64,000 bases of DNA, taken from positions 2,144,001-2,208,000 of the forward strand of contig CBDCFN010000016.1 of NCBI GenBank assembly GCA_965216315.1, read 5' to 3'. Under the pieces are notes generated by a model that saw nothing but the letters and a program-made list of their open reading frames with translations, had not been told where the DNA came from and did no database searches. This DNA comes from a bacterium (GTDB taxonomy: Bacteria; UBA10199; 2-02-FULL-50-16; JAJFLM01). The translations under genes and the position numbers were made by a program. The stretch's first letter is position 1; each line of letters starts with the position of its first letter. This document shows positions 1-64,000 of the stretch, in pieces.

Positions 1-203
1 TGTTGGACCTGGCCGCCGACAAACATCGCCATATTCGCCATACTGGCCTCGGCCATCGGGCCCATGTCCATACCGGGATTCGTCGGGGCCCCACCCCCCG
101 TAATCGTCCCGGTGCCGCCACCGAACAGGATGTCTCCCGCGCCGCCGAGTATGCCACCCGCTACGCCATCAATAAAACCGCCAATACCACCAAAAAGTCC
201 CAT
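1..203 (-). CDS. Gly-rich hypothetical protein, paralog of 366..902 (runs off the window edge)
   Basis: Not in ORF track. Hand translation from ATG at 203 (RBS AAGGAG): MGLFGGIGGFIDGVAGGILGGAGDILFGGGTG...MAEASMANMAMFVGGQVQ, matching MAEASMANMALFTAGQLQ of the neighbour. Confidence 0.85.
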   Translation of the reverse strand, partial: MGLFGGIGGFIDGVAGGILGGAGDILFGGGTGTITGGGAPTNPGMDMGPMAEASMANMAMFVGGQVQ

Positions 204-248
204 GCTGATCACTCCTTCTGTTTTGTTCAAGACTATGGCTTAGATAGG

Positions 249-264
249 AGCAAAGAGTGTGCCA
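249..264 (-). promoter_or_regulatory. sigma54 (RpoN) -24/-12 promoter
   Basis: Minus strand reads TGGCACA-CTCT-TTGCT, fitting TGGCAC-N5-TTGCW, about 45 nt upstream of the ATG at 203. Confidence 0.85.
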
Positions 265-269
265 CATAG

Positions 270-282
270 CAACTTATTGATT
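270..282 (-). promoter_or_regulatory. IHF binding site
   Basis: AATCAA-TAAG-TTG matches WATCAANNNNTTR, just upstream of the sigma54 promoter, the usual arrangement. Confidence 0.65.
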
Positions 283-365
283 TTTAAAGATAAATTTTGA
301 ATGAGCTCCCTCGAAAAGGGGCTCAATGAGCACCACTTTGTGCAAGATCGATACAAAACGGCCGC

Positions 366-902
366 TTAAGCCAAGGAATCCGGATCGATCATCCCATCGT
401 CGACTAGTTCTTCGATGTGATGATTGAGCTGTTCCAGCAATTTCTCGTCGTGGCGGTATTGTTCTTCCTGCATCCGCGCCGTGACGTTCATTTTGGCGAT
501 CTCCAATTTAGTGTCGAGCTTGCCCTGCTCCATCTGCTGCATGCGCTGGCCCATCAGGTTCATCATATTCGCCTGCATCCGGGTCTGTTGGAGTTGACCC
601 GCCGTAAAGAGCGCCATATTCGCCATACTGGCCTCCGCCATGTCACTGTAAATGGATTCCTTGGGATCACCAACGGAGGCGTTGCCACCGCTGATGACAC
701 CGGTTGCACTCCCGATCACGCCGCTGACACCATCGTAGACTCCCCCGGCCACCCCACCGACGACACCCCCGACCACATCGCCGACAAAGCCGCCGACACC
801 ACCGGCCACATCACTAACCACTCCCGCCGCACCGCCGAGAATATCGCCACCCGCATCGACTACACTCGAAGCCCCCCGTTTTAGTGAAGTCCACCATCCC
901 AT
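366..902 (-). CDS. Hypothetical protein, glycine-zipper-like N-half plus Met/Gln-rich coiled coil (178 aa)
   Basis: Start moved to MGWWTS (ATG 902, RBS GGAAAGGAG, downstream of a sigma54 promoter). Repeated GGxxGxV; paralog at 1..203. Confidence 0.85.
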   Translation of the reverse strand: MGWWTSLKRGASSVVDAGGDILGGAAGVVSDVAGGVGGFVGDVVGGVVGGVAGGVYDGVSGVIGSATGVISGGNASVGDPKESIYSDMAEASMANMALFTAGQLQQTRMQANMMNLMGQRMQQMEQGKLDTKLEIAKMNVTARMQEEQYRHDEKLLEQLNHHIEELVDDGMIDPDSLA

Positions 903-948
903 AACACACGCTCCTTTCCAGTAACTTGATAACTCAAGCCCTAGTAAT

Positions 949-964
949 AGCAAGACACGTGCCA
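949..964 (-). promoter_or_regulatory. sigma54 (RpoN) -24/-12 promoter
   Basis: Minus strand TGGCACG-TGTC-TTGCT, a perfect consensus match at about the same distance from the ATG as in the paralog. Confidence 0.9.
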
Positions 965-1101
965 ACAGGTAATTGTATGAATTTATTGAATGTTTATCTT
1001 TTCGTGTATAAAAAAATGCACTCGTCCCTGCCACAGAACGCATAAATTTTATACACTGTGGAGGGACAACACTACGTGAGCGCGGGGATATTCAGGATTT
1101 C

Positions 1102-1383
1102 TTAGTAACGACCGCCGCCACCACCGCCGCGGGGCTTCATGGGGCGCGCTTCGTTGACTTTGAGAGCGCGACCGTCGTGCTCCTGACCGTCAAACTTTGA
1201 GATCGCATCCGCGGCCTCATCGTCACTCGACATCTCGACAAAACCAAAACCCTTACTACGGCCGCTATCGCGGTCCATAATGACTTTGGCTGATTCAACG
1301 GTTCCACACTGGGCAAACAGACTCTCAAGACCTTGATCGTCTACCGAATAGGACAGGTTGCCAACATATAGTTTCTTGGCCAT
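1102..1383 (-). CDS. RNA-binding protein, RRM domain with Gly-rich tail
   Basis: RNP2 LYVGNL, RNP1 KGFGFVEM, ALKVNEARP, GGGGGGRY tail; ATG 1383 with GGAGG RBS. Confidence 0.97.
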   Translation of the reverse strand: MAKKLYVGNLSYSVDDQGLESLFAQCGTVESAKVIMDRDSGRSKGFGFVEMSSDDEAADAISKFDGQEHDGRALKVNEARPMKPRGGGGGGRY

Positions 1384-1585
1384 GGGTATTTCCTCCAAAA
1401 TTAGCGTTTGATGCCATTCAAGAGGGTGGAAGCACAAGGCTTGATACTCTCTGAGGCAGCGAAAAACAGCCTTTCGCATAGCCTTGGTTAATAGTCAATG
1501 CTCAAATGTGAGGGCGAGACCTTCCAAGAATTCTTGCGTCCAATGCCCCAAAGAGTTACTTAAACACCCTCGGGAGGAGAAAACC

Positions 1586-1876
1586 ATGAAACAAAAAAAA
1601 GTTATGTCGTATGCCGCCTTTGCAGGAGCCGTCACCCTAGGCGTCGGCCTGGCCTCGACGGCCATCGCCGCCCCTAAGTGGGCTAAAACCGGAGATACGG
1701 TTGAAAAGTGCCTCGGCGTTGCCGCCAAGGGTCAGAATGACTGTGGTTCCAAAGATGGGGCTCACGGTTGCGGCGGCAAGGCAAAGACCGATCGGGATCC
1801 AAACGAATGGGTCTACACGCCGGAAGGTCTCTGCGCGAAACTGGGCGGCACGGTCTGGAAAACCAAAAAGATTTAA
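1586..1876 (+). CDS. bufA: DUF2282 / BufA1-type bufferin precursor (exported, 4 Cys)
   Basis: Signal peptide, then EKCLGVAAKGQNDC...HGCGG...WVYTPEGLCAKLGG; directly followed by DUF692 and DUF2063 genes. Confidence 0.88.
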   Translation: MKQKKVMSYAAFAGAVTLGVGLASTAIAAPKWAKTGDTVEKCLGVAAKGQNDCGSKDGAHGCGGKAKTDRDPNEWVYTPEGLCAKLGGTVWKTKKI

Positions 1877-2712
1877 AGATTTTTCGCGGCTCGTTAGCGG
1901 GGGCCGGCATCGGCCTCCGCTTTCCGCACTTCGATCAAATCCTCTCGGAACGACCAGCGATTCCCTGGTTTGAAATTCTCGTCGATAACATCATGGGCGA
2001 TGCGCGGGAATTTTACGCCAAACTCGATCGCCTCCGCCAGGACTACCCTTTCGTCTTTCACGGCGTCAGCATGAATCTTGGCTCCGTCGATCCCCTCAAC
2101 CAGGTTTATTTCGCAGAGCTCAGAGAGCTGATTACTCGTTATCAACCACTTCACGTCTCCGAACATCTCGCCTGGACGGGAGTCAACGCCCGCTTTCATC
2201 ACGACTTGTTACCGCTCCCGTACACGGAAGAATCGCTCGCCCACATGAAATCCCGCGTCGCCCAAGCCCAGGACTTGCTTGGCCAACGCATCGTCATCGA
2301 AAACCCCTCTTCCTATTTTGCCTTTAAAGAGAGTTCTATCGCTGAATGGGATTTTCTCAGTGAAGTCGTCACTGCCGCAGATACCGGCATCCTCCTCGAC
2401 GTCAATAATATTTACGTCAGCGCGTCCAATCACGGCTATCAACCCACACGCTATCTTGAAGCGCTGCCACTGGACCGCATCACGTACATCCATCTCGCCG
2501 GTTACCAGGATTGCAAAACCTACCTCTTTGACAGTCACGGTCAAAAGGTCTGGCCTCAAGTCTGGGAACTCTACCAACAAACGATTGAGCAAGCGGGACC
2601 GCTGCCGACCCTCATCGAATGGGACAGCGATATTCCGACGCTCGAAGAACTGATGGCGGAAGCGGCTCAGGCCCAACGCATCTTATCCGGAGAACGCTAT
2701 GAAGCTGGCTGA
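1807..2712 (+). CDS. bufB: DUF692 / MNIO family peptide-modifying enzyme (start uncertain)
   Basis: GIGLR..HF, WFEILVDN, HGVSMNLGS, VSEHLAW, DLLPLPYTEE, IENPSSY, LLDVNNIYVS, HLAG, DSHG, PTLIEWD motifs. Confidence 0.93.
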   Translation: MGLHAGRSLRETGRHGLENQKDLKIFRGSLAGAGIGLRFPHFDQILSERPAIPWFEILVDNIMGDAREFYAKLDRLRQDYPFVFHGVSMNLGSVDPLNQVYFAELRELITRYQPLHVSEHLAWTGVNARFHHDLLPLPYTEESLAHMKSRVAQAQDLLGQRIVIENPSSYFAFKESSIAEWDFLSEVVTAADTGILLDVNNIYVSASNHGYQPTRYLEALPLDRITYIHLAGYQDCKTYLFDSHGQKVWPQVWELYQQTIEQAGPLPTLIEWDSDIPTLEELMAEAAQAQRILSGERYEAG

Positions 2713-3469
2713 GCTCCAGAAAAAATTGGCGGACTATATTTACAGCGCGCGCCCCAGCGATGCGGCCCGCAATGAAATGAAGCAGCTTCTTTCCACTGAA
2801 ACGGCCATTGATCCGGACACGGGTCTCGAACTTTACCGCAAGAATCTCGTCTTTGGCATCATTGATTGCCTCCAAGGCGTTTTTGCGCAAACGCGACGCG
2901 TTCTTGGGGACGATAATTTTGCCTTCTTCGTTCGCGAACTGATCTATCAGGCCCCCTCAACCCATGAAGATGTTCGTCAGTATGGAGCGCATCTCCCGGC
3001 TTTTCTCGCCGAGCGCGCGGAACTCGCCGACAGCCGTTGGATCGGTGATATGGCCGCCATCGAATGGGCCTGGCATGACTTGGCCTTCATCTCGCTGGAT
3101 ACTCCGGCCCGCGTGGAGGACATCCTCGGCCGTCCCGCTTCCGTCCACATGATTCACGCCTTGCATACACTCAAGAGTTCGTGGCCTCTCCTCAAAATTT
3201 GGAAGTCCCTACAAGACGAGTCGGAGCACCAACTCAAAGAGCTGATTGTGCTCGAACCCGAGGACAGCTATTACTGTCTCTGGCGCACAGCAGCCGGACT
3301 GAAAGCCACAGAAATCTCACCCGAGATCTGGCAACTCTTGCATGATCTCAAAGCCGGGATGAATCCCCAAGAACTCGCCCGACAAAACTATACGGACCAT
3401 TCCCTCGCAACCACCTGGGAGATGCTCGCTTACGCCGCCGAACAGGGCTGGCTGAAGAAATCTAATTAG
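2699..3469 (+). CDS. bufC: DUF2063 family MNIO partner protein
   Basis: LAELQ, GLELYRKN, F..TRRVLGDDNF, YG..LPAFL, DMAAIEWA, SSWPLLKIW; overlaps the DUF692 stop. Confidence 0.85.
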   Translation: MKLAELQKKLADYIYSARPSDAARNEMKQLLSTETAIDPDTGLELYRKNLVFGIIDCLQGVFAQTRRVLGDDNFAFFVRELIYQAPSTHEDVRQYGAHLPAFLAERAELADSRWIGDMAAIEWAWHDLAFISLDTPARVEDILGRPASVHMIHALHTLKSSWPLLKIWKSLQDESEHQLKELIVLEPEDSYYCLWRTAAGLKATEISPEIWQLLHDLKAGMNPQELARQNYTDHSLATTWEMLAYAAEQGWLKKSN

Positions 3470-3587
3470 TTAGACACTTTTGTTTTACACTTCCACAACT
3501 CAAATCGATTTCCACCCCGATAACTCCCATTCAAACGTAACTGCTGAATTGTGAAGAAAATGGGTTGGATCAATTTTAGGAGTTACC

Positions 3588-5303
3588 ATGTCTGGATATC
3601 AAAAACTGAAACCATTTATTTGGCTGACGCTCATTGCACTCGGCGGTGCCGCTTGTTCACCGGCCGCTCACCACACCGGATCGCAGCACCGCGACATCGA
3701 CATCGTCGCGGCCCCTGAAGATTCCGACCTCGATCCCGATGTGAATGTTTTTATCGACCCGACCTTAGCTCCGCCGGACCGAGTCAAGATCGGCGACGAG
3801 TGGATTGACATAATGGACGCCGAAGGACGTGCCGCGGCGGAGCTGGAACAGTCACTGGACGAGAACCGTGGGATATTCGGTTCATTCGGCAATAATAACG
3901 ACGACCCTGTCTTCGATGGGGGTCTCATTGCGACAATTGCCCAGCCGACGATCATTGCAGACGTTTACTTCGAAGCAGAGGAATCAAACGTCGATGTCGA
4001 CGGCACGATGGGGGGCGAGGACTTTGTCCGCGGCGAACCGGAAGCCGAGCCCGAGATCCCCGCAGGTACGCACATCGATGCGATCAAGATTTGCTTCCGC
4101 ACCCACGGCGCCGGTCAAATGTTCAATCCCATCCAAACACCGGTCACGATGACTTTTTGCCCGAGCGCGGATGGAGCCTTTAAAACAGGGAACGAAAGAG
4201 ATCACTGTTATGACTACAGTGCGATCAATACCGACCGAATCGATGATGGCTACTTTTGTACCTGGAAGCACGTCCCGCAACGCGATCAACCCGTCGTCTA
4301 TCCGCATCACTTCAAATACTTTGCGATTGAAAATGACGTTGAGGCTCCCGCTCCCAGCTATACGAATAGCTGGCTGATCTCGGGGATTGACATCCAAGTC
4401 AGCCGCTTCGGCGAAGAAGGCTTCACCTCCATCTACACGGCACCGGCGTTCAACAAGCTATTAGATGCGAACACGCCGGTCGCCTATGGCAGCTTTCGGG
4501 ATACCGGGATCATTGCGAATGTCGGTGTCGGCTATCAACGCGGCGCCGGCACGAACGACCGCCTGGAACTCGCATGCGCCGCGGGCCCGGAGCAAGCCGG
4601 CCTGGCGCATGGATCTATCAATGCCATTCGCAACCATCAAGTCCCGCACTTGCGCCGTGAACATAACGAGATCATCATGAACCTGAACTACCTCAACGAC
4701 CGCAGCGGCCGCGAAGGACGCTTTGATGATCTTGAAAGCGGGCACCTGACGACCTACGGCGCGATGTGGTTCGACGGGGATCCCCTCCAGAATCTCGTCG
4801 TCAGTGAGCGGCGGCCCAATGACCCCTATGGCAACCCGATTGAGCTCGAGCGAGCGCGCGACGTGCAATACAAGCGCTGCCGTTTCAAGCTGAACGGCGG
4901 CAACGATACGCTCGCCTTACGAGATGCCGGCTTGATCATCTACCGGCCTTGGCGTCCCCTCGGCGAGCGCCATCGCAGCTGTTATCTTCGCAGTGACTCC
5001 CTCGAATGGCTGACTCCGGAACCGACGAGTCGTGACTGTCGCCAGCGCGGCCGCGCGGGCTGCATGAGTTACCCGCCTTACGTCCACCGGCCTCATTATT
5101 TCGACATCGTCGGCTGGAACGCCGGCCACTGCAGCGCGCTCAAGCACATCCATCCGGAACGTGCGGCCGCGCCGATCAATATGTTGAACTACTTTGAGTT
5201 TGCGGAGAATCCCACCATGTGTGTCATTCGCCATCCAAATGCACACAGCGATGGTTTTTGGGCCGGCGGAGAACCAAATCGAGATGATTGTACGCGCTTT
5301 TAA
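3588..5303 (+). CDS. Hypothetical lipoprotein, possibly with PLAT/LH2-like beta-sandwich domains
   Basis: Signal peptide with lipobox-like GAA-C; AGGAG RBS; VGVGYQRGAGTND, DDLESG and WLISGIDIQV resemble PLAT motifs (weak). Confidence 0.7.
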   Translation: MSGYQKLKPFIWLTLIALGGAACSPAAHHTGSQHRDIDIVAAPEDSDLDPDVNVFIDPTLAPPDRVKIGDEWIDIMDAEGRAAAELEQSLDENRGIFGSFGNNNDDPVFDGGLIATIAQPTIIADVYFEAEESNVDVDGTMGGEDFVRGEPEAEPEIPAGTHIDAIKICFRTHGAGQMFNPIQTPVTMTFCPSADGAFKTGNERDHCYDYSAINTDRIDDGYFCTWKHVPQRDQPVVYPHHFKYFAIENDVEAPAPSYTNSWLISGIDIQVSRFGEEGFTSIYTAPAFNKLLDANTPVAYGSFRDTGIIANVGVGYQRGAGTNDRLELACAAGPEQAGLAHGSINAIRNHQVPHLRREHNEIIMNLNYLNDRSGREGRFDDLESGHLTTYGAMWFDGDPLQNLVVSERRPNDPYGNPIELERARDVQYKRCRFKLNGGNDTLALRDAGLIIYRPWRPLGERHRSCYLRSDSLEWLTPEPTSRDCRQRGRAGCMSYPPYVHRPHYFDIVGWNAGHCSALKHIHPERAAAPINMLNYFEFAENPTMCVIRHPNAHSDGFWAGGEPNRDDCTRF

Positions 5304-6550
5304 CCGCGATACTTACTGAAGGGTTGCTTCTTACCTTTTGCAATCCAGGCACGGAGGTAGTCGAGGGCACGCTCTTTTTGCTTGTCCTCTTCTACCTCTA
5401 TCTCGAACTCTTCTTGAATTTCACCGTCGCCGTTGACCGCCTTTTCAATCTTGACGTCTTCTTTCTTCGCCTTGACGATGATATCAGGGCGAATCCCTTT
5501 AGACTGAATAGAGCGCCCTTTCGGTGTGTAGTAACGCGCCACGGTTAATTTGACCGCCGCCCCTTGCCCTAACTCATAAACGGTTTGCACGGAACCCTTG
5601 CCAAAGGTCTCAGTCCCCAGCAGCACGGCACGCCCATGATCCTGGAGAGCTCCGGCGACAATCTCCGCCGCTGACGCGCTCCCGCCGTTGACAAGGATAA
5701 CGATCGGAAAATTGGGATGGGTCCCATCAACGCGCGCTTTGCGCTCCTGCGTCGGCGTCGAACGACTCTTGGTTTTGACGATAGTGCCGTGGTCGAGAAA
5801 CTTGTCTGAAACCGCCACCGCCTCGGTGAGCAGCCCGCCCGGATTGTTACGCAGATCAAGGATCAAGCCACTTAAGCCGCCGCCGGCTTTCCCTTCCAGT
5901 TCACGTAGCGACGCTTCTAAGGCATTCGACGTATCCTGTTGAAAAGAGCTAATCCGAATATACCCGACCCCGCCCTCCAACATCTCGGTGCCACGCACAC
6001 TCTGGATCCGAATAATGTCCCGCCGCAACGTTACATTCAAAGGATCCGAGCGCCCCTCGCGACCAATCGCCAGCTTGACGCGGCTGCCGCGTTTGCCACG
6101 CATGAGTTTCACCGCATCACCGAGCGTCATATGCCGTGTCGTAATTCCATTTATTTTAAGGATGCGATCGCCCGCGCGGAGCCCGGCGCGCGCTGCCGGC
6201 GTCCCTTCAATCGGGGCGATGACGGTCAAGACCTTGTCACGCACCGTCACCTCGATGCCGACCCCGCCAAAGCGTCCTTGCGTATCAGATTGAAGTTCTT
6301 TGTAGTTGGCCGGCGGCATGAAGACCGTGTGCGGGTCGAGGGATTGCATCATGCCCTTGATGGCCCCATAGAGCAGTTCCTGATCATCCGGAGCCTCGAC
6401 ATAGTTTTCCCTCACAAAATGAAGGGCCTTCGCAAAGAGATCCAACTCCTCATAGAGGTCCTGCTCGGAGACCTTCCGGGCCGCCAACGCCGGGCTGGCC
6501 ACGACAAGGAGGAGTCCCGCGATAACTAGATTGCGAATCAGCGACGTCAT
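5300..6550 (-). CDS. ctpA: Carboxyl-terminal processing protease, S41 family with PDZ domain
   Basis: LDPHT, FGGVGIE, PAARAGL..GDRI, DLRNNPGGLL, SASAAEIVAGALQD, TFGKGSVQ, YYTPKGRSIQ..GI.PD. Confidence 0.97.
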   Translation of the reverse strand: MTSLIRNLVIAGLLLVVASPALAARKVSEQDLYEELDLFAKALHFVRENYVEAPDDQELLYGAIKGMMQSLDPHTVFMPPANYKELQSDTQGRFGGVGIEVTVRDKVLTVIAPIEGTPAARAGLRAGDRILKINGITTRHMTLGDAVKLMRGKRGSRVKLAIGREGRSDPLNVTLRRDIIRIQSVRGTEMLEGGVGYIRISSFQQDTSNALEASLRELEGKAGGGLSGLILDLRNNPGGLLTEAVAVSDKFLDHGTIVKTKSRSTPTQERKARVDGTHPNFPIVILVNGGSASAAEIVAGALQDHGRAVLLGTETFGKGSVQTVYELGQGAAVKLTVARYYTPKGRSIQSKGIRPDIIVKAKKEDVKIEKAVNGDGEIQEEFEIEVEEDKQKERALDYLRAWIAKGKKQPFSKYRG

Positions 6551-6701
6551 ACTATTTTCGATATTAGCACAGCTATTCCCTGCTGGATAGAGCGCTCTGA
6601 AACCCGAAAAAGCACGCCTTGAGTGCTTCTCCTATTGACAGCCTGCTGCCCACCTCATATTCAAATGGGCATGACAAATCAAGGTATCCATAGGAGTTAT
6701 T

Positions 6702-8540
6702 ATGTCTGATCAAGACTTCGACAAACTGGCTGCGCGCGTCCGGCACCACATTTTAACGACAACCAGCACCGCCGGCTCCGGACACCCGACCTCGTCGATG
6801 TCCGCGGCGGATATCATGACGGTGCTCTATTTTAAACATCTGCGCGCCATCCCGGATCAGCCCGACAATCCGAACAACGATCGCGTCATTTTTTCCAAGG
6901 GCCATGCAGCCCCGTTGCTCTACGCCCTCTACGCTGTCGCCGGTCTGGTCAGCGTCGATGAGATTCACACGCTGCGCAAGCACGGCAGCCCCTTCCAGGG
7001 GCACCCGACTCCGGCCTTGCCCTTCGTCGAAGCGGCCACCGGCAGTCTGGGCCAAGGACTCTCCGTGGGCGTCGGCCAAGCGATTAACGCGAAGTATTTA
7101 GACAAAGTCCCTCATCGTACTTTTGTGCTGCTCGGGGACGGCGAGATGGCGGAAGGTTCCGTCTGGGAAGCGATTCAACTCGCCGCCCATTACAAGCTCG
7201 ACAATCTCATCGGCGTCATCGACGTCAACCGTATGGGCCAGAGCCAGGAAACGATGTACGGCGCGGATGCCCAGGCCTATGCCGACCGTGTCGCCTCCTT
7301 TGGTTGGCACGTCGAGACCATCGACGGCCATGACACCGCCGCCTGCGATCAGGCACTGGAAAAAGCGCTCGCCGTGACCGGAAAACCCGCGATGATCGTC
7401 GCCAAGACCGAAAAAGGTAAGGGTGTCTCTTTTCTGAGCGGCAAGGAGGGCTGGCATGGCAAGGCCCTGCCTGACGACAAATTACAAGAGGCCCTTGCCG
7501 AGTTGGGTGAAGTCGACCTTGAACTCAAAGGTGAAATCCAGGCCCCGGAAAAAGTCAAAGCCACCCGACCGGCCGCGGCCGGTGAACCGGCGGCACCGGA
7601 TTACAAGCTGGGAGATACCATTGCGACGCGTAAGGCCTACGGACTCGCGCTCGCCAAATTTGTCCCTCACTATCCGGACATCGTCGCAATCGATGGAGAT
7701 ACGAAGAACTCGACCTTCGCGGAAGACGTCGCCAAGACGCACCCCGATCATTATTTCGAAATGTTTATCGCCGAACAGAACATGGCCGGCGTCGCCGTCG
7801 GCCTGTCCCGACGCGGCAAGATCCCGTTTGCGTCTTCCTTTGCCGCCTTCTGGTCACGCGCCTTTGATCAATTCCGGATGGGCGCAGTCAGTGAAGCGAA
7901 CATCAAGGTCTGTGGTTCCCATGTCGGCGTATCGATCGGGCAGGATGGCCCCTCCCAAATGGGGCTCGAAGACATCGCAATGTTTCGGGCCATTCCCGGC
8001 AGCACCGTGCTCTATCCCAGCGATGGGGTCTCCGCGGAACGACTCGTTGCCGCGTCTATCGACCAAAAAGGCATCGTCTACATCCGGACCAGCCGTCCGG
8101 CCACCCCGGTTATCTATACCGCCGCCGAACAGTTCCCCATCGGCGGCTCTAAAGTCGTCCGCCACTCCGACCAGGATGCTATCACTCTCGTGGGCGCCGG
8201 AGTCACTCTGCACGAATGCCTCAAAGCTCAAGAGGCCTTAGCCCAAGACGGTATCAACGCACGGGTCATTGACTGTTATTCCGTGAAGCCGATCGATGCC
8301 GCGACCTTGAAGACCGCGGCCGAAGAAACCAAGGCCCTCTTCGTCGTCGAGGATCACTGGTTTGACGGCGGTCTCGGCGATGCCGTGCTCAACGTGTTCG
8401 CGGCTGAAGCCAACACGAGCCCGATCATCAAAGTGGCGGTCACGGAATTGGCGGGATCGGCGACACCGGAAGAATTGATGGATGATGCAGGGATCTCGGC
8501 AAAGAAAATCGTCGAGCGGGTCAAAGAATTTATCGCTTAG
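6702..8540 (+). CDS. tkt: Transketolase (short single-chain type)
   Basis: SGHPTSSMS, SKGHAAP, GHPT, TGSLGQG, GDGEMAEGS TPP motif, IAEQNM, GQDGPSQM, YIRTSR. Confidence 0.97.
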   Translation: MSDQDFDKLAARVRHHILTTTSTAGSGHPTSSMSAADIMTVLYFKHLRAIPDQPDNPNNDRVIFSKGHAAPLLYALYAVAGLVSVDEIHTLRKHGSPFQGHPTPALPFVEAATGSLGQGLSVGVGQAINAKYLDKVPHRTFVLLGDGEMAEGSVWEAIQLAAHYKLDNLIGVIDVNRMGQSQETMYGADAQAYADRVASFGWHVETIDGHDTAACDQALEKALAVTGKPAMIVAKTEKGKGVSFLSGKEGWHGKALPDDKLQEALAELGEVDLELKGEIQAPEKVKATRPAAAGEPAAPDYKLGDTIATRKAYGLALAKFVPHYPDIVAIDGDTKNSTFAEDVAKTHPDHYFEMFIAEQNMAGVAVGLSRRGKIPFASSFAAFWSRAFDQFRMGAVSEANIKVCGSHVGVSIGQDGPSQMGLEDIAMFRAIPGSTVLYPSDGVSAERLVAASIDQKGIVYIRTSRPATPVIYTAAEQFPIGGSKVVRHSDQDAITLVGAGVTLHECLKAQEALAQDGINARVIDCYSVKPIDAATLKTAAEETKALFVVEDHWFDGGLGDAVLNVFAAEANTSPIIKVAVTELAGSATPEELMDDAGISAKKIVERVKEFIA

Positions 8541-9322
8541 ACCTTCCGCACGTTCTCTAACGCCCGTCCCAAAAAGATCTCACCAACCCGCTGAAAGCGG
8601 TCGGGGGAATCCGTTACATAAAATTGATCTCCCTTTTTTGCCACGTCATTTAAAAGATCCTGTTGTTCCAACAATTCCTGTAACGCCGTCGCAGCCGCAT
8701 GCGCCGAGTCGATTAACTGGACGTCATCTCCAACCACTTTTTGAATAACCGGCATCAGCAGGGGATAGTGAGTACAGCCGAGGATCAGGGTATCGATCTC
8801 AGCGGCCAGCAAGGGCTGGAGATACTCACGGGCGATGCTCTCGGTCTCAGGTCGATCCAACCAGCCTTCTTCGACTAGCGGAACAAATAAGGGACAGGGT
8901 GCGGAGAGTACCGTAATATCGGGTGAGTGGCGTTTGAGCGCGACTTCATAGGCCCCACTGCCGACCGTGCCCGCCGTCCCGATCACCCCGATGCGTCCAC
9001 TCCGACTCTGGGCGACGGCCTGCGCCGCTCCCGGTTCCAACACCCCGATGATCGGCACCTTAAACATCTCTTGTAAGGCCGGCACGGCATAGGCCGAGGC
9101 GGTATTGCAGGCCGCCACGACGGCCTTCACGCCTTTGCTCAACAGAAATTCCGTGTTCTCCGTGCTGTACTGAGTCACGGTCGGCGCCGACTTGGTCCCG
9201 TACGGGACCCGTGCCGTGTCGCCCAGGTAGATCAAGGATTCATTCGGCAACAGCTCCCGCACCGCCCTAAAGACAGTGAGGCCACCGATGCCGGAATCGA
9301 AAATACCAATGGGTTGATTCAT
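8537..9322 (-). CDS. murI: Glutamate racemase
   Basis: IGIFDSGIGGLTV, GDTARVPYGTKS, ACNTAS, LILGCTHYP. Confidence 0.98.
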   Translation of the reverse strand: MNQPIGIFDSGIGGLTVFRAVRELLPNESLIYLGDTARVPYGTKSAPTVTQYSTENTEFLLSKGVKAVVAACNTASAYAVPALQEMFKVPIIGVLEPGAAQAVAQSRSGRIGVIGTAGTVGSGAYEVALKRHSPDITVLSAPCPLFVPLVEEGWLDRPETESIAREYLQPLLAAEIDTLILGCTHYPLLMPVIQKVVGDDVQLIDSAHAAATALQELLEQQDLLNDVAKKGDQFYVTDSPDRFQRVGEIFLGRALENVRKV

Positions 9323-9342
9323 ACTTAGGTGGTTCGAGCCCT

Positions 9343-9963
9343 CTAATGAACCGTTATCGGCCGACCCGGAATCGCCGCCGCCGCGGGTTGCGACTTATTC
9401 TGCGCCGGCTTGATATTCTTGATCGGTTTGGTCGTCCGCCTGGTCAAAGACGCGGCACTTTGCTCCGCAGCCGCGGCCGCTCGCTTAATCGCGGCCCCCT
9501 GGATCGCTTCACGTTCGGCGACTTCCTGCGGCGTTGACTTGTTCTGCGTCACCGCCTTCACGGGTTTCGGCTTGGGCTGTGGCGCCGCTGCTGGCTTAGC
9601 CGCGGGAGCTACGGACTTTTTTTTAGCGGGCTTTTTAGTTTTGGCTGCAGCGGACGAATTACCCCCACGCATGTGTTTGCGCGCAATCGTATCGAGCTCT
9701 TTTTCCAAACGGGCCACGCGTCGCTCGAAACTCCGGAGCTGTTGACGCGTGGGAATGTTCATGATTTCCATCGTGCCCTTGAAACGCTCTGAAACCGCGC
9801 GCGATAACTCCGCCTTCGAACGAATCACATAGGTAATGGCATTGACAAAACGGGGACTGTTCGCCAAGTCGGCCACCAGTTTTGAATTAAGAATATCTTT
9901 GCTCAGCTCTTTACTTATTTTTTCTCCCCGTGCGAGGGCCTCTTCAAAAACTTTACGTAACAT
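9343..9963 (-). CDS. Phasin/PhaF-like coiled coil with Lys/Ala/Pro-rich (histone H1-like) tail
   Basis: MNIPTRQQLRSFERRVARLEKELD, then AAAKTKKPAKKK low complexity; GGAGG RBS. Family assignment is by motif feel only. Confidence 0.55.
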   Translation of the reverse strand: MLRKVFEEALARGEKISKELSKDILNSKLVADLANSPRFVNAITYVIRSKAELSRAVSERFKGTMEIMNIPTRQQLRSFERRVARLEKELDTIARKHMRGGNSSAAAKTKKPAKKKSVAPAAKPAAAPQPKPKPVKAVTQNKSTPQEVAEREAIQGAAIKRAAAAAEQSAASLTRRTTKPIKNIKPAQNKSQPAAAAIPGRPITVH

Positions 9964-10125
9964 CTTTTAATCCTCCAAAAAATTCATCACGCTCCAGGCA
10001 AAACACGCGGTCCTCACCTCGTGAAGGAGCACCTAAGTCATGGTAAGTTCAAACGTTTTTGACGCAGCCTGTCAAGTTCAAAGGCTTCGTGCCCCGCCAT
10101 TGACATTTGTCAGGTATCGACTAGG

Positions 10126-10917
10126 ATGCCGCCGATCATGGGTACACTAAAATCCACCTCTATAAGGCTTTTTACCCTCATCCCCGCGCTAGGCCTCGCG
10201 ACAACGGCCTGGGCCGAGGTAGAGACCAAGACCGCGTCATCGGGCAGCTACCTGTTTCGCCTCATCGGCGGCGCGGATCCGGTCGTCAAACTCGTCATGA
10301 TCATCCTCGTCGGCATGTCCGTCATGTGCTGGGGCATCATTGCCTTCAAATATAAGGAAATGAAGCGCTCGACCCTCGAATCGGAACGCTTTGCCGAACT
10401 CTTCTGGCGCAGTTCCAGCCTGGAGGAACTCGTCGTTAAGACCTCTCTGCCCCGCAACCCGCTCCAAACGATCTTTCGCAAGGGAATCGCGGATCTGCTC
10501 AAACAAAAGAAAGAGAAAAAGGCGGAAAAAAATACCTCTATGGAGCGCCTCCGGCAGCAGGTCGACCGCGCCACGGAAAACGAAATCGCCCATGCGGAGC
10601 GCTATATCCCTTTCCTCGCGACGACCGGCAGCTCAGCCCCCTACATCGGCCTCTTTGGCACCGTCTGGGGCATATTGGCCGCCTTCTGGGAGATCGGTAA
10701 GGCAGGAACCTCCAGTTTAGCCGTGGTCGGGCCCTATATCGCTGAGGCGTTAATCGCAACGGCGCTGGGATTAGCCGCTGCGATTCCCGCCGTAATGGCC
10801 TATAATTACTTTGTCACGCGGATCCGCACCTTTACGCGTGGGGTGGGCTCCTTCTCGGAAGACTTACTGGAGCGGATCTCACATGAATATTTCGCCAAAG
10901 CGAAGCAGCAGTCATAG
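10126..10917 (+). CDS. tolQ: TolQ (MotA/TolQ/ExbB family)
   Basis: FLATTGSSAPYIGLFGTVWGI, VGPYIAEALIATALGLAAAIPAVMAYN; first gene of tolQRAB. Confidence 0.95.
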   Translation: MPPIMGTLKSTSIRLFTLIPALGLATTAWAEVETKTASSGSYLFRLIGGADPVVKLVMIILVGMSVMCWGIIAFKYKEMKRSTLESERFAELFWRSSSLEELVVKTSLPRNPLQTIFRKGIADLLKQKKEKKAEKNTSMERLRQQVDRATENEIAHAERYIPFLATTGSSAPYIGLFGTVWGILAAFWEIGKAGTSSLAVVGPYIAEALIATALGLAAAIPAVMAYNYFVTRIRTFTRGVGSFSEDLLERISHEYFAKAKQQS

Positions 10918-10937
10918 TTGAAGACTTCGGGTAAACC

Positions 10938-11390
10938 ATGAAAGTCCTCGAAAACAAAAGCAATGGCAAAGGCGGGGCGTCCAGTCATCTCTCGGAGATC
11001 AATGTCGTCCCTTTAGTCGACGTGATCCTGGTCTTGTTGATCATCTTTATGGTCACGGCCCCCTTGCTCCAACAAGGCCTGGACGTCGATCTTCCCCAGG
11101 CCGAAGCCCCGGCAATTGAGCGCAGTGAGGCCGACGTTATCTTGACTATCAATAGCAAAGGACAGTTTTTTTTGATGGGCGATGACACGCCCTATACCTT
11201 GATGGACCTTGAGAAGAAACTGGAAGCCGCGTTCCGTCACCGTGAGAAAAAAGAAATCTTCCTTAAAGCCGATCAACAGATTCGTTACGGACTGGTGGCC
11301 CAAGCCATGGCCATCATGAAGAAAGCCGGCATCGAACGGATCGGTATGATTACCCAGTCTCCTGTCGGCGAGGATGACAGCGAAGGCTGA
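10938..11390 (+). CDS. tolR: TolR (ExbD/TolR family)
   Basis: SEINVVPLVDVILVLLIIFMVTAP, VDLP, LKAD..IRYG, AGIERIGMIT. Confidence 0.95.
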   Translation: MKVLENKSNGKGGASSHLSEINVVPLVDVILVLLIIFMVTAPLLQQGLDVDLPQAEAPAIERSEADVILTINSKGQFFLMGDDTPYTLMDLEKKLEAAFRHREKKEIFLKADQQIRYGLVAQAMAIMKKAGIERIGMITQSPVGEDDSEG

Positions 11391-11406
11391 GTTCGAATTG
11401 TAAGTC

Positions 11407-12225
11407 ATGCGTACTATTCGTGAGATGTCCCTGAAAAAATACCTAGGGCTATCCCTGCTCATTCACGCCGTGCTCGTCATCATTTTGATCGTCACGCCGG
11501 CACTCAATCCTTCGAGTAAGCCCTTTAAACGCGAAAAGATCGTCTGGGTCCGCATTCCCAAGGGACTTGATGACAAAATCGGCATCGGCGTTAAAAAAGC
11601 CAAGGGCATGCCGAAAACGACGATCGCTGAATCAAAAAAACCCATTACGGTCCCACCGCCCAGCAAGGACAAAAAGCAGCTGACGTTCAAAGACATTCCC
11701 AAAGAGGACCTTCCTCCGATGGGCCCGACCAAACCCGTCATCAAGAAGAAAAAACCACGTAAGAAGAAAAAACGCCGCGTCTTGTCGGCCACGGAGCGGG
11801 CCTTGGCGCGCATCTCCCGCAAGGTCAATACCAAGGTCCCTGAAGCGGCTCAAGTCCCCGACGAGTTGGAAGAAGGCGGGGTCCCTTTTGGGTCGGACAG
11901 CGGGCCGTTTGTCTCCCCCGATGACCCGATCTATGTCCTCTATCAGGCCAAGGTACGCCGCCGCATTATGGATGCCTGGGTGCTCCCGCTGAGTTTTTCG
12001 GGCGGGGAAATCCCTTACTCCTGTCAGATTACGGTAAAAATTAATAATATGGGCAAGGTCGTTCGTGCAGAGTTTGAACAGCGCTCCGGCAATGAGCCCT
12101 TTGACCAGTCCGCCTTCCGCGCCATTTATAAGGCCTCCCCCCTTGACATTCCGCCGGAAAAGCTCAAAAGGGAAGCGGTACAGGACGGCTTCTTAATCGA
12201 ATTTGATCCCGAAGTGAAAGGCTAA
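11407..12225 (+). CDS. tolA: TolA / TonB C-terminal domain protein
   Basis: TM with SLLIH, Lys/Pro-rich linker, C-terminal SGNEPFDQSAFRAI..ASPL; lies between tolR and tolB. Confidence 0.85.
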   Translation: MRTIREMSLKKYLGLSLLIHAVLVIILIVTPALNPSSKPFKREKIVWVRIPKGLDDKIGIGVKKAKGMPKTTIAESKKPITVPPPSKDKKQLTFKDIPKEDLPPMGPTKPVIKKKKPRKKKKRRVLSATERALARISRKVNTKVPEAAQVPDELEEGGVPFGSDSGPFVSPDDPIYVLYQAKVRRRIMDAWVLPLSFSGGEIPYSCQITVKINNMGKVVRAEFEQRSGNEPFDQSAFRAIYKASPLDIPPEKLKREAVQDGFLIEFDPEVKG

Positions 12226-12228
12226 TTA

Positions 12229-13530
12229 ATGAAACGCATTTTATTCTTACTTCCCATCCTGTTGGCCTACTCTGTCACGGCACATGCCCGCATCTACATC
12301 CGCATTGATGAAGTCGCCGAAAAGAAATTTCCGATCGCGATCACCAACCTCATCAACGACGGCGGCAAACGCGACAACAAAAACTGGTCACGCGAAATCC
12401 CCAAGATCCTGCAAAACGATCTGCGCATCTCGGGTCTCTTTGAATTTGTCGACCCGGAGATTTTTCCCGGCGAGGATTCAAACACATACAAGCCCGGTGA
12501 CGTGAAATTCCCGGCGTGGAACCTGCTTGGGATTCAGGGCCTCGTCAAAGGCGGTTTCACCTACGGAAGCGACGGCAAGGTCACGGCGTCGATCTATCTC
12601 TACGATCCTTCGCTGGGCCAAAAAATCGTCGCCCATGAGTACCGGGCCAACGCCGGTGAGTTCCGCAAGGTCGCGCACCATTTTGCCGACATGGTCATGG
12701 AAGCCCTCACCGGTTATCCCGGCATCTTTCGGACCCGCATTGCCTTTGTCTGCGGCAGCAAGAAGTCCGGTAAGGAAATCTGCAGCATGGGGGTCGACGG
12801 TAAAGAAGTCGCCAAGCACACCTCGGATCGCAACATCAATATCAGTCCCGAATTTTCCCCGGGCGGGGGCAAGATCGCTTACACCTCATTCACCGAGGAA
12901 GGGGATGCGGAAATCAAGGTGGTCAATGTCGGCTCGAAGTCGGTCCGGCAGATCACTAAAAAAGGCGGCATCAACCTCTCCCCAACCTGGACCCCGGGTG
13001 GCGGTCTTATCACCGCACTCGTCGGCGATAACGGCGACAACATCTACAACATCAGCATGAGCGGACGGCTCGTCAAGCGGCTAACCAATCATTGGAGTAT
13101 CGACATCGCCCCGTCATGGAGCCCGGGCGGCGACGCCTTTACCTTTTCTTCGGAACGGGCCGGCGGCCTGCACGTCTTCCGTGCCAATGCCGGCGGCGGC
13201 GGCGTGCAACGTTTGACCTTTGTCGGCTACCAGAATGATAACCCCGCCTGGTCGCCGGACGGTCAACGCATCATGTTTCAGGGACGTGACCAGGGAACCT
13301 GGGATCTCTTCATCATGAACCCGGACGGTTCGATGTTGCAGCGGCTCACCGCCGGCGCCGGCACCAATCAAGAACCGACCTGGGCCCCGAACAGCCAATA
13401 CATTGGTTTTGCCTCGAGCCGCGGCGGCGGCATGAGCATCTACATCATGAATGCGATGGGTGAGAACGTCACCAAGGTCGGCGGCGGAGTCATGCCGTCA
13501 TGGGGTCCGTTACCGAAGAAATCCCTATAA
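12229..13530 (+). CDS. tolB: TolB beta-propeller protein
   Basis: Signal peptide, TolB_N, AHHFAD...LTGYPGIFRTRIAF, PD40 repeats (PSWSPGG, PAWSPDG, PTWAPN). Confidence 0.96.
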   Translation: MKRILFLLPILLAYSVTAHARIYIRIDEVAEKKFPIAITNLINDGGKRDNKNWSREIPKILQNDLRISGLFEFVDPEIFPGEDSNTYKPGDVKFPAWNLLGIQGLVKGGFTYGSDGKVTASIYLYDPSLGQKIVAHEYRANAGEFRKVAHHFADMVMEALTGYPGIFRTRIAFVCGSKKSGKEICSMGVDGKEVAKHTSDRNINISPEFSPGGGKIAYTSFTEEGDAEIKVVNVGSKSVRQITKKGGINLSPTWTPGGGLITALVGDNGDNIYNISMSGRLVKRLTNHWSIDIAPSWSPGGDAFTFSSERAGGLHVFRANAGGGGVQRLTFVGYQNDNPAWSPDGQRIMFQGRDQGTWDLFIMNPDGSMLQRLTAGAGTNQEPTWAPNSQYIGFASSRGGGMSIYIMNAMGENVTKVGGGVMPSWGPLPKKSL

Positions 13531-15171
13531 CGCTAAGGCCTGCTCTAGATACTGCAAATTAATGCGCTCCGTCACGAGGCGCCTACGCTCCTGCTCCTGT
13601 TGACCTGTGAGTGTCTTGTCGACGAACACGAAATGATCCGGCCTGGTCTCGACCAACAATCCGTTATCACGCGCCCACTGCTCCATTTCCTGGTCCTTCT
13701 CAACAGCGAGGTAGAACAGGCGCATCCGCAAGTGATCACGCAGCTTCGTTTGGTCCTGGATTAACCCATCGACGTCAATCAAGGCGCTCAGACGATCCGC
13801 ATCAGACACGAACGGACCGGTATAGTTGCGCACCAAATCATACCCGGCTTCAATTCCCTTCCGGGCCCCGTCATTATGGTAGATCTCCGTAAGCTCTCTT
13901 TGCACTCCCGTCCAATCGATTCGCCATTTTTTATTCGCCAAATGGGTATGCCGGAGGAGAACGCTGAACACGGAGGCTTCGAGGCTCTCGCCAAACGTCT
14001 CGGAGTCCCCGATCAATTTATGAAGTATCTTAAAGATCTCTGCCTTGTAGGCTTGTTTGAAATCGCTATCGAACCAACCGGCGACCGTGTCTCCGAAGGT
14101 CGCGAACGTACCGAAGGCGCCGGCAATGAAGTCACCCCGTTCCTGGACGTTATAAATATCCTGACAGAGACGGATCACGTCAAAAAAGCGTTCGTCACTG
14201 TCACCCGTGAGCGCGTGACCAATCAGATCGGCCACCCCGCGGGCCCCCAGGTCAACGATACCGGCCCAGCCGACCAAGCGGGCCGTCCCGACAGCCAGTC
14301 GGGCGACGGCGGCCTTGGGACCCAAACCGCCGAGTTGGAACCCTTTGATGACGGACGTGGTTTCGAGAGCCTCGGCCAGGACCGGAACCTGAGTCGCCAA
14401 GGCGTAGGGAATCCCGGCCAACACGAGTCCTCCGAACATCGTCGCAGTTTCATCCGCCTCGACGCCGAGAAAATCGAGCAGGCCGTGCGCCAAATATTGG
14501 AAACCCATAAAGGTGGGAACCTGCCCGAGCGCTTGCAACGGGCTCTTCTGCACCAGTCCCGCCTTATACAGCCCCTGGTGAATCAACATAACGCTCGTAA
14601 ACAGGACCGGACTGCGGGCCTCTTCGGGCAAGACTCCCGCCTCAATCAGGCTTCCTATCAACCCTTGATCGAGGGCGACGACCACTGCGGCTCCCCCGAA
14701 AAGCGAGACGGTCAGCCCGAAGGTACCCGGCGTATTGGGTCCGTTCGGGCCACCCGTCGCGGCGCGCAGCGCGGAGGGAGCCGAACCGGCGCGCGACAGA
14801 GTCAATTGCATCGTCAGCTCGCCGTTGCTCATCACCATCTGACTCAGCCGGAACGAAATCGGCAAACGCCCTTCAACCGCCACCGCATAAAAGGGCTGTA
14901 AATAAGACTGCAGCGCCGGAGACAACTGTTTAAAGTGCCGTGTCAGCTCAAGATCTTGCTCAAAAGGCAAATCAAGCGAAAGCGGTTGTGGTGCGAGTAG
15001 CTTGGTCACGCCATTTTGAATGGGCACAGGTGACGCGATGGCTGTAGCGCCCGGCTCCGGTGCCAGCGCATCGACGACACACTGTAAAACATTGGCTTGC
15101 TCCTGACAAAGTGTCAGCGCTTGGCCGACGCGCGCCAAGCCGGTACTCGTCATTACCGTAACGAAACTCAT
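13525..15171 (-). CDS. Array gene 1: family A hydrophobic multi-helix protein (548 aa)
   Basis: LPISFR, GVLPEEARSP, PTFMGFQ, GWAGIVDLGARG, IRLCQDIYN, WRIDW, YTG, LTGQQ shared with 17715 and 29814; GGAGG RBS. Confidence 0.88.
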   Translation of the reverse strand: MSFVTVMTSTGLARVGQALTLCQEQANVLQCVVDALAPEPGATAIASPVPIQNGVTKLLAPQPLSLDLPFEQDLELTRHFKQLSPALQSYLQPFYAVAVEGRLPISFRLSQMVMSNGELTMQLTLSRAGSAPSALRAATGGPNGPNTPGTFGLTVSLFGGAAVVVALDQGLIGSLIEAGVLPEEARSPVLFTSVMLIHQGLYKAGLVQKSPLQALGQVPTFMGFQYLAHGLLDFLGVEADETATMFGGLVLAGIPYALATQVPVLAEALETTSVIKGFQLGGLGPKAAVARLAVGTARLVGWAGIVDLGARGVADLIGHALTGDSDERFFDVIRLCQDIYNVQERGDFIAGAFGTFATFGDTVAGWFDSDFKQAYKAEIFKILHKLIGDSETFGESLEASVFSVLLRHTHLANKKWRIDWTGVQRELTEIYHNDGARKGIEAGYDLVRNYTGPFVSDADRLSALIDVDGLIQDQTKLRDHLRMRLFYLAVEKDQEMEQWARDNGLLVETRPDHFVFVDKTLTGQQEQERRRLVTERINLQYLEQALAL

Positions 15172-15180
15172 GCTACCTCC

Positions 15181-17580
15181 TTAAATCATGAGCGAACGAT
15201 AGAAAGATTTCCGCTCCGGGTTCTCCGGATCAAGACTCTGCTCGAGCTGATGCCAGGATTCGATTTCCTGCTTGAGCTGAATCAGCTCTGATTTTGTCCC
15301 GTCACCAAAGACAAATTTACGCTGCTCTGTACTCAATTGATGATCCGGAATTTGCTTGGAGTAGTATTGCCCATTCGAAATATACCCCAATCCGACATCA
15401 TGGGCACGCTGTGCGACCTGCCGCTGCAGGCCTTGACGGATTCGTCCGACCAACTGCTGCAAGCGACCTGATTTCTCGGCACGCTGAATCAGGTCATGCA
15501 AGTAAGACTGCATTTCCCCGGGCATCCAGTCTCCACGCACTGGTTGCCCCGTGCGGAAGTCATAGGCCTGGCGATAACGACCAAAAGATCCGTCGGAATT
15601 TATCGTTTTGAGTAAACGAATCGCGCCGCGCACCGCGCGCTCGCGCGTCGTCCCGGTAAAAAGTTCGGCCAATTGCGGCAGTGAATGTTTAAGTGCCTTT
15701 CGGTATTCTTTTCGTTTGCTCTCGGTAAGCTCGGGATAGGCCTCACCACTATAGACGTCTTTGAGGCGCGCTTTGAGTGCCGTCCAGTTCACCTCCGCCG
15801 TCCATTTCCCGTAAAACGGATCTTTCGGCAACGACCGGCGCGTCTTGATCACGGTGATCAAGATTTCATCCTCGACGTTTTTCGCAAAGCGCTCGAGATT
15901 GGTCTGCCAATCGATCATCCGGGTCTTGATACCGCGCCAGATTTCTCGGTCGACGTCATCATCGACTGCCGAGCTCAGCGATTGCATGCCTCGCGCGATC
16001 GCCCCACCGAAGAAGTAGCCGACACTCCCCATATGTTCACGGAGTATCGTATCGTAGGCCGAGCGCATCAGTTTATAATCGGGATCGTCATCATAACCGG
16101 TCGCCGCCATGACACCGCTGACCGCCAACTCTCCGGCCCAGTTGCCGAGGCCGATGACGTTGACGGCATTGAAGGCCTGCACGCCGAGTGCGAGTCCCTT
16201 GGTCGCCGCCGAGGCCCCGGCCGGGATCCCGCTGGAGAGAAAAATGCGTCCCCCCCAAATACTGAAGAGAGGTCGTCCGCCGACCATGATCGGCCGCAGG
16301 GCCGCCAGGCCCGCGCCGGGCAAGCCTTGCGGCTGGACATAACGGGGAACAAGCGGGCTACGCCAAAGTTTGGCACCTGCACCCAGTTTTTGACTAAAGG
16401 CCGCCGTCTCATAAGCCAAGCGCAAGGGAGCGAGTTGCGAGGCGTAATGCGCCACGGCCATATAACCGCCCATCGTAATCCCGACACTCCCGATACTATT
16501 TTCAGGGCTCCCAAATTCCCAACCAAGACCATCCAAAAGAAAACCGGTGCCGACACTCGCGCCGAACATCATCGGCATACTGAGCCCGAGTGGATTCCAC
16601 TGGGGCCGGCCCATAAAACCGCGGCTCAGCAGACCATCGGCGACCAAGGACTCGCTGATCTGCCCCATCATTTCGTAGCTGGCGAGCATACCGCCCATCA
16701 CAAAGACCGGACGGATAGCGGGATCGAGATCCTGAAAGACCCCGAACTCAAAGGCAACGTAAATTCCGGTCGCCATCCCGACATGAAAACCGAGCCGTGC
16801 GACCGGACGAATCACGCGTTGTACCAGCGGATTTTTCAGGAAGCGTGATGCCGTAAAGAGCCCACCCAACAAAGGCGCCCCGGCTGTCAGCAGATCCTGA
16901 TCATCACCACCACGATTTGACTCCTGAGCCAACAGCAAACCTTCCTCAATGAGGATACCGGTCCGCACAATGCCCCGACTAAAAGGCTGTTCTGCAAGTT
17001 GAAAATCCGGCGCATAATTCGGTTGGTGTCCGGGCACATGCAAAATGACTTCATGACCATCGAGCCGGCGCTGCAACTGCCCTGCAATACGCGCGATGTC
17101 CTGGTCTGCATCGATCGGTACAAAACGGATCTGCGGCTTAAAAACGACCTCACGCCCTTCGAGCTCGGAGACCCATTCGACATAAAAGGCGGCTTGATCG
17201 GGACGGCGTGACTCCGTCTTCAAGACTTCATGGGCCATCGCGCGAAACAGCCTGGGCAGCTGATCTCGTTGTTCGGACAAGAGGTAGACGCGACCCGGCT
17301 CAATGCCCTCGAGAAAATACTCGATCTCCCCCTCGATCGCTTGCCGCTGCTGAAACCGCGCCTGCTCCTTTAAAGCCGAAACATCGCGTTCCAACCAGGG
17401 CTGTCGGGGGTCGGGTGTACTGACATAGCTATCCGAATAAAGAAGACCCTGGCTTTCGGCCATGGCCTGAGAAAAACCCGCCGCTTCATAACAGTGTCCG
17501 GCTACGGCGGTCGGTGCCGCCAGGGGGGTCACCCCGACGACGGCACAGTGCTGACTCACAAGGTTCGCAACGCAATTCAT
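15181..17580 (-). CDS. Array gene 2: family A protein (799 aa)
   Basis: MPMMFG..G..FGSPENSIGSVG, PDYKLMRSAYD, EVNW, LSTEQRKFVFGDG align to 22855 and 26903. Confidence 0.88.
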   Translation of the reverse strand: MNCVANLVSQHCAVVGVTPLAAPTAVAGHCYEAAGFSQAMAESQGLLYSDSYVSTPDPRQPWLERDVSALKEQARFQQRQAIEGEIEYFLEGIEPGRVYLLSEQRDQLPRLFRAMAHEVLKTESRRPDQAAFYVEWVSELEGREVVFKPQIRFVPIDADQDIARIAGQLQRRLDGHEVILHVPGHQPNYAPDFQLAEQPFSRGIVRTGILIEEGLLLAQESNRGGDDQDLLTAGAPLLGGLFTASRFLKNPLVQRVIRPVARLGFHVGMATGIYVAFEFGVFQDLDPAIRPVFVMGGMLASYEMMGQISESLVADGLLSRGFMGRPQWNPLGLSMPMMFGASVGTGFLLDGLGWEFGSPENSIGSVGITMGGYMAVAHYASQLAPLRLAYETAAFSQKLGAGAKLWRSPLVPRYVQPQGLPGAGLAALRPIMVGGRPLFSIWGGRIFLSSGIPAGASAATKGLALGVQAFNAVNVIGLGNWAGELAVSGVMAATGYDDDPDYKLMRSAYDTILREHMGSVGYFFGGAIARGMQSLSSAVDDDVDREIWRGIKTRMIDWQTNLERFAKNVEDEILITVIKTRRSLPKDPFYGKWTAEVNWTALKARLKDVYSGEAYPELTESKRKEYRKALKHSLPQLAELFTGTTRERAVRGAIRLLKTINSDGSFGRYRQAYDFRTGQPVRGDWMPGEMQSYLHDLIQRAEKSGRLQQLVGRIRQGLQRQVAQRAHDVGLGYISNGQYYSKQIPDHQLSTEQRKFVFGDGTKSELIQLKQEIESWHQLEQSLDPENPERKSFYRSLMI

Positions 17581-17604
17581 GTCCCCAATTACTCCTCATG
17601 GAGG

Positions 17605-17631
17605 TTATCGGCGGAAATGCGGAAAAGTTCA
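17605..17631 (-). promoter_or_regulatory. Array promoter motif (sigma28-like)
   Basis: TGAACTT-ttccgcatttcc-GCCGATAA. Confidence 0.8.
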
Positions 17632-17678
17632 CAAAAAGTTAAATGATTTCAAATATTTAGTATTCAGTTGAATACAAG

Positions 17679-17727
17679 AAATCCCCTCGGATCCCTCCCT
17701 TTGAGAAAGGGAGGCTAGGAGGGATTT
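17679..17727. repeat. REP-like palindromic element overlapping the stop of gene 3
   Basis: cctccctttgagaaagggagg core hairpin with outer aaatccc/gggattt arms. Confidence 0.7.
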
Positions 17728-19400
17728 TTTAAAGCCAGTCTGAAACTCCGTAACTGCAAGAGCCGGACGGTGAGTCGCGCGCCTTCATTTTTCATGAAGG
17801 CGCGCTGCTCGGAGTTGAGATGGGACGGATGGATAAACTGATAACCGCCAGCGGGATTATCTTGGACGAGGCCCAAGGAACGTCCTTTATGTTCGAGTCG
17901 ACGCCGGACGCGCAAAAACTCGATCCGGGCATGGCGAGACATGAATCGTTTAAACGCCTTCATGTTACTAATCGTCCCTTTCGGGCTGATCATTTTAGTG
18001 ATATCATCGGCATCGCTGGCGTCGGGATGAAAGCCGGTATATTCCTTCACGAGTTCATACGCGCGTTTGATGTTTTTCTTGTTTTTGTCGTCTTGATAAA
18101 ATTCGCGCACCGAACGACGCACACCCTTCCAATCGATGGCCCATACGCCATTTTCGTTGCGCGTATTCTTCATGACAAGCGCGGTTAAATTCTGCCGCAT
18201 CGAGTCGCCAAACTGTTGGGACGCTTTGGTGAGTTTGTTTTGGATGCGGTCGAGATTCGCGTCGTAGTTCTTTTCGTAAGAACTGGAGACAGCCGATGCA
18301 ACCGTATCAATAGCGGTAATGAACATGCCGAAGGCGCTCGCCAAGAAACGACCGCCGTGCATCTCACTCCCCCGCTCCTGCAAATAGATCTGTTGACTCA
18401 AGCGGATCAGATCCCACTGGCGCCGTTCATCTCCTTTGAAAGCCAAACGACTGACGGCCCACAGCGCCCCGCGCGCCCCGAGATCAATCAAGCCAATCCA
18501 ACCGAGGGCCCGGGTCAAAACCGCGCCAACACGTAAGACCGCCGCCCCGCGCGAGGCTTGCAAGGCCGCCGAGGATTTAATTCCGAGGGCATGCGCCATC
18601 GTCGGCGAGACGGCGGCCAAGGCATAGGGCATCGAAGCCAGCGTCAGGCCGGCAAACTGGGTCACGGGAGAATTCAAATCCATGCCAGCCTTTTCCAACA
18701 GAAAATAAGACAACAACTGAAAGCCGTAGAAGGTCGGCATGTGCGCGAGCATCGCGCGCGGTCCCGTCGCGAAGACACCCAACTGATGCAATGCCATCGA
18801 CGCGAGATACACGCTGCCGAAAAGGGCCGGGATGCGCGCCTCTTCAGGGAGGAGGCCGTTGTCAATGAGGGACTTCAGTACAAAATGGTCATAGGCAACG
18901 ATAATACCCGCCGCCCCAACCATCCCGATGGTCAGACTCATCGGACTCGGGGGTCGAATCCCGGATGAGGCACCTGAAGGTCCCCCACCTGCGCTCCCCG
19001 GCCCACATTCAAGCGGTGTACTCTTAAAGAAATGAAAACGCGGCACCGTCACCCCTTCGGCCGTCACGGCCTGGGTCACCCGAAACGAGATCGGCAATTT
19101 TTGCGTAACGGCGAGTTGATAAAGACCGTGCAGATGGGGGCGTACTGAGGGCGGCAACTTCTTATAAAAATGCGTCAGGGAAAGGTCTTGATTCAGCGGC
19201 ACGGGCGTTGCCCCGCCGACGTACCAAAGCTCATTGGCAAAGAGTGAGATGGGATTGCGACGAAGAGGCGCGGCCGCCGGCGTATCGACTGAATTATAAT
19301 GATCAAGTCCGGGCGTACCGCCGCCGCAAGTCATCGACTCCCATTTGATTGTCGCTGCCGCGGCAGCGGACACACCGGACACCATACACACCGCACCCAT
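17715..19400 (-). CDS. Array gene 3: family A protein (561 aa, Lys-rich)
   Basis: Start set at MGAVCM (GGAGG RBS); SFRVTQAVTAEGVTVP, LPEEARIP, MPTFYGFQ, WAIDW, EYTG, LNSEQRAF. Confidence 0.9.
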   Translation of the reverse strand: MGAVCMVSGVSAAAAATIKWESMTCGGGTPGLDHYNSVDTPAAAPLRRNPISLFANELWYVGGATPVPLNQDLSLTHFYKKLPPSVRPHLHGLYQLAVTQKLPISFRVTQAVTAEGVTVPRFHFFKSTPLECGPGSAGGGPSGASSGIRPPSPMSLTIGMVGAAGIIVAYDHFVLKSLIDNGLLPEEARIPALFGSVYLASMALHQLGVFATGPRAMLAHMPTFYGFQLLSYFLLEKAGMDLNSPVTQFAGLTLASMPYALAAVSPTMAHALGIKSSAALQASRGAAVLRVGAVLTRALGWIGLIDLGARGALWAVSRLAFKGDERRQWDLIRLSQQIYLQERGSEMHGGRFLASAFGMFITAIDTVASAVSSSYEKNYDANLDRIQNKLTKASQQFGDSMRQNLTALVMKNTRNENGVWAIDWKGVRRSVREFYQDDKNKKNIKRAYELVKEYTGFHPDASDADDITKMISPKGTISNMKAFKRFMSRHARIEFLRVRRRLEHKGRSLGLVQDNPAGGYQFIHPSHLNSEQRAFMKNEGARLTVRLLQLRSFRLALKNPS

Positions 19401-19443
19401 GAGCACCTCCATTTGTTTCGCACCTAATGGGCTGACTATTTAG

Positions 19444-19470
19444 TTATCGGCGGAAAATCGCGGAAGTTCT
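19444..19470 (-). promoter_or_regulatory. Array promoter motif (sigma28-like)
   Basis: AGAACTT-ccgcgattttcc-GCCGATAA. Confidence 0.8.
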
Positions 19471-19561
19471 CGAAGATTCGCAAAGCGATGCGCATTTCGT
19501 GGACAAATGAACACACTCTAGAAGGGAGCCAAGGGAAACCTGCGAAAATTGTCGTATGGAC

Positions 19562-20653
19562 TTAGATACCGCGGCGACGACGCTCACGGTCGCGATTGAT
19601 TTCGGTACGCGTGCGGAGATCGAAGCCGTTGTTCCGTCTGGCATCGACAAGGTCCTGGACGGCGCGACGTCGTAGCGTTGTTGAGCTGGCCTCGTGGGGA
19701 TAGCGCGCCCAGCGGTTGGAAAGCTCCTCAACCATAGAAAGCCGCGCTTCCATCGGCAGCTCTCTGAAACGAGGAACTTCATGGTTGAGCACGCGGAGCG
19801 CATGTTCGCCCGGGTTCTCTTGATGATAGTTGGCAACGATCAATTCCTGATAGATCGTAAAAATTTCCCCTTCGCTAAAGACGCGCGGCAGGGTTTCGCC
19901 ATTGGCCCCCGGAAGTTGGGGATTCAACTGATCATTGACCGCAAAGGCGCGGCGCATGACCTCACGCCGGGTCGATTCGTCGAGGTTGAGCAAAAGACTC
20001 TGCATATCCGGGTAACGGGCCTGCAACGTACTCGCTGTGACGTTAATCCCCGCTTGGTTGAGCAAAGGAACCAGCGCTTGATGGCGAATGGTCACGGGCA
20101 CCTCCACGCCAAAGGTATTCAGGCGGGTCGCGCGCATAATCGTTCGAATCGCCTCCAGATGATTGGAATCCTCCATCGTATGGGGACTCGGCAAGGTCGC
20201 GCCGTCACCACCGATAAAGGCACGGTCCAGATCCAAACAGACAAGATCTTCAGGACGAACCTCCGTCATGTCATAGGCCTCGGCCGCGGAATTCAGAAAA
20301 CCATCGGTCGGGTCCGTGTGATTATTCCGGCCTTCGCCATTGCCATTCCCGGAACTTCCCGCAACAATCACTCCACCCAACAGGACGGTTGAAGCCAGGA
20401 CGTTGCCGAAGGAAGAACCGCCATTGTCATCAACTGAAGAGCCGTTGTCCGGCGCTTCGCAGGTCAAGGTTGAATGAGGAGGGCCGCCGGCATCCGCCAA
20501 GAAACCTTCCGGTGCCGTGCATACCCCGCCATCGGCATCCGCCGTGCCATTCGTGTGCACGCTACTTGTTGTCGTATTGTCGTGAGTCGACGGCGTCTCG
20601 TCACAAGATAAAAACCAATTAATGACCGGGATGTCACACCATTCAACGCCCAT
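19562..20653 (-). CDS. Array gene 4: family C protein (363 aa), one hydrophobic helix, EARLS module, Arg-rich end, no Lys
   Basis: Start MGVEWC (AGGAGG RBS); EVPRFRELPMEARLS; ends RDRERRRRGI. Confidence 0.88.
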   Translation of the reverse strand: MGVEWCDIPVINWFLSCDETPSTHDNTTTSSVHTNGTADADGGVCTAPEGFLADAGGPPHSTLTCEAPDNGSSVDDNGGSSFGNVLASTVLLGGVIVAGSSGNGNGEGRNNHTDPTDGFLNSAAEAYDMTEVRPEDLVCLDLDRAFIGGDGATLPSPHTMEDSNHLEAIRTIMRATRLNTFGVEVPVTIRHQALVPLLNQAGINVTASTLQARYPDMQSLLLNLDESTRREVMRRAFAVNDQLNPQLPGANGETLPRVFSEGEIFTIYQELIVANYHQENPGEHALRVLNHEVPRFRELPMEARLSMVEELSNRWARYPHEASSTTLRRRAVQDLVDARRNNGFDLRTRTEINRDRERRRRGI

Positions 20654-20724
20654 AAGTAGCCTCCTAATGATCACTCCAGGCGCACCCTCGTTAATAAGGG
20701 TCGCACCCTGAACTCCTCAATGGA

Positions 20725-20751
20725 TTATCGGCGGGAGCTGACAAAAGTTGC
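20725..20751 (-). promoter_or_regulatory. Array promoter motif (sigma28-like)
   Basis: GCAACTT-ttgtcagctccc-GCCGATAA. Confidence 0.85.
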
Positions 20752-20777
20752 TGAAAAATTACGGATTTTTGCGAAAT

Positions 20778-22751
20778 TTAGGATGCGCTCTTTTGGTGAG
20801 CGCGCTCTACCCCGAGAATCTGGCCCAACAAGAGGAGACGGAAGGCCTGGTTGCGCAAAGGCTGGATCTGCGTATTAAAGACGCGGCGCTGTGCCTCCGT
20901 CCAGGAGCTGGGGTGGACGAAGGCGTAACTGCCATCGGCCTGACGGGTCACCAAACCCGCCGGTTCGGCAAGCGCGTACATCTGCTTTTCAATGGTCTTC
21001 ATCCGCAGCATGGCGCGGCGCCATAGATGAACGGTGAGCCGTTGATGATCGGAGATGCTTCCCGTGTCGGCAGCGATCAGGCCCCGTATTACCTCGGCAT
21101 CGGAGGCGCGTCCGCCGGTATAGTCCGCGAGCATCTGATACTGATCGGTAATGTTCTTCCGATTGTTCCGATAGAAGGTACGGACTTCCGTCCGATACGT
21201 GTCCCAATTAACCGTCGGCCGAAAGGCGCGCATCGCCGCCGGCAGGTCATAGAGAATGTTACCACTGGCATCGCGGAGCGGATTGCCGGCGCTGTCACGT
21301 TGAATATAGCCGTTGAGATGTTCCTGATATTGGGGACCCACGTTGCGGATAAAGAAGTCGAGCAGGGTATCTTCGACCGACTGTCCAAAGCTCGCTGAAT
21401 CCCGCACCATCATGCGAATAATCCGGTCACGCTCGCTCTCCATAATGCCACGGGTCTCGGCACTGAGGGCCTCACTAACACCGGTTCCGGTCATCATGAT
21501 ATTGCCCATAAAGAGCGTCGAGATATTGCCGGTACTGAGGAAGCCCGCGCGATCGCCGGAGAGATCTTGTTCGCCGGTCATCCAATTGATGACATCCGTA
21601 TGCACGAGGCGGTTGGCCAGCTGATCGAGACGGTACTCGCGCTGGCTGCCTTCGTCCAAGGTCTTGCCGACACCCCAATAGATCGCGCCGATCGCCAGAT
21701 CCACTAAAGTGACGCCACCAATGATACCTCCCGCACCGCGTGCGAGGATGGCTCCGCCTCTTACCGCCCGACCTGCGAGGCCAATCCAGCGTGACGCCGC
21801 CACGGTCGCGAGCCGTCCGGTCGCGGCACTGGTTGCCAAGCGGCCACCGACCCACTCGAGACCCTTGAGGCCCATCACGGCGCCGACACCGGCGGTAATA
21901 CTGCCGTACTCGTTCTGTTGGGTCCCGATCTCGACGCCGGCCGCATGCAAGAGCAACGCCGACATCATCTGGTACCCGACGATGGGGGGAATGCTCCGCC
22001 CCAGCGTAGCCATGCTGCCCCGTTGAACGAGGCCCAGATCGGCAAGGGCCTTGTGCCCCAACATCGCCGTCGAAAAGAGGATCGGACCGCGCGCCCCATC
22101 GGGAATCGTCCCGTCGGCCACTGCGGGCCTGAGCAGACGGTCATCGATGTAAAAAAGAAAGAGCAGTTGTCCACCCGCCGACAGTCCATGAACCGCCGTC
22201 GAACGCAGCGCGGTATGCACGGGACCCAAGGGAGGTTGCGGGCCGCTCCCACCGCCGGTCGTCGCGAGCGAGCGCGGCACCAACGAGGGCAAAGGCGTAT
22301 CGGCCGTAGCGGCGCCGGCACGCATATAGATAAACTCAAACTGCGGAACCGTCGCACCGGGCGCCCCATTGGGTGTCGCGACCATCTGATAGCGCACCCC
22401 GACGTTGGCGAGCGAAACCCCATTGCCGGATAACGAAAGCGCGTAGGGGCGCAGGTACGAGGGAAGCAGATGAGCGGAATCCTGTAACGAGTAGGTCTTG
22501 CCCGGCTCAAAGTTATTGAGGGCCGCCTGATCGGCCGCGGCGTTGGCGTCGGCAAAATAGGCCGTCGGACCCACGTCGTAGGCACTGTCCATAAAGGGGA
22601 AACTCGCCGTACTGGAATAGTTCGGATCCACGGGACCCGTCAGGACAGGATCGCTGCTCGCATCCGTCACCGGTAGTGAACAGGTCAACGGCGCTGTTGG
22701 CGCAGAAAAAGTGGGTTCGGCCCCACAGGACTGAATTGTCGAATCGCACAT
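20778..22751 (-). CDS. Array gene 5: family A protein (657 aa)
   Basis: Closest to 24960 (DGTIP.GARGP, SIPP.VGYQ, AGVE.GTQ.NEYGSI, GGVTL.DL, REYRL, VNWD, WTEAQ). Confidence 0.9.
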   Translation of the reverse strand: MCDSTIQSCGAEPTFSAPTAPLTCSLPVTDASSDPVLTGPVDPNYSSTASFPFMDSAYDVGPTAYFADANAAADQAALNNFEPGKTYSLQDSAHLLPSYLRPYALSLSGNGVSLANVGVRYQMVATPNGAPGATVPQFEFIYMRAGAATADTPLPSLVPRSLATTGGGSGPQPPLGPVHTALRSTAVHGLSAGGQLLFLFYIDDRLLRPAVADGTIPDGARGPILFSTAMLGHKALADLGLVQRGSMATLGRSIPPIVGYQMMSALLLHAAGVEIGTQQNEYGSITAGVGAVMGLKGLEWVGGRLATSAATGRLATVAASRWIGLAGRAVRGGAILARGAGGIIGGVTLVDLAIGAIYWGVGKTLDEGSQREYRLDQLANRLVHTDVINWMTGEQDLSGDRAGFLSTGNISTLFMGNIMMTGTGVSEALSAETRGIMESERDRIIRMMVRDSASFGQSVEDTLLDFFIRNVGPQYQEHLNGYIQRDSAGNPLRDASGNILYDLPAAMRAFRPTVNWDTYRTEVRTFYRNNRKNITDQYQMLADYTGGRASDAEVIRGLIAADTGSISDHQRLTVHLWRRAMLRMKTIEKQMYALAEPAGLVTRQADGSYAFVHPSSWTEAQRRVFNTQIQPLRNQAFRLLLLGQILGVERAHQKSAS

Positions 22752-22786
22752 ACGCTACCACCTTTTACACCCGTTCTCCAATTTGG

Positions 22787-22813
22787 TTATCGGCGAGGAT
22801 TCGCAAGAGTTGC
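22787..22813 (-). promoter_or_regulatory. Array promoter motif (sigma28-like)
   Basis: GCAACTC-ttgcgaatcctc-GCCGATAA. Confidence 0.85.
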
Positions 22814-22854
22814 GGGGAATTTTGCGGATTTTCGCAAAGACTTGGAAAACGGGC

Positions 22855-24825
22855 TTAAGCCGGCTGATGTGCCTTGATAATGACCTCCAGGGCCTTCAAG
22901 CGGCTTTTGAGCCTCACGCCTTCACTTGGCTCCCGTCCCTCCCCGACGAGGAAGGTCCGCTGGGCCGGCGTCAGCTCGTTGATGGACGTGAAGCTGACCG
23001 CCACGATCTTGTCGCCGACCCGCTTGCTCAGGCCCAGCTCCAGTTTGCGCTGTTCCCACTGCTGCTGGACCCGTTTGAGCTCGGCCGTGGCCTGTGCCTG
23101 GAGTTCCTTATCGAGGCGTTCGTTGTTGATCGCGCTACCGCCCTTGCCCATAACGGAGTAACCGAGCTGGATATCAGAATCGCGGTGTTTGGTGAGTTTG
23201 AGTAGGTACTGGCTGTTCTCGAATTGCTCTTTGGTCCAGCTCCCGTAGCGACCCCGCAAGCGTCGTTGGAATTCGAACGCGTCAAAGGTGGGTGTTTTGT
23301 CCCGAACGTCCACGGTGGAAAGCGCGACCTCGAGCATATTATCCTTGATATCCAAGGAAAAGACCCGGCTTGCGTCAGTCCATTCATTCTCCCGCATCGA
23401 AATCGCCCCATAGTCTCCGTAAAGGGCTTCGTAACAATCATCGGAGAAAATGGTCGGAATCGTCCACATGCCTTTGCTGACGTTGCTAAAGACATTCCCC
23501 ACATGACCGAGTACGGGTACCTCCGAATTCGACTCATGGACCACTGAATCAAAGGCCGCCTGCAGGAGGCGGTAATGAGGACTCCCGTCATCCGCCACCC
23601 AATCCACGACGGCGCCGCCGAGGGCATCGCCCAACCAGACCGCCAGCGCGGCATTGGCCGCCTGCAAGGTCCCGCCCATGACCTTGGCTCCGGTGCTGCC
23701 GGTGATGCCGGTCCAACCCGGGGCCCGAAAGATACGGCCAAGGCGCCCGGCGTTTAAGGACCACCCACTCGATGCCATTAACTCGCCATTCGTCGTCAGC
23801 GCCCGCGTCGATTGCCACGCGGCGTTAAAGGCCGGGTAGTCGGCGGCCAGGGCTGGGAGGACCTTGGTATAGGTATAAAGGGAGAGACCGAGGCTTCCAT
23901 AGGTATTGGCGTCCGTCCCCATTTCCACGCCCGCGGCATCGAGGCCGTAAGCGGCCGCAAGATTGAGCCCGGTAAACATGGGCATCCCTTCGAGGGCCGG
24001 ACCCCACTGAAAATTGGGAATCATGCCGAGGCGCCGAGCGCCTTCAAATAACAACAGACTGCCACCCGCGCGCGCCCGGCCTTGATAAGGCTCGGGCAGG
24101 TCGAGCTTGGCGATGGAATAGTCAACCATCGCGACAATCCCGACGATACCCCCGACCTGATAGACGGTCGTCAACGGTCCGGGCTGCTGCGGCGTCGGTT
24201 TAGGACCGCCGGTCTGGACCAGGCTCTTGCCTTCCGGCATAAAGACCTTAACCGGCGCCTTGCCCATTGAAGTGAAATCTCCTTTCGGGGTCGTCCCAAA
24301 GAAATTTTTCAGCAGCGCCGATTTGTGTAGGAAAAGGATCGACGGCACCGCCGCCGCCCCGGCGACCTCCTTCATCTCGTAGCGAAAATAGATGTCTTCT
24401 TCGTCACGATACTCCCGCATCGCCTCCTGCATCGGAGTCGGCAGCTGACTAAAGTTGGCTTTGAGCGAGTAGGTCTGGCCGGCCTGGAGTTTCCCCGTCA
24501 TCGCGGCAATCTCGGCCTGGAGTTGGCCGGTTTGTTGGTCTTGGTTCCACGCATCGATCTCTTCGAGCGGAATCGTATCCGCCGTGCGCGGCGCCTTATT
24601 ATTCAGCAGTTCCTGGTGCCGTTCCCGCGTCGCCTTCATCGTCACGGCAAGTTGATCAACGGGATTCTGCAGCGGTACGGCGGGAACGGAATCCTTTGGA
24701 CCCGTATAACTATCGAGTTTGACGACGGGTCCGCCCTCGTAAGCCGGAGCTTCGCAGGCGGGTACAATAAAGGGATTGTCCGGATTGGGGTTTTTGGAGC
24801 TAATTGGTCGACACTGGTCGGTCAT
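22855..24825 (-). CDS. Array gene 6: family A protein (656 aa, Lys-rich twin of gene 8)
   Basis: EVAGA..P, LEGMP.FTG, NTYGS, DW.A.DGSP.YRL..AAFDS, KLTKHRDS shared with 26903. Confidence 0.9.
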   Translation of the reverse strand: MTDQCRPISSKNPNPDNPFIVPACEAPAYEGGPVVKLDSYTGPKDSVPAVPLQNPVDQLAVTMKATRERHQELLNNKAPRTADTIPLEEIDAWNQDQQTGQLQAEIAAMTGKLQAGQTYSLKANFSQLPTPMQEAMREYRDEEDIYFRYEMKEVAGAAAVPSILFLHKSALLKNFFGTTPKGDFTSMGKAPVKVFMPEGKSLVQTGGPKPTPQQPGPLTTVYQVGGIVGIVAMVDYSIAKLDLPEPYQGRARAGGSLLLFEGARRLGMIPNFQWGPALEGMPMFTGLNLAAAYGLDAAGVEMGTDANTYGSLGLSLYTYTKVLPALAADYPAFNAAWQSTRALTTNGELMASSGWSLNAGRLGRIFRAPGWTGITGSTGAKVMGGTLQAANAALAVWLGDALGGAVVDWVADDGSPHYRLLQAAFDSVVHESNSEVPVLGHVGNVFSNVSKGMWTIPTIFSDDCYEALYGDYGAISMRENEWTDASRVFSLDIKDNMLEVALSTVDVRDKTPTFDAFEFQRRLRGRYGSWTKEQFENSQYLLKLTKHRDSDIQLGYSVMGKGGSAINNERLDKELQAQATAELKRVQQQWEQRKLELGLSKRVGDKIVAVSFTSINELTPAQRTFLVGEGREPSEGVRLKSRLKALEVIIKAHQPA

Positions 24826-24869
24826 GTGCGCACACCTCTAATAGGGTGCACCCATGAGCTCCATTTCTG

Positions 24870-24896
24870 TTATCGGCGGGGATTCGCAAGAGTTGC
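24870..24896 (-). promoter_or_regulatory. Array promoter motif (sigma28-like)
   Basis: GCAACTC-ttgcgaatcccc-GCCGATAA. Confidence 0.85.
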
Positions 24897-24930
24897 GGAG
24901 AATTTGACGAAAATTCGTAAAATCTTGAAA

Positions 24931-24987
24931 GACCTCCCCTAGCCCTGAACCCCCTCTCCTTACGAAGGAGAGGGCTGGGGAGAGGTC
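24931..24987. repeat. REP-like palindromic element overlapping the stop of gene 7
   Basis: ccctctccttacgaaggagaggg hairpin within gacctcccctagccc.../gggctggggagaggtc; encodes the TSPQPSPS-stop end of gene 7. Confidence 0.75.
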
Positions 24988-26786
24988 CTCGGCGTCGGCG
25001 CCAGCGCCTGCATCGCGAGCCGCATCCGCTGAATTTCCATAATCTGGGGCATAATCCGGGTCCGATAGGCCGTTTGTTGCGCCTCGGTCAGATGCTCGGG
25101 GCGCCGGATCGCGAAGCGTCCGTCCGGTAGCTCCTCTGCCAGGCCCCAAGCCACCGCCTGTTGATTCATCTGCTGCTCCGCAGCGCTCAAACGCGCCTGA
25201 GCACGACGATAGAGATGCTGCCGGAGTCGCCCCTGATTACGAATCTGCCCGAGACCGGTGATATTGAGGCGGATGTTCTCACCAATCGGTGCGCGTCCCC
25301 CAATGTACTCCTCTAAGAAGTCATAGTGGCTCTGAATACCGGTTCGGTTGCCCCGGTAGAAGGTAACCACCCCGGTCTCGACTGAATCCCAATTGATTTG
25401 GGAACGAAAACTCGTCAAGGCCGCCTGCGCGCCGGTCGTTGAGTGACTGGCAAGATGGCGCTGAAATTGGGTCCCTGCCTGGCTCAAAATTTGATTGAAA
25501 AGCACGTCCTCAACCTGGGTCCCAAAGGCATCCGAATCGGCTGCCAAACGCCCGATAATCTGCTCCCGACCGCCATCGAGATCGCGGTCAAAGTCGTCGG
25601 AGGCTGCAGCCCCAATCCCACGACCCAAGCGGAAAATATTGCCTAGAAAGAGTGAGGGCCAAAAACCCATCGATTCATTATTGATGATGTCATCGGCTAA
25701 CCCGGTCAGCCGGTACTCACGCGCCACCGCGTCGTCAGAGATCATCTCACCACCGGCCCAGACCACGCCGCCAATCAGCAGATCCGCCAGGGTCACCCCC
25801 CCGACAACACCCGCCACGCCGCGTCCCGCCACGCTCAGACCTCGTAGGAGCCGTGCCCCGCGGGCCATCTGAACGACACCGTTCACTTCCACGGTCGGTA
25901 ACGCCGCAGCAACCCGGCCCATGGTATGAAGCGTCAAGGCCGTCCCGGCAGCACCAACGATGCTCCCGTATTCATTGGCCTGCGTCCCGACCTCAACACC
26001 GGCATAATGGAGCAGCATCATCGCCATGACCTGATAGCCGACGAAGGGCGGAATACTCGCACCGATCTGCCGCAAGGGCGTTCGTTGAATCAGTCCGGTG
26101 CGGACAATGGCCTCGTTCATTAAGAGCACACTCGAGAGCAAGAGCGGGCCACGGGCACCATTCGGAATGGTCCCATCCTCGACGAGCGGGCGGAGTAAAT
26201 AATTATCGATCGCTAGAATGGCCACGATCTGCCCGGTTGCCGCGGTAATCTGGGCGGTCGTCGTGTGAATATTCGGGGCCGGTTCGGGAGCCGGTCCACC
26301 CGGCGCGGCTCCTCCGCGCGGGGTCGCCGCTGCTGGAACTTCAACCTCGGTGCTGGGTCCGCTCATCTGCATGATGTGGAGACGCGGTGGACCCACGACC
26401 CCTTCCGGTGTCACGGTGCGCGTCACTTGAAAACCGATGCGTTCCAGTGGAGTCCCGCCGGAGACCGCTAGTGCGGTATAGGCATCGACAAAGGCTGGCA
26501 GCAGATGACCGGATTCCGCCATCGAATAGGTCCGCCCCGCTTCAAAGGCGTCGACAGAGATTTCGCTCGGACGAGACCGATCCTGAAACAGACTCAGCGG
26601 AGGCTGTGCCGGAGCTGCCGGCGGGGCCTGCAGGGCGCTCAGATCGTCAGCGATAAAAAAGACGTCGCCCGCTTGCTGAACTGCTTCGGGGCTTGGATTC
26701 GGGTTTTCGGTCGGGGTCGGTGCGCCTGGGATGACACTTGCAGGGGTGCTCGTGTCGACACAGCATTGAGTTGTTGGATTACACAT
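24960..26786 (-). CDS. Array gene 7: family A protein (608 aa, no Lys)
   Basis: MCNPTTQCC start; paralog of 20778; no K found in the translation. Confidence 0.9.
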   Translation of the reverse strand: MCNPTTQCCVDTSTPASVIPGAPTPTENPNPSPEAVQQAGDVFFIADDLSALQAPPAAPAQPPLSLFQDRSRPSEISVDAFEAGRTYSMAESGHLLPAFVDAYTALAVSGGTPLERIGFQVTRTVTPEGVVGPPRLHIMQMSGPSTEVEVPAAATPRGGAAPGGPAPEPAPNIHTTTAQITAATGQIVAILAIDNYLLRPLVEDGTIPNGARGPLLLSSVLLMNEAIVRTGLIQRTPLRQIGASIPPFVGYQVMAMMLLHYAGVEVGTQANEYGSIVGAAGTALTLHTMGRVAAALPTVEVNGVVQMARGARLLRGLSVAGRGVAGVVGGVTLADLLIGGVVWAGGEMISDDAVAREYRLTGLADDIINNESMGFWPSLFLGNIFRLGRGIGAAASDDFDRDLDGGREQIIGRLAADSDAFGTQVEDVLFNQILSQAGTQFQRHLASHSTTGAQAALTSFRSQINWDSVETGVVTFYRGNRTGIQSHYDFLEEYIGGRAPIGENIRLNITGLGQIRNQGRLRQHLYRRAQARLSAAEQQMNQQAVAWGLAEELPDGRFAIRRPEHLTEAQQTAYRTRIMPQIMEIQRMRLAMQALAPTPRTSPQPSPS

Positions 26787-26834
26787 ATCGGTTCATCTCC
26801 ATATGAACCATGCGCAGTATCCACTACGATCTAG

Positions 26835-26861
26835 TTATCGGCGACGCTTCGCAAGAGTTGC
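26835..26861 (-). promoter_or_regulatory. Array promoter motif (sigma28-like)
   Basis: GCAACTC-ttgcgaagcgtc-GCCGATAA. Confidence 0.85.
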
Positions 26862-26902
26862 GGAAAATTTGACGAAAATTCGCAAATTATCGAAAAACCG
26901 CC

Positions 26903-29569
26903 CTAATACTCATCATTGATCGTAAATTCGACCGTATAGCTATTTCCGTCCAGGGAACGCGGAAAATCATCGACGTTCCACAGATCGCCGTAATAGCTGC
27001 GTGAGAGATCGATATGGGCCCGCAGGGCCGACTCGCGGTCCCCCGCCCCGATGATATCGTAGCTCTGAAAGCTCCCCGTACCAGAGATATTGAGGCGTAT
27101 CGTCACCGGTTCCCACGTACACTCCGTCCGGCGATTGAGGATGTCGGCGTAAAGCTCCTCGGCGACAGTCTCGTACTCGGCCCGCGGCCCGGCCACGGCA
27201 TCGTTAAAGCGCGCCTGCACCCCATCGACAATGGATTGCAGGGCCAGCTGGCGTGAACCCAGCACAATATTTTCAGTGGGTTCATTCGTCCCATCCCCAA
27301 AGAGAAAGGCATATTGGGATGGGTTGAGCTCATCGGCGGAGCGGAATTCAATCATCCTCAACTCGCTCCCCTCGCGGTAGGCCAGCCCTAATTCAATCAG
27401 CCGGTTTTCCCGCGCCTGCGTCGCCGTTCTGAGCTGGGCGGTCGCGTTATCATAGAGCGTCCGATTAAGCCGGTCTTCCTGGTCAATCTCGCCATCCCGG
27501 TCGAGCGCGTGATAGATGTTGTTGATGTGGCTGTCGCGATGCTTGGTCAGCTTCATCAAGGCATAGAGATTATCCTGCTCATCTGAACTGAGCGAACTCA
27601 TGTAACGCTGCAGGGCCCCCTCGAAGGCCTCGTAGTTGAAGGTCAAGGGCTGCGCGTTATAATCAATCGAACTCAACGCCAGTGATACCAAGTTATTCTC
27701 GGTGTTGACGGCAAAGTTCCGGGCCGCATCGACCCATTCACGCTCACGCATCGCAATCCCGCCGTTGGGGCCATAAAGCGGGTTTTCATCGGCGAACCAG
27801 GACACGGGTTCGGCGACGATCGTCCAGATCCCCTGCGTCAAACTCGGAAAGATCCCACCGACGACACAACCATCTTCCTGCACCAAGGAGTCAAAAGCCG
27901 CCTTCATCAAGCGATACTCGGGACTGCCATCGTTGGCCGCCCAATCGACGAGAACACCACCGAACATATCGCCGAGCATGACGGCGAAAAAGGCCGACGC
28001 CGCCTGGAGGCTGCCGCCGAGCACACGGGTACCGAGACTGCCGTTGATGCCGGTCAGGTAACCCGCCCCGCCGGCGCTCGCACCGGCATTCGCCCAAGAG
28101 ATCGTCGCCGAGGTACTCGAGGCCCAAGCCCAACCTTCAGTCCCGAGCAACTGCCCGAGGCGACCCAAGGGCTGAAGACTTCCCCGCGACGACGCCAAGA
28201 GCTCACCCGTCGTTGAAATGCCGCGCGTCGAATGCCAGGCCGTATTGAAACCAGCAGAATTATTGGCCAGCCACGGAACAACCGTCGTATAGGTTGCCGC
28301 CGAGGCCCCGAAGCTTCCATAGGTGTTCAAGGGCGTTCCGATCGGCGCCCCGCCGGCATCGAACAAGTAACTAAAGCCGTAATTCATCCCGGTAAACAAC
28401 GGCATGCCTTCGAGACCCGCAGCCCACTGAAAAGGCAGGAGACCGGTACGCCGCAGCCCCTCAAAACCGAGGACAGTGCCAACCGCACGCGCCTCCCCCT
28501 GATACTCCTCGGGGATGTCTAAAGCGATGACGCTGGCATCGACAACCATCAAGACGGCCGTCATCCCGGCCGCCTGTTGCAGACCGACTAGCGGTTGAAA
28601 CCCACCGCCGCCGCCACCATTACGCGGGCCTCCCGTTCCTTCCAATGAACGCCCTTCCGGCAACCAAACGCGAATCGGCGCCCGACCGATATTCGGGGGC
28701 CGCAACAGCCCGCCCAGGACCCCTTCCCCGGTCATCATGGACGTATTGGAACCTCCTAAGAGGCCGCGCCCGCGCGTCAAAAACAGGAACGGAACCATCG
28801 CGCCGGCGACCTCGTGCAGCTCAAAGCGGAAAGAGAGCTGTTCATCATCCCGATAACCTTCGAGCGAGGCCTGCATCGAACGCGGTAAGATATCAAAATT
28901 CTCGGCCAGGTTGTGGTCGACCCCTTCTGACAAGACGGACGTCATGTAATCGATGTCGGACTGCAACTCTTGCTGGCGGCGCCGTTCGTGCGTCGCCGCC
29001 ACGACCTCGGGAGAGAGCGATGTCGCGGTAAAGGACCCGGCATTATCGAGAATGCCCGCGATGCGTTCACGCTCGGCCAACATCTGGGTCTCAAGCTGAT
29101 CGAGCATGGCGGGAGTAATGATCGCGGGCTCTTCATAGGTCAGGTGGAGATGACCGTCTTCCCCCATCACGAATTGATAAGAACCACTCAGGGCCGGATC
29201 CCAGCTCGGTTCGTCGCCGAGAAAGAGGCTGCCTCCTGCGTCCAGAGATGTCCGGATCAACTGGCCGTCTTCCGTCAGAGTGACACGGTATTGAACATCG
29301 CCAAAATAAGGGGCAGCCGCGTCATTATGCCAGGCCAACAAACTGTCGGTCGTGACATTGGCTGGCAATTCCGGACCAACAAACAGGGTCGGGGTTTCCG
29401 TTGCATCATAACGGATAAGATTGAGCGGCGCTCCGTTGCCGAGAACAACCTCGTCAAAATGGCTTCGCTCCTCAGGATTTAGGACAAAAGTGGGATTAAC
29501 GACAACGTTGGAAGTCGTGTCTTCAACAACACGGCACCGGCCGTTGGCGTCACAGATCAAATCAACCAT
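26903..29569 (-). CDS. Array gene 8: family A protein with N- and C-terminal extensions (888 aa, about 3 Lys)
   Basis: Start set at MVDLICDANGRC (GAGGAG RBS); core aligns with gene 6. Confidence 0.9.
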   Translation of the reverse strand: MVDLICDANGRCRVVEDTTSNVVVNPTFVLNPEERSHFDEVVLGNGAPLNLIRYDATETPTLFVGPELPANVTTDSLLAWHNDAAAPYFGDVQYRVTLTEDGQLIRTSLDAGGSLFLGDEPSWDPALSGSYQFVMGEDGHLHLTYEEPAIITPAMLDQLETQMLAERERIAGILDNAGSFTATSLSPEVVAATHERRRQQELQSDIDYMTSVLSEGVDHNLAENFDILPRSMQASLEGYRDDEQLSFRFELHEVAGAMVPFLFLTRGRGLLGGSNTSMMTGEGVLGGLLRPPNIGRAPIRVWLPEGRSLEGTGGPRNGGGGGGFQPLVGLQQAAGMTAVLMVVDASVIALDIPEEYQGEARAVGTVLGFEGLRRTGLLPFQWAAGLEGMPLFTGMNYGFSYLFDAGGAPIGTPLNTYGSFGASAATYTTVVPWLANNSAGFNTAWHSTRGISTTGELLASSRGSLQPLGRLGQLLGTEGWAWASSTSATISWANAGASAGGAGYLTGINGSLGTRVLGGSLQAASAFFAVMLGDMFGGVLVDWAANDGSPEYRLMKAAFDSLVQEDGCVVGGIFPSLTQGIWTIVAEPVSWFADENPLYGPNGGIAMREREWVDAARNFAVNTENNLVSLALSSIDYNAQPLTFNYEAFEGALQRYMSSLSSDEQDNLYALMKLTKHRDSHINNIYHALDRDGEIDQEDRLNRTLYDNATAQLRTATQARENRLIELGLAYREGSELRMIEFRSADELNPSQYAFLFGDGTNEPTENIVLGSRQLALQSIVDGVQARFNDAVAGPRAEYETVAEELYADILNRRTECTWEPVTIRLNISGTGSFQSYDIIGAGDRESALRAHIDLSRSYYGDLWNVDDFPRSLDGNSYTVEFTINDEY

Positions 29570-29637
29570 GACACTCCTCGACCCTCTCACACACACGCAT
29601 TCAGCCAACCCAAGGCTTTACACATACACAGCCTAAG

Positions 29638-29664
29638 TTATCGGCCTCGGCTTACGAAAGTTGC
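29638..29664 (-). promoter_or_regulatory. Array promoter motif (sigma28-like)
   Basis: GCAACTT-tcgtaagccgag-GCCGATAA. Confidence 0.85.
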
Positions 29665-29813
29665 GAAGGTCTATGCGAAAATTCACAAAATCGCCGGCTT
29701 GCACAGGGAGTCCGGCGCACCCAAAATCACATAACTTCTCTTAATTACTAAGTTTATTATCGTTTCGTTACCGGGCTTAGTCGCGGGAAATATTTGCGAA
29801 AATTAGGGGAAAT

Positions 29814-31727
29814 TCAATTATTCTGATCCGATTCCAGTGCCTGGAGCAGCATGTAGGCATAGGCGCGCTCAAAGGCCAGCAGCTCGCCTTCACCCGGTTT
29901 ATTATCCACATCATCGGGTCCTGCGGCCGGACCGTCGGCACCGAACATAAAGAACCGCTGCTGTTCCGCATACTGTGGGTCATCGATCTTGACGAGACGA
30001 CCATCAATGAGCTGAAAGACATTCTCTTCCAAGCTGCGTTCATAGATTTGTTGATCCAGTGCGGCCACCCGCTGTTCGAGACTCTTGAGCAAATAGCGCC
30101 GTAAGCGTTCACGACCATTCACCGTCTCGCCGTTTTCCGTAGCGGACACGAGGTCGCCGTCGGCACTGATGACTGATAGCAGCTTGCCTGTCGGCCGATC
30201 AAGCGAGCCGGTATAGGTATCGACGAGGTAGTAGCCATTATCGATCCCTTCAATCTCACCGAAGCCCCGTTCCAAATCCGCCTCTATCGCGTCCCAATCG
30301 ATCACCCAGTGATAATCGGTCGGAACCGCCGTCCGTCGTTCAACAACGGCTTGCCGTGATTCATCGGCTAAGCATTCTCCCGTCTCTTCGGCAACGGCGT
30401 GCTCAGCAAAACTTGCGATGGCGACATTTTCGACCATCGTGCCGAAGCCACGGGACTGACCGAGATATTCGTCGCGAATCCGGACAATTTCGCTTTTATA
30501 CCCGTCCCAATAACTGCCGCTGAATAGACTGAGACCCCCGTCTCCGGCCGTAACGAAGGTCCCCAAACCTCCGGCCACGACGGAACCCATCCGTTCCTGA
30601 TTATAGATGTCCTGACACAGGCGCATGAAATCCCAGTTGCGGCGCCCATGGTCGGTTCGGTGGATGACGCGACTCACGCCATAGGTCCCCACTCGCGAGA
30701 CAATGTCGATGATACCGATCCAACCAAGAATACGGGCCGCAAGCACCGATAATTTCATCAAGGCCGCTCCGCGGGTCAGACCGGCTAATTGCAAGCCACC
30801 ACGTCCCGTTCCCGTGGTCTTGAGTGCCTGAGCGAGGCTCGGATAACTCCGCGCCAGCACATAGGGAGTCGCCGCCAAGGTAAAGGTCGCTCCCTGGCGG
30901 AGCCACGGCTTGTCGCGCTCGCGCATCGCCACGCAATCCTCGTTGTCCGGATCATTGACCGCACAGACCCCATGGTCCGCGGCGGAGAGCAAACTACTCG
31001 CGATGAGCTGGAAGCCAAAGAAGGTCGGCATCGAACGCATCGCCGCCGTTGGACTGGTCTTGACCATTCCCGCTCGGTGCAAGATCGTGTGCGTTGCCAA
31101 GTAGGAACCAAAGGTTACGGGGGTCCGCAACTCCGAAGCCACTAGGCCTTCCTGGACGAGTTCCTCGACAAGCAGTTGGTCATAGGCAATGACCGCCGCG
31201 CCGACCCCAAGGAGTGGCACGGTGTAACCAATTCCTGTCGGTCCACTGGGACCGCCTTTCCCGCCGCTTCCACCCGGCCCGCCCGTGCGGGTGAACATCG
31301 GCTCGGCATCGCCGCGCAGGAACACGAACTGCGGCATCGTCACTCCTTCAGCGGTCACGGCTTGAGTGACGCGAAAGGTAACCGGAATCCCGCGCTCCAG
31401 CGCAAGGATGCGAACGGGCTCCACATAAGGCAGCATTTCAGCCGGGAGTTGGTCGACATGGGTCGCAAAATCGAGGTCGGTATTTAACGGGAGGGAAGTC
31501 CCCGCTAACATCCCCGGATCATAGGCATAAAATGATTCGAACGTGCTTCGCGGCCCGACGGAGGCATCCCACAGATTCGTGGAACCGTTCCAATCTGTCG
31601 TGTAGAAATCACTCGGATAGAGATCAAAAGATGTGTCACCGTAACAAACGGGGCCGATTTCGCCCGCGCCGCACACACCTGTTGGTTCAACTGAAGAAGT
31701 GGCTGCCGCCACACCATCTGCACCCAT
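29814..31727 (-). CDS. Array gene 9: family A protein (637 aa)
   Basis: TFRVTQAVTAEGVTMPQF, MPTFFGFQ, LGWIGIID, RLCQDIYNQE, WVIDW, DTYTG, EQQRFF; GGAGG RBS. Confidence 0.9.
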   Translation of the reverse strand: MGADGVAAATSSVEPTGVCGAGEIGPVCYGDTSFDLYPSDFYTTDWNGSTNLWDASVGPRSTFESFYAYDPGMLAGTSLPLNTDLDFATHVDQLPAEMLPYVEPVRILALERGIPVTFRVTQAVTAEGVTMPQFVFLRGDAEPMFTRTGGPGGSGGKGGPSGPTGIGYTVPLLGVGAAVIAYDQLLVEELVQEGLVASELRTPVTFGSYLATHTILHRAGMVKTSPTAAMRSMPTFFGFQLIASSLLSAADHGVCAVNDPDNEDCVAMRERDKPWLRQGATFTLAATPYVLARSYPSLAQALKTTGTGRGGLQLAGLTRGAALMKLSVLAARILGWIGIIDIVSRVGTYGVSRVIHRTDHGRRNWDFMRLCQDIYNQERMGSVVAGGLGTFVTAGDGGLSLFSGSYWDGYKSEIVRIRDEYLGQSRGFGTMVENVAIASFAEHAVAEETGECLADESRQAVVERRTAVPTDYHWVIDWDAIEADLERGFGEIEGIDNGYYLVDTYTGSLDRPTGKLLSVISADGDLVSATENGETVNGRERLRRYLLKSLEQRVAALDQQIYERSLEENVFQLIDGRLVKIDDPQYAEQQRFFMFGADGPAAGPDDVDNKPGEGELLAFERAYAYMLLQALESDQNN

Positions 31728-31774
31728 TACGCACCTCCGTTAGCCTTCCTCGAAACCCCTAGACCCAACTCGGA

Positions 31775-31854
31775 TTCCCCTCCCCTTACGAAGGGGAGGG
31801 TTAGGGAGAGGTCCGTCTCGACCTCCCCTGGCCCCTCCTTGGTAAGGAGGGGAA
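31775..31854. repeat. BIME-like pair of inverted REP-like palindromes
   Basis: ccctccccttacgaaggggagggttagggagaggt...gacctcccctggcccctccttggtaaggagggg; near-identical to 36229..36308. Confidence 0.8.
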
Positions 31855-31863
31855 TGAAATTAA

Positions 31864-33177
31864 TTACGGAACTAAGACGGGCGCCGCCCGTGGCACAAAA
31901 ACCGGCGCCACTTCGGGGACAACAACCGGTTGCGGGACCGTTATCGGTGCCGGAACCACCGTCACGCTCGGGGCGACAACACCGTTCACATTCACGGCAC
32001 TGACATTACCAGGAAGCGTGGCGCTGACCGGATTCGTTCCGCCCATCTGCATCATGCCGGTGAGCAGTGTGTCCGCCGTAAAGGTCTGGTGGGCACCGCT
32101 GTTAACCGCCACGGCATTGTTAATGCCGGTACTCATGGCCGACTCAAAAAAGCTCGTCCACTGGGCCTGATTCCAGCCCATGTCACCGCCGATGCCATTG
32201 TTCATAAAGGTCTGGGCCATCAGCGGCGCGACTTGTTGCGCAAATCCCTCGGCGGAATAACAGGAATCCGCGAGATGAGCCAACTCCGCCGGCAGGGGTA
32301 TATCCACGCCTGCGACGTTGGCCATCAAGACCGGACTCGTCATGGCGGAAAAACCAGCGGCTTGCGGCTCCGTCACCGGAGAAGAATCGCCGGCAGACAC
32401 AGGCTCACTGGCCCCATCACTCACCGGTGCCGTTTCACCCTGGGGAGCCACCGCGCCTTGGCCTTGAGCCGCTAAAAACTCAGCGAACATGCGGCCGGCT
32501 TGCTCGGGCGAAATACCGCCGCCGCCACCGTTGCCATCACCATCGCCATTCCCGCCACCGCGGCGGTTTTTCAGCCAATTTTTGAAGCTATGGTAAACAT
32601 CCGGACCGACGGTAAAGGCCGCCAGTAGGAAGAAAAATTCTACGAGGTGGTCTTGGGTCGGGGGACGCAGACGTTCCATCGATGAGGCGAGCGCATCACA
32701 TTGTTGATCCGACAGACCCGTCGGACATTCGCCATCGAACCAATGCAGAGGATTGTACCAGCTTTCACCGCCCCGAATCGTGCGAATGATCCCTTCACGA
32801 ATCGCCGGTTGATCGGCCTTGATGCACAGGGTCCCGGCACGGCCACCGAAGGCGGATAGGGAGACACGATCTTGAGACATGTTAGGAAAACCGCGGACGG
32901 CGTCGGCGGCATCATGGTCGAAAGTCGCCCCATGTGGACCGGAATCGGCAATCTCGTAGTAGCCCTGTCGCGAGTCGCAAGAACGTAAAGTTTCGCCGAT
33001 ATAATCGGCCCAGGGCTGGTCGCCGCTGGTGATAGTCGGGTCGGGAACGATCACGCCACCTTGCGTAAAAACCGCTCCGGGTTTATCTTCCGTGGCTCCA
33101 TAGGCCGTTCCCGGATTGGCTCGACACAGGCCGTTATGCCCCTCTAGATTTGACGCACCATAAAGATCGCATCCCAT
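31864..33177 (-). CDS. Array gene 10: family B protein (437 aa), six-Cys domain, TM, Pro/Val tail
   Basis: MGCDLYGAS (TAAGGAG RBS), GLCRANPGTAYG, GYYEIADSGP, CIKADQP, EFFFLLAAFTVGPD. Confidence 0.92.
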   Translation of the reverse strand: MGCDLYGASNLEGHNGLCRANPGTAYGATEDKPGAVFTQGGVIVPDPTITSGDQPWADYIGETLRSCDSRQGYYEIADSGPHGATFDHDAADAVRGFPNMSQDRVSLSAFGGRAGTLCIKADQPAIREGIIRTIRGGESWYNPLHWFDGECPTGLSDQQCDALASSMERLRPPTQDHLVEFFFLLAAFTVGPDVYHSFKNWLKNRRGGGNGDGDGNGGGGGISPEQAGRMFAEFLAAQGQGAVAPQGETAPVSDGASEPVSAGDSSPVTEPQAAGFSAMTSPVLMANVAGVDIPLPAELAHLADSCYSAEGFAQQVAPLMAQTFMNNGIGGDMGWNQAQWTSFFESAMSTGINNAVAVNSGAHQTFTADTLLTGMMQMGGTNPVSATLPGNVSAVNVNGVVAPSVTVVPAPITVPQPVVVPEVAPVFVPRAAPVLVP

Positions 33178-33299
33178 ATACAACTCCTTACGCAACGGGC
33201 GCCCAAACGCCCATGTTATACACTACACGCTGTCTAAACTAGGTGCTGAGTTCCATGCACAGCACACGACACTTTTAAACACACGCTTACTCATAGGCA

Positions 33300-33326
33300 T
33301 TATCGGTGTCGATTTGCGAAAGTTGC
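33300..33326 (-). promoter_or_regulatory. Array promoter motif (sigma28-like)
   Basis: GCAACTT-tcgcaaatcgac-ACCGATAA. Confidence 0.85.
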
Positions 33327-33433
33327 GGTAAATTCGCAAGGGGCTGACGAAAATTAGAAAAACCGTCCCAAAATTGGCAAGAAACAGGCTCTAGGGGGCC
33401 CTCTCAACCCCCCAGGCCTGCAATTAGAAGTGC

Positions 33434-34756
33434 TTATAAGGGCACGGGAACCGGCGCCATTCGCGGCACCACGACGGGAGCCACGCGCGGCGTAACAACC
33501 GGCGCGACGCGCGGAACCACCACCGGGGCCGGAACCGCCGTTGGGGCGGGCGTCGGGATGGCCGCCGGATTCGCGGCCCGGACCCGACCGGGAACGGTCG
33601 CGGCGACCGAACTGACCCCGCCGAGCTGCATCATCCCGTCAAAGAGCGTATCGGCGGTCCGCGTCGTGCCGGCGGGTGCCGCCGTGGAAGCAGCCGCGTT
33701 ATTGATGCCGCTCGTCAGCGCGGATTGAAAGACACGGGTCCACTGGGCCTGATTCCAGCCCAGCTCACGACCAATGCCATTACGCATGGCCAATTGGGCA
33801 AAGATCGGTGCCGCTGCCTGGGCAAATCCCTCAGGAGTGTAAGAAACATCGGCCAAATGAGCCATCTCGGCAGGCAAGGCCATTTCAACCCCAGCCACTC
33901 GCGCCGTCACGCCGGAAACCGCCGTAAAAGTCGCAACCGGTGCCTCGGAAGCTGGGGTCTCCTCACCGGCCGGGGCCGCTTCGCCGGCTCCCTCCGCTTG
34001 GGGCGCGGCGTCAGCTTGGCCGGGAGCCGCGTGCATCGCAGCCAGGGCGCGGCCGAGCTGTTCCGGTGTCATCTCGATGTTGCCACCGCCACCGCCACTG
34101 CCTCCATTACCATCGCCATTGCCGCCATTGCGGCGGCTTTGGATCCATCTTTTCAGGGCGTGGTAGACATCCGGGCCAATCGTGAAGGCCGCGATCAAGA
34201 AGAAAAACTCGGTGAGATGGTCCTGCTGCGGAGGACGCAAATGTTCCATCGACGTCGCCAAGGCCTCACATTGTTGGTCGGAGAGTCCCGTCGGACATTC
34301 CCCGACAAACCAGCGCGCCGGTGAATAGTTCACATACCAGGGCCGGTTCCCGCGAATATGGCGGATGATTCCCTCACGTACCGCTGGTTGATCGGCGCGG
34401 AGACACAGGGTTCCGGGTCGGCCCGCGTGAGCGGAGAAAGACGCCCGATCTTGCGACATATTGGGGAAAGTTCTGACCACATCGGCAGAGGTATGATTGA
34501 AGGTCGCACCGTTGGGTCCTGAATCGGCAATTTCATAGTACCCTTGACGTGCGTCACAGGATCTCAGGCTCTCGCCGTGAAAGGCGCTCCACGGCTGGTC
34601 GTTAGCAGGCCGGGTCGGATCGGGAACGATGACCCCAGCTTGCGTCATAACGGCGCCGGGGCGACCGTCTCTAGGTCCGTAAGCCGTGCCCGGATTAGCG
34701 CGGCACAGACCGGGCTGCCCTTCCAAATTAGACGCACCATACAGATCGCAAGTCAT
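33434..34756 (-). CDS. Array gene 11: family B protein (440 aa, 1 Lys)
   Basis: MTCDLYGAS...; same conserved domain; tail has three PRxAPV repeats. Confidence 0.92.
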   Translation of the reverse strand: MTCDLYGASNLEGQPGLCRANPGTAYGPRDGRPGAVMTQAGVIVPDPTRPANDQPWSAFHGESLRSCDARQGYYEIADSGPNGATFNHTSADVVRTFPNMSQDRASFSAHAGRPGTLCLRADQPAVREGIIRHIRGNRPWYVNYSPARWFVGECPTGLSDQQCEALATSMEHLRPPQQDHLTEFFFLIAAFTIGPDVYHALKRWIQSRRNGGNGDGNGGSGGGGGNIEMTPEQLGRALAAMHAAPGQADAAPQAEGAGEAAPAGEETPASEAPVATFTAVSGVTARVAGVEMALPAEMAHLADVSYTPEGFAQAAAPIFAQLAMRNGIGRELGWNQAQWTRVFQSALTSGINNAAASTAAPAGTTRTADTLFDGMMQLGGVSSVAATVPGRVRAANPAAIPTPAPTAVPAPVVVPRVAPVVTPRVAPVVVPRMAPVPVPL

Positions 34757-34762
34757 AATCGG

Positions 34763-34800
34763 CTCCTTTTGCCGTCAACGAGGTCGTTGACTAAAAGGAG
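34763..34800 (-). promoter_or_regulatory. mRNA hairpin sequestering the Shine-Dalgarno of gene 11
   Basis: mRNA CUCCUUUU-A-GUCAACG-ACCU-CGUUGAC-GGC-AAAAGGAG; the 3' arm is the RBS 6 nt before the ATG at 34756. Confidence 0.7.
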
Positions 34801-34855
34801 GCACTGCCTGGCTTAGGCCTGTTTGATTGATTTGGATAAGGTTTACCCGCGTCAT
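34775..34855 (-). CDS. Candidate 26-aa leader peptide MTRVNLIQINQTGLSQAVPPFSQRPR
   Basis: GGAGG 6 nt before the ATG; lies between the promoter and gene 11; stop falls inside the SD-sequestering hairpin. Confidence 0.55.
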   Translation of the reverse strand: MTRVNLIQINQTGLSQAVPPFSQRPR

Positions 34856-34900
34856 AGTGTGCCTCCGGTTACGGAAGTCCACCATAACAACCCAATGTGG

Positions 34901-34927
34901 TTATCGGCATGGCCTTGCGAAAGTTGC
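34901..34927 (-). promoter_or_regulatory. Array promoter motif (sigma28-like)
   Basis: GCAACTT-tcgcaaggccat-GCCGATAA. Confidence 0.85.
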
Positions 34928-34969
34928 GGGGAATTCGCAAAAGGCTGACGAAAATTGGGAACCGTTGTC

Positions 34970-35074
34970 TCCCCCTTTGTAAAGGGGGACTAAGGGGGAT
35001 TTAAGAGACGTCACGCAAATCCGTCTCTCGGGGTAAATTAAATCCCTCCTAACCTCCCTTTACAAAGGGAGGGA
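34970..35074. repeat. BIME-like pair of inverted REP-like palindromes (variant)
   Basis: tccccctttgtaaagggggactaagggggattt ... aaatccctcctaacctccctttacaaagggaggga. Confidence 0.75.
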
Positions 35075-35100
35075 GCGCGAGTGCTGCAAGACGGGGCATT

Positions 35101-36090
35101 TTAAGGTATCGCCGGCACCAAACTCGGCTTGACGACCGGCACCGGCGCGCCCTTCGGGACAACCGGCGGCGCTGGAACGACCGGAACGGGAGGCGTCGCG
35201 ACAGGGGCTTTAGCCCCCTTGGCACCGGGCGTTGCTTTCGCTACGGGACTCTTGCTTCCATTCTGCAATTCAGCGTCAACGAAGCTATCAGCGGTAAATG
35301 GCTGGGCACTCGCGGGCTGCGCATTGGGTTGGACCTCCGGCTGAGGCGCGGTCTCGCCCTTGGCAGCCGCCGCCGCAGCCATCACCTGCGCCAACTGTTC
35401 CGGCGTCATTTCGATGTTCCCGTTCCCCCCGCCGGGACCACCGCCCTTGTCTCCCCCACCCCGATTTTTCCACCAATTCTTAAGTCCATGATAGATATCG
35501 GGACCGATGGTGAAAGCCGCGATCAAAAAGAAGAACTCCATCAGATGATTTTGCTGCGGGGGGCGCAGGGTTGACATCGAGTGGGCCAGGGCGTGGCATT
35601 GTTGATCATCAAGATCCTCGGGGCAGTCCCCGTCAAACCACGCCAAGGGGTTCCACCAGTCCTCCTTGCCCCAGAGCTTATAGATCAGGCCCTCGCGAAT
35701 CGCCGGTTGATCCGCCTTGACGCAGAGGGTCCCCGGCTTGCCACCAAAGGCGGATAAGGACACGCGGTCCTGCGACATGTTAGGAAATTTCCGGATCACA
35801 TCGGCCGACTTATGATCAAAGGTCGCGCCGTTGGGACCTGAGTCGGCAATCTCGTAGTAACCCGACCTAGAATCACAAGAACGCAGGCTCTCACCGTGAT
35901 AGGCCTCCCAGGGCTGGTCGTTCTTCGCCCGCGTCGGATCCGGGACAATGGTCCCGCTCTGGGTCATCACCGCGCCGGGTATCTTTTTGTTGTCGGAATT
36001 CTTTTGTTCGCCGTAGGCCGTACCGGGATTGGCGCGGCAGAGTCCTGGCTGTCCGGGAAGATCGGAAGCACCGTAGAGATCACATCCCAT
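35101..36090 (-). CDS. Array gene 12: family B protein (329 aa, Lys-rich)
   Basis: MGCDLYGAS...; same conserved domain; short Pro/Val/Lys tail. Confidence 0.92.
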   Translation of the reverse strand: MGCDLYGASDLPGQPGLCRANPGTAYGEQKNSDNKKIPGAVMTQSGTIVPDPTRAKNDQPWEAYHGESLRSCDSRSGYYEIADSGPNGATFDHKSADVIRKFPNMSQDRVSLSAFGGKPGTLCVKADQPAIREGLIYKLWGKEDWWNPLAWFDGDCPEDLDDQQCHALAHSMSTLRPPQQNHLMEFFFLIAAFTIGPDIYHGLKNWWKNRGGGDKGGGPGGGNGNIEMTPEQLAQVMAAAAAAKGETAPQPEVQPNAQPASAQPFTADSFVDAELQNGSKSPVAKATPGAKGAKAPVATPPVPVVPAPPVVPKGAPVPVVKPSLVPAIP

Positions 36091-36160
36091 TGTATTTCTC
36101 CTAGTTAAAGGGGTCCCAAGCCCTTAGTTAGTCGAAATACGCACCTAGACGTGTATCTAG

Positions 36161-36187
36161 TTATCGGTCCGGGTTTGCGAAAGTTGC
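36161..36187 (-). promoter_or_regulatory. Array promoter motif (sigma28-like)
   Basis: GCAACTT-tcgcaaacccgg-ACCGATAA. Confidence 0.85.
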
Positions 36188-36228
36188 GGGAAATTTGCAA
36201 GAAGTTGTCGAAAATTCGGAAAAATGGG

Positions 36229-36308
36229 TTCCCTCCCCTTACTTAAGGGGAGGGTTAGGGAGAGGTCTTTCTCGACCTCCCCTAGCCCCTCCTTCGTAAG
36301 GAGGGGAA
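36229..36308. repeat. BIME-like pair of inverted REP-like palindromes
   Basis: ccctccccttacttaaggggagggttagggagaggt...gacctcccctagcccctccttcgtaaggagggg. Confidence 0.8.
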
Positions 36309-36318
36309 ATACAATTAA

Positions 36319-37422
36319 CTACGGAACCACCGGCACCGGAGCCGCCCGCGGCACGAAGACCGGAGCCCTGACTGCAAAGGGTCGAGGGGCTGCAACGATG
36401 GGGACAGGCGGAGCGATTGTGGTCGGCTTGACTCCTGCCTTGCCGGCAGGCAGGCCCTTCGCGACCGGGACCTGACCCGCTGTCGTGGAACGGATGGCCT
36501 TGGCGCCACCATACTGCAACATCCCATGGATCAGACTATTGGCAACAAAGGTCTTGGGCTCGGTTGCCTGGGGCGCCTTGGCGGGTTCACCTTGCGCGGC
36601 AGCCACTCCCGCTAAAATTTGGCCGAGCTGTTCAAACGTGATGCTGTCGCCGCCACCACCACCATTACCTTTGCCGTCGCCATCACCACCGTTACGTTTA
36701 CTCTGAATCCAGCGCTTTAGGGCATGGTAGACATCAGGGCCGATCGTAAAAGCCGCCAGCAGGAAAAAGAACTCCACGAAGTGGTTCTGGCTCGGCGGCC
36801 GCAGGTTTTCCATCGAAGTCGCGAGGGCCGTGCACTGCTTATCCGTCAGTCCTTTTGGGCACTCACCTGCATCCCCCATAAACAGGCGCAAGGGCGTATA
36901 ACGGACATACCAGGGCATATCCCCATTAATCTTGCGAATAATCCCCTCGCGTATCGACGGCTGATCGGCCTTGATACACAGCGTCCCGGCCCGGCCGGCA
37001 TGCGCGGAAAAGAACACGCGTCCCTGCGACATATTAGGGAATTTGCGGACGACGTTGGCCGAGTGCTTATTAAACGTCGCGCCTTTCGGACCGGAATCGG
37101 CAATTTCATAATAACCGCGGCGCGAATCGCACGACCACAGCTTCTCACCGAAAAATTTGCTCCAAGGTTGTTTATTGTGGGGAAGCTTGGGATCGGGGAC
37201 GATCGTCCCGGTTCCGGTAATGACAGCACCTGTGCGACCCTTTTTCGGTCCGTAGGCCGTTCCGGGATTGGCGCGACACAGGCCACTGGGCTTGCGGACA
37301 CGGGCCGCCTTATTCGGGGATGAAACGACTTTCCCGGTTGCGTCGAGATATTGACCTTTGCGGTTCACACGCGGAACCGTGCGCATGATCGGTGATGCAC
37401 CGTACAAATTACAACTTGCCAT
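36319..37422 (-). CDS. Array gene 13: family B protein (367 aa, Lys-rich twin of gene 11)
   Basis: MASCNLYGAS plus a basic insertion of about 30 aa before GLCRANPGTAYG; shares SAHAGR and HALKRWIQS with gene 11. Confidence 0.92.
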   Translation of the reverse strand: MASCNLYGASPIMRTVPRVNRKGQYLDATGKVVSSPNKAARVRKPSGLCRANPGTAYGPKKGRTGAVITGTGTIVPDPKLPHNKQPWSKFFGEKLWSCDSRRGYYEIADSGPKGATFNKHSANVVRKFPNMSQGRVFFSAHAGRAGTLCIKADQPSIREGIIRKINGDMPWYVRYTPLRLFMGDAGECPKGLTDKQCTALATSMENLRPPSQNHFVEFFFLLAAFTIGPDVYHALKRWIQSKRNGGDGDGKGNGGGGGDSITFEQLGQILAGVAAAQGEPAKAPQATEPKTFVANSLIHGMLQYGGAKAIRSTTAGQVPVAKGLPAGKAGVKPTTIAPPVPIVAAPRPFAVRAPVFVPRAAPVPVVP

Positions 37423-37482
37423 GAGTAGACTCCTTACTCATCCGTCCACCTCAAGAATGAATAAGAGTGCCTATCTCCCCAG

Positions 37483-37509
37483 TTATCGGTTCGCATCTGC
37501 GAATGTTGC
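37483..37509 (-). promoter_or_regulatory. Array promoter motif (sigma28-like)
   Basis: GCAACAT-tcgcagatgcga-ACCGATAA. Confidence 0.8.
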
Positions 37510-37584
37510 GGAAAATTCGCAAAGGCTTAGCGAGATTTCGAAACTATGGAAATACTAAGTGAAATCAGTGTGTTACATCACGCT

Positions 37585-40305
37585 CTATTGATACAGAATG
37601 TTCTGCATCTCTTGAAAACGCGCCTCATCAAAAACAAAATTATTTCCATGAGATCCTCCACGCAAGAACGTCGACGAGGATGAGGATGAATGGCAACCGC
37701 TAGGACAGGGATTAGAATTCGGCTGCGGACCCGTCATGTCGAAGCGAATGTCTTTAAAGTCGTCATCTTTGGATTTGAAATCCTTGCTGACCGTGAAATC
37801 GATCGATTCGACGAATTTCTCCGGACCTTTGGCCTTGAGGACCTGGCGCAGCTGCTCCAAAAAGAGAATTTGGGCGCGGCGGATTTCGCCCTCCGGCCGC
37901 GGCCGCCCAACCTGTTTGCCGCCGGCAGCGGTAACGCGCGCGCCGCGAAAGAACTTCCGCTGCTCTTCCGTGTACTCCGGATTGCCCGCAGCATTAAACT
38001 TAGGCGCGAGCTTCATCATCACGTGGCCGGTGTGTGTCACGGTCGGGTCCAGCGTAATCATTTGCGGCTCACCGGTTTGAGGATCGATTTTCTTTTCACC
38101 CGTCTCAGGGTCCACAGCCGGCAAAGTATCCCGCATGATGAGCGTGTAATTCTTGGCCTGTTCATTCCAAGCAGCCTCAATCTTGGTCGTTAACTCCGTA
38201 CCTTCCTTGCGCATCATCAGATGGATGACGCCGTCCTTCGTCCGTTTGATTTCGATGTGAATCCCGTCATTAAAAGCGACTTCACCGTAACTATCGTAAA
38301 GAATGGAGAGGGGAAATTTGCGAACACCGGCACTCGTCTTAATAACGACTTCATCCTGATCGACGCCGCTCGGTGACTTGGTCTGATGGATTTCGACGGA
38401 AACACCGAGTCCTACTTCAGCCATGCGATGGTAGAGATCGGCATATTTTTTGCGAATAAAGGTCGTCAGGTGTGTTTCTAAATCACGGCGGCCTTTAAAC
38501 ATTTTTTCAAGGTAGTTGGAAACCGCTTGGATATCCGGCTGCTTATTTGCATAGAGCGCCCGTATGTCGGCACCCCGTTGCACATACGCCTTGTCATCGG
38601 TCGCCGCGATCAAATCAATGACCTTAAAGGTCCCACTCATATCGTTCTGTTTAACGAAGTCCTGGAGAATGGATTCGACGGTATTGTAATCGATGAAATA
38701 ATCTTTACCGGTAATCGCCCGCGTCTCGGCATCCGCTTGGCGCATCCCTTCCCAACTCGCGGGAAAGGCGACGTTCTTAACGAACTGATTCGGAAAGGTG
38801 ATCCCCGCGCCTTCCAGCCATTGATTGTAGACCTTGGATATCTTGGCATTAGCCTCACTGCCGCCGGTCACCAGACCTTTGACACAAATCGACCACTTCT
38901 TGATGCTGGGAAACCACGAGTCATTGATGCTCTTGCCGTAGACCTCATTAAACAACGCCTCATTCAGCGAGTAATCGGCATTGCGAAACGCCGGCGACCA
39001 AATTTGTTCGCCGATGCCCAGGCCCAATTCAAAAGACAGCGGGACGCCATAAGCCAACGACGCGCCTTCAATCAACAAACCACCGCCGCGCGCCAGCCAA
39101 CCGTAGCTTGAATTGCGCATGATTGACGTGCCCAGCGATCGATAGCCGAGCCGTTGGCCCTGCGTCTTGGCGAGCGTCGACGCCGCGGCCGCGCGTACCG
39201 CATAACCTTTAAACAACTTCGAATACAGGGCCGCCGGCAAGCCGGCACTGATCAGTAAGTTACCCGTACCGCCCTTCTTGAGCGTTTCGATCCCTCCCCA
39301 ACCGCCTCCGATCCAGTGGGTCAATTCACTCGTAATCCCGGACACAACGACGAGTTCACCGCCGACCTGCTTGAATTGCGTCCAACTAAACGCCGGAATC
39401 TCCGGTGCACTCGGCATCAACATGCGGGGAAAGGTGTTGTTGTAAGTATGACGCAGCAAGGAGTATTCGGCACCCCCGAGCGCGATATTTGAAAACACGC
39501 GCTGATAAGGGTCATCGATACCGAGGGCCTGGGATTGTTGATCAACCGCCCAGTAGGCCGCCGCATAAGGGACAGCAACCCCTAAACCCTTAAAAATAAC
39601 TCGCGGGGTATTATGGTAAAAATTTTGCACTAGCTTCGGGGACAATGCAGCCACACCCCCAGCGAGCACGGTCGAACTCGACATGCCAAAAGAATTGGTA
39701 TCGAGCTTCGGTCGTTGCTTGATTTTCTGACCATACTCGTGCGGATGGACGACGGCATAGACTGGCGTCGGTCCGCCGGATGCGACTGGACGCGTGTAGA
39801 ACTCTTCATTCGCACCGGGCTTATAGTCGGGATACTCATGCGAGGGCGCGCGATGGAGCAAGACGATCGGGCGCCCGCCCTTGACGTACTTGACGCTCAT
39901 GAACCAACCGACCTTGTATTCCTGCGGCGGGCGCAATGAAGCCGGCATTTCATCATAAATGGAATTGACGGGAATGCGCTTGTCATCGGTAAACGTCTTG
40001 CGCAAGTACTGATACTCGTCGATCTCTTCCGCGGCGAGAAAATTGGCACCGAAGTTGAGGACGCGATCCGATTTTTGATCGATATCATAAACGATGGGCA
40101 GGCCGGATGACGTATCCGTTTCGTTTTTCCTGCTAAAATCCGCCGCAAAAAAGACCGGCTCGCTCGTCGGCCCAAAAATCAGTGCGGGGGGAACCGCCAC
40201 GCCCTGTCCTTCCTTGATAGGAGGCGTTACCATCATCTCCCCATGGTCCGCATAGAATTGCGGCTTGGTGTAGCGGCAGACGGATATTGTCGGATCACAA
40301 GTCAT
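37585..40305 (-). CDS. Array gene 14: divergent family A protein (906 aa, Lys-rich)
   Basis: MTCDPTISVC; AVDQQSQALGIDDPYQ vs MVDYSIAKLDLPEPYQ (gene 6); ADYSLNEALFNEV vs PHYRLLQAAFDSV; YTEEQRKFFRG vs LSTEQRKFVFG. Confidence 0.82.
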   Translation of the reverse strand: MTCDPTISVCRYTKPQFYADHGEMMVTPPIKEGQGVAVPPALIFGPTSEPVFFAADFSRKNETDTSSGLPIVYDIDQKSDRVLNFGANFLAAEEIDEYQYLRKTFTDDKRIPVNSIYDEMPASLRPPQEYKVGWFMSVKYVKGGRPIVLLHRAPSHEYPDYKPGANEEFYTRPVASGGPTPVYAVVHPHEYGQKIKQRPKLDTNSFGMSSSTVLAGGVAALSPKLVQNFYHNTPRVIFKGLGVAVPYAAAYWAVDQQSQALGIDDPYQRVFSNIALGGAEYSLLRHTYNNTFPRMLMPSAPEIPAFSWTQFKQVGGELVVVSGITSELTHWIGGGWGGIETLKKGGTGNLLISAGLPAALYSKLFKGYAVRAAAASTLAKTQGQRLGYRSLGTSIMRNSSYGWLARGGGLLIEGASLAYGVPLSFELGLGIGEQIWSPAFRNADYSLNEALFNEVYGKSINDSWFPSIKKWSICVKGLVTGGSEANAKISKVYNQWLEGAGITFPNQFVKNVAFPASWEGMRQADAETRAITGKDYFIDYNTVESILQDFVKQNDMSGTFKVIDLIAATDDKAYVQRGADIRALYANKQPDIQAVSNYLEKMFKGRRDLETHLTTFIRKKYADLYHRMAEVGLGVSVEIHQTKSPSGVDQDEVVIKTSAGVRKFPLSILYDSYGEVAFNDGIHIEIKRTKDGVIHLMMRKEGTELTTKIEAAWNEQAKNYTLIMRDTLPAVDPETGEKKIDPQTGEPQMITLDPTVTHTGHVMMKLAPKFNAAGNPEYTEEQRKFFRGARVTAAGGKQVGRPRPEGEIRRAQILFLEQLRQVLKAKGPEKFVESIDFTVSKDFKSKDDDFKDIRFDMTGPQPNSNPCPSGCHSSSSSSTFLRGGSHGNNFVFDEARFQEMQNILYQ

Positions 40306-40332
40306 ATCAGAGCACCTTCCTAAGTAACGAGA

Positions 40333-41583
40333 TTAGAGGGCCGGCACCATGACCGGTGGCGTCACCGTCACGGGGGCAATGCGTATGCTAAACGTCGGCG
40401 CGGCAACCACCCGACCACCAACCGTGCGCGCCCCGGCTCCGGCAAAGACCTTGAGGCCACTTCCCTGGATCGTAAACGCCACCGCATCACTCGGCGAAAA
40501 TTGATCGCTCTTCACGTTGACGAAGTCGACCAGGCCCGCATGACCTTGCGCAATCCCGACGGCTGCGAGCGCGGATTGTTGTGTTGAGGTCGAGGCAGTG
40601 ACTTCCGTCAGTTGAACGGTGTCCATTGCAGCTCCGTTGGTCTCCATACGCCAGGACTTTCCGGCGATCGCGTGCAAGGCATCGGCAACCTTAAAAGCCG
40701 GGTGATCGGGAACCAATACCAGCGGCGGATTCAACGCCTCGTCCGAGATCGCATACCACTGGCCATTGATCTGGGTGTAGGCGCCTACGAGGGTCATCGA
40801 CGATTGCGATACGGGAGTCAGTGCGGAAATAAACTCACTGCTCGTCTCCTGCGAGAGCTGCTGCTTCGCGTCCATGACGCCATGATGATAGGCCCGAATA
40901 ATATCGTCTACCGAGCCGCCACCACCATTCCCGGAACCGTTGCCGTCACCATCGCCTTTCCCCTTTTTAAAGCGATTTTTAATCCCGTGATAGATATCGG
41001 GACCGATCGTAAAGGCGGCGATCAGAAAGAAGAACTCCATCAGATGGTTTTGTGACGGCGGCCGTAACTGCGCCATTGACGAGGCCAGGGCATCACATTG
41101 TTGACCACTCAGCCCCTTCGGGCAATCGCCGTCAAACCAATGAAAAGGATTGTACCAATCCTCGCCCCCGCGAATCGTGCGGATAATACCTTCACGAATC
41201 GAGGGTTGATCGGCCTTGATGCATAAAGTCCCGGCTTTCCCGCCAAAAGCAGACAGCATGACCCGATCTTTAGACATGTTGGGAAATTTACGGACGACGT
41301 TGGCGGATTTCTTGTCGAAGGTTGCACCCTTCGGGCCCGAATCGGCGATTTCGTAGTAACCATGTTTAGGATCGCAGGCTCGCAAGGTCTCACCGATGAA
41401 AGCTCCCCAAGGCTGATCTTCCGGCTTGACGCCCTGCAACGTCGGGTCGGGGACGATAGCTCCTTTTTGAGTAAAAACAGCCCCTGGTTTGTCGTCTTTG
41501 GGGCCGTAAGCGGTACCGGGATTGGCTCGACAGAGCCCTTTGTGTCCTTGAAGGTTGGACGCACCGTAGAGTTCGCAACCCAT
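40333..41583 (-). CDS. Array gene 15: family B protein (416 aa), divergent C-terminal half
   Basis: Start MGCELYGAS (GAGGAGGAG RBS); shares IIRTIRGGE.WYNP.HWFDG with gene 10. Confidence 0.92.
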   Translation of the reverse strand: MGCELYGASNLQGHKGLCRANPGTAYGPKDDKPGAVFTQKGAIVPDPTLQGVKPEDQPWGAFIGETLRACDPKHGYYEIADSGPKGATFDKKSANVVRKFPNMSKDRVMLSAFGGKAGTLCIKADQPSIREGIIRTIRGGEDWYNPFHWFDGDCPKGLSGQQCDALASSMAQLRPPSQNHLMEFFFLIAAFTIGPDIYHGIKNRFKKGKGDGDGNGSGNGGGGSVDDIIRAYHHGVMDAKQQLSQETSSEFISALTPVSQSSMTLVGAYTQINGQWYAISDEALNPPLVLVPDHPAFKVADALHAIAGKSWRMETNGAAMDTVQLTEVTASTSTQQSALAAVGIAQGHAGLVDFVNVKSDQFSPSDAVAFTIQGSGLKVFAGAGARTVGGRVVAAPTFSIRIAPVTVTPPVMVPAL

Positions 41584-41650
41584 GATCACTCCTCCTCGCC
41601 TCGGAGCGCGCATGGCTGTAGAGGCGGATTAGGCCCCTAATCTATTAGCA

Positions 41651-41677
41651 TTATCGGTATCGGAAGGTGAAAGTTGC
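41651..41677 (-). promoter_or_regulatory. Array promoter motif (sigma28-like)
   Basis: GCAACTT-tcaccttccgat-ACCGATAA. Confidence 0.85.
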
Positions 41678-41730
41678 GGAAAATTCGCAAAGGTCTGACG
41701 AAAATTCGTAAACTTTTGAAATTAAGGGAT

Positions 41731-42510
41731 TTAGCGCCCCCGCCGACGGCGCAGCGGATCTTCACGATCAATCGCGTGACGACTACGTAATTGATTTTCC
41801 GTAAGGCGATCATAGTGCTCACCGACCCGACGAATGAAATCCGCGTTGATCTCGCGGGCGTCGCGGCGCAGCTCGCGGTCCCCTGTCTCCCACTGTTCGA
41901 TCACCCAATCGCGAAACGACAAACGGGCTTCCAACGGTTGGGCGCGCATCTCGGGCCGCACGTCTTCAATCAAATGCTCAACGGCCAACAAGCGTTGCTC
42001 ACGCGCACGTTGCTCGGGCGTCCGATGATCCACGTTAGGGCCACCCTGCCGTTGCCCGACAGGTGTTGTGTGGGACGTGTTGCCGCGCGCCAGGATTCTA
42101 CGGGCGGCTAATAAGGCAATGTTCCCCAGGACCCCCACGGCCAACACCCAAGGCCACGGCGTATCCAACCATGAGGTTGATTGCTGCGGCGGCACGTAGC
42201 TCGACGATCCCGGATGTCCCACTCCGGGTTGCAAGGGTTGATTCGGTTGCGCCGGCGGCGTCGGCTGTAGATGCGTCACCGTCGGATTCGGGGTGGTCGA
42301 ATTGCCCGCGGTATTTGTCACCGGTTGTGGCGAAGCGGCATCCGTCACGACGGGGTTAGGCTGCGGGTTCGGCGGCGTTGGGTTTGGGGTCGTCGGATTC
42401 GGTGCCGTTGGGTTTGGCTCCGGCGTCGCACAGGGCACAATCGCCTGCGCTCCGGGACTCCAACGCACTTGCTGGCCGGCTCTGTCAAAACATTGGTTTT
42501 CGGGCGGCAT
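41731..42510 (-). CDS. Array gene 16: family C protein (259 aa), Pro/Thr/Asn stalk, TM, EARLS module, no Lys
   Basis: Start MPPENQCFD by homology to gene 17; TM WPWVLAVGVLGNIALLAARR; QPLEARLS; ends RRRRGR. Confidence 0.88.
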   Translation of the reverse strand: MPPENQCFDRAGQQVRWSPGAQAIVPCATPEPNPTAPNPTTPNPTPPNPQPNPVVTDAASPQPVTNTAGNSTTPNPTVTHLQPTPPAQPNQPLQPGVGHPGSSSYVPPQQSTSWLDTPWPWVLAVGVLGNIALLAARRILARGNTSHTTPVGQRQGGPNVDHRTPEQRAREQRLLAVEHLIEDVRPEMRAQPLEARLSFRDWVIEQWETGDRELRRDAREINADFIRRVGEHYDRLTENQLRSRHAIDREDPLRRRRGR

Positions 42511-42524
42511 ATCGTTCCCTCTCT

Positions 42525-43304
42525 TTAACGAGCGCGATCCCGGCGGCGCTCTTCGTCCCGGCGTTCGGTTGGTAAATGCTCCGCCATCCATGGGTGACTG
42601 GCGCGGCGGCTTTCCAGTACGGACCGAATCACTTCGGACGTCACCGGATCGGTCTCGGCCCGACCATCACGCAGCAAAGGTTGGCGCCGCCAAGTACTCA
42701 GAATATCAGCGCGCAATTGCGGGAGACTTTCACTGATCGCGAGTCGCGCCTCGGCCGGTAAAGATTCATAGTTAGGGATTTCGGCGCGAATCATCCGGTC
42801 CAAAGCCGCATCGCGCTCGCGCGCCATCTCTTCAATCGATCGTTCGACGACCGGTTCAGGGTTCGTCGCAACAACCACTTCATTGTCGGCTCCGTTGGTA
42901 GCTCCATTCGGCGACGCATTGCGCCGGGATAAAAAGTGGCGGGCAGTAAAAAGTCCGATATTCCCAAACAACAAGGCGCCCACCGGCCAGTACCAATTAT
43001 TGGCAAGCCAATCCAGCGTCGAACCGTTTGAGCCGGATGAATTATTCGAAGGGGAATCGGAAGGCGTATCGGTCGACGTTGCCGTACCGGTATAAGGCAC
43101 GAGTCGTCCCTGCGCGGCATCCCAGATGACCATCTGGCCATTCTGCATAAAGGGCTGGTGGGTCGCCGGAGTCGTCGTATTGGTATCCGTACCGGCATCG
43201 GCCGTTGAACCGGCATCCGTCGTGCAGGCCACGATACTCTGAGTCGCTTGGTCCCAACGAACCTGTCGACCACCTTGATCAAAACAAAGGGCATCTGGGG
43301 GCAT
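42525..43304 (-). CDS. Array gene 17: family C protein (259 aa), Thr/Ser stalk, TM, EARLS module, no Lys
   Basis: MPPDALCFD (GAAGGA RBS; alternative ATG 43322); TM WYWPVGALLFGNIGLFTARH; LPAEARLA, WRRQPLLRDG. Confidence 0.88.
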   Translation of the reverse strand: MPPDALCFDQGGRQVRWDQATQSIVACTTDAGSTADAGTDTNTTTPATHQPFMQNGQMVIWDAAQGRLVPYTGTATSTDTPSDSPSNNSSGSNGSTLDWLANNWYWPVGALLFGNIGLFTARHFLSRRNASPNGATNGADNEVVVATNPEPVVERSIEEMARERDAALDRMIRAEIPNYESLPAEARLAISESLPQLRADILSTWRRQPLLRDGRAETDPVTSEVIRSVLESRRASHPWMAEHLPTERRDEERRRDRAR

Positions 43305-43327
43305 GATAAATTCCTTCTCCATCTAGG

Positions 43328-43354
43328 TTATCGGCAGGAATTTGCGGAAGTTTC
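43328..43354 (-). promoter_or_regulatory. Array promoter motif (sigma28-like)
   Basis: GAAACTT-ccgcaaattcct-GCCGATAA. Confidence 0.8.
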
Positions 43355-43392
43355 GCAAAATTTATCAATAATTTGCAGCTTTTGAGAAGATG

Positions 43393-45831
43393 CTAACGAC
43401 CGCTACGGCGGCGTTCATGGGGGTCTCGGCGGTCTTCCCGATTCCGCAACCAAATGCCCTGTTCCGGATGGCGCTGCTGATGGATTTCGACGACCTGATG
43501 AATAAAGCGGGCATTCATATGTCGGGCGCCATCGCGCAAGAGCGGGTGAGAACGCCAGAGCCGTAACGCCTCTTGCTGCATCGACAGCCGGGCCTCGGCG
43601 GGCAGCGCTTCAAAGTCCCGTACCTCTTGTGCCAACAGCGCTTCCGCGCGCGCTCCCATATCGAGGGTAAGCAAGCTCACCATCACCTGGGGATGGCGCG
43701 CTTGATAGAGTTCGATTCCCTGCCGCACGAAGGCCGTATTCACCGTCGTCGCCCCGTCGCGTAGTAAGGGGAAGTCCCGCCACAAGCGCTCGATCTCCCG
43801 CGCGATCTCATCGCGAATCTCGGTATCCAACTCTTCATAACCGACAATCTCTTCGCTCATCGTACGACGAATATCACGCTCGTAACCGTGATAAAGATGG
43901 GCCTCCTGATACATCGGCATGGCAAGATGCGAACGCACCTCACTCAACATCGTCGTGCGCAGGCCGGCGACCTCTCCAAAGGGATGAGTGCCTTGTTCGT
44001 GTTGTTCAACGCGCGATTCATAATACATTTCCAAGAACAGGCGCGGAAACAGTCCATCCGGTGTACGTCCCTCGGCCCGCCACAAGAGATCACGTTCCGG
44101 CTGACTTAACGCACTATAAACACTCAAGGCCTCACGCTGTTCACGTTGTTGGGCGGACGGACTCAAGGCCTCATACGCCCGGTTATACAATAGTTGTCCT
44201 TCACCCCACGGTGTCACCCAAAGGCGTTGGTGCATCTGCGCCATGCGGCTCGTTTCGATATGCTCGAGCTTCATGATATCCGTCAACGGAGTGCCGGAAC
44301 GGGCGAAACGATCGTGACGCAGTATATCGAGGGCACGCTCGACGTTCACTCCCTCAGCGCTTAAGAAACTGCGCGCATCCTCACGATAGTCACCGGTCTC
44401 GCTCATTTGTGAAATCATGATTGTCATCGCCTTCGGCTGCGCAAACGAAGTGGCATCATCATGATACATGACCGCCTCAAAATGACGGCCCACTTCCAAT
44501 ACCCGATTCCGCTGGGGATCGAGAATAAGCTCTTGGCGGGATCGGCCCGAACCGAAAATTCCGCGGACCCAGGCATGACGCCCCCCCGGCACCTGGCCTT
44601 TTTCCATGCGGGTACCTTCGACACCGATGTACTGGTAGGCCACCTGCAACAACATACCCCGCTCGTTACAGACGCCCCGTTCAATAAAATCACCAAGACG
44701 ATACATCTGGTTGGGAATACTCGAGTAGAGCCGGGCATGATCATAAGGCACATAATCGCGGACGATACGCCAGGCGCGCTCGGCCGCCTGTTGTTGAGTG
44801 ATGCGGCCGGCATCAAGTTCCTGCCGGATGGGTCCCATGTGAGCCTCGAGAAAACGCTGTAAGCGCGGGTCGGCAAAATCAACCAACACGACCTTGCCGC
44901 TACCATCGGTCCCGGAGACATTGATTGATCGGTCGGTAAATTGAGGGTTTTGAATGCGGGGGTGAATGAACTCAGCAGTCAGATCAATTTGGCGATCGCG
45001 CACGGTCAGCACTTGATCGACCGGCCATTCCGGCCGCCCCTTGATCAGCATGCGCACGCGTTGCTGACCGTCGGAGCCGGTGAACAATTCAACGCGGCCG
45101 ACATATTTTTCCTTAGAGTTTTCGATGAATAATTCAACGACACGCCCGTCGGCGACTTCCCGTAGTCGTTCGTTAATATCACGTTCCTGGACCCGAGGTA
45201 CTGAGCTCTCGGCCACGGAAATTGAACTGGAAATACTTTGAACCGGCTGGGTAGGCGTCAGAGACCCCCCATCAACATGACTCCGCCACTCCAGCTGAAC
45301 GCTCCCCAGACTCAGCACATCGCCATCACGAAGCGCAACCGAATTTCCATTGACCGGTATCTCGTCGCGATTGCCGCGCACGGGATCATCGCGAAAAATA
45401 ATCGTGCCGTTCGTACTGCCCAAATCACGGATGGAATAGTTGCCCCGCCCATCATGATGGATTGCCGCATGGCTCCGCGAAATGCGCGCGACACCGCTGA
45501 TACCGGAGTAAGCAATTTGGACTCTATCTGCACCAGGGTAACGCCCGAGCGTCATCGTATGCGCACGGCCCCTGGGAAAAGGCACCGAGATCGGATTGCC
45601 CGTCGCCGTATGCGTTCCGATTGCTGTCGTTACAGCAGGGACCAACGGTTGAGTCAGGGTCCCGGTCACCGGTTCGGTCGTAATATATTGATCCTGTCCG
45701 TTGATGGACGTTGTAGGCGCCGCGAGACTCCCGGGGGGCTGGGAAACAACAAGAGAACCGGCCGCCGGGCTCCACACCCACCACTGGCCGCTCATTTGAA
45801 AGGGTTGATAAACAGGTGTGACTGGGGGCAT
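43393..45831 (-). CDS. Array gene 18: FHA domain + transglutaminase-like (Cys-His-Asp) domain + two family C modules (812 aa)
   Basis: FHA: LGR...ISRSHAAI...IRDLGSTNGT...LRDGDVLSLG. Catalytic-like: GVCNERGMLL, RHAWV, LILDP. LPAEARLS; ends ERRRSGR. Confidence 0.88.
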   Translation of the reverse strand: MPPVTPVYQPFQMSGQWWVWSPAAGSLVVSQPPGSLAAPTTSINGQDQYITTEPVTGTLTQPLVPAVTTAIGTHTATGNPISVPFPRGRAHTMTLGRYPGADRVQIAYSGISGVARISRSHAAIHHDGRGNYSIRDLGSTNGTIIFRDDPVRGNRDEIPVNGNSVALRDGDVLSLGSVQLEWRSHVDGGSLTPTQPVQSISSSISVAESSVPRVQERDINERLREVADGRVVELFIENSKEKYVGRVELFTGSDGQQRVRMLIKGRPEWPVDQVLTVRDRQIDLTAEFIHPRIQNPQFTDRSINVSGTDGSGKVVLVDFADPRLQRFLEAHMGPIRQELDAGRITQQQAAERAWRIVRDYVPYDHARLYSSIPNQMYRLGDFIERGVCNERGMLLQVAYQYIGVEGTRMEKGQVPGGRHAWVRGIFGSGRSRQELILDPQRNRVLEVGRHFEAVMYHDDATSFAQPKAMTIMISQMSETGDYREDARSFLSAEGVNVERALDILRHDRFARSGTPLTDIMKLEHIETSRMAQMHQRLWVTPWGEGQLLYNRAYEALSPSAQQREQREALSVYSALSQPERDLLWRAEGRTPDGLFPRLFLEMYYESRVEQHEQGTHPFGEVAGLRTTMLSEVRSHLAMPMYQEAHLYHGYERDIRRTMSEEIVGYEELDTEIRDEIAREIERLWRDFPLLRDGATTVNTAFVRQGIELYQARHPQVMVSLLTLDMGARAEALLAQEVRDFEALPAEARLSMQQEALRLWRSHPLLRDGARHMNARFIHQVVEIHQQRHPEQGIWLRNREDRRDPHERRRSGR

Positions 45832-45874
45832 CGTTCAACTCCTATCGCAACTTTAGCCTCCCCACCCTAAATTA

Positions 45875-45901
45875 TTATCGCCGACTTTACCGAAAGGTTT
45901 C
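45875..45901 (-). promoter_or_regulatory. Array promoter motif (variant)
   Basis: GAAACCT-ttcggtaaagtc-GGCGATAA. Confidence 0.65.
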
Positions 45902-45907
45902 GCTGCT

Positions 45908-48900
45908 TTAACGTCCCCGACGTCGTTCGTCGCGGCGGCGCTCGGTTGGTAAGTGCGTATCCATCCAGGTATGGTGCGGACGTGCACTCTCCAAGGAGGC
46001 ACGAATAAAATCTCTCGGGATCGGATCTTCAAACGAGCGACCGTCACGCAGTAACGGTTGCGAACGCCACCTACCGATAATATCGGCACGCAGGCGCGGC
46101 AGGCTCTCGGTGATCGAGAGTCGCGCTTCGGCCGGCAAGGAGTCGTAGTTAGGAATCTCCGCCCGGATCAACTGGTCCAGACGCCGTTCCCGCGCGGCGA
46201 GGCGATCTTCGACCGACAATTCCGGGGTCGGCGCCGGCTCGGGCGTCGGTGTTACTACGGGGGTGTGACTGGACGCTGCCACCACATGCGCGCCGCCGTT
46301 TCCACCGAGGGCCTGGACATGGGCCGAGATGACTTCGGCACTGCGCGTACTCGTCAAGCGATCCCCTCCGCTCGTCAACACGGCATCAATATAGGCATCG
46401 GCAAAGCGTTTGCGCAGGGTCTCACGATCCGTTGCCGAGGGATTCGCATCCCACAGCTGGGCGAAACTCGCATCGGTCCGATGTTCGGAGATAAAGTTTT
46501 CCACGGCCTCGTGCGCCCGGAACTCAAGTGTCAAATCGCGCGGCGTGACAATGCCACCACCGCCATTTTCAATCGAACGATCGGCCGCTCGGGTCAGTAT
46601 CGTCGTGATTTCACGCTGCTGATCGGCGAGCGTTCCCAATTCACGTCCGCGTCCATGATAGATGGAGGCAAGATGCTCGATAGCACCGGGTTCAAAGGTT
46701 ACACTGTTGCCGTTAGTGCGCGTTCTCAATAAGTCTTGGGCCGCGGTCTGGACGATCTCTTGGACCACGCCGCGGTCGCCTTCGAGTCTTCCGGCTGAGC
46801 CATTGGCGCCGTTCGAAACAACCGGAGTCGCGCCGTTGCCGGAACCATTGGCCCCATTGCCACCACCCGGTTGCGCACTCGGCGCCACGGGTGCATCGGC
46901 GCGCGGACCGGATCCCGGATCACGATAGCCCCCACGGTGTTCCCCTTGGGGATTCAAGGGATCAATTCTTCCGCCTGCTGGTTCGCGATAGGCCTCGTAA
47001 AAGGCATCTAAAATGCGGTCTTGGATGCGGCGATTATTCTCGATCCCGCCTTCCAGCAATTGAGTGAGTTCCCGCTGCACAGACTCGACACTATGACCGG
47101 TGCGCTCCGAAACCACACGAACGACGTCTTCCGCGGTTATTTGAATATCACTCCGGTCGTGTCCCTGCGTCATATTCGTAACGACGGCATCCATTAAGTT
47201 AATATGCGCACTCGGCGGGGCTCCACGTTCGGAAGCCCCTAAAGCGGTCAAGGCATCCTTGGCCCCATCAGTGATGTCGACGCGTTCATAGCGAAGCCGG
47301 TTAATGCGTCCTTCGGCACCGCCCAAGCGATCTCGAATCGCGTGATCAAAGACGCCGCGAACTTCTTGCGGCGTCATCGGGACGACCTCGACCAATTCGG
47401 TACGGCGGAGCAAGTCGGGCGCCTTGCGTTCGATTTCATCGAAGCGCGTTGAATCGAAAATAAAGTGGAGGTTTTCGTAGCGCGGATCCTTGCCTTCCAG
47501 GATTTCATACATCTGGGCGATCAAGTTAAGGGGCTGATTGCCGGGGCCCATTCCGGCCTCGAGAAAACGATCCGCCTCGGTCAGATGGACGATAACGGGG
47601 TGTTCACCCGCCAAGCCATCGAGGGTCCGAAAGAAAATCGTCTGGGCCCCGTTCATCCACGAACCCGCTTGTTGAACGACGCGACTCGCACTGATCTGCA
47701 CGTACCGAACATTACGTCCCTCGAAGGCCTGAACGCCGGAGTTCCCTTGAACCGCGGCAATGGCGGCTGTGGTCACCCCGTGACCTTTACCGGAACCGGA
47801 AGGTCCACCGAGGATGACGTGAGGCATCGAACCGCGGTTAAAACCGCGCAAAATCTCCCGGCCGGTCGGTGACAGGGGTGTACTTCGCGTCCTAAAGTCG
47901 GCGGTCCGGTCTCGAATAATCGGGCTCGAGTCCTGAAAAATATTGCGCCAGTGTTGCCAGACCGCGCGGCCATCACGGTGTCTCAAGCGTCCCCAGGTCG
48001 CCTTCAGAGCCGTGCGCGTGTTGGACAAGAAACTATCGAGTCCGCGTGTCCACCCTTGCTGTTTAGCCATCGCATAGGTCTGAAACAACATCGTCGCACT
48101 CAGGCCGACCATGAAATACAGGCTATACTTCGCGAGCCCGGCCGCTTCGAGTTGGGCATCCAGGCCGGTACGTTGCATGCCGAGCTGATCCGTGCGGGCG
48201 TCATCCACCGCCAACTGCGGTTGGATAAAAGTGCGGAGGCTATTGGCGATTTGCAACGTTTCCGCGTTGGTAAAATAAGGGTTGTAGGTCCCTTCGCGGG
48301 TAATATCACTCGCCACAATCTGGTGATCGGCACGAATCGAGTTCGGCGCGATTCCCGTCAGTGTAGAAATAAGATTCCGAATGCGGTTGGCATTCCCCCC
48401 CTGACTGAAACTGGATAACAGGCGCACGACGCCGGAGCGTTGCGGGGACATACAATATTCACCGGTCTCGATGCCGCCAAGTTCGAGGAGCGTCAAGATC
48501 TGGTCGTCCCTTAAGCTCATCCCGAGCGGTTGTGACCCACCTATCCCTTGAGCGCTGCAAACAGCGCCACTCCGTCCGTCACTAAAAACGATCCACGCGG
48601 GCTGACCCGTCTCACCATCGCGTGAGCGGCCAATGACTGCTTGAACACCTCCGGTAGGACCTGTTGCCCCATGTCTCAAGAGGGCTTGCTGCAAGTCCGT
48701 TGAACTCAACGGATTCTCGGTGCCACCAAGGGCACGCGCCAAATGGGTCTCCGCTAATTGAGAAATCGTCGTCGCCACGGCGCGCGCCGTGGCTGTCTTG
48801 CGGTCACCTGACACGACGGAAGACACCGCCGTTTGAATGGCCGTGGCTCGGCTGTCCGCCGGCAAACGTAACGAATTGATTCCAATCGCCACGACGCGAT

Positions 48901-49303
48901 TAAACTCCTGCTCCGTCAGCGCATTACTTCCACTCGTCGCCGAGCTGTGAATTTGCGTATAACCGGGCAGGCCGGTCCAATTAGGAATTAAATTCGCCGG
49001 GCTATACTGGCCGTTTTCAATCGCATGCATCTGGGCGTACACACGTTCCAGTTCTGCTGACGTCGGATTGCGTTCCCCGGGGAGTAAGGTGTAGTTGGGA
49101 TCGGGTCGGAGATAGGCCTTGCCATCGGTCCCGATCACAACTCGTTGGGCGCCCACCAGCGAGCGGTCTCGGGTCGGGTCGCCGAGAGGAACATGCAACG
49201 GTACGCTACAGGTCGTACTGCGCGTCGCCGTCCCTTGACAGGCGGGAACCGGCTGTACGGAAATGCCGCTATTGTTGTATGAAACTATCGGTGGTGGCGT
49301 CAA
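45908..49303 (-). CDS. Array gene 19: TM + degenerate Clp-type AAA+ domain + family C module (1131 aa, TTG start)
   Basis: HVILGGPSGSGKG, VHLTEADRFLEAG, IERKAPDLLRRTELVEV, YERVDITDGA; C-terminal ~100 aa closely match gene 17. Confidence 0.85.
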   Translation of the reverse strand: MTPPPIVSYNNSGISVQPVPACQGTATRSTTCSVPLHVPLGDPTRDRSLVGAQRVVIGTDGKAYLRPDPNYTLLPGERNPTSAELERVYAQMHAIENGQYSPANLIPNWTGLPGYTQIHSSATSGSNALTEQEFNRVVAIGINSLRLPADSRATAIQTAVSSVVSGDRKTATARAVATTISQLAETHLARALGGTENPLSSTDLQQALLRHGATGPTGGVQAVIGRSRDGETGQPAWIVFSDGRSGAVCSAQGIGGSQPLGMSLRDDQILTLLELGGIETGEYCMSPQRSGVVRLLSSFSQGGNANRIRNLISTLTGIAPNSIRADHQIVASDITREGTYNPYFTNAETLQIANSLRTFIQPQLAVDDARTDQLGMQRTGLDAQLEAAGLAKYSLYFMVGLSATMLFQTYAMAKQQGWTRGLDSFLSNTRTALKATWGRLRHRDGRAVWQHWRNIFQDSSPIIRDRTADFRTRSTPLSPTGREILRGFNRGSMPHVILGGPSGSGKGHGVTTAAIAAVQGNSGVQAFEGRNVRYVQISASRVVQQAGSWMNGAQTIFFRTLDGLAGEHPVIVHLTEADRFLEAGMGPGNQPLNLIAQMYEILEGKDPRYENLHFIFDSTRFDEIERKAPDLLRRTELVEVVPMTPQEVRGVFDHAIRDRLGGAEGRINRLRYERVDITDGAKDALTALGASERGAPPSAHINLMDAVVTNMTQGHDRSDIQITAEDVVRVVSERTGHSVESVQRELTQLLEGGIENNRRIQDRILDAFYEAYREPAGGRIDPLNPQGEHRGGYRDPGSGPRADAPVAPSAQPGGGNGANGSGNGATPVVSNGANGSAGRLEGDRGVVQEIVQTAAQDLLRTRTNGNSVTFEPGAIEHLASIYHGRGRELGTLADQQREITTILTRAADRSIENGGGGIVTPRDLTLEFRAHEAVENFISEHRTDASFAQLWDANPSATDRETLRKRFADAYIDAVLTSGGDRLTSTRSAEVISAHVQALGGNGGAHVVAASSHTPVVTPTPEPAPTPELSVEDRLAARERRLDQLIRAEIPNYDSLPAEARLSITESLPRLRADIIGRWRSQPLLRDGRSFEDPIPRDFIRASLESARPHHTWMDTHLPTERRRDERRRGR

Positions 49304-49384
49304 TTCCCTCTCCTTTGGCTTAGAACCCCTTCTAATGCCGATTGAAAGACCTGGGTCTCCCGATTCTTTCTATTCTCTATTTAA

Positions 49385-49411
49385 TTATCGGAAAGAATTC
49401 GCCGATGTTGC
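49385..49411 (-). promoter_or_regulatory. Array promoter motif (sigma28-like)
   Basis: GCAACAT-cggcgaattctt-TCCGATAA. Confidence 0.75.
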
Positions 49412-49474
49412 TTCGAATCTTGACGAAGCTTCAAAAAAATTCCGCGACTTTGAAAAGAAGATAAAACTAAATAA

Positions 49475-49487
49475 TATCAATAAGTTA
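49475..49487 (+). promoter_or_regulatory. IHF-like binding site
   Basis: TATCAA-TAAG-TTA matches WATCAANNNNTTR with an A-rich 5' flank, about 65 nt upstream of the gene 19 promoter. Confidence 0.5.
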
Positions 49488-49562
49488 TAGAAATCCCTTC
49501 CGATGAGTTTTCATCGGCGCCGGCACCTGATCGAGTTGTCTACAAAACGGGAAAAGAGACGG

Positions 49563-52500
49563 CTAGGAAGGTAAACTCGAACGCATCAGGCCGACGAACG
49601 CAGGGTCAATATCACTGGCACCGCCCCGCAGCAACGGCTGCCGTTCCCATAAGTTGATAAGGTGTTCAACGGCCCGACGCCGTGCCGCTTCATCGCGCGC
49701 CGCCCAGTCATCAAGTTCATCGGCAAGAATGGCCTCGACCTTGGCTTCACGGGTCAGCGGTGGTTTTACAAATAGACTGACGAAGGCTTCCGTAATCTCC
49801 GGCGCCCCATCACGCAAGAGTTCATGGCGTTCCCACATCGCAATAATACGCTGGACCTCCACTTGTTGCTGGGGGGCATCCAGTGAATCCCAGTTAGGGG
49901 ACACGGTCGCAAGAATCGCGGCGACCTTGTCTTCACGGGTCGGTTCCGGTGCGGACTCCGGCTCTGGCGGCGCAATGACGGCGCGGACAAAGTCCTCCGT
50001 AATCTCCGTCACACTCACATCCTGTCGCTGCGCCCACTGATCGAGAACTTGCGCCACAAGACTTTGCTGCGCCTGAGCGTCCTGCTCGTCCCAATCCGGT
50101 GCCACCTCGGCAAGAAATTGGGCGACCTTTTCTTCAGAGCTCGGCTCCGGCGGCTTCACAAAGAGACGCACGAAAGCTTCGGTAATCTCCGTCGCTCCAT
50201 CGCGTAACATTTCGTGGCGCGCCCACATTTCAATAATGCCGTGAATCTCACGTTGCTGGGCGGCACTGTCGTATGAATCCCAGTCGGGAGAAACCACGGA
50301 AAGAATCTGCGCCACTCTTTCTTCGCGGCTGATGCGCGGCTCTTGACCCTTGATCATAAAATGCGCTTCGGGATGCTGCGTTAAATACAGCTCCGTCATG
50401 CTGCGCACAAAGTCGTCGTTGATCTCCGTCGCTCCCGCGCGCAAGAGCGGAATCTTTTCCCATTTATTCAGGATGTAGTCACTCAAGACCTGGTCCTTAT
50501 CCTCTTGAGGTTGATAGTTCTCCAACAACTCGTAAAGCGCGCGATCGACAGTAAAATGTTGAAAATGTTGCGCATGCTCGGTGACGAGAACCACTCGCGA
50601 TCCGGGACCACTCTGGGGCGCACTCAACGGGCTGTCGCCGTAGGCTTGATCCCAATCCTGAAGCGCCAGATCACTGGCCAACAGGGCCTGATAGGAGGGC
50701 ATTTCCGTGAGCGCCTTGACCACGCGCATCGCACTACCGATGCGGTGGCTCTCTTCGAGCGTCAATATTTCGCTGACCCCAATGTCGGATTGCTGATCGG
50801 GATGGACTCTTTCCTTGGCGGCCAATAGATCATTCATCGCCTCTAAGAGACGGGCGCGCATTTCGTTCCCTTCAGGGAGGAAATAGTACACGTTATGAAA
50901 CTGATCGTGCTTGTCTTGAAAAAGCCGGCGAATCACGCGTCCACGCGGTGGCGGTTGCGTCGCACCTGATGGCGGCAACGGCGGAGGCTCCGGTGGACGA
51001 ATTTCATTAACAAGTGGCAGCGGTTCGGCCTCGCCGTCGTCAACCGCGGCAACATCCGGCTCCGATGAAACGATATCGTCATCATCGACACCCAACAACT
51101 CGACGTCATCAACATTGGCATATTCGTCATCATCCGCGTCAAACGCGGCGATCCCCACTTGGACCGCCATATGGGCGTGAAAATCCGATCGCAAGCCCGC
51201 GGGATGAGCCACCGGATAGGTCCTGAGATCGACTTTGCGGGTACGGATCCTAAAATAAGCCCTTAAATACGCCTCGGGAAGTCCCTCTTGGGGCGACGCA
51301 TCAAGATCGACCCCCTCTTGCGCCCAGAACTGTGCCTTCACAACATGGTCGAGATAACCGTAGATCTGCACGGCCGCCGTCAGCTCACGCGGATGATGGA
51401 CCAACGTGCGGACGGCTTCGGAATCATGTTGACTGATAAATAAGAGCAAGGGGAGCAGTTCCAACACGCGGTCGCTCTGCTCCATCACGAATTGACCGGA
51501 ATCATCGTGATCGGCCAACGTTTCCCAGGTCGTAAAAAATAAACGTAAATAAGCCAGGGGCAATTCCGCGCCGCGTTTTCCCTCGATCGTCCAGAAGGCC
51601 GCACGCTGCTGTTGCGTCATGCGTTCCCACGCACGAATCGCCGCCTCACGAATGATGTTCTGCTTGGCCTCTTCCTTATCCTGATAGGCCACCATGGGCT
51701 CGGATTGATGCGCATCCGTCGGTAATAACGCCGTAATGTAGTGATGCACCCCTTGACTGCGAAGGGTCCGCAGCTGCTGCAAGCGCGACCGAATCGATTC
51801 TTCAAAGTTCTCACGATCGACCAAACGATCATCGTGGATGGACTTGGGATCCAACTCATAAGCAATCAAGAGATCGAGGTCTTGATACGCCGCCAAGGCA
51901 TCTTCGAGGAGTTTCTTTTGTTCCCCTAAATTATTGGCTTCGATCGTCGCGGTGAGGTCTTGGATAGCCCCCTGAAGCCGGGTCTCACGGATCCGGCGAA
52001 TTTGCGTCTCGCGTTCCGGCCCTGCCGAGCTGCCACTCCAGAAATAACCGAGCATGACATCGGAACCGAGCTCCGGATCGACGGGCCGCTTGCGCGGCAT
52101 GGCTGAATGCTGCTGCGGCATGCCCGTGGGATCCAACGGATAATCCGGCGCGGATTCAAAGGTATCGGGCGCCACCGTTTCCAGACCCAACAAGGCACTA
52201 CCCGTATAGCGCAAGAGCTTGTTCCCCATCACGGAAATGACATCCTGGGACTCAAGCTTGAGGTAGCGTTCACTCGAAACCTTGAGCGGCTTGCCATCAC
52301 GAATCACAGTCGTCCCAAAATCCGATTCATTATCAATGAGCCAGTAGCTGTCGTCGGGAAGAATCCGCACTTCGGCCTGAAGATCAGATACCAAATCATG
52401 AACGGCTTTTTTCTCGGGGTTGATCCGCCAATGGCCGTCCTTGACCTTGCGACCGATTCCAAACAGGTGTTGGACCGGTCTTTTTTCCAGGTCGTGAATC

Positions 52501-52937
52501 GGCAGGCGTACGGCGGTCGCTTGGGGGGCCGGCGTCGGCTCCTCCTGTTGGGCCTTACGGGCTAAAAACCAATTGCGAATCTGGCGGCCGAAGAGAATGG
52601 CCGTCCCGACAACCGCAACCGCAACACCAATACCGACGGACTTGGCTTCGGGAGAGCAACCCGTCATCATCATCGCACTGGCGACGAGAGGAATGAATTC
52701 CGCCCGCGAGGGAGTCCGCGCGCGTTCCGGTGTCCGGACGAGTAAATGCTGTGCCGGGCTGGCGACCGGCGCTGACAGTGCCGTATCAGGAGCCGGAGGC
52801 GCAGTGGTTAATTCGGTATTAAGGGGAAGTCCCTGAGTCGCGGGCGTCGACGTGGACGTCGAGGCGAGCACGCTCGAACCCATCCCTTGGGAGAGACTCA
52901 ATAAATTCATGCTCGTTCCGCCGGCTAGTAAATTCAT
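49563..52937 (-). CDS. Array gene 20: TM + degenerate FHA-like domain + five family C modules (1124 aa)
   Basis: TM VGIGVAVAVVGTAILFGR; FGIGR...VSDLQA...LIDNESDFGT...LESQDVI; repeats W..H.LLRDGA.EITEAFV. Confidence 0.85.
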   Translation of the reverse strand: MNLLAGGTSMNLLSLSQGMGSSVLASTSTSTPATQGLPLNTELTTAPPAPDTALSAPVASPAQHLLVRTPERARTPSRAEFIPLVASAMMMTGCSPEAKSVGIGVAVAVVGTAILFGRQIRNWFLARKAQQEEPTPAPQATAVRLPIHDLEKRPVQHLFGIGRKVKDGHWRINPEKKAVHDLVSDLQAEVRILPDDSYWLIDNESDFGTTVIRDGKPLKVSSERYLKLESQDVISVMGNKLLRYTGSALLGLETVAPDTFESAPDYPLDPTGMPQQHSAMPRKRPVDPELGSDVMLGYFWSGSSAGPERETQIRRIRETRLQGAIQDLTATIEANNLGEQKKLLEDALAAYQDLDLLIAYELDPKSIHDDRLVDRENFEESIRSRLQQLRTLRSQGVHHYITALLPTDAHQSEPMVAYQDKEEAKQNIIREAAIRAWERMTQQQRAAFWTIEGKRGAELPLAYLRLFFTTWETLADHDDSGQFVMEQSDRVLELLPLLLFISQHDSEAVRTLVHHPRELTAAVQIYGYLDHVVKAQFWAQEGVDLDASPQEGLPEAYLRAYFRIRTRKVDLRTYPVAHPAGLRSDFHAHMAVQVGIAAFDADDDEYANVDDVELLGVDDDDIVSSEPDVAAVDDGEAEPLPLVNEIRPPEPPPLPPSGATQPPPRGRVIRRLFQDKHDQFHNVYYFLPEGNEMRARLLEAMNDLLAAKERVHPDQQSDIGVSEILTLEESHRIGSAMRVVKALTEMPSYQALLASDLALQDWDQAYGDSPLSAPQSGPGSRVVLVTEHAQHFQHFTVDRALYELLENYQPQEDKDQVLSDYILNKWEKIPLLRAGATEINDDFVRSMTELYLTQHPEAHFMIKGQEPRISREERVAQILSVVSPDWDSYDSAAQQREIHGIIEMWARHEMLRDGATEITEAFVRLFVKPPEPSSEEKVAQFLAEVAPDWDEQDAQAQQSLVAQVLDQWAQRQDVSVTEITEDFVRAVIAPPEPESAPEPTREDKVAAILATVSPNWDSLDAPQQQVEVQRIIAMWERHELLRDGAPEITEAFVSLFVKPPLTREAKVEAILADELDDWAARDEAARRRAVEHLINLWERQPLLRGGASDIDPAFVGLMRSSLPS

Positions 52938-53022
52938 AGAACTGTAGGACTCCGCATCCGTCAGGAACTGTATTAATTAGATAATAAATACAGGTAGTTA
53001 CTAAAATTCATCTCGCAAGCCC

Positions 53023-53049
53023 GTATCGGCACAAGATTGCGAAAGTTGC
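53023..53049 (-). promoter_or_regulatory. Array promoter motif (sigma28-like)
   Basis: GCAACTT-tcgcaatcttgt-GCCGATAC. Confidence 0.8.
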
Positions 53050-53085
53050 TAAGCCGGAGGGGTCAAATGTTGACGAAAGTAAACG

Positions 53086-53127
53086 AAAAAGCCCCGTGAG
53101 CTGGCGGTTAAACCGATCTCACGGGGC
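53086..53127 (-). terminator. Probable intrinsic terminator after gene 21
   Basis: gccccgtgag/ctcacggggc stem with inner cggtt/aaccg pairing, followed by TTTTT on the minus strand. Confidence 0.65.
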
Positions 53128-53157
53128 GTTCCCTCTACTAAACTACTTGTTTCGGAC

Positions 53158-55242
53158 CTAGCGGCCTCTGCGGAGGCGATCGCGACGATCACGCGCCCGG
53201 TCGGTATCCAGATGTTCAAGTCCGGAGAGACCGTGGCCGCTGCTCGCGACGTGCGTGGCAATCTCAGTCCGCATCGCTTCGCTGATCCGGCGATGAATTT
53301 CCGCTTCACGACGGTCCGTGTTCCAATCAGCATGGTCGCGTTCCACTTGGCTGCGCGCCTGCGTCTCGAACGCACTAAAGAGGGGACGAAGCTCTTGAAT
53401 CGCGGAGAGGCGCGCCTCTGCCGGCAAAGCTCCATAACCGGGTAATTGGGAACGAAGATGCAGTTCGATCGCGGCATCGGTTCCACTGGAACCCTGGAGT
53501 GCCGCACGATCCCGCAAGAGACCGTCTAACTGCGCATCCGTCCAACCGGCTCCGCGCAGCGAAGTCAGTTCCGCCGCATCAAAACGATCGGCGTAGGCAT
53601 CAGCTGGAGGCGGTGTCGCGCCCGCGGGTGGATTATTCGCCGGTGGTGGTGTATTCCCTGCCGGCGGTGGCGTCGAACCACCGGAGCCGTTGCCGCCGCT
53701 GCTTCTACCGCGTATCGGTGCATCGGCATTGCCGCGTCCGACCGCATCGCGGACCTGCTCAATAAGATTATTCACTTGGTCTGTATTCGGAGCCGAGGGG
53801 CGGTCTGACGTATTCGCGCTACGAACCGCCGCTTCAAAACTACTCCGGTCCTCGCTACTGAATTGACTGAGATCACGTCGATCCGACTTGAGCAGGGCGG
53901 CTTCCGCACGTCCCGCTTCACTATCGGCATAAACTTGCCGTAAGACATGATCCGTCGCCGCATCAATCATCCCGACTGGGGGAACACCGTCAACTTGACC
54001 TGTTGTCGGACGACCGGCGGCATCCCAACGGCGCATCGCTTCTTGAGCAATGACGCTGTCGTAAATTCTCCGGCCCTCACCATCCTTTAAATTCGGATAG
54101 CGCATGCGGACAAAACTCTGGATGTGCGATTCACGCACCCGGTTTCTGGTGGCTTCCTGAGTCGCGGCGCGATTCTGGAGAAAGCGCCTACCAAGATAGA
54201 TACCCCCTAAACCGAGGACAACCGCTCCCGGGATGGCAATATTAGAATTGTCACTAAACCACGAGGAAATGCGCTGCCATACAGTCGGCTCCGGCGTTGG
54301 TGCCGGTGGCCGGGCATTGACCGTGATCTCCCGGGTCTGGATCGTCCCATCACCGTCACGGACGGAAACGGTATGCGTCCCGACACCCAGCGTCGGAACA
54401 TAGGTTCCGGTGCCGGTCAGGGCTTGAACACGGGTTTCACCGACGTACACGGCGGTTCCTTCCGGCCAAGCGGACAACCCGGCATCGCTCGGACGTATCG
54501 TCAAACCGGTCGGCGTCTCCCCTTCCGTCATCGTCAGGGCCGTAAGATTCCGCGTCGTACGCGGCGGCACGCCTTGGTTCTGATCCAAGAATACAGCGAT
54601 TCCTAAGAGCGCGTGCATATAACGGATCAGCTTTTCACCCTTGGCCTGTTGGGTCGCACGACCGCGGAAGGCGCGGGTCACAAACTCAATAAAGTCACGA
54701 CGGGAAATCACGTCGGCGTTGCCATCGGGATTGAAGCGATCGCCGACATCCGGATTCAGGCCGCGGAAAATATTGATGACGTTGAGGGCATCATAAAGCT
54801 CGTAGTTGGTCACCTGTTGTGGGGTCAGCGTATTCAAGTAGGCCGTAACCGCTTCTTCACCACCATCGGTCCGACGGCGGCCGACTTCGGCCCAGGTCGC
54901 CTGTGCTGCCGTCGCATTGTACCCAAGCTGACTGGTCAGACAGGTCAACAGCGCCTGGTCGTTCGCATAGAGTATTCCGACGTTAAAACCGCTGCGTTCT
55001 GAGGTGTTTCCTCGGCGGTCTGCCGTTGCCGAAAGATAACGGGTAAATGAATCGAAGCTCCCTGAAGGAACCGTGTAGCGTCCCGATAAATCCGGATCGA
55101 GATTGCTGATCTGGTTCGGCGGCATTTGGTTGGCACCACCGTGCTGGGGTGCGACACCAAGTCGCTGATAGATTGCCGCAAGGCCACGCGCCTCACTTAA
55201 AATTGCTGGATTAACTTGATTCGGTCTACATTCATTAACCAT
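53158..55242 (-). CDS. Array gene 21: family C protein with EF-hand-like and Ig-like segments and a TM (694 aa, about 4 Lys)
   Basis: FNPDGNADVISRRDFIEFV; GTHTVSVRDGDG; TM IAIPGAVVLGLGGIYLGRR; LPAEARLS; ends RRDRLRRGR. Confidence 0.85.
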   Translation of the reverse strand: MVNECRPNQVNPAILSEARGLAAIYQRLGVAPQHGGANQMPPNQISNLDPDLSGRYTVPSGSFDSFTRYLSATADRRGNTSERSGFNVGILYANDQALLTCLTSQLGYNATAAQATWAEVGRRRTDGGEEAVTAYLNTLTPQQVTNYELYDALNVINIFRGLNPDVGDRFNPDGNADVISRRDFIEFVTRAFRGRATQQAKGEKLIRYMHALLGIAVFLDQNQGVPPRTTRNLTALTMTEGETPTGLTIRPSDAGLSAWPEGTAVYVGETRVQALTGTGTYVPTLGVGTHTVSVRDGDGTIQTREITVNARPPAPTPEPTVWQRISSWFSDNSNIAIPGAVVLGLGGIYLGRRFLQNRAATQEATRNRVRESHIQSFVRMRYPNLKDGEGRRIYDSVIAQEAMRRWDAAGRPTTGQVDGVPPVGMIDAATDHVLRQVYADSEAGRAEAALLKSDRRDLSQFSSEDRSSFEAAVRSANTSDRPSAPNTDQVNNLIEQVRDAVGRGNADAPIRGRSSGGNGSGGSTPPPAGNTPPPANNPPAGATPPPADAYADRFDAAELTSLRGAGWTDAQLDGLLRDRAALQGSSGTDAAIELHLRSQLPGYGALPAEARLSAIQELRPLFSAFETQARSQVERDHADWNTDRREAEIHRRISEAMRTEIATHVASSGHGLSGLEHLDTDRARDRRDRLRRGR

Positions 55243-55317
55243 TTTACTAACCCCTTATGGCTGTAATTAAGATTCTTCTCTCTCCGTAAAATATACTGTC
55301 CACTTCCACCTTAGTTG

Positions 55318-55346
55318 TGCGGCGCCGGCTTTGAACCGGCGCCGCA
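55318..55346 (-). terminator. GC-rich hairpin between genes 22 and 21 (no U-tract; attenuator or mRNA stabiliser)
   Basis: tgcggcgccgg-ctttgaa-ccggcgccgca, 11-bp perfect stem. Confidence 0.5.
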
Positions 55347-55359
55347 TCACGATAAGGAA

Positions 55360-64000: not shown

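Follow-up and report, generated by a model that had tools for sequence, protein, structure and literature searches.

A diversified family of paralogs with hydrophobic helices in a bacterial gene island marked by sigma-28-type promoter boxes

The hydrophobic translocators of type III secretion systems (T3SS) consist of an unstructured N-terminus followed by one or two hydrophobic helices, with a coiled hairpin at the C-terminus. Among the proteins injected by these systems, the Inc proteins are paralogs that have expanded in one lineage and have no known domains. The genes of such systems can be defined by a promoter element, as in the effector regulon of Pseudomonas syringae that is set by the hrp box and the alternative sigma factor HrpL; this factor is of the ECF type, and its box is different from the one described here. 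Sigma-28 regulons also include non-exported proteins, for example motor and chemotaxis proteins. The sigma-28 consensus is given in two papers as TAAAGTTT-n11-GCCGATAA (PMC2859248, PMC12784957). A third reports that the hydrophobicity of T3SS transmembrane substrates lies just under the threshold of inner-membrane targeting (PMC6110835). Here we describe a 44-kb block of unknown genes within a stretch of 64,000 nucleotides (the window) from an uncultured bacterium; the block holds 22 co-oriented genes, nine of them related (family A), and its promoters resemble that consensus in part.

Family A: relatedness, distribution and predicted fold

All nine family A open reading frames are present on the minus strand where the first-pass annotation had placed them (Table 1), and its proposal of a nine-paralog family holds. 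Eight members are interlinked by all-against-all BLASTP at E values of 1e-6 to 1e-145, the closest pairs being g6/g8 (2e-145), g5/g7 (2e-90), g1/g3 (1e-84) and g1/g9 (3e-63), with cross-group links among the eight of 1e-6 to 1e-34. The ordered core of motifs claimed for these proteins is visible in the MAFFT consensus, which reads QLP..., I.FRV, TGGP, A.D..L...L...G..PEEARGP, SMP.F.G.Q, YRL.RLA.DI, S..FG..VED.L, IDW, GL...L...QR.F and L..L.QAL. The remote ninth member, g14, required a deeper profile: BLASTP of g14 against the other members gave no match at 1e-3, an HMM of the eight did not recover it among 270 window ORFs, and hhalign aligned the C-terminal motif alone, at 15% probability. A profile of 50 family sequences, g14 itself left out, matched it over residues 66-831 (E 8.5e-11, 39.5 bits), the next of 6370 ORFs in a whole-genome six-frame translation standing at 0.28. 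An N-terminal Cys tag, C[DN][PS]x[ILMVT]xxC, is common to g5, g7 and g14, and genome-wide it is found near the protein start in these three only. Judged by sequence, family A is a real, diversified paralog family.

In a quick tree that left out g14, the proposed subgroups 1/3/9, 5/7 and 6/8 each received an SH-aLRT value of 100; g2, which had been joined to the last of these, sits loosely on the 6/8 side. The idea of diversification by duplication survives as far as diversified paralogs are concerned, but most copies are old and have nearer kin in other genomes, and g6/g8 is the only sister pair in the tree. Searches of the 2.96-Mb genome found no additional copies outside the island. Family A has no match in Pfam, NCBIfam, PHROG or PADLOC, and a search of 1.84 billion proteins returned 79 representatives at E<=1e-3, 8 of which are the window's own; among the nine listed relatives of one member, three carry a source name, in each case "hypothetical protein". 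One single-class phylum is represented by 93 genomes, 26 of which contain the family; its T3SS gate protein FHIPEP is present in 41/41 genomes tested. By these searches it is unannotated, previously unnamed and confined to one phylum.

AlphaFold returned for g1 a confident all-alpha model (pLDDT 82.5), comprising a disordered segment (residues 1-72), an alpha/beta part (73-127), a Gly-rich linker (128-149), hydrophobic helices (150-270), a long-helix bundle (285-407) and a C-domain (409-547). The layout of the family is the same from N to C: unstructured stretch, small alpha/beta unit, Gly-rich linker, helices, bundle and C-domain. Gly/Ala-rich hydrophobic helices and a helical C-domain, both noticed at first sight, are thus present, the helices numbering four or five and being moderately hydrophobic. 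Their Kyte-Doolittle 19-residue peaks reach 1.21-1.86, whereas the top peaks of SctV, SctR, SctS, SctT, TolQ and TolR, encoded in this genome, are 2.21-2.95; the scale is crude and differs from the delta-G predictor used in PMC6110835. This moderate hydrophobicity agrees with what that paper reports for T3SS transmembrane substrates. By inspection, a Sec signal peptide is absent from 22/22 island proteins, and family A has neither signal peptide nor lipobox; the first 30 residues of its members are 13% charged compared with a background of 19%, which is mildly unusual only.

A search of the PDB gave no convincing fold match for the family A model. The best Foldseek E values were 0.12 (whole chain) and 1.1 (central domain), and the best VIA Z-scores, 7.6 and 6.0, were confined to helical hairpins of 55-63 residues. 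In the ESM Atlas, RTX, colicin and Gly-zipper clusters scored 0.78, under the lead threshold of 0.9. There is therefore no support for relatedness to known pore-forming proteins, and the suggested link to colicin, ClyA/Hbl, YopB/IpaB or RTX proteins found no match in sequence or fold (Pfam, Foldseek, VIA). The proteins do not look like ordinary Sec-inserted transporters or enzymes either, having no family in the four libraries and modest hydrophobicity.

Table 1. Genes and promoter boxes of the island (window positions)
Feature	Position	Strand	Basis	Description
g1	13525..15171	-	ORF + BLASTP	family A, subgroup 1/3/9, 548 aa
g2	15181..17580	-	ORF + BLASTP + tree	family A, 799 aa, loosely on 6/8 side
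Box of g2	17605..17631	-		TGAACTTT-n11-GCCGATAA
g3	17715..19412	-	ORF + BLASTP + tree	family A, subgroup 1/3/9, 565 aa
Box of g3	19444..19470	-		
g4	19562..20674	-	ORF + BLASTP	not family A, 370 aa, one hydrophobic segment
Box of g4	20725..20751	-		
g5	20778..22751	-		family A, subgroup 5/7, 657 aa; N-terminus MCDSTIQSC (Cys tag)
Box of g5	22787..22813	-		
g6	22855..24825	-	ORF + BLASTP + tree	family A, 656 aa, sister of g8
Box of g6	24870..24896	-		
g7	24960..26786	-		family A, subgroup 5/7, 608 aa; N-terminus MCNPTTQCC (Cys tag)
Box of g7	26835..26861	-		
g8	26903..29608	-	ORF + BLASTP + alignment	family A, 901 aa, long N- and C-terminal extensions
Box of g8	29638..29664	-		
g9	29814..31727	-	ORF + BLASTP	family A, subgroup 1/3/9, 637 aa, no box; the 136 bp upstream contain three GC-rich hairpins
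g10-g13	31864..37422	-	ORF + BLASTP	family B paralogs, 329-443 aa
Boxes of g10-g13, one each	33300-33326, 34901-34927, 36161-36187, 37483-37509	-		
g14	37585..40305	-	deep profile + Cys tag	remote family A member, 906 aa; N-terminus MTCDPTISVC
g15	40333..41613	-	ORF + BLASTP	family B, 426 aa
Box of g15-g14 pair	41651..41677	-		
g16, g17, g18 (FHA), g19 (AAA), g20 (FHA), g21, g22	41731..57381	-	ORF + Pfam	
Boxes within g16-g22 part	43328-43354, 45875-45901, 49385-49411, 53023-53049, 57489-57515	-		

Promoter boxes, island neighbours and the T3SS locus

A box of the form GCAACTYT-n11-GCCGATAA lies in the intergenic DNA upstream of 17 of the 22 island genes. It is missing for g9 and g21; g1, which starts 9 bp after g2, has no box of its own, and g14, which follows g15 of family B at a distance of 27 bp, is probably co-transcribed with it. 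The window contains the exact string GCAAC-N16-CGATAA 13 times, where 0.03 occurrences would be expected, and 0/100 shuffles reached that number; of 65 looser matches genome-wide 13 fall in the island, which makes up 1.5% of the genome; a PWM ranking of the island boxes is circular, the matrix being built from those very sites. All 17 sites read [GC]CGATA[AC] at n11 spacing. Compared with the sigma-28 consensus, the -10 element and the n11 spacing after an 8-bp -35 element are the same; the -35 element itself, GCAACTYT, departs from TAAAGTTT, 4-5 of 8 positions agreeing. Four other genomes (G010, G001, G002 and G036) likewise have the box upstream of family A genes. In the present genome, similar boxes at 347331, 360553 and 362888 precede genes of unknown family in or adjoining a T3SS locus, and a variant with n12 spacing lies near it at 368180.

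This non-flagellar T3SS locus (G000:C16:339-360.5 kb) encodes FHIPEP, two FHA/YscD-type proteins, YscJ_FliF, FliH/SctL, an ATPase, YscO, FliM/FliN-type proteins, FliP, Bac_export_3/1 proteins and a sigma factor; SctU was found in the genome. The sigma factor has FliA_WhiG as its best family (133 bits, below the curated cut-off) and is the genome's best match to that family. Searches of the genome, which is 98% complete, detected neither flagellin nor Flg_bb_rod. We infer that this factor recognises the island box. Immediately following the T3SS locus, at G000:C16:370-372 kb, genes for proteins of 624, 601 and 298 aa adjoin the genome's two strongest LcrH_SycD matches, which score 77 and 70 bits (under the cut-off). 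Pfam detected no TPR protein among the 22 island proteins, the island has no T3SS chaperone gene, and nothing in the genome matched SseC (PF04888) at E<=1. The T3SS locus and the island are not adjacent in this genome, and G001 and G010 each have their T3SS gate gene on another contig than family A.

At E<=0.01, Pfam recognised nothing beyond FHA and AAA in the 22 island proteins, several of which have one hydrophobic segment. A C-terminal module is common to g4 and g16-g21, that of g4 ending in an Arg-rich tail. Genes like g18 and g19, together with family B and family A genes, keep their synteny in G001, and in G010 g22-like and g18-like genes precede family A. Family B was matched in three other genomes (G001, G073 and G074), and family A occurs in all three.

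Candidate roles of family A

The reading that we tentatively favour, although its probability stays somewhat below one half, is that family A consists of late T3SS substrates, either membrane-inserting effectors or accessory translocator-like proteins, and not of core parts. A T3SS-bearing bacterium and a shared promoter box on nearly all island genes suggest that these proteins are probably exported and would insert into the membrane of a target cell. The FliA/WhiG-like sigma factor from the T3SS locus would transcribe the island through the GCAACTYT-n11-GCCGATAA boxes, and owing to this shared control family A would be made alongside other T3SS-linked genes. The products may stay soluble in the bacterial cytoplasm, since their helices are moderately hydrophobic and would pack onto long amphipathic ones. 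Export by the T3SS may be directed by the N-terminus, which is unstructured and weakly charged and in many cases has a C[DN]Px4C tag; the hydrophobic helices would then insert into the target-cell membrane, which the paralogs could perturb or remodel, the target being possibly a eukaryotic host or bacterial prey. Features of T3SS transmembrane substrates as a functional class that were found here are a T3SS in the producer, a box shared by the island and T3SS-flanking genes, and sub-threshold hydrophobicity. The original suggestion of a translocator-like protein gains contextual support from the sigma-28-type boxes and the T3SS with its FliA-like sigma factor; kinship to known pore formers is unsupported, and a core translocon role fits poorly. 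More broadly, and with low probability, needle-type injection in this uncultured phylum might be run by flagellar late-gene logic, the FliA-like sigma factor of the secretion locus switching on an arsenal marked by the box. Family A, with its Cys tag and a fold that no solved structure resembles, would then represent injected alpha-helical proteins of a new class that insert into membranes or form pores, and the box could let the effector repertoire of the phylum be read straight from genomes.

Among the rival readings the likeliest, though still improbable, is that family A stays in the producer's own envelope, as subunits of a cell-bound machine or of membrane remodelling that are under sigma-28-type control and not secreted. 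The two FHA proteins and the AAA protein, the single hydrophobic segments of several island proteins, the module of g4 and g16-g21, which could serve docking, and the neighbour synteny kept in G001 and G010 are consistent with such a machine, as is the presence of non-exported proteins in sigma-28 regulons. However, the hydrophobic peaks of family A stay well under the values of inner-membrane proteins from the same cell, signal peptide and lipobox were not seen by inspection, the family is patchy (26/93 genomes) and, FHA and AAA aside, no known envelope-machine family appears among the 22 proteins.

It is unlikely, and more so than an envelope role, that family A is a core exported part of the T3SS, a translocon pore or appendage subunit diverged past detection in most members of the phylum. 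The lack of a detectable SseC-family translocator in the genome, the divergence illustrated by g14, the late-class promoters and a layout like that of the major translocators speak for it. Against this, nine copies here are set beside none detectable in 67/93 genomes, the chaperone-like genes and their neighbours occupy the usual translocator place after the T3SS locus, and the island has no TPR chaperone. A core translocon role is a poor fit because family A occurs in 26/93 genomes and FHIPEP in 41/41, and because the LcrH/SycD-like genes are elsewhere.

Less credible again is a soluble cytoplasmic scaffold or regulator in which the Gly/Ala-rich helices form the core of a helical-bundle fold and have no membrane role. 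Its attraction lies in the single compact helical protein that AlphaFold predicts with high confidence, the modest hydrophobicity peaks and the conserved Asp, Arg, Gln and His inside the "hydrophobic" helices, but four to five consecutive Gly/Ala-rich helices are kept in very divergent members, the shared box points to co-regulation of family A with T3SS-flanking genes, and the weak ESM leads (0.78) point toward pore-forming families. Antibacterial pore-forming toxins of competition or predation, with immunity from family B or another neighbour, are very improbable: family B does stand directly before family A (g15-g14, 27 bp apart; g10-g9; a family B gene before b1 in G001) and all three other genomes with family B have family A, but nine A copies face five B, the B proteins, at 329-443 aa, are large, conservation in family A extends over the full length instead of setting a conserved carrier apart from a variable toxin tip, and T6SS, CDI and polymorphic-toxin domains were not found in the island proteins by Pfam and a second library.

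Comparison with known systems

Among described proteins, the hydrophobic T3SS translocators (SctE/SctB: YopB, IpaB, SipB, EspD and PopB; SseC, PF04888) are similar to family A in size range and have a like layout, with an unstructured N-terminus, central hydrophobic helices and a helical C-terminus. Both lack a Sec signal and belong to producers with an injectisome-type T3SS. No match joins them in sequence (Pfam) or in fold (Foldseek and VIA, whole chain and central domain), and the hydrophobic helices of family A, which has nine paralogs, number four to five, whereas translocators have one or two. Unlike translocators, family A is patchy in a phylum where FHIPEP was in every genome tested, and its genes have no adjoining class II TPR chaperone gene.

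Transmembrane T3SS effectors, namely chlamydial Inc proteins, Tir and SseF/SseG, belong to the T3SS transmembrane substrates for which moderately hydrophobic helices are reported, as in family A, and the Inc proteins are likewise lineage-specific expanded paralogs without known domains. In contrast to all of these, family A is far larger, conserved over its full length and equipped with a structured helical C-domain, and no homology was found. Alpha-helical pore formers (colicin, ClyA/Hbl/Nhe and RTX) are also helical with a buried block of hydrophobic helices, and a soluble-to-membrane switch is proposed for both; family A differs from colicin, ClyA and RTX in having no Pfam match and structural matches of helical-hairpin size only.

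With regard to regulation, the hrp/HrpL regulon and the flagellar sigma-28 class 3 regulon (PMC2859248, PMC12784957) have, as here, one short box before nearly every gene. The island box shares its -10 element and spacing with the class 3 regulon and departs from it at the -35 element. As in box-defined secretion regulons, the sigma factor gene sits inside the secretion locus. Where sigma-28 is flagellar elsewhere, the FliA/WhiG-like factor appears here to serve a non-flagellar system, in a genome where flagellin and rod genes were not found.

Membership, spread and age of family A

The island comprises 22 co-oriented open reading frames (g1–g22) on the minus strand, nine of which (g1, g2, g3, g5, g6, g7, g8, g9 and g14) form family A. 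Their description as nine paralogs in the first-pass annotation, read from the sequence alone, was upheld: g1, g3, g9, g5, g7, g6, g8 and g2 are linked by all-against-all BLASTP (E 1e-6 to 1e-145), and the order of motifs noted at that time is present in the alignment consensus. The ninth, g14, had no match by BLASTP or by an HMM of the other eight, and hhalign aligned its C-terminal motif alone, with a probability of 15%. A profile of 50 family A sequences, built without g14, aligned it over residues 66–831 with an E-value of 8.5e-11 (6370 genome ORFs), the second-best ORF of the genome reaching 0.28. This profile match, together with an N-terminal tag, C[DN][PS]x[ILMVT]xxC, common to g5, g7 and g14 and near the start of no other protein of the genome, places all nine in the family; on sequence grounds, g14 is a remote member. 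No further copies were found elsewhere in the genome. The more general tag C[DN][PS]x4C occurs in the first 30 residues of 17 of the 79 family A representatives, in several clades (15 of 71 from other sources), and frequently has a second motif, GPVC, behind it; it might serve in export, bind a metal or be acylated. The composition of the N-termini was set aside as a possible secretion signal, the shift being modest.

Family A is rare. Searched with a profile, 1.84 billion representative proteins yielded 79 matches at E<=1e-3, eight of them the window's own, and neither family A nor family B, the second paralog family of the island, matched anything in Pfam, NCBIfam, PHROGs or PADLOC. Among the nine relatives listed for one member, none has a Pfam domain and three carry a source name, each 'hypothetical protein'; the claim of novelty rests on the library scans and these three names. 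The phylum consists of a single class with 93 species genomes, all small (1.1–4.6 Mb), and family A is present in 26 of them, drawn from 12 of 24 families, and each of the 26 has between one and eight matches. A related-locus search with the alignment of subgroup 1/3/9 found one locus, on a contig of another genome (G001), and g7 as a lone query found nothing. Four DNA sequencing runs, all from one study, contain the stretch; no RNA run is among those listed for it.

A quick IQ-TREE phylogeny was built from 48 rows (eight window copies, 30 representatives and 10 copies contributed by four other genomes); fragments shorter than 450 aa, duplicates and any representative past P0050 were excluded, as was g14. 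The proposed subgroups 1/3/9 and 5/7 (the latter including the representative P0009) and the pairing 6/8 were recovered as clades, each with a support of 100. Window and foreign copies are interspersed: the 'window' label requires seven changes for eight rows, the nearest neighbour of g1 is a G001 copy, and that of g7 is P0009. Most copies are therefore old paralogs rather than recent duplicates, which qualifies the suggested diversification by duplication.

Predicted structure and neighbouring genes

The AlphaFold2 model of g1, computed from a 50-sequence alignment, has a mean pLDDT of 82.5. Against the PDB, Foldseek gave the whole model a best E-value of only 0.12, and VIA-align against 48,161 chains a top Z of 7.6 on 63 residues (rmsd 2.5 A), covering the C-terminal hairpin only. 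The central domain (residues 146–410), folded separately with a pLDDT of 77.9, reached a best Foldseek E-value of 1.1 and a best VIA-align Z of 6.0 over 55 residues. Such values are, according to the tool description, common among helical proteins, and therefore no claim is made of a new fold or of kinship with any pore former; colicin, ClyA/Hbl, RTX and translocator chains, which had been proposed for comparison, were absent from all fold-search lists. The ESM Atlas provided leads only, with a top score of 0.83 for unnamed clusters and 0.78 for RTX, colicin and Gly-zipper clusters. The highest 19-residue Kyte-Doolittle peaks of the nine proteins lie between 1.21 and 1.86, against 2.21–2.95 for this genome's own SctV, SctR, SctS, SctT, TolQ and TolR.

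Family B (g10–g13 and g15) comprises five paralogs with 51–65% identity in full-length alignment, found in only four of the 93 genomes, each with family A as well. Its proteins begin with M(G/T)C(D/E)LYGAS (MGC in three of five, given an internal start for g10 and g15), followed by an N-domain of about 200 aa with seven conserved cysteines, then a single hydrophobic helix (FFFLIAAFTIGPD) and a linker rich in Gly and Asp; a variable region leads from there to a C-terminal tail rich in Pro and Val. Complex prediction of g9 (residues 80–637) with g10, the family B protein encoded upstream of it, yielded no verdict, with a score of 0.00 in two runs. Seven other island proteins share a C-terminal module of about 100 aa (LPAEARLS...W...PLLRDG...), closed by an Arg-rich tail such as RRRGR; the module is repeated several times in g20 and could serve as a docking or targeting domain. 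A PDB sequence search with two of them, g18 and g19, found nothing. After its FHA domain, g18 has a Cys...His...Asp pattern (GVCNERG ... GGRHAWV ... ILDPQ) that by eye resembles the core of a transglutaminase-like cysteine protease; no family library confirmed it.

Outside the island, the window encodes two large thrombospondin type 3 (TSP3) repeat proteins and an MbnB/TglH/ChrH (DUF692) gene followed by a DUF2063 gene, a pair typical of RiPP-type peptide modification.

Coordinates and composition of the features described
Feature	Position	Genes or content
DUF692 gene, then DUF2063 gene	window 1768-3469	
Island	window 13525-57381, minus strand	g1-g22
Genes with own box		g2-g8, g10-g13, g15, g17-g20, g22
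Genes 0-27 bp behind a boxed gene		g1, g14, g16
Genes without box		g9, g21
Family B	window 31864-37422, 40333-41613	g10-g13, g15
Shared C-terminal module	window 19562-20674, 41731-55242	g4, g16, g17, g18 (FHA), g19 (AAA), g20 (FHA), g21
Protease-like pattern	window 43393-45831	g18
Half-site examples	window 26862-26900, 24897-24935	
GC-rich hairpin regions	window 31728-31863, 17581-17714, 36091-36318	
Exact box outside island	window 61941-61967	before TSP3-repeat gene at 62007
TSP3-repeat proteins	window 57890-61756, 62007-63998, plus strand	
g1 disordered N-terminus	residues 1-72	
g1 small alpha/beta unit	residues 73-127	
g1 Gly-rich linker	residues 128-149	
g1 Gly/Ala-rich helices	residues 150-177, 183-203, 218-234, 241-261	
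g1 long helices	between residues 285 and 407	
g1 end of C-domain	residues 474-547	helical hairpin
T3SS locus	G000:C16:339000-372400, including the LcrH/SycD-like genes and their neighbours behind the locus	two FHA/Yop-YscD_cpl proteins, YscJ_FliF, FliG_C-like protein, FliH/SctL, T3SS ATPase, YscO, FliK/HpaP-like protein, FliM, FliN, FliO, FliP, Bac_export_3 and Bac_export_1 proteins, 299-aa sigma factor

A promoter box and the type III secretion locus

Nearly every island gene is preceded by a box with the consensus ATTTTCCGCAACTTTCGCAA...GCCGATAAC, described by the pattern GCAACTYT-n11-GCCGATAA at 17 island sites. Enrichment was judged by counting an exact pattern against shuffles, since a PWM ranking of the island sites would be circular and was set aside: the window has 13 copies of GCAAC-N16-CGATAA where 0.03 would be expected, 12 of the 13 within the island. 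The sigma-28 promoter consensus is given as TAAAGTTT-n11-GCCGATAA (PMC2859248), with GCCGATAA as its -10 element (PMC12784957); the island box has the same -10 element and n11 spacing but a different -35 element. This box also precedes family A genes in four other genomes (G010, G001, G002 and G036).

Elsewhere in this genome, 18 further box-preceded genes were scanned (the first 20 PWM matches encoding at least 150 aa, minus two already covered). For ten of them no Pfam family was matched, and two encode TPR proteins. Four others carry an enzyme domain: Aminotran_5, Exo_endo_phos and FGE-sulfatase, each sitting after an N-terminal extension of 60–100 aa, and a weak Metallophos; the remaining two (YchF and DUF4423) look like chance sites. 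Similar boxes stand before Pfam-less genes within or beside the T3SS (type III secretion system) locus, and an n12 variant before another.

At 40–60 bp upstream of boxes, ahead of the -35 element, TTGCGAA/TTCGCAA-like half-sites (TTTGCGAATTTTCGTCAAATT) recur in two or three phased copies, with another copy within the spacer; this arrangement suggests an additional regulator binding over the box promoters. Several island genes have GC-rich hairpins (CCCCTCC...GGAGGGG) without a T-run behind their stop codons, three in a row between g10 and g9; these hairpins look like terminators or repeat elements.

The genome has one gene for FHIPEP, the T3SS gate protein, and it lies within the T3SS locus. 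The sigma factor of this locus matches FliA_WhiG better than any other family, with 133 bits, below the cut-off of 189.6, and is the best FliA_WhiG match genome-wide. SctU and a 989-aa secretin are encoded away from the locus, and neither flagellin nor a Flg_bb_rod domain was found in this 98% complete genome. A 147-aa TPR protein of the locus was considered as a translocator chaperone and set aside, scoring only 40 bits to LcrH_SycD; its place ahead of sctJ points to a needle chaperone. The locus mixes flagellar-type parts (FliG_C-like, FliO, FliM and the FliA-like sigma factor) with injectisome-type ones (FHA/YscD-type proteins and the SctJ lipoprotein), and may represent an informative intermediate for the origin of injectisomes. 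A literature search on the T3SS of the phylum, partly under a guessed phylum name, returned nothing relevant.

Family A as candidate late substrates

On the simplest account, the island belongs to a sigma-28-type regulon linked with the T3SS, and the family A proteins are late substrates. We infer from sequence this link and the reading of the box by the sigma factor of the locus, as well as the export, membrane insertion and target identity of family A. T3SS substrates that end in target-cell membranes are reported to be of modest hydrophobicity (PMC6110835), a property that family A has in common with them and that fits this account. Family A might instead belong to a cell-bound machine. It might also be the core translocon, but a component of that kind is hard to reconcile with a patchy family (26 of 93 genomes) when FHIPEP is present in 41 of 41 genomes tested within the phylum. 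Moreover, translocator genes usually lie directly after a T3SS locus, and here that place is occupied by two LcrH/SycD-like genes and the genes of three proteins of unknown family (624, 601 and 298 aa). An accessory effector or translocator-like protein is therefore preferred over the core translocon. The other readings would make family A a soluble scaffold or an antibacterial toxin paired with an immunity protein.

Even if the late-substrate account is wrong, there is still a block of 22 genes spanning 44 kb, 19 without a known domain, and all apparently under one regulatory signal. If it is right, family A would be a large family for which the PDB offers no fold match, soluble in its producer and later residing in the membrane of another cell, and would thus join the few proteins known to enter a foreign membrane in this way. 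A FliA-type sigma factor still driving a non-flagellar T3SS would bear on the origin of injectisomes from flagella. Finally, the box would allow the secreted arsenal to be catalogued directly and testably for an uncultured phylum, as the hrp box has done for plant pathogens.

Follow-up and report, generated by a model that had tools for sequence, protein, structure and literature searches.

E. coli ProW carries a periplasmic N-terminal tail of about 100 residues and is oriented N-out by an uncleaved reverse signal-anchor; translocation of an N-terminal domain of 185-220 aa by such an anchor is rare in bacteria. Regulons of the sigma-28 type include those of chlamydial sigma-28 and Streptomyces WhiG. 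In Bdellovibrio bacteriovorus, the FliA attack-phase regulon, according to Karunker et al. 2013 (PMC3627812), comprises many non-flagellar, lineage-specific envelope genes with CCGATA(A) located 15-16 nt past a -35-like box. Tandem paralogs with a constant N-terminal part and divergent C-terminal parts are found in polymorphic toxin and effector families (Zhang et al. 2012). Here, we describe a protein family, family B, that shares some of these traits. Like N-out reverse signal-anchor proteins, it has no cleavable signal peptide, an N-terminal part predicted to lie outside, and basic residues past its helix. Unlike proteins of the ProW type, with which it has no homology, its N-terminal domain (the head) is about twice as long, has a confidently modelled fold and appears to be braced by cysteines; this putative bracing, again unlike the ProW type, recurs in many proteins of the same genomic island.

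The whole stretch of DNA analysed, 64,000 nucleotides long (hereafter the window), was originally predicted to encode five paralogs with a conserved N-terminal domain. We found these as five minus-strand ORFs of 329-440 aa with six invariant Cys each. Each protein starts with an N-domain of ~185 aa, after which come a short helix of hydrophobic character and a run of basic residues; a Gly-rich hinge then leads into a divergent tail. B1 (31864..33177, 437 aa; helix at 32602-32637) shows this plan with a 232-aa tail ending in PVLVP, and B2 (33434..34756, 440 aa; helix at 34172-34207) follows it with a tail ending in PVPVPL. B3 (35101..36090, 329 aa; helix at 35500-35535) has the shortest tail; B4 (36319..37422, 367 aa; helix at 36736-36771) starts with MASC and has a basic insert of ~32 residues behind the first motif; and B5 (40333..41583, 416 aa; helix at 40999-41034) has a tail ending in VMVPAL. 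In alignments, the other four copies are 65, 63, 59 and 51% identical to B1 over their full length, and 73, 73, 66 and 74% identical to the first copy in the N-domain (66-74% among the five copies). The alignments contain all the motifs quoted earlier for this family (C.LYGAS, GLCRANPGTAYG, GYYEIADSGP.GATF, FPNMS, ADQP..REG, CP..L...QC and EFFFL.AAFT.GPD.YH), and they also show the stretch of basic residues, a hinge of the form G(N/D)G, and the tail ends PVLVP, PVPVPL, VPAIP, PVVP and VPAL.

These genes are real, as seen from their Shine-Dalgarno sequences, their substitution pattern and the conserved promoter that each of them has. Every ATG is preceded, at 5-8 nt, by AAGGAG, TAGGAG or GAGGAG, with in-frame stops 6-11 codons upstream of the starts. 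A strong Shine-Dalgarno sequence at every start codon means that the proteins truly begin with M-x-C and have no signal peptide. The first 25 residues of the five copies are not hydrophobic either (mean hydropathy -0.18 to -0.41), in agreement with the earlier claim that a signal peptide is absent. In the N-domain, pN is 0.14-0.24 versus a saturated pS of 0.67-0.79, and omega is 0.05-0.17 where computable.

Family B is not specific to one genome. Diverged members are carried by three further genomes within the same small phylum and by three metagenome fragments, so that the set of homologs analysed comprised 13 sequences, the five window copies and eight from elsewhere. A five-sequence profile searched against 1.84 billion representatives gave eight matches at E<=0.001, including three of the window's own and P0006 (E 2.9e-22); P0011 and P0013 are further homologs. 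P0007, P0009 and P0010 were judged spurious from their sequences, and P0008 (5308 aa, 9 stretches) was set aside by analogy with them. Genome G074 has three tandem B copies. In G001 and G031 the B gene is located directly behind a homolog of the AAA ATPase gene of the island (45908..49303, minus strand, 1131 aa), and in G001 it stands in front of four genes of family A, which also neighbours family B in the window. Scans for related loci confirmed none of 32 pattern matches in genome contigs, and returned only P0006's own 1.5-kb contig among metagenome contigs. A search of sequencing runs yielded four DNA datasets from one study and no RNA dataset; the contigs of these four, short and of low depth, carried identical long pieces with scattered third-position variants. 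A full-text literature search found no account of family B or its island, which is weak evidence for absence from print.

The six head cysteines (positions 3, 18, 72, 123, 156 and 165) form no CxxC or HxxxC knuckles. Their number is even in all 13 homologs (six in ten, four in three), although these homologs are interrelated and do not represent 13 independent trials. Neither C156 nor C165 is ever lost without the other, and three homologs (G001, G074_2 and G074_3) have lost both; G031 lacks both C3 and C18, but its uncertain start codon affects this second argument. From the covariation we infer the pairing C3-C18, C72-C123 and C156-C165. Only C3, C18, C72, G66, G120 and P178 are conserved in at least 90% of the 13 homologs, C72 being the single fully invariant column; conservation restricted to Cys, two Gly and one Pro suits a module for structure or binding better than an enzyme. 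The genome encodes a VKOR-type disulfide oxidase (96 bits, above the family cut-off). The even counts, the paired losses, the VKOR gene and the charges flanking the helix are consistent with the disulfide-bonded Cys domain on the outer side that the original prediction proposed.

The fold of the head was modelled with AlphaFold from residues 1-182 of B3 (35545-36090, minus strand), resulting in an alpha/beta model with pLDDT 87.6 and pTM 0.80; an earlier model from five sequences was weak (pLDDT 65.6), and its fold searches gave the same generic matches as those of the later one. Foldseek returned no match to the head model at E<=0.001 in the PDB (best E 0.67), nor did a structure search of BFVD at this threshold. 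The best VIA match among 48,161 chains had Z 4.5 over 79 residues, and the VIA matches to 1yj7 and 6rwx (ring-building motif domains of secretion systems, EscJ/PrgK type; Z 2.8-3.0, 59-60 residues) were tied with dozens of RRM/ferredoxin-like chains. Sequence searches gave a similar picture. Pfam at E<=0.1 matched the five window proteins to no family save one 14-bit match to DUF4434 in a tail, and at E<=5 it gave only three unrelated singletons for nine homologs; NCBIfam, PADLOC and PHROGs had no family match for family B. The head reached no more than 0.76 in the ESM Atlas, under the trust level, and the family-B profile found nothing below E 0.05 among PDB sequences, where the rows retrieved were a ZZ finger (0.05) and scFv linkers that match the Gly hinge. 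Searches of Pfam, NCBIfam, PADLOC and PHROGs connect the N-domain with no known family. As searches by sequence and by structure both gave no relative, the head is a candidate for a new fold. A predicted complex of three head copies scored 0.00, run without controls, and speaks neither for nor against oligomers.

The single transmembrane segment of the original prediction was borne out in part. A hydrophobic segment is present, with a core of only 12 residues in the window copies (FFFL[IL]AAFT[IV]GP) and a Kyte-Doolittle 19-residue maximum of 1.22-1.29; this is marginal, falling below the usual threshold of 1.6, so that membrane insertion is not assured for these copies. Of the eight homologs found outside the window, five reach 1.59-2.41 in this position, suggesting that the segment is probably a membrane helix, though a marginal one in the window. 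Across homologs, it starts at residue 181-218 and lies within residues 181-229. The 15 residues after the helix contain more Lys and Arg than the 15 before it in 12 of the 13 homologs, and the N-terminal flank has a net charge of zero or below in all 13. An FHA protein of the island (49563-52937) has the same pattern of flank charges, and its FHA domain follows the helix; since an FHA domain must be cytoplasmic, the part after the helix would be inside in this protein. Flank charges and Cys pattern thus predict that family B has its N-terminus outside and its tail in the cytoplasm.

The tails are low-complexity, and the C-termini of the five copies are non-polar. B1 and B2 share a middle region of ~110 aa, octad repeats ([VM]APVxxPR) close the B2 tail, and the B5 tail is unrelated to the other four. 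The tails had been described as polymorphic; however, the copies are saturated at synonymous sites (pS as given above) and no gene-conversion tracts were found, which indicates that they are old paralogs whose tails have diverged. The one same-family ortholog keeps the Pro/Val C-terminus (ending PRMVPVL), which is missing from more distant homologs. The tails of B1, G001 and G074_1 have a single unpaired Cys. A link of the C-termini to an S41 protease, suggested earlier, found no support: ctpA (5300-6550) is 25 kb away among housekeeping genes, and the tails are predicted to be cytoplasmic. CtpA itself has a signal peptide, as judged by eye.

Family B is part of an island of 22 genes on the same strand (13525..57381, minus); the TolQRA-TolB genes of the window occupy 10126-13530. 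Known families were matched among the 22 proteins only as FHA domains in two of them and one AAA domain, and the search of PDB sequences gave nothing for the AAA protein. An orphan gene of 906 aa (37585..40305, minus strand), whose product begins MTCDPTISVC and has no homology to family B, is located between B4 and B5, starting 27 nt past the B5 stop. A relationship of the head with this protein or with family A was rejected (hhalign probability 0.1). At least three orphan families, family B among them, are present in the 44-kb island. What these families have in common is a Cys pair right at the N-terminus, the lack of a signal peptide in spite of heads predicted to lie outside, and a shared alternative-sigma promoter. 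A Cys within residues 2-7 is found in 16 of 22 island proteins, versus 117 of 2386 elsewhere. Family A scored at most 0.83 in the ESM Atlas; its named leads (TspB, RTX, colicin and glycine-zipper, 0.78-0.80) and its other scores are all under the trust level. We also considered and dropped a recently imported mobile island: the window has no tRNA genes, there is no GC step at the island, and a syntenic island in G001 argues against recent import.

The intergenic gaps of the array (130-340 bp) contain promoters and no genes. One module, GCAAC-N15/16-[GA]CCGATAA, precedes each of the five genes on the minus strand, at 33300..33326 (B1), 34901..34927 (B2), 36161..36187 (B3), 37483..37509 (B4) and 41651..41677 (B5, with TTGCGAA/TTTTCG repeats upstream). 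It is also found in front of five other island genes, GCAAC and CCGATAA being invariant in the ten aligned promoters with G or A preceding CCGATAA, and it is conserved upstream of the B gene of G001 and one B gene of G074. The -10 consensus of sigma-28 given in PMC12784957 is GCCGATAA, and CCGATAA agrees with it in 10 of 10 island promoters; the -35 box GCAAC is unlike the TAAA/TTAAG type of sigma-28. The -10 box, its distance from the -35-like box and the kind of genes are reminiscent of the Bdellovibrio FliA regulon as presented in PMC3627812. Unlike that regulon, the -35 box here is GCAAC and not TTAAG/TAAA, flagellin was not found in this genome, and the module is predicted from sequence. 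The only FliA/WhiG-like sigma found (G000:C16:350679-351308) scored 133.5 bits, below the family cut-off of 189.6. A scan for sigma-70 promoters and terminators remained at chance level. As the promoter is common with other island genes, family B may be made together at one life-cycle stage.

The reading that we prefer, tentatively and at somewhat less than an even chance, is that family B consists of single-pass, N-out proteins with a disulfide-braced, non-enzymatic head that provides a shared outer contact, varied inner tails, and sigma-28-like timing. The head of ~185 aa, a module of a fold not previously seen, would lie outside the cytoplasmic membrane, braced by two or three disulfides formed by the VKOR-type oxidation system of the cell. 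Inside, the low-complexity tail would follow the Gly-rich hinge, ending here in Pro/Val octad repeats. Different tails would couple one outside contact to different cytoplasmic partners, for which the FHA and AAA proteins of the island are candidates, and each of the five genes would be a separate transcription unit under its sigma-28/WhiG-like promoter. The missing signal peptide counts against this reading, as an anchor of this kind seldom moves so long an N-terminal domain across the membrane, and so do the weak hydrophobicity of the helix in the window copies, the deviating -35 box and the low score of the sigma candidate.

The opposite topology would place a metal-binding Cys head in the cytoplasm, and the Gly hinge and Pro/Val tail in the periplasm, as a rod of the TonB/TolA/RodZ kind or in the manner of an anti-sigma factor. 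We consider it unlikely. A cytoplasmic head is the default when a signal peptide is absent, and the Pro/Val-rich tails with regular octad repeats and the location within an alternative-sigma regulon favour this arrangement as well; the conserved N-terminal part, one helix and variable, Pro-rich C-terminal part are like those of ZAS anti-sigma and TonB/TolA/RodZ proteins, and membrane anti-sigma factors, with their likewise conserved N-terminal and variable C-terminal parts, count on the same side. However, the basic residues come after the helix and not before it in 12 of 13 homologs, predicting an orientation opposite to that of ZAS/TonB-type proteins, and the Cys are lost pairwise, with counts always even. 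Unlike ZAS proteins, family B lacks CxxC and HxxxCxxC motifs, has no zf-HC2 or RskA match even at E<=5 in Pfam, and is modelled as an alpha/beta domain of 182 residues; unlike TonB and TolA, its helix lies at residues 181-229 instead of at the N-terminus, and neither TonB_C (again even at E<=5) nor TolA was matched. The unpaired Cys in the tails of B1, G001 and G074_1 fits a reducing compartment, which also argues against periplasmic tails.

A different function, which we find quite improbable, would be that of delivered proteins, with the head as trafficking or recognition module and the tails as payloads, exported to the surface or into another cell by machinery of the island. Family B does resemble polymorphic toxin and effector families in its tandem paralogs with a conserved N-terminal part and divergent C-terminal parts, but differs from them in having no toxin domain, no small immunity-like genes between the copies and no recent recombination: the divergence is old and cassette shuffling is absent. 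The linkage to AAA ATPase and FHA proteins would suit delivery, as would the sigma-28-like promoter, of the type reported for attack-phase surface proteins of Bdellovibrio in PMC3627812, and the faint pore-forming leads of the neighbouring family A (0.78-0.80, below the trust level); low-complexity tails matching no toxin or enzyme family, a membrane helix in the middle of the protein, and the failure to find a known secretion apparatus in the island would not. Finally, the N-terminal Cys could be a processed nucleophile or a lipidation site, making the head an Ntn-type self-processing enzyme or a Cys-acylated protein. A variable leader of 1-5 residues followed by Cys in 12 of 13 homologs (MGC, MTC, MASC, MSGC, MSGNQC, MAGTDC, MSC) invites this idea, and so does the excess of early Cys among the island proteins given above. 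Yet the 13 homologs have no further conserved polar residue, and the covariation of C3 with C18 is that expected of disulfide partners. Unlike lipoproteins, family B has its Cys at residue 3 or 4 after M-G, M-T or M-A-S, without a lipobox or a hydrophobic leader. No Ntn-like structure was among the Foldseek and VIA matches, which is not decisive. Overall, processing at this Cys seems very improbable.

Extending our preferred reading of an outer, Cys-braced head with inner tails, the whole island could be an undescribed envelope system, in which proteins marked by a Cys pair in their first ~30 residues place large folded heads outside without Sec signal peptides, for which they would need the aid of the island's own membrane FHA and AAA proteins. 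Family B would contribute constant outer heads on variable inner tails, and a sigma of the sigma-28/WhiG-like kind would switch on the whole set at one life stage, in a bacterium that has no flagellin as far as was found. We regard this extension as improbable. The head is in any case a clean target for structure determination. If the topology were wrong, family B would instead be a metal-binding module of the cytoplasm, and a new one. Should the topology be as predicted, bacteria of a little-known phylum would export folded domains of considerable size in a way outside textbook rules, which would raise new questions on membrane-protein biogenesis and on stage-specific surface biology.

Five paralogous ORFs, B1 (31864-33177), B2 (33434-34756), B3 (35101-36090), B4 (36319-37422) and B5 (40333-41583), occupy positions 31864-41583 of the minus strand; an unrelated 906-aa ORF (37585-40305) separates B4 from B5. 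The other four copies are 65, 63, 59 and 51% identical to B1 over the full length, and 73, 73, 66 and 74% is the identity to B3 across the first ~205 residues. The alignments contained all that the original prediction had listed: the quoted motifs, six invariant Cys (3, 18, 72, 123, 156 and 165, B3 numbering), a basic stretch, a G(N/D)G hinge and five non-polar ends. All five genes start with ATG, 5-8 nt downstream of AAGGAG, TAGGAG or GAGGAG, with in-frame stops a few codons upstream, and residues 1-25 are hydrophilic (mean hydropathy -0.18 to -0.41). The M-(G/T/AS)-C start is thus real, not mis-called, and the proposed lack of a signal peptide was borne out. The single transmembrane segment is probable but marginal in these copies, with a 12-residue core, Glu and Asp on its flanks, and a 19-residue Kyte-Doolittle maximum of 1.22-1.29. 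Just 3' of B3 and B4 lie GGGAGG/CCCTCC hairpin-rich elements (34956-35074 and 36243-36310); in metagenome contigs their bins had many joints and a summed depth several times higher, as a short dispersed repeat would give.

Among 5.8 billion proteins, a word-indexed search recovered nothing beyond these five; the source genome has no sixth copy, and a single-query search of 40 related genomes gave no family-B match. One true relative, P0006 (331 aa, E 2.9e-22), came out of an exhaustive profile search of 1.84 billion representatives; four repeat proteins that the search also returned were set aside. P0011 was found via P0006, and P0013 with a 9-sequence profile; all three are on short metagenome contigs and start with MSC or MTC. 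In whole-genome searches over 93 genomes of the phylum, a 7-sequence profile matched a B-like gene in the genome G031, and BLAST and HMM searches on selected loci, together with a search of five genomes, identified one ortholog in G001, from the same family as the source genome, and three tandem copies in G074. At least four of the 93 genomes thus carry B-like genes; the true number may be higher, as G001 and G074 escaped the first profile. The syntenic island of G001 begins with homologs of a 673-aa protein, followed by FHA proteins, the AAA protein, B and four family-A genes; in G031 the B-like gene likewise directly follows a homolog of the AAA protein, a 1131-aa ATPase (45908-49303) with homologs in 7 of the 93 genomes. 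In G074 the first two B-like paralogs are separated by two inserted small minus-strand genes (L036:16757-17472), which by eye resemble a PIN-type toxin and a small DNA-binding partner.

We aligned the heads (the ~185-aa N-terminal part) of B1-B5 and eight homologs from elsewhere. Among these 13 sequences C72 alone is invariant, C3, C18, G66, G120 and P178 reach 90% conservation, and no His, Asp, Ser, Glu or Lys is conserved for a catalytic site. The number of Cys is even in all 13 homologs (six in ten, four in three). G001 and two G074 copies (G074_2 and G074_3) lack both C156 and C165, and G031, which has two other Cys instead and an uncertain start codon, lacks both C3 and C18; a CxxC knuckle is absent from the B homologs. 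Even counts and paired loss are what disulfide partners, rather than a metal site, would be expected to show, in homologs that are related and so do not count as independent trials. The source genome has no DsbB, and has a VKOR homolog over the cut-off (96 bits), so a route to periplasmic disulfide formation exists. Single unpaired Cys are found in the tails, the part after helix and hinge, of B1, G001 and G074_1.

The position of the hydrophobic segment is conserved in the 13 homologs, and it is predicted to be a convincing membrane helix in several of them (hydropathy maxima of 2.41 in G001, 2.02 in G074_1, 1.92 in P0011, 1.75 in P0013 and 1.59 in G074_2). Lys and Arg are more numerous in the 15 residues after the helix than in the 15 before it in 12 of the 13, and the net charge of the N-terminal flank is never positive; from the positive-inside rule, the head is therefore predicted outside and the tail inside. 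An FHA protein of the island (49563-52937) has its flanks arranged in the same way, and its FHA domain follows the helix. An FHA domain is necessarily cytoplasmic.

B1-B5 duplicated long ago; their head is under strong constraint, and their tails diverge freely. Between copies, the N-domain's synonymous sites are saturated (pS 0.67-0.79), pN is 0.14-0.24 and omega, where computable, 0.05-0.17; pN of the tails is 0.29-0.58. In a sliding comparison, nucleotide identity stays mostly at 50-80% over the N-domain and drops to about 30% in places along the tails. The tails had been called polymorphic; the saturated pS, and the lack of near-identical tracts between copies along the sliding comparison, speak against a currently shuffling set.

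AlphaFold gave a poor head model from five sequences (pLDDT 65.6) and a confident one from 13 (pLDDT 87.6, pTM 0.80; all five models at least 83.5), in which the first half is beta-rich and the second alpha/beta. With this model, Foldseek found no match in the PDB at E<=0.001 (best 0.67), and a BFVD search no match. The best of 48,161 representative chains in VIA-align was ThyX (79 residues, rmsd 4.0) at Z 4.5, where Z < 8 may mean merely a common arrangement, followed by many tied RRM and ferredoxin-like sandwiches spanning head residues ~73-182 only. We concluded that a known relative is not detectable, in a comparison that barely probed the first half of the head by itself.

Family B belongs to an island of 22 genes on a single strand (13525-57381), in which two known families only were matched: FHA domains, in two proteins, and one AAA domain. 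Eight genes form the paralogous family A, and seven have a common C-terminal module ending ...GR. By our own crude gene caller, 16 of the 22 island proteins have a Cys within residues 2-7, versus 117 of 2386 elsewhere (4.9%; Fisher p 1.7e-16), and 16 have at least two in the first 32 residues, versus 216 of 2386 (p 1.5e-12); the island as a whole has half as much Cys as the genome (0.60 vs 1.17%). This concentration in a Cys-poor island may be a shared N-terminal signature. Family A opens with C-x6-C (MCDSTIQSC, MTCDPTISVC), as do P0011 and P0013, distant members of family B (MSCGLDYQSC, MTCNADFQSC); the paired Cys at the N-terminus thus marks the system as a whole rather than family B alone. 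The B head has no homology to family A.

The family-A genes (13525-31727; 548, 799, 565, 657, 656, 608, 901 and 637 aa) encode a variable head with the Cys pair first, often as C-x6-C, a Gly/Pro-rich hinge, a hydrophobic region of ~300 aa rich in Gly and Ala, and a helical C-domain; the sole hints to this family come from faint language-model leads, at 0.78-0.80, to clusters of RTX, colicin and glycine-zipper type. A repeated module, LPAEARLS...W...PLLRDG, is common to seven proteins (coordinates listed: 19562-20674, 41731-43322, 43393-45831, 45908-49303, 49563-52937 and 53158-55242), most with an Arg-rich C-terminus, ...RRRGR or ...RRSGR; the AAA homologs of G074 end in ...IGR. The 812-aa protein at 43393-45831 has an FHA domain (Pfam 3e-10) and, by eye, a transglutaminase-like Cys...His...Asp stretch (GVCNERG...HAW...DP) that Pfam did not report; its middle part has a paralog at G000:C16:290848-292746 in the source genome. 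The 673-aa protein (55360-57381) is without a signal peptide, resembles an outer-membrane beta-barrel in its middle by eye, and ends in ...GGGLNF, with a terminal Phe as in barrel proteins. A large secreted thrombospondin-type-3-repeat protein, with a signal peptide ending ...AAWG.D.CDIF, adjoins the island divergently in all three genomes (57890-61756, plus strand; G001 L027:310-6586; G074 L036:1-2849). Unrelated to the island, a gene of the MbnB/TglH/ChrH family (Pfam 2.5e-101) stands with a DUF2063 gene behind it at 1768-3469, as is usual for two-gene RiPP-type modification pairs.

The 19-nt motif that precedes B2 is also found ahead of B1, B3 and one family-A gene (4 matches, 0.02 expected). 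A wider pattern, GCAA-N14-16-[GA]CCGATAA, matches 32 sites across the genome (2.96 Mb). The window has 11 of them, 10 of which precede genes of the island (B1-B5, three family-A genes, the 888/901-aa gene and the 363/370-aa gene). The aligned island promoters all share GCAAC and CCGATAA without change, with TTGCGAA/TTTTCG repeats farther upstream, and the same module lies 74 nt ahead of the B gene in G001 and 56 nt ahead of one B gene in G074. The sigma-28 -10 consensus is given as GCCGATAA in an excerpt of PMC12784957; in Bdellovibrio, according to an excerpt of PMC3627812, TTAAG-N16-CCGATA stands before 92 of 140 attack-phase promoters, those of many surface and uncharacterised genes included. 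By its sequence, the module is predicted to be sigma-28-like, and we name it no more than that because no flagellin was found in the source genome and its best FliA/WhiG-like sigma falls short of the family cut-off (133.5 vs 189.6 bits).

An N-out B protein has weak points, the export of a head without a signal peptide and the marginal helix in the source genome's copies. The opposite topology, with a metal-binding head, is rather unlikely: Cys counts and losses fit disulfide partners, the CxxC knuckle is absent, and flank charges would place the head outside. That the B proteins are delivered or effector-like is improbable, and a processed or acylated N-terminal Cys still more so. The link that had been drawn from the non-polar ends to the S41 protease ctpA found no support, since ctpA is 25 kb off among housekeeping genes, appears by eye to have a signal peptide, and the tails are predicted inside.

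Sequence, profile, structure and literature checks gave no matching family, structure or described system; we rate family B and its island as categorically new, and infer function and topology. Our best-supported, still tentative reading is a bitopic, N-out protein. Its head, of a new fold, would sit outside the membrane, braced by disulfides and without catalysis, and its divergent tail would sit in the cytoplasm, functionally tied to the AAA and FHA proteins of the island, with which, as with the rest of the island, it would be made together from the sigma-28-like promoter.
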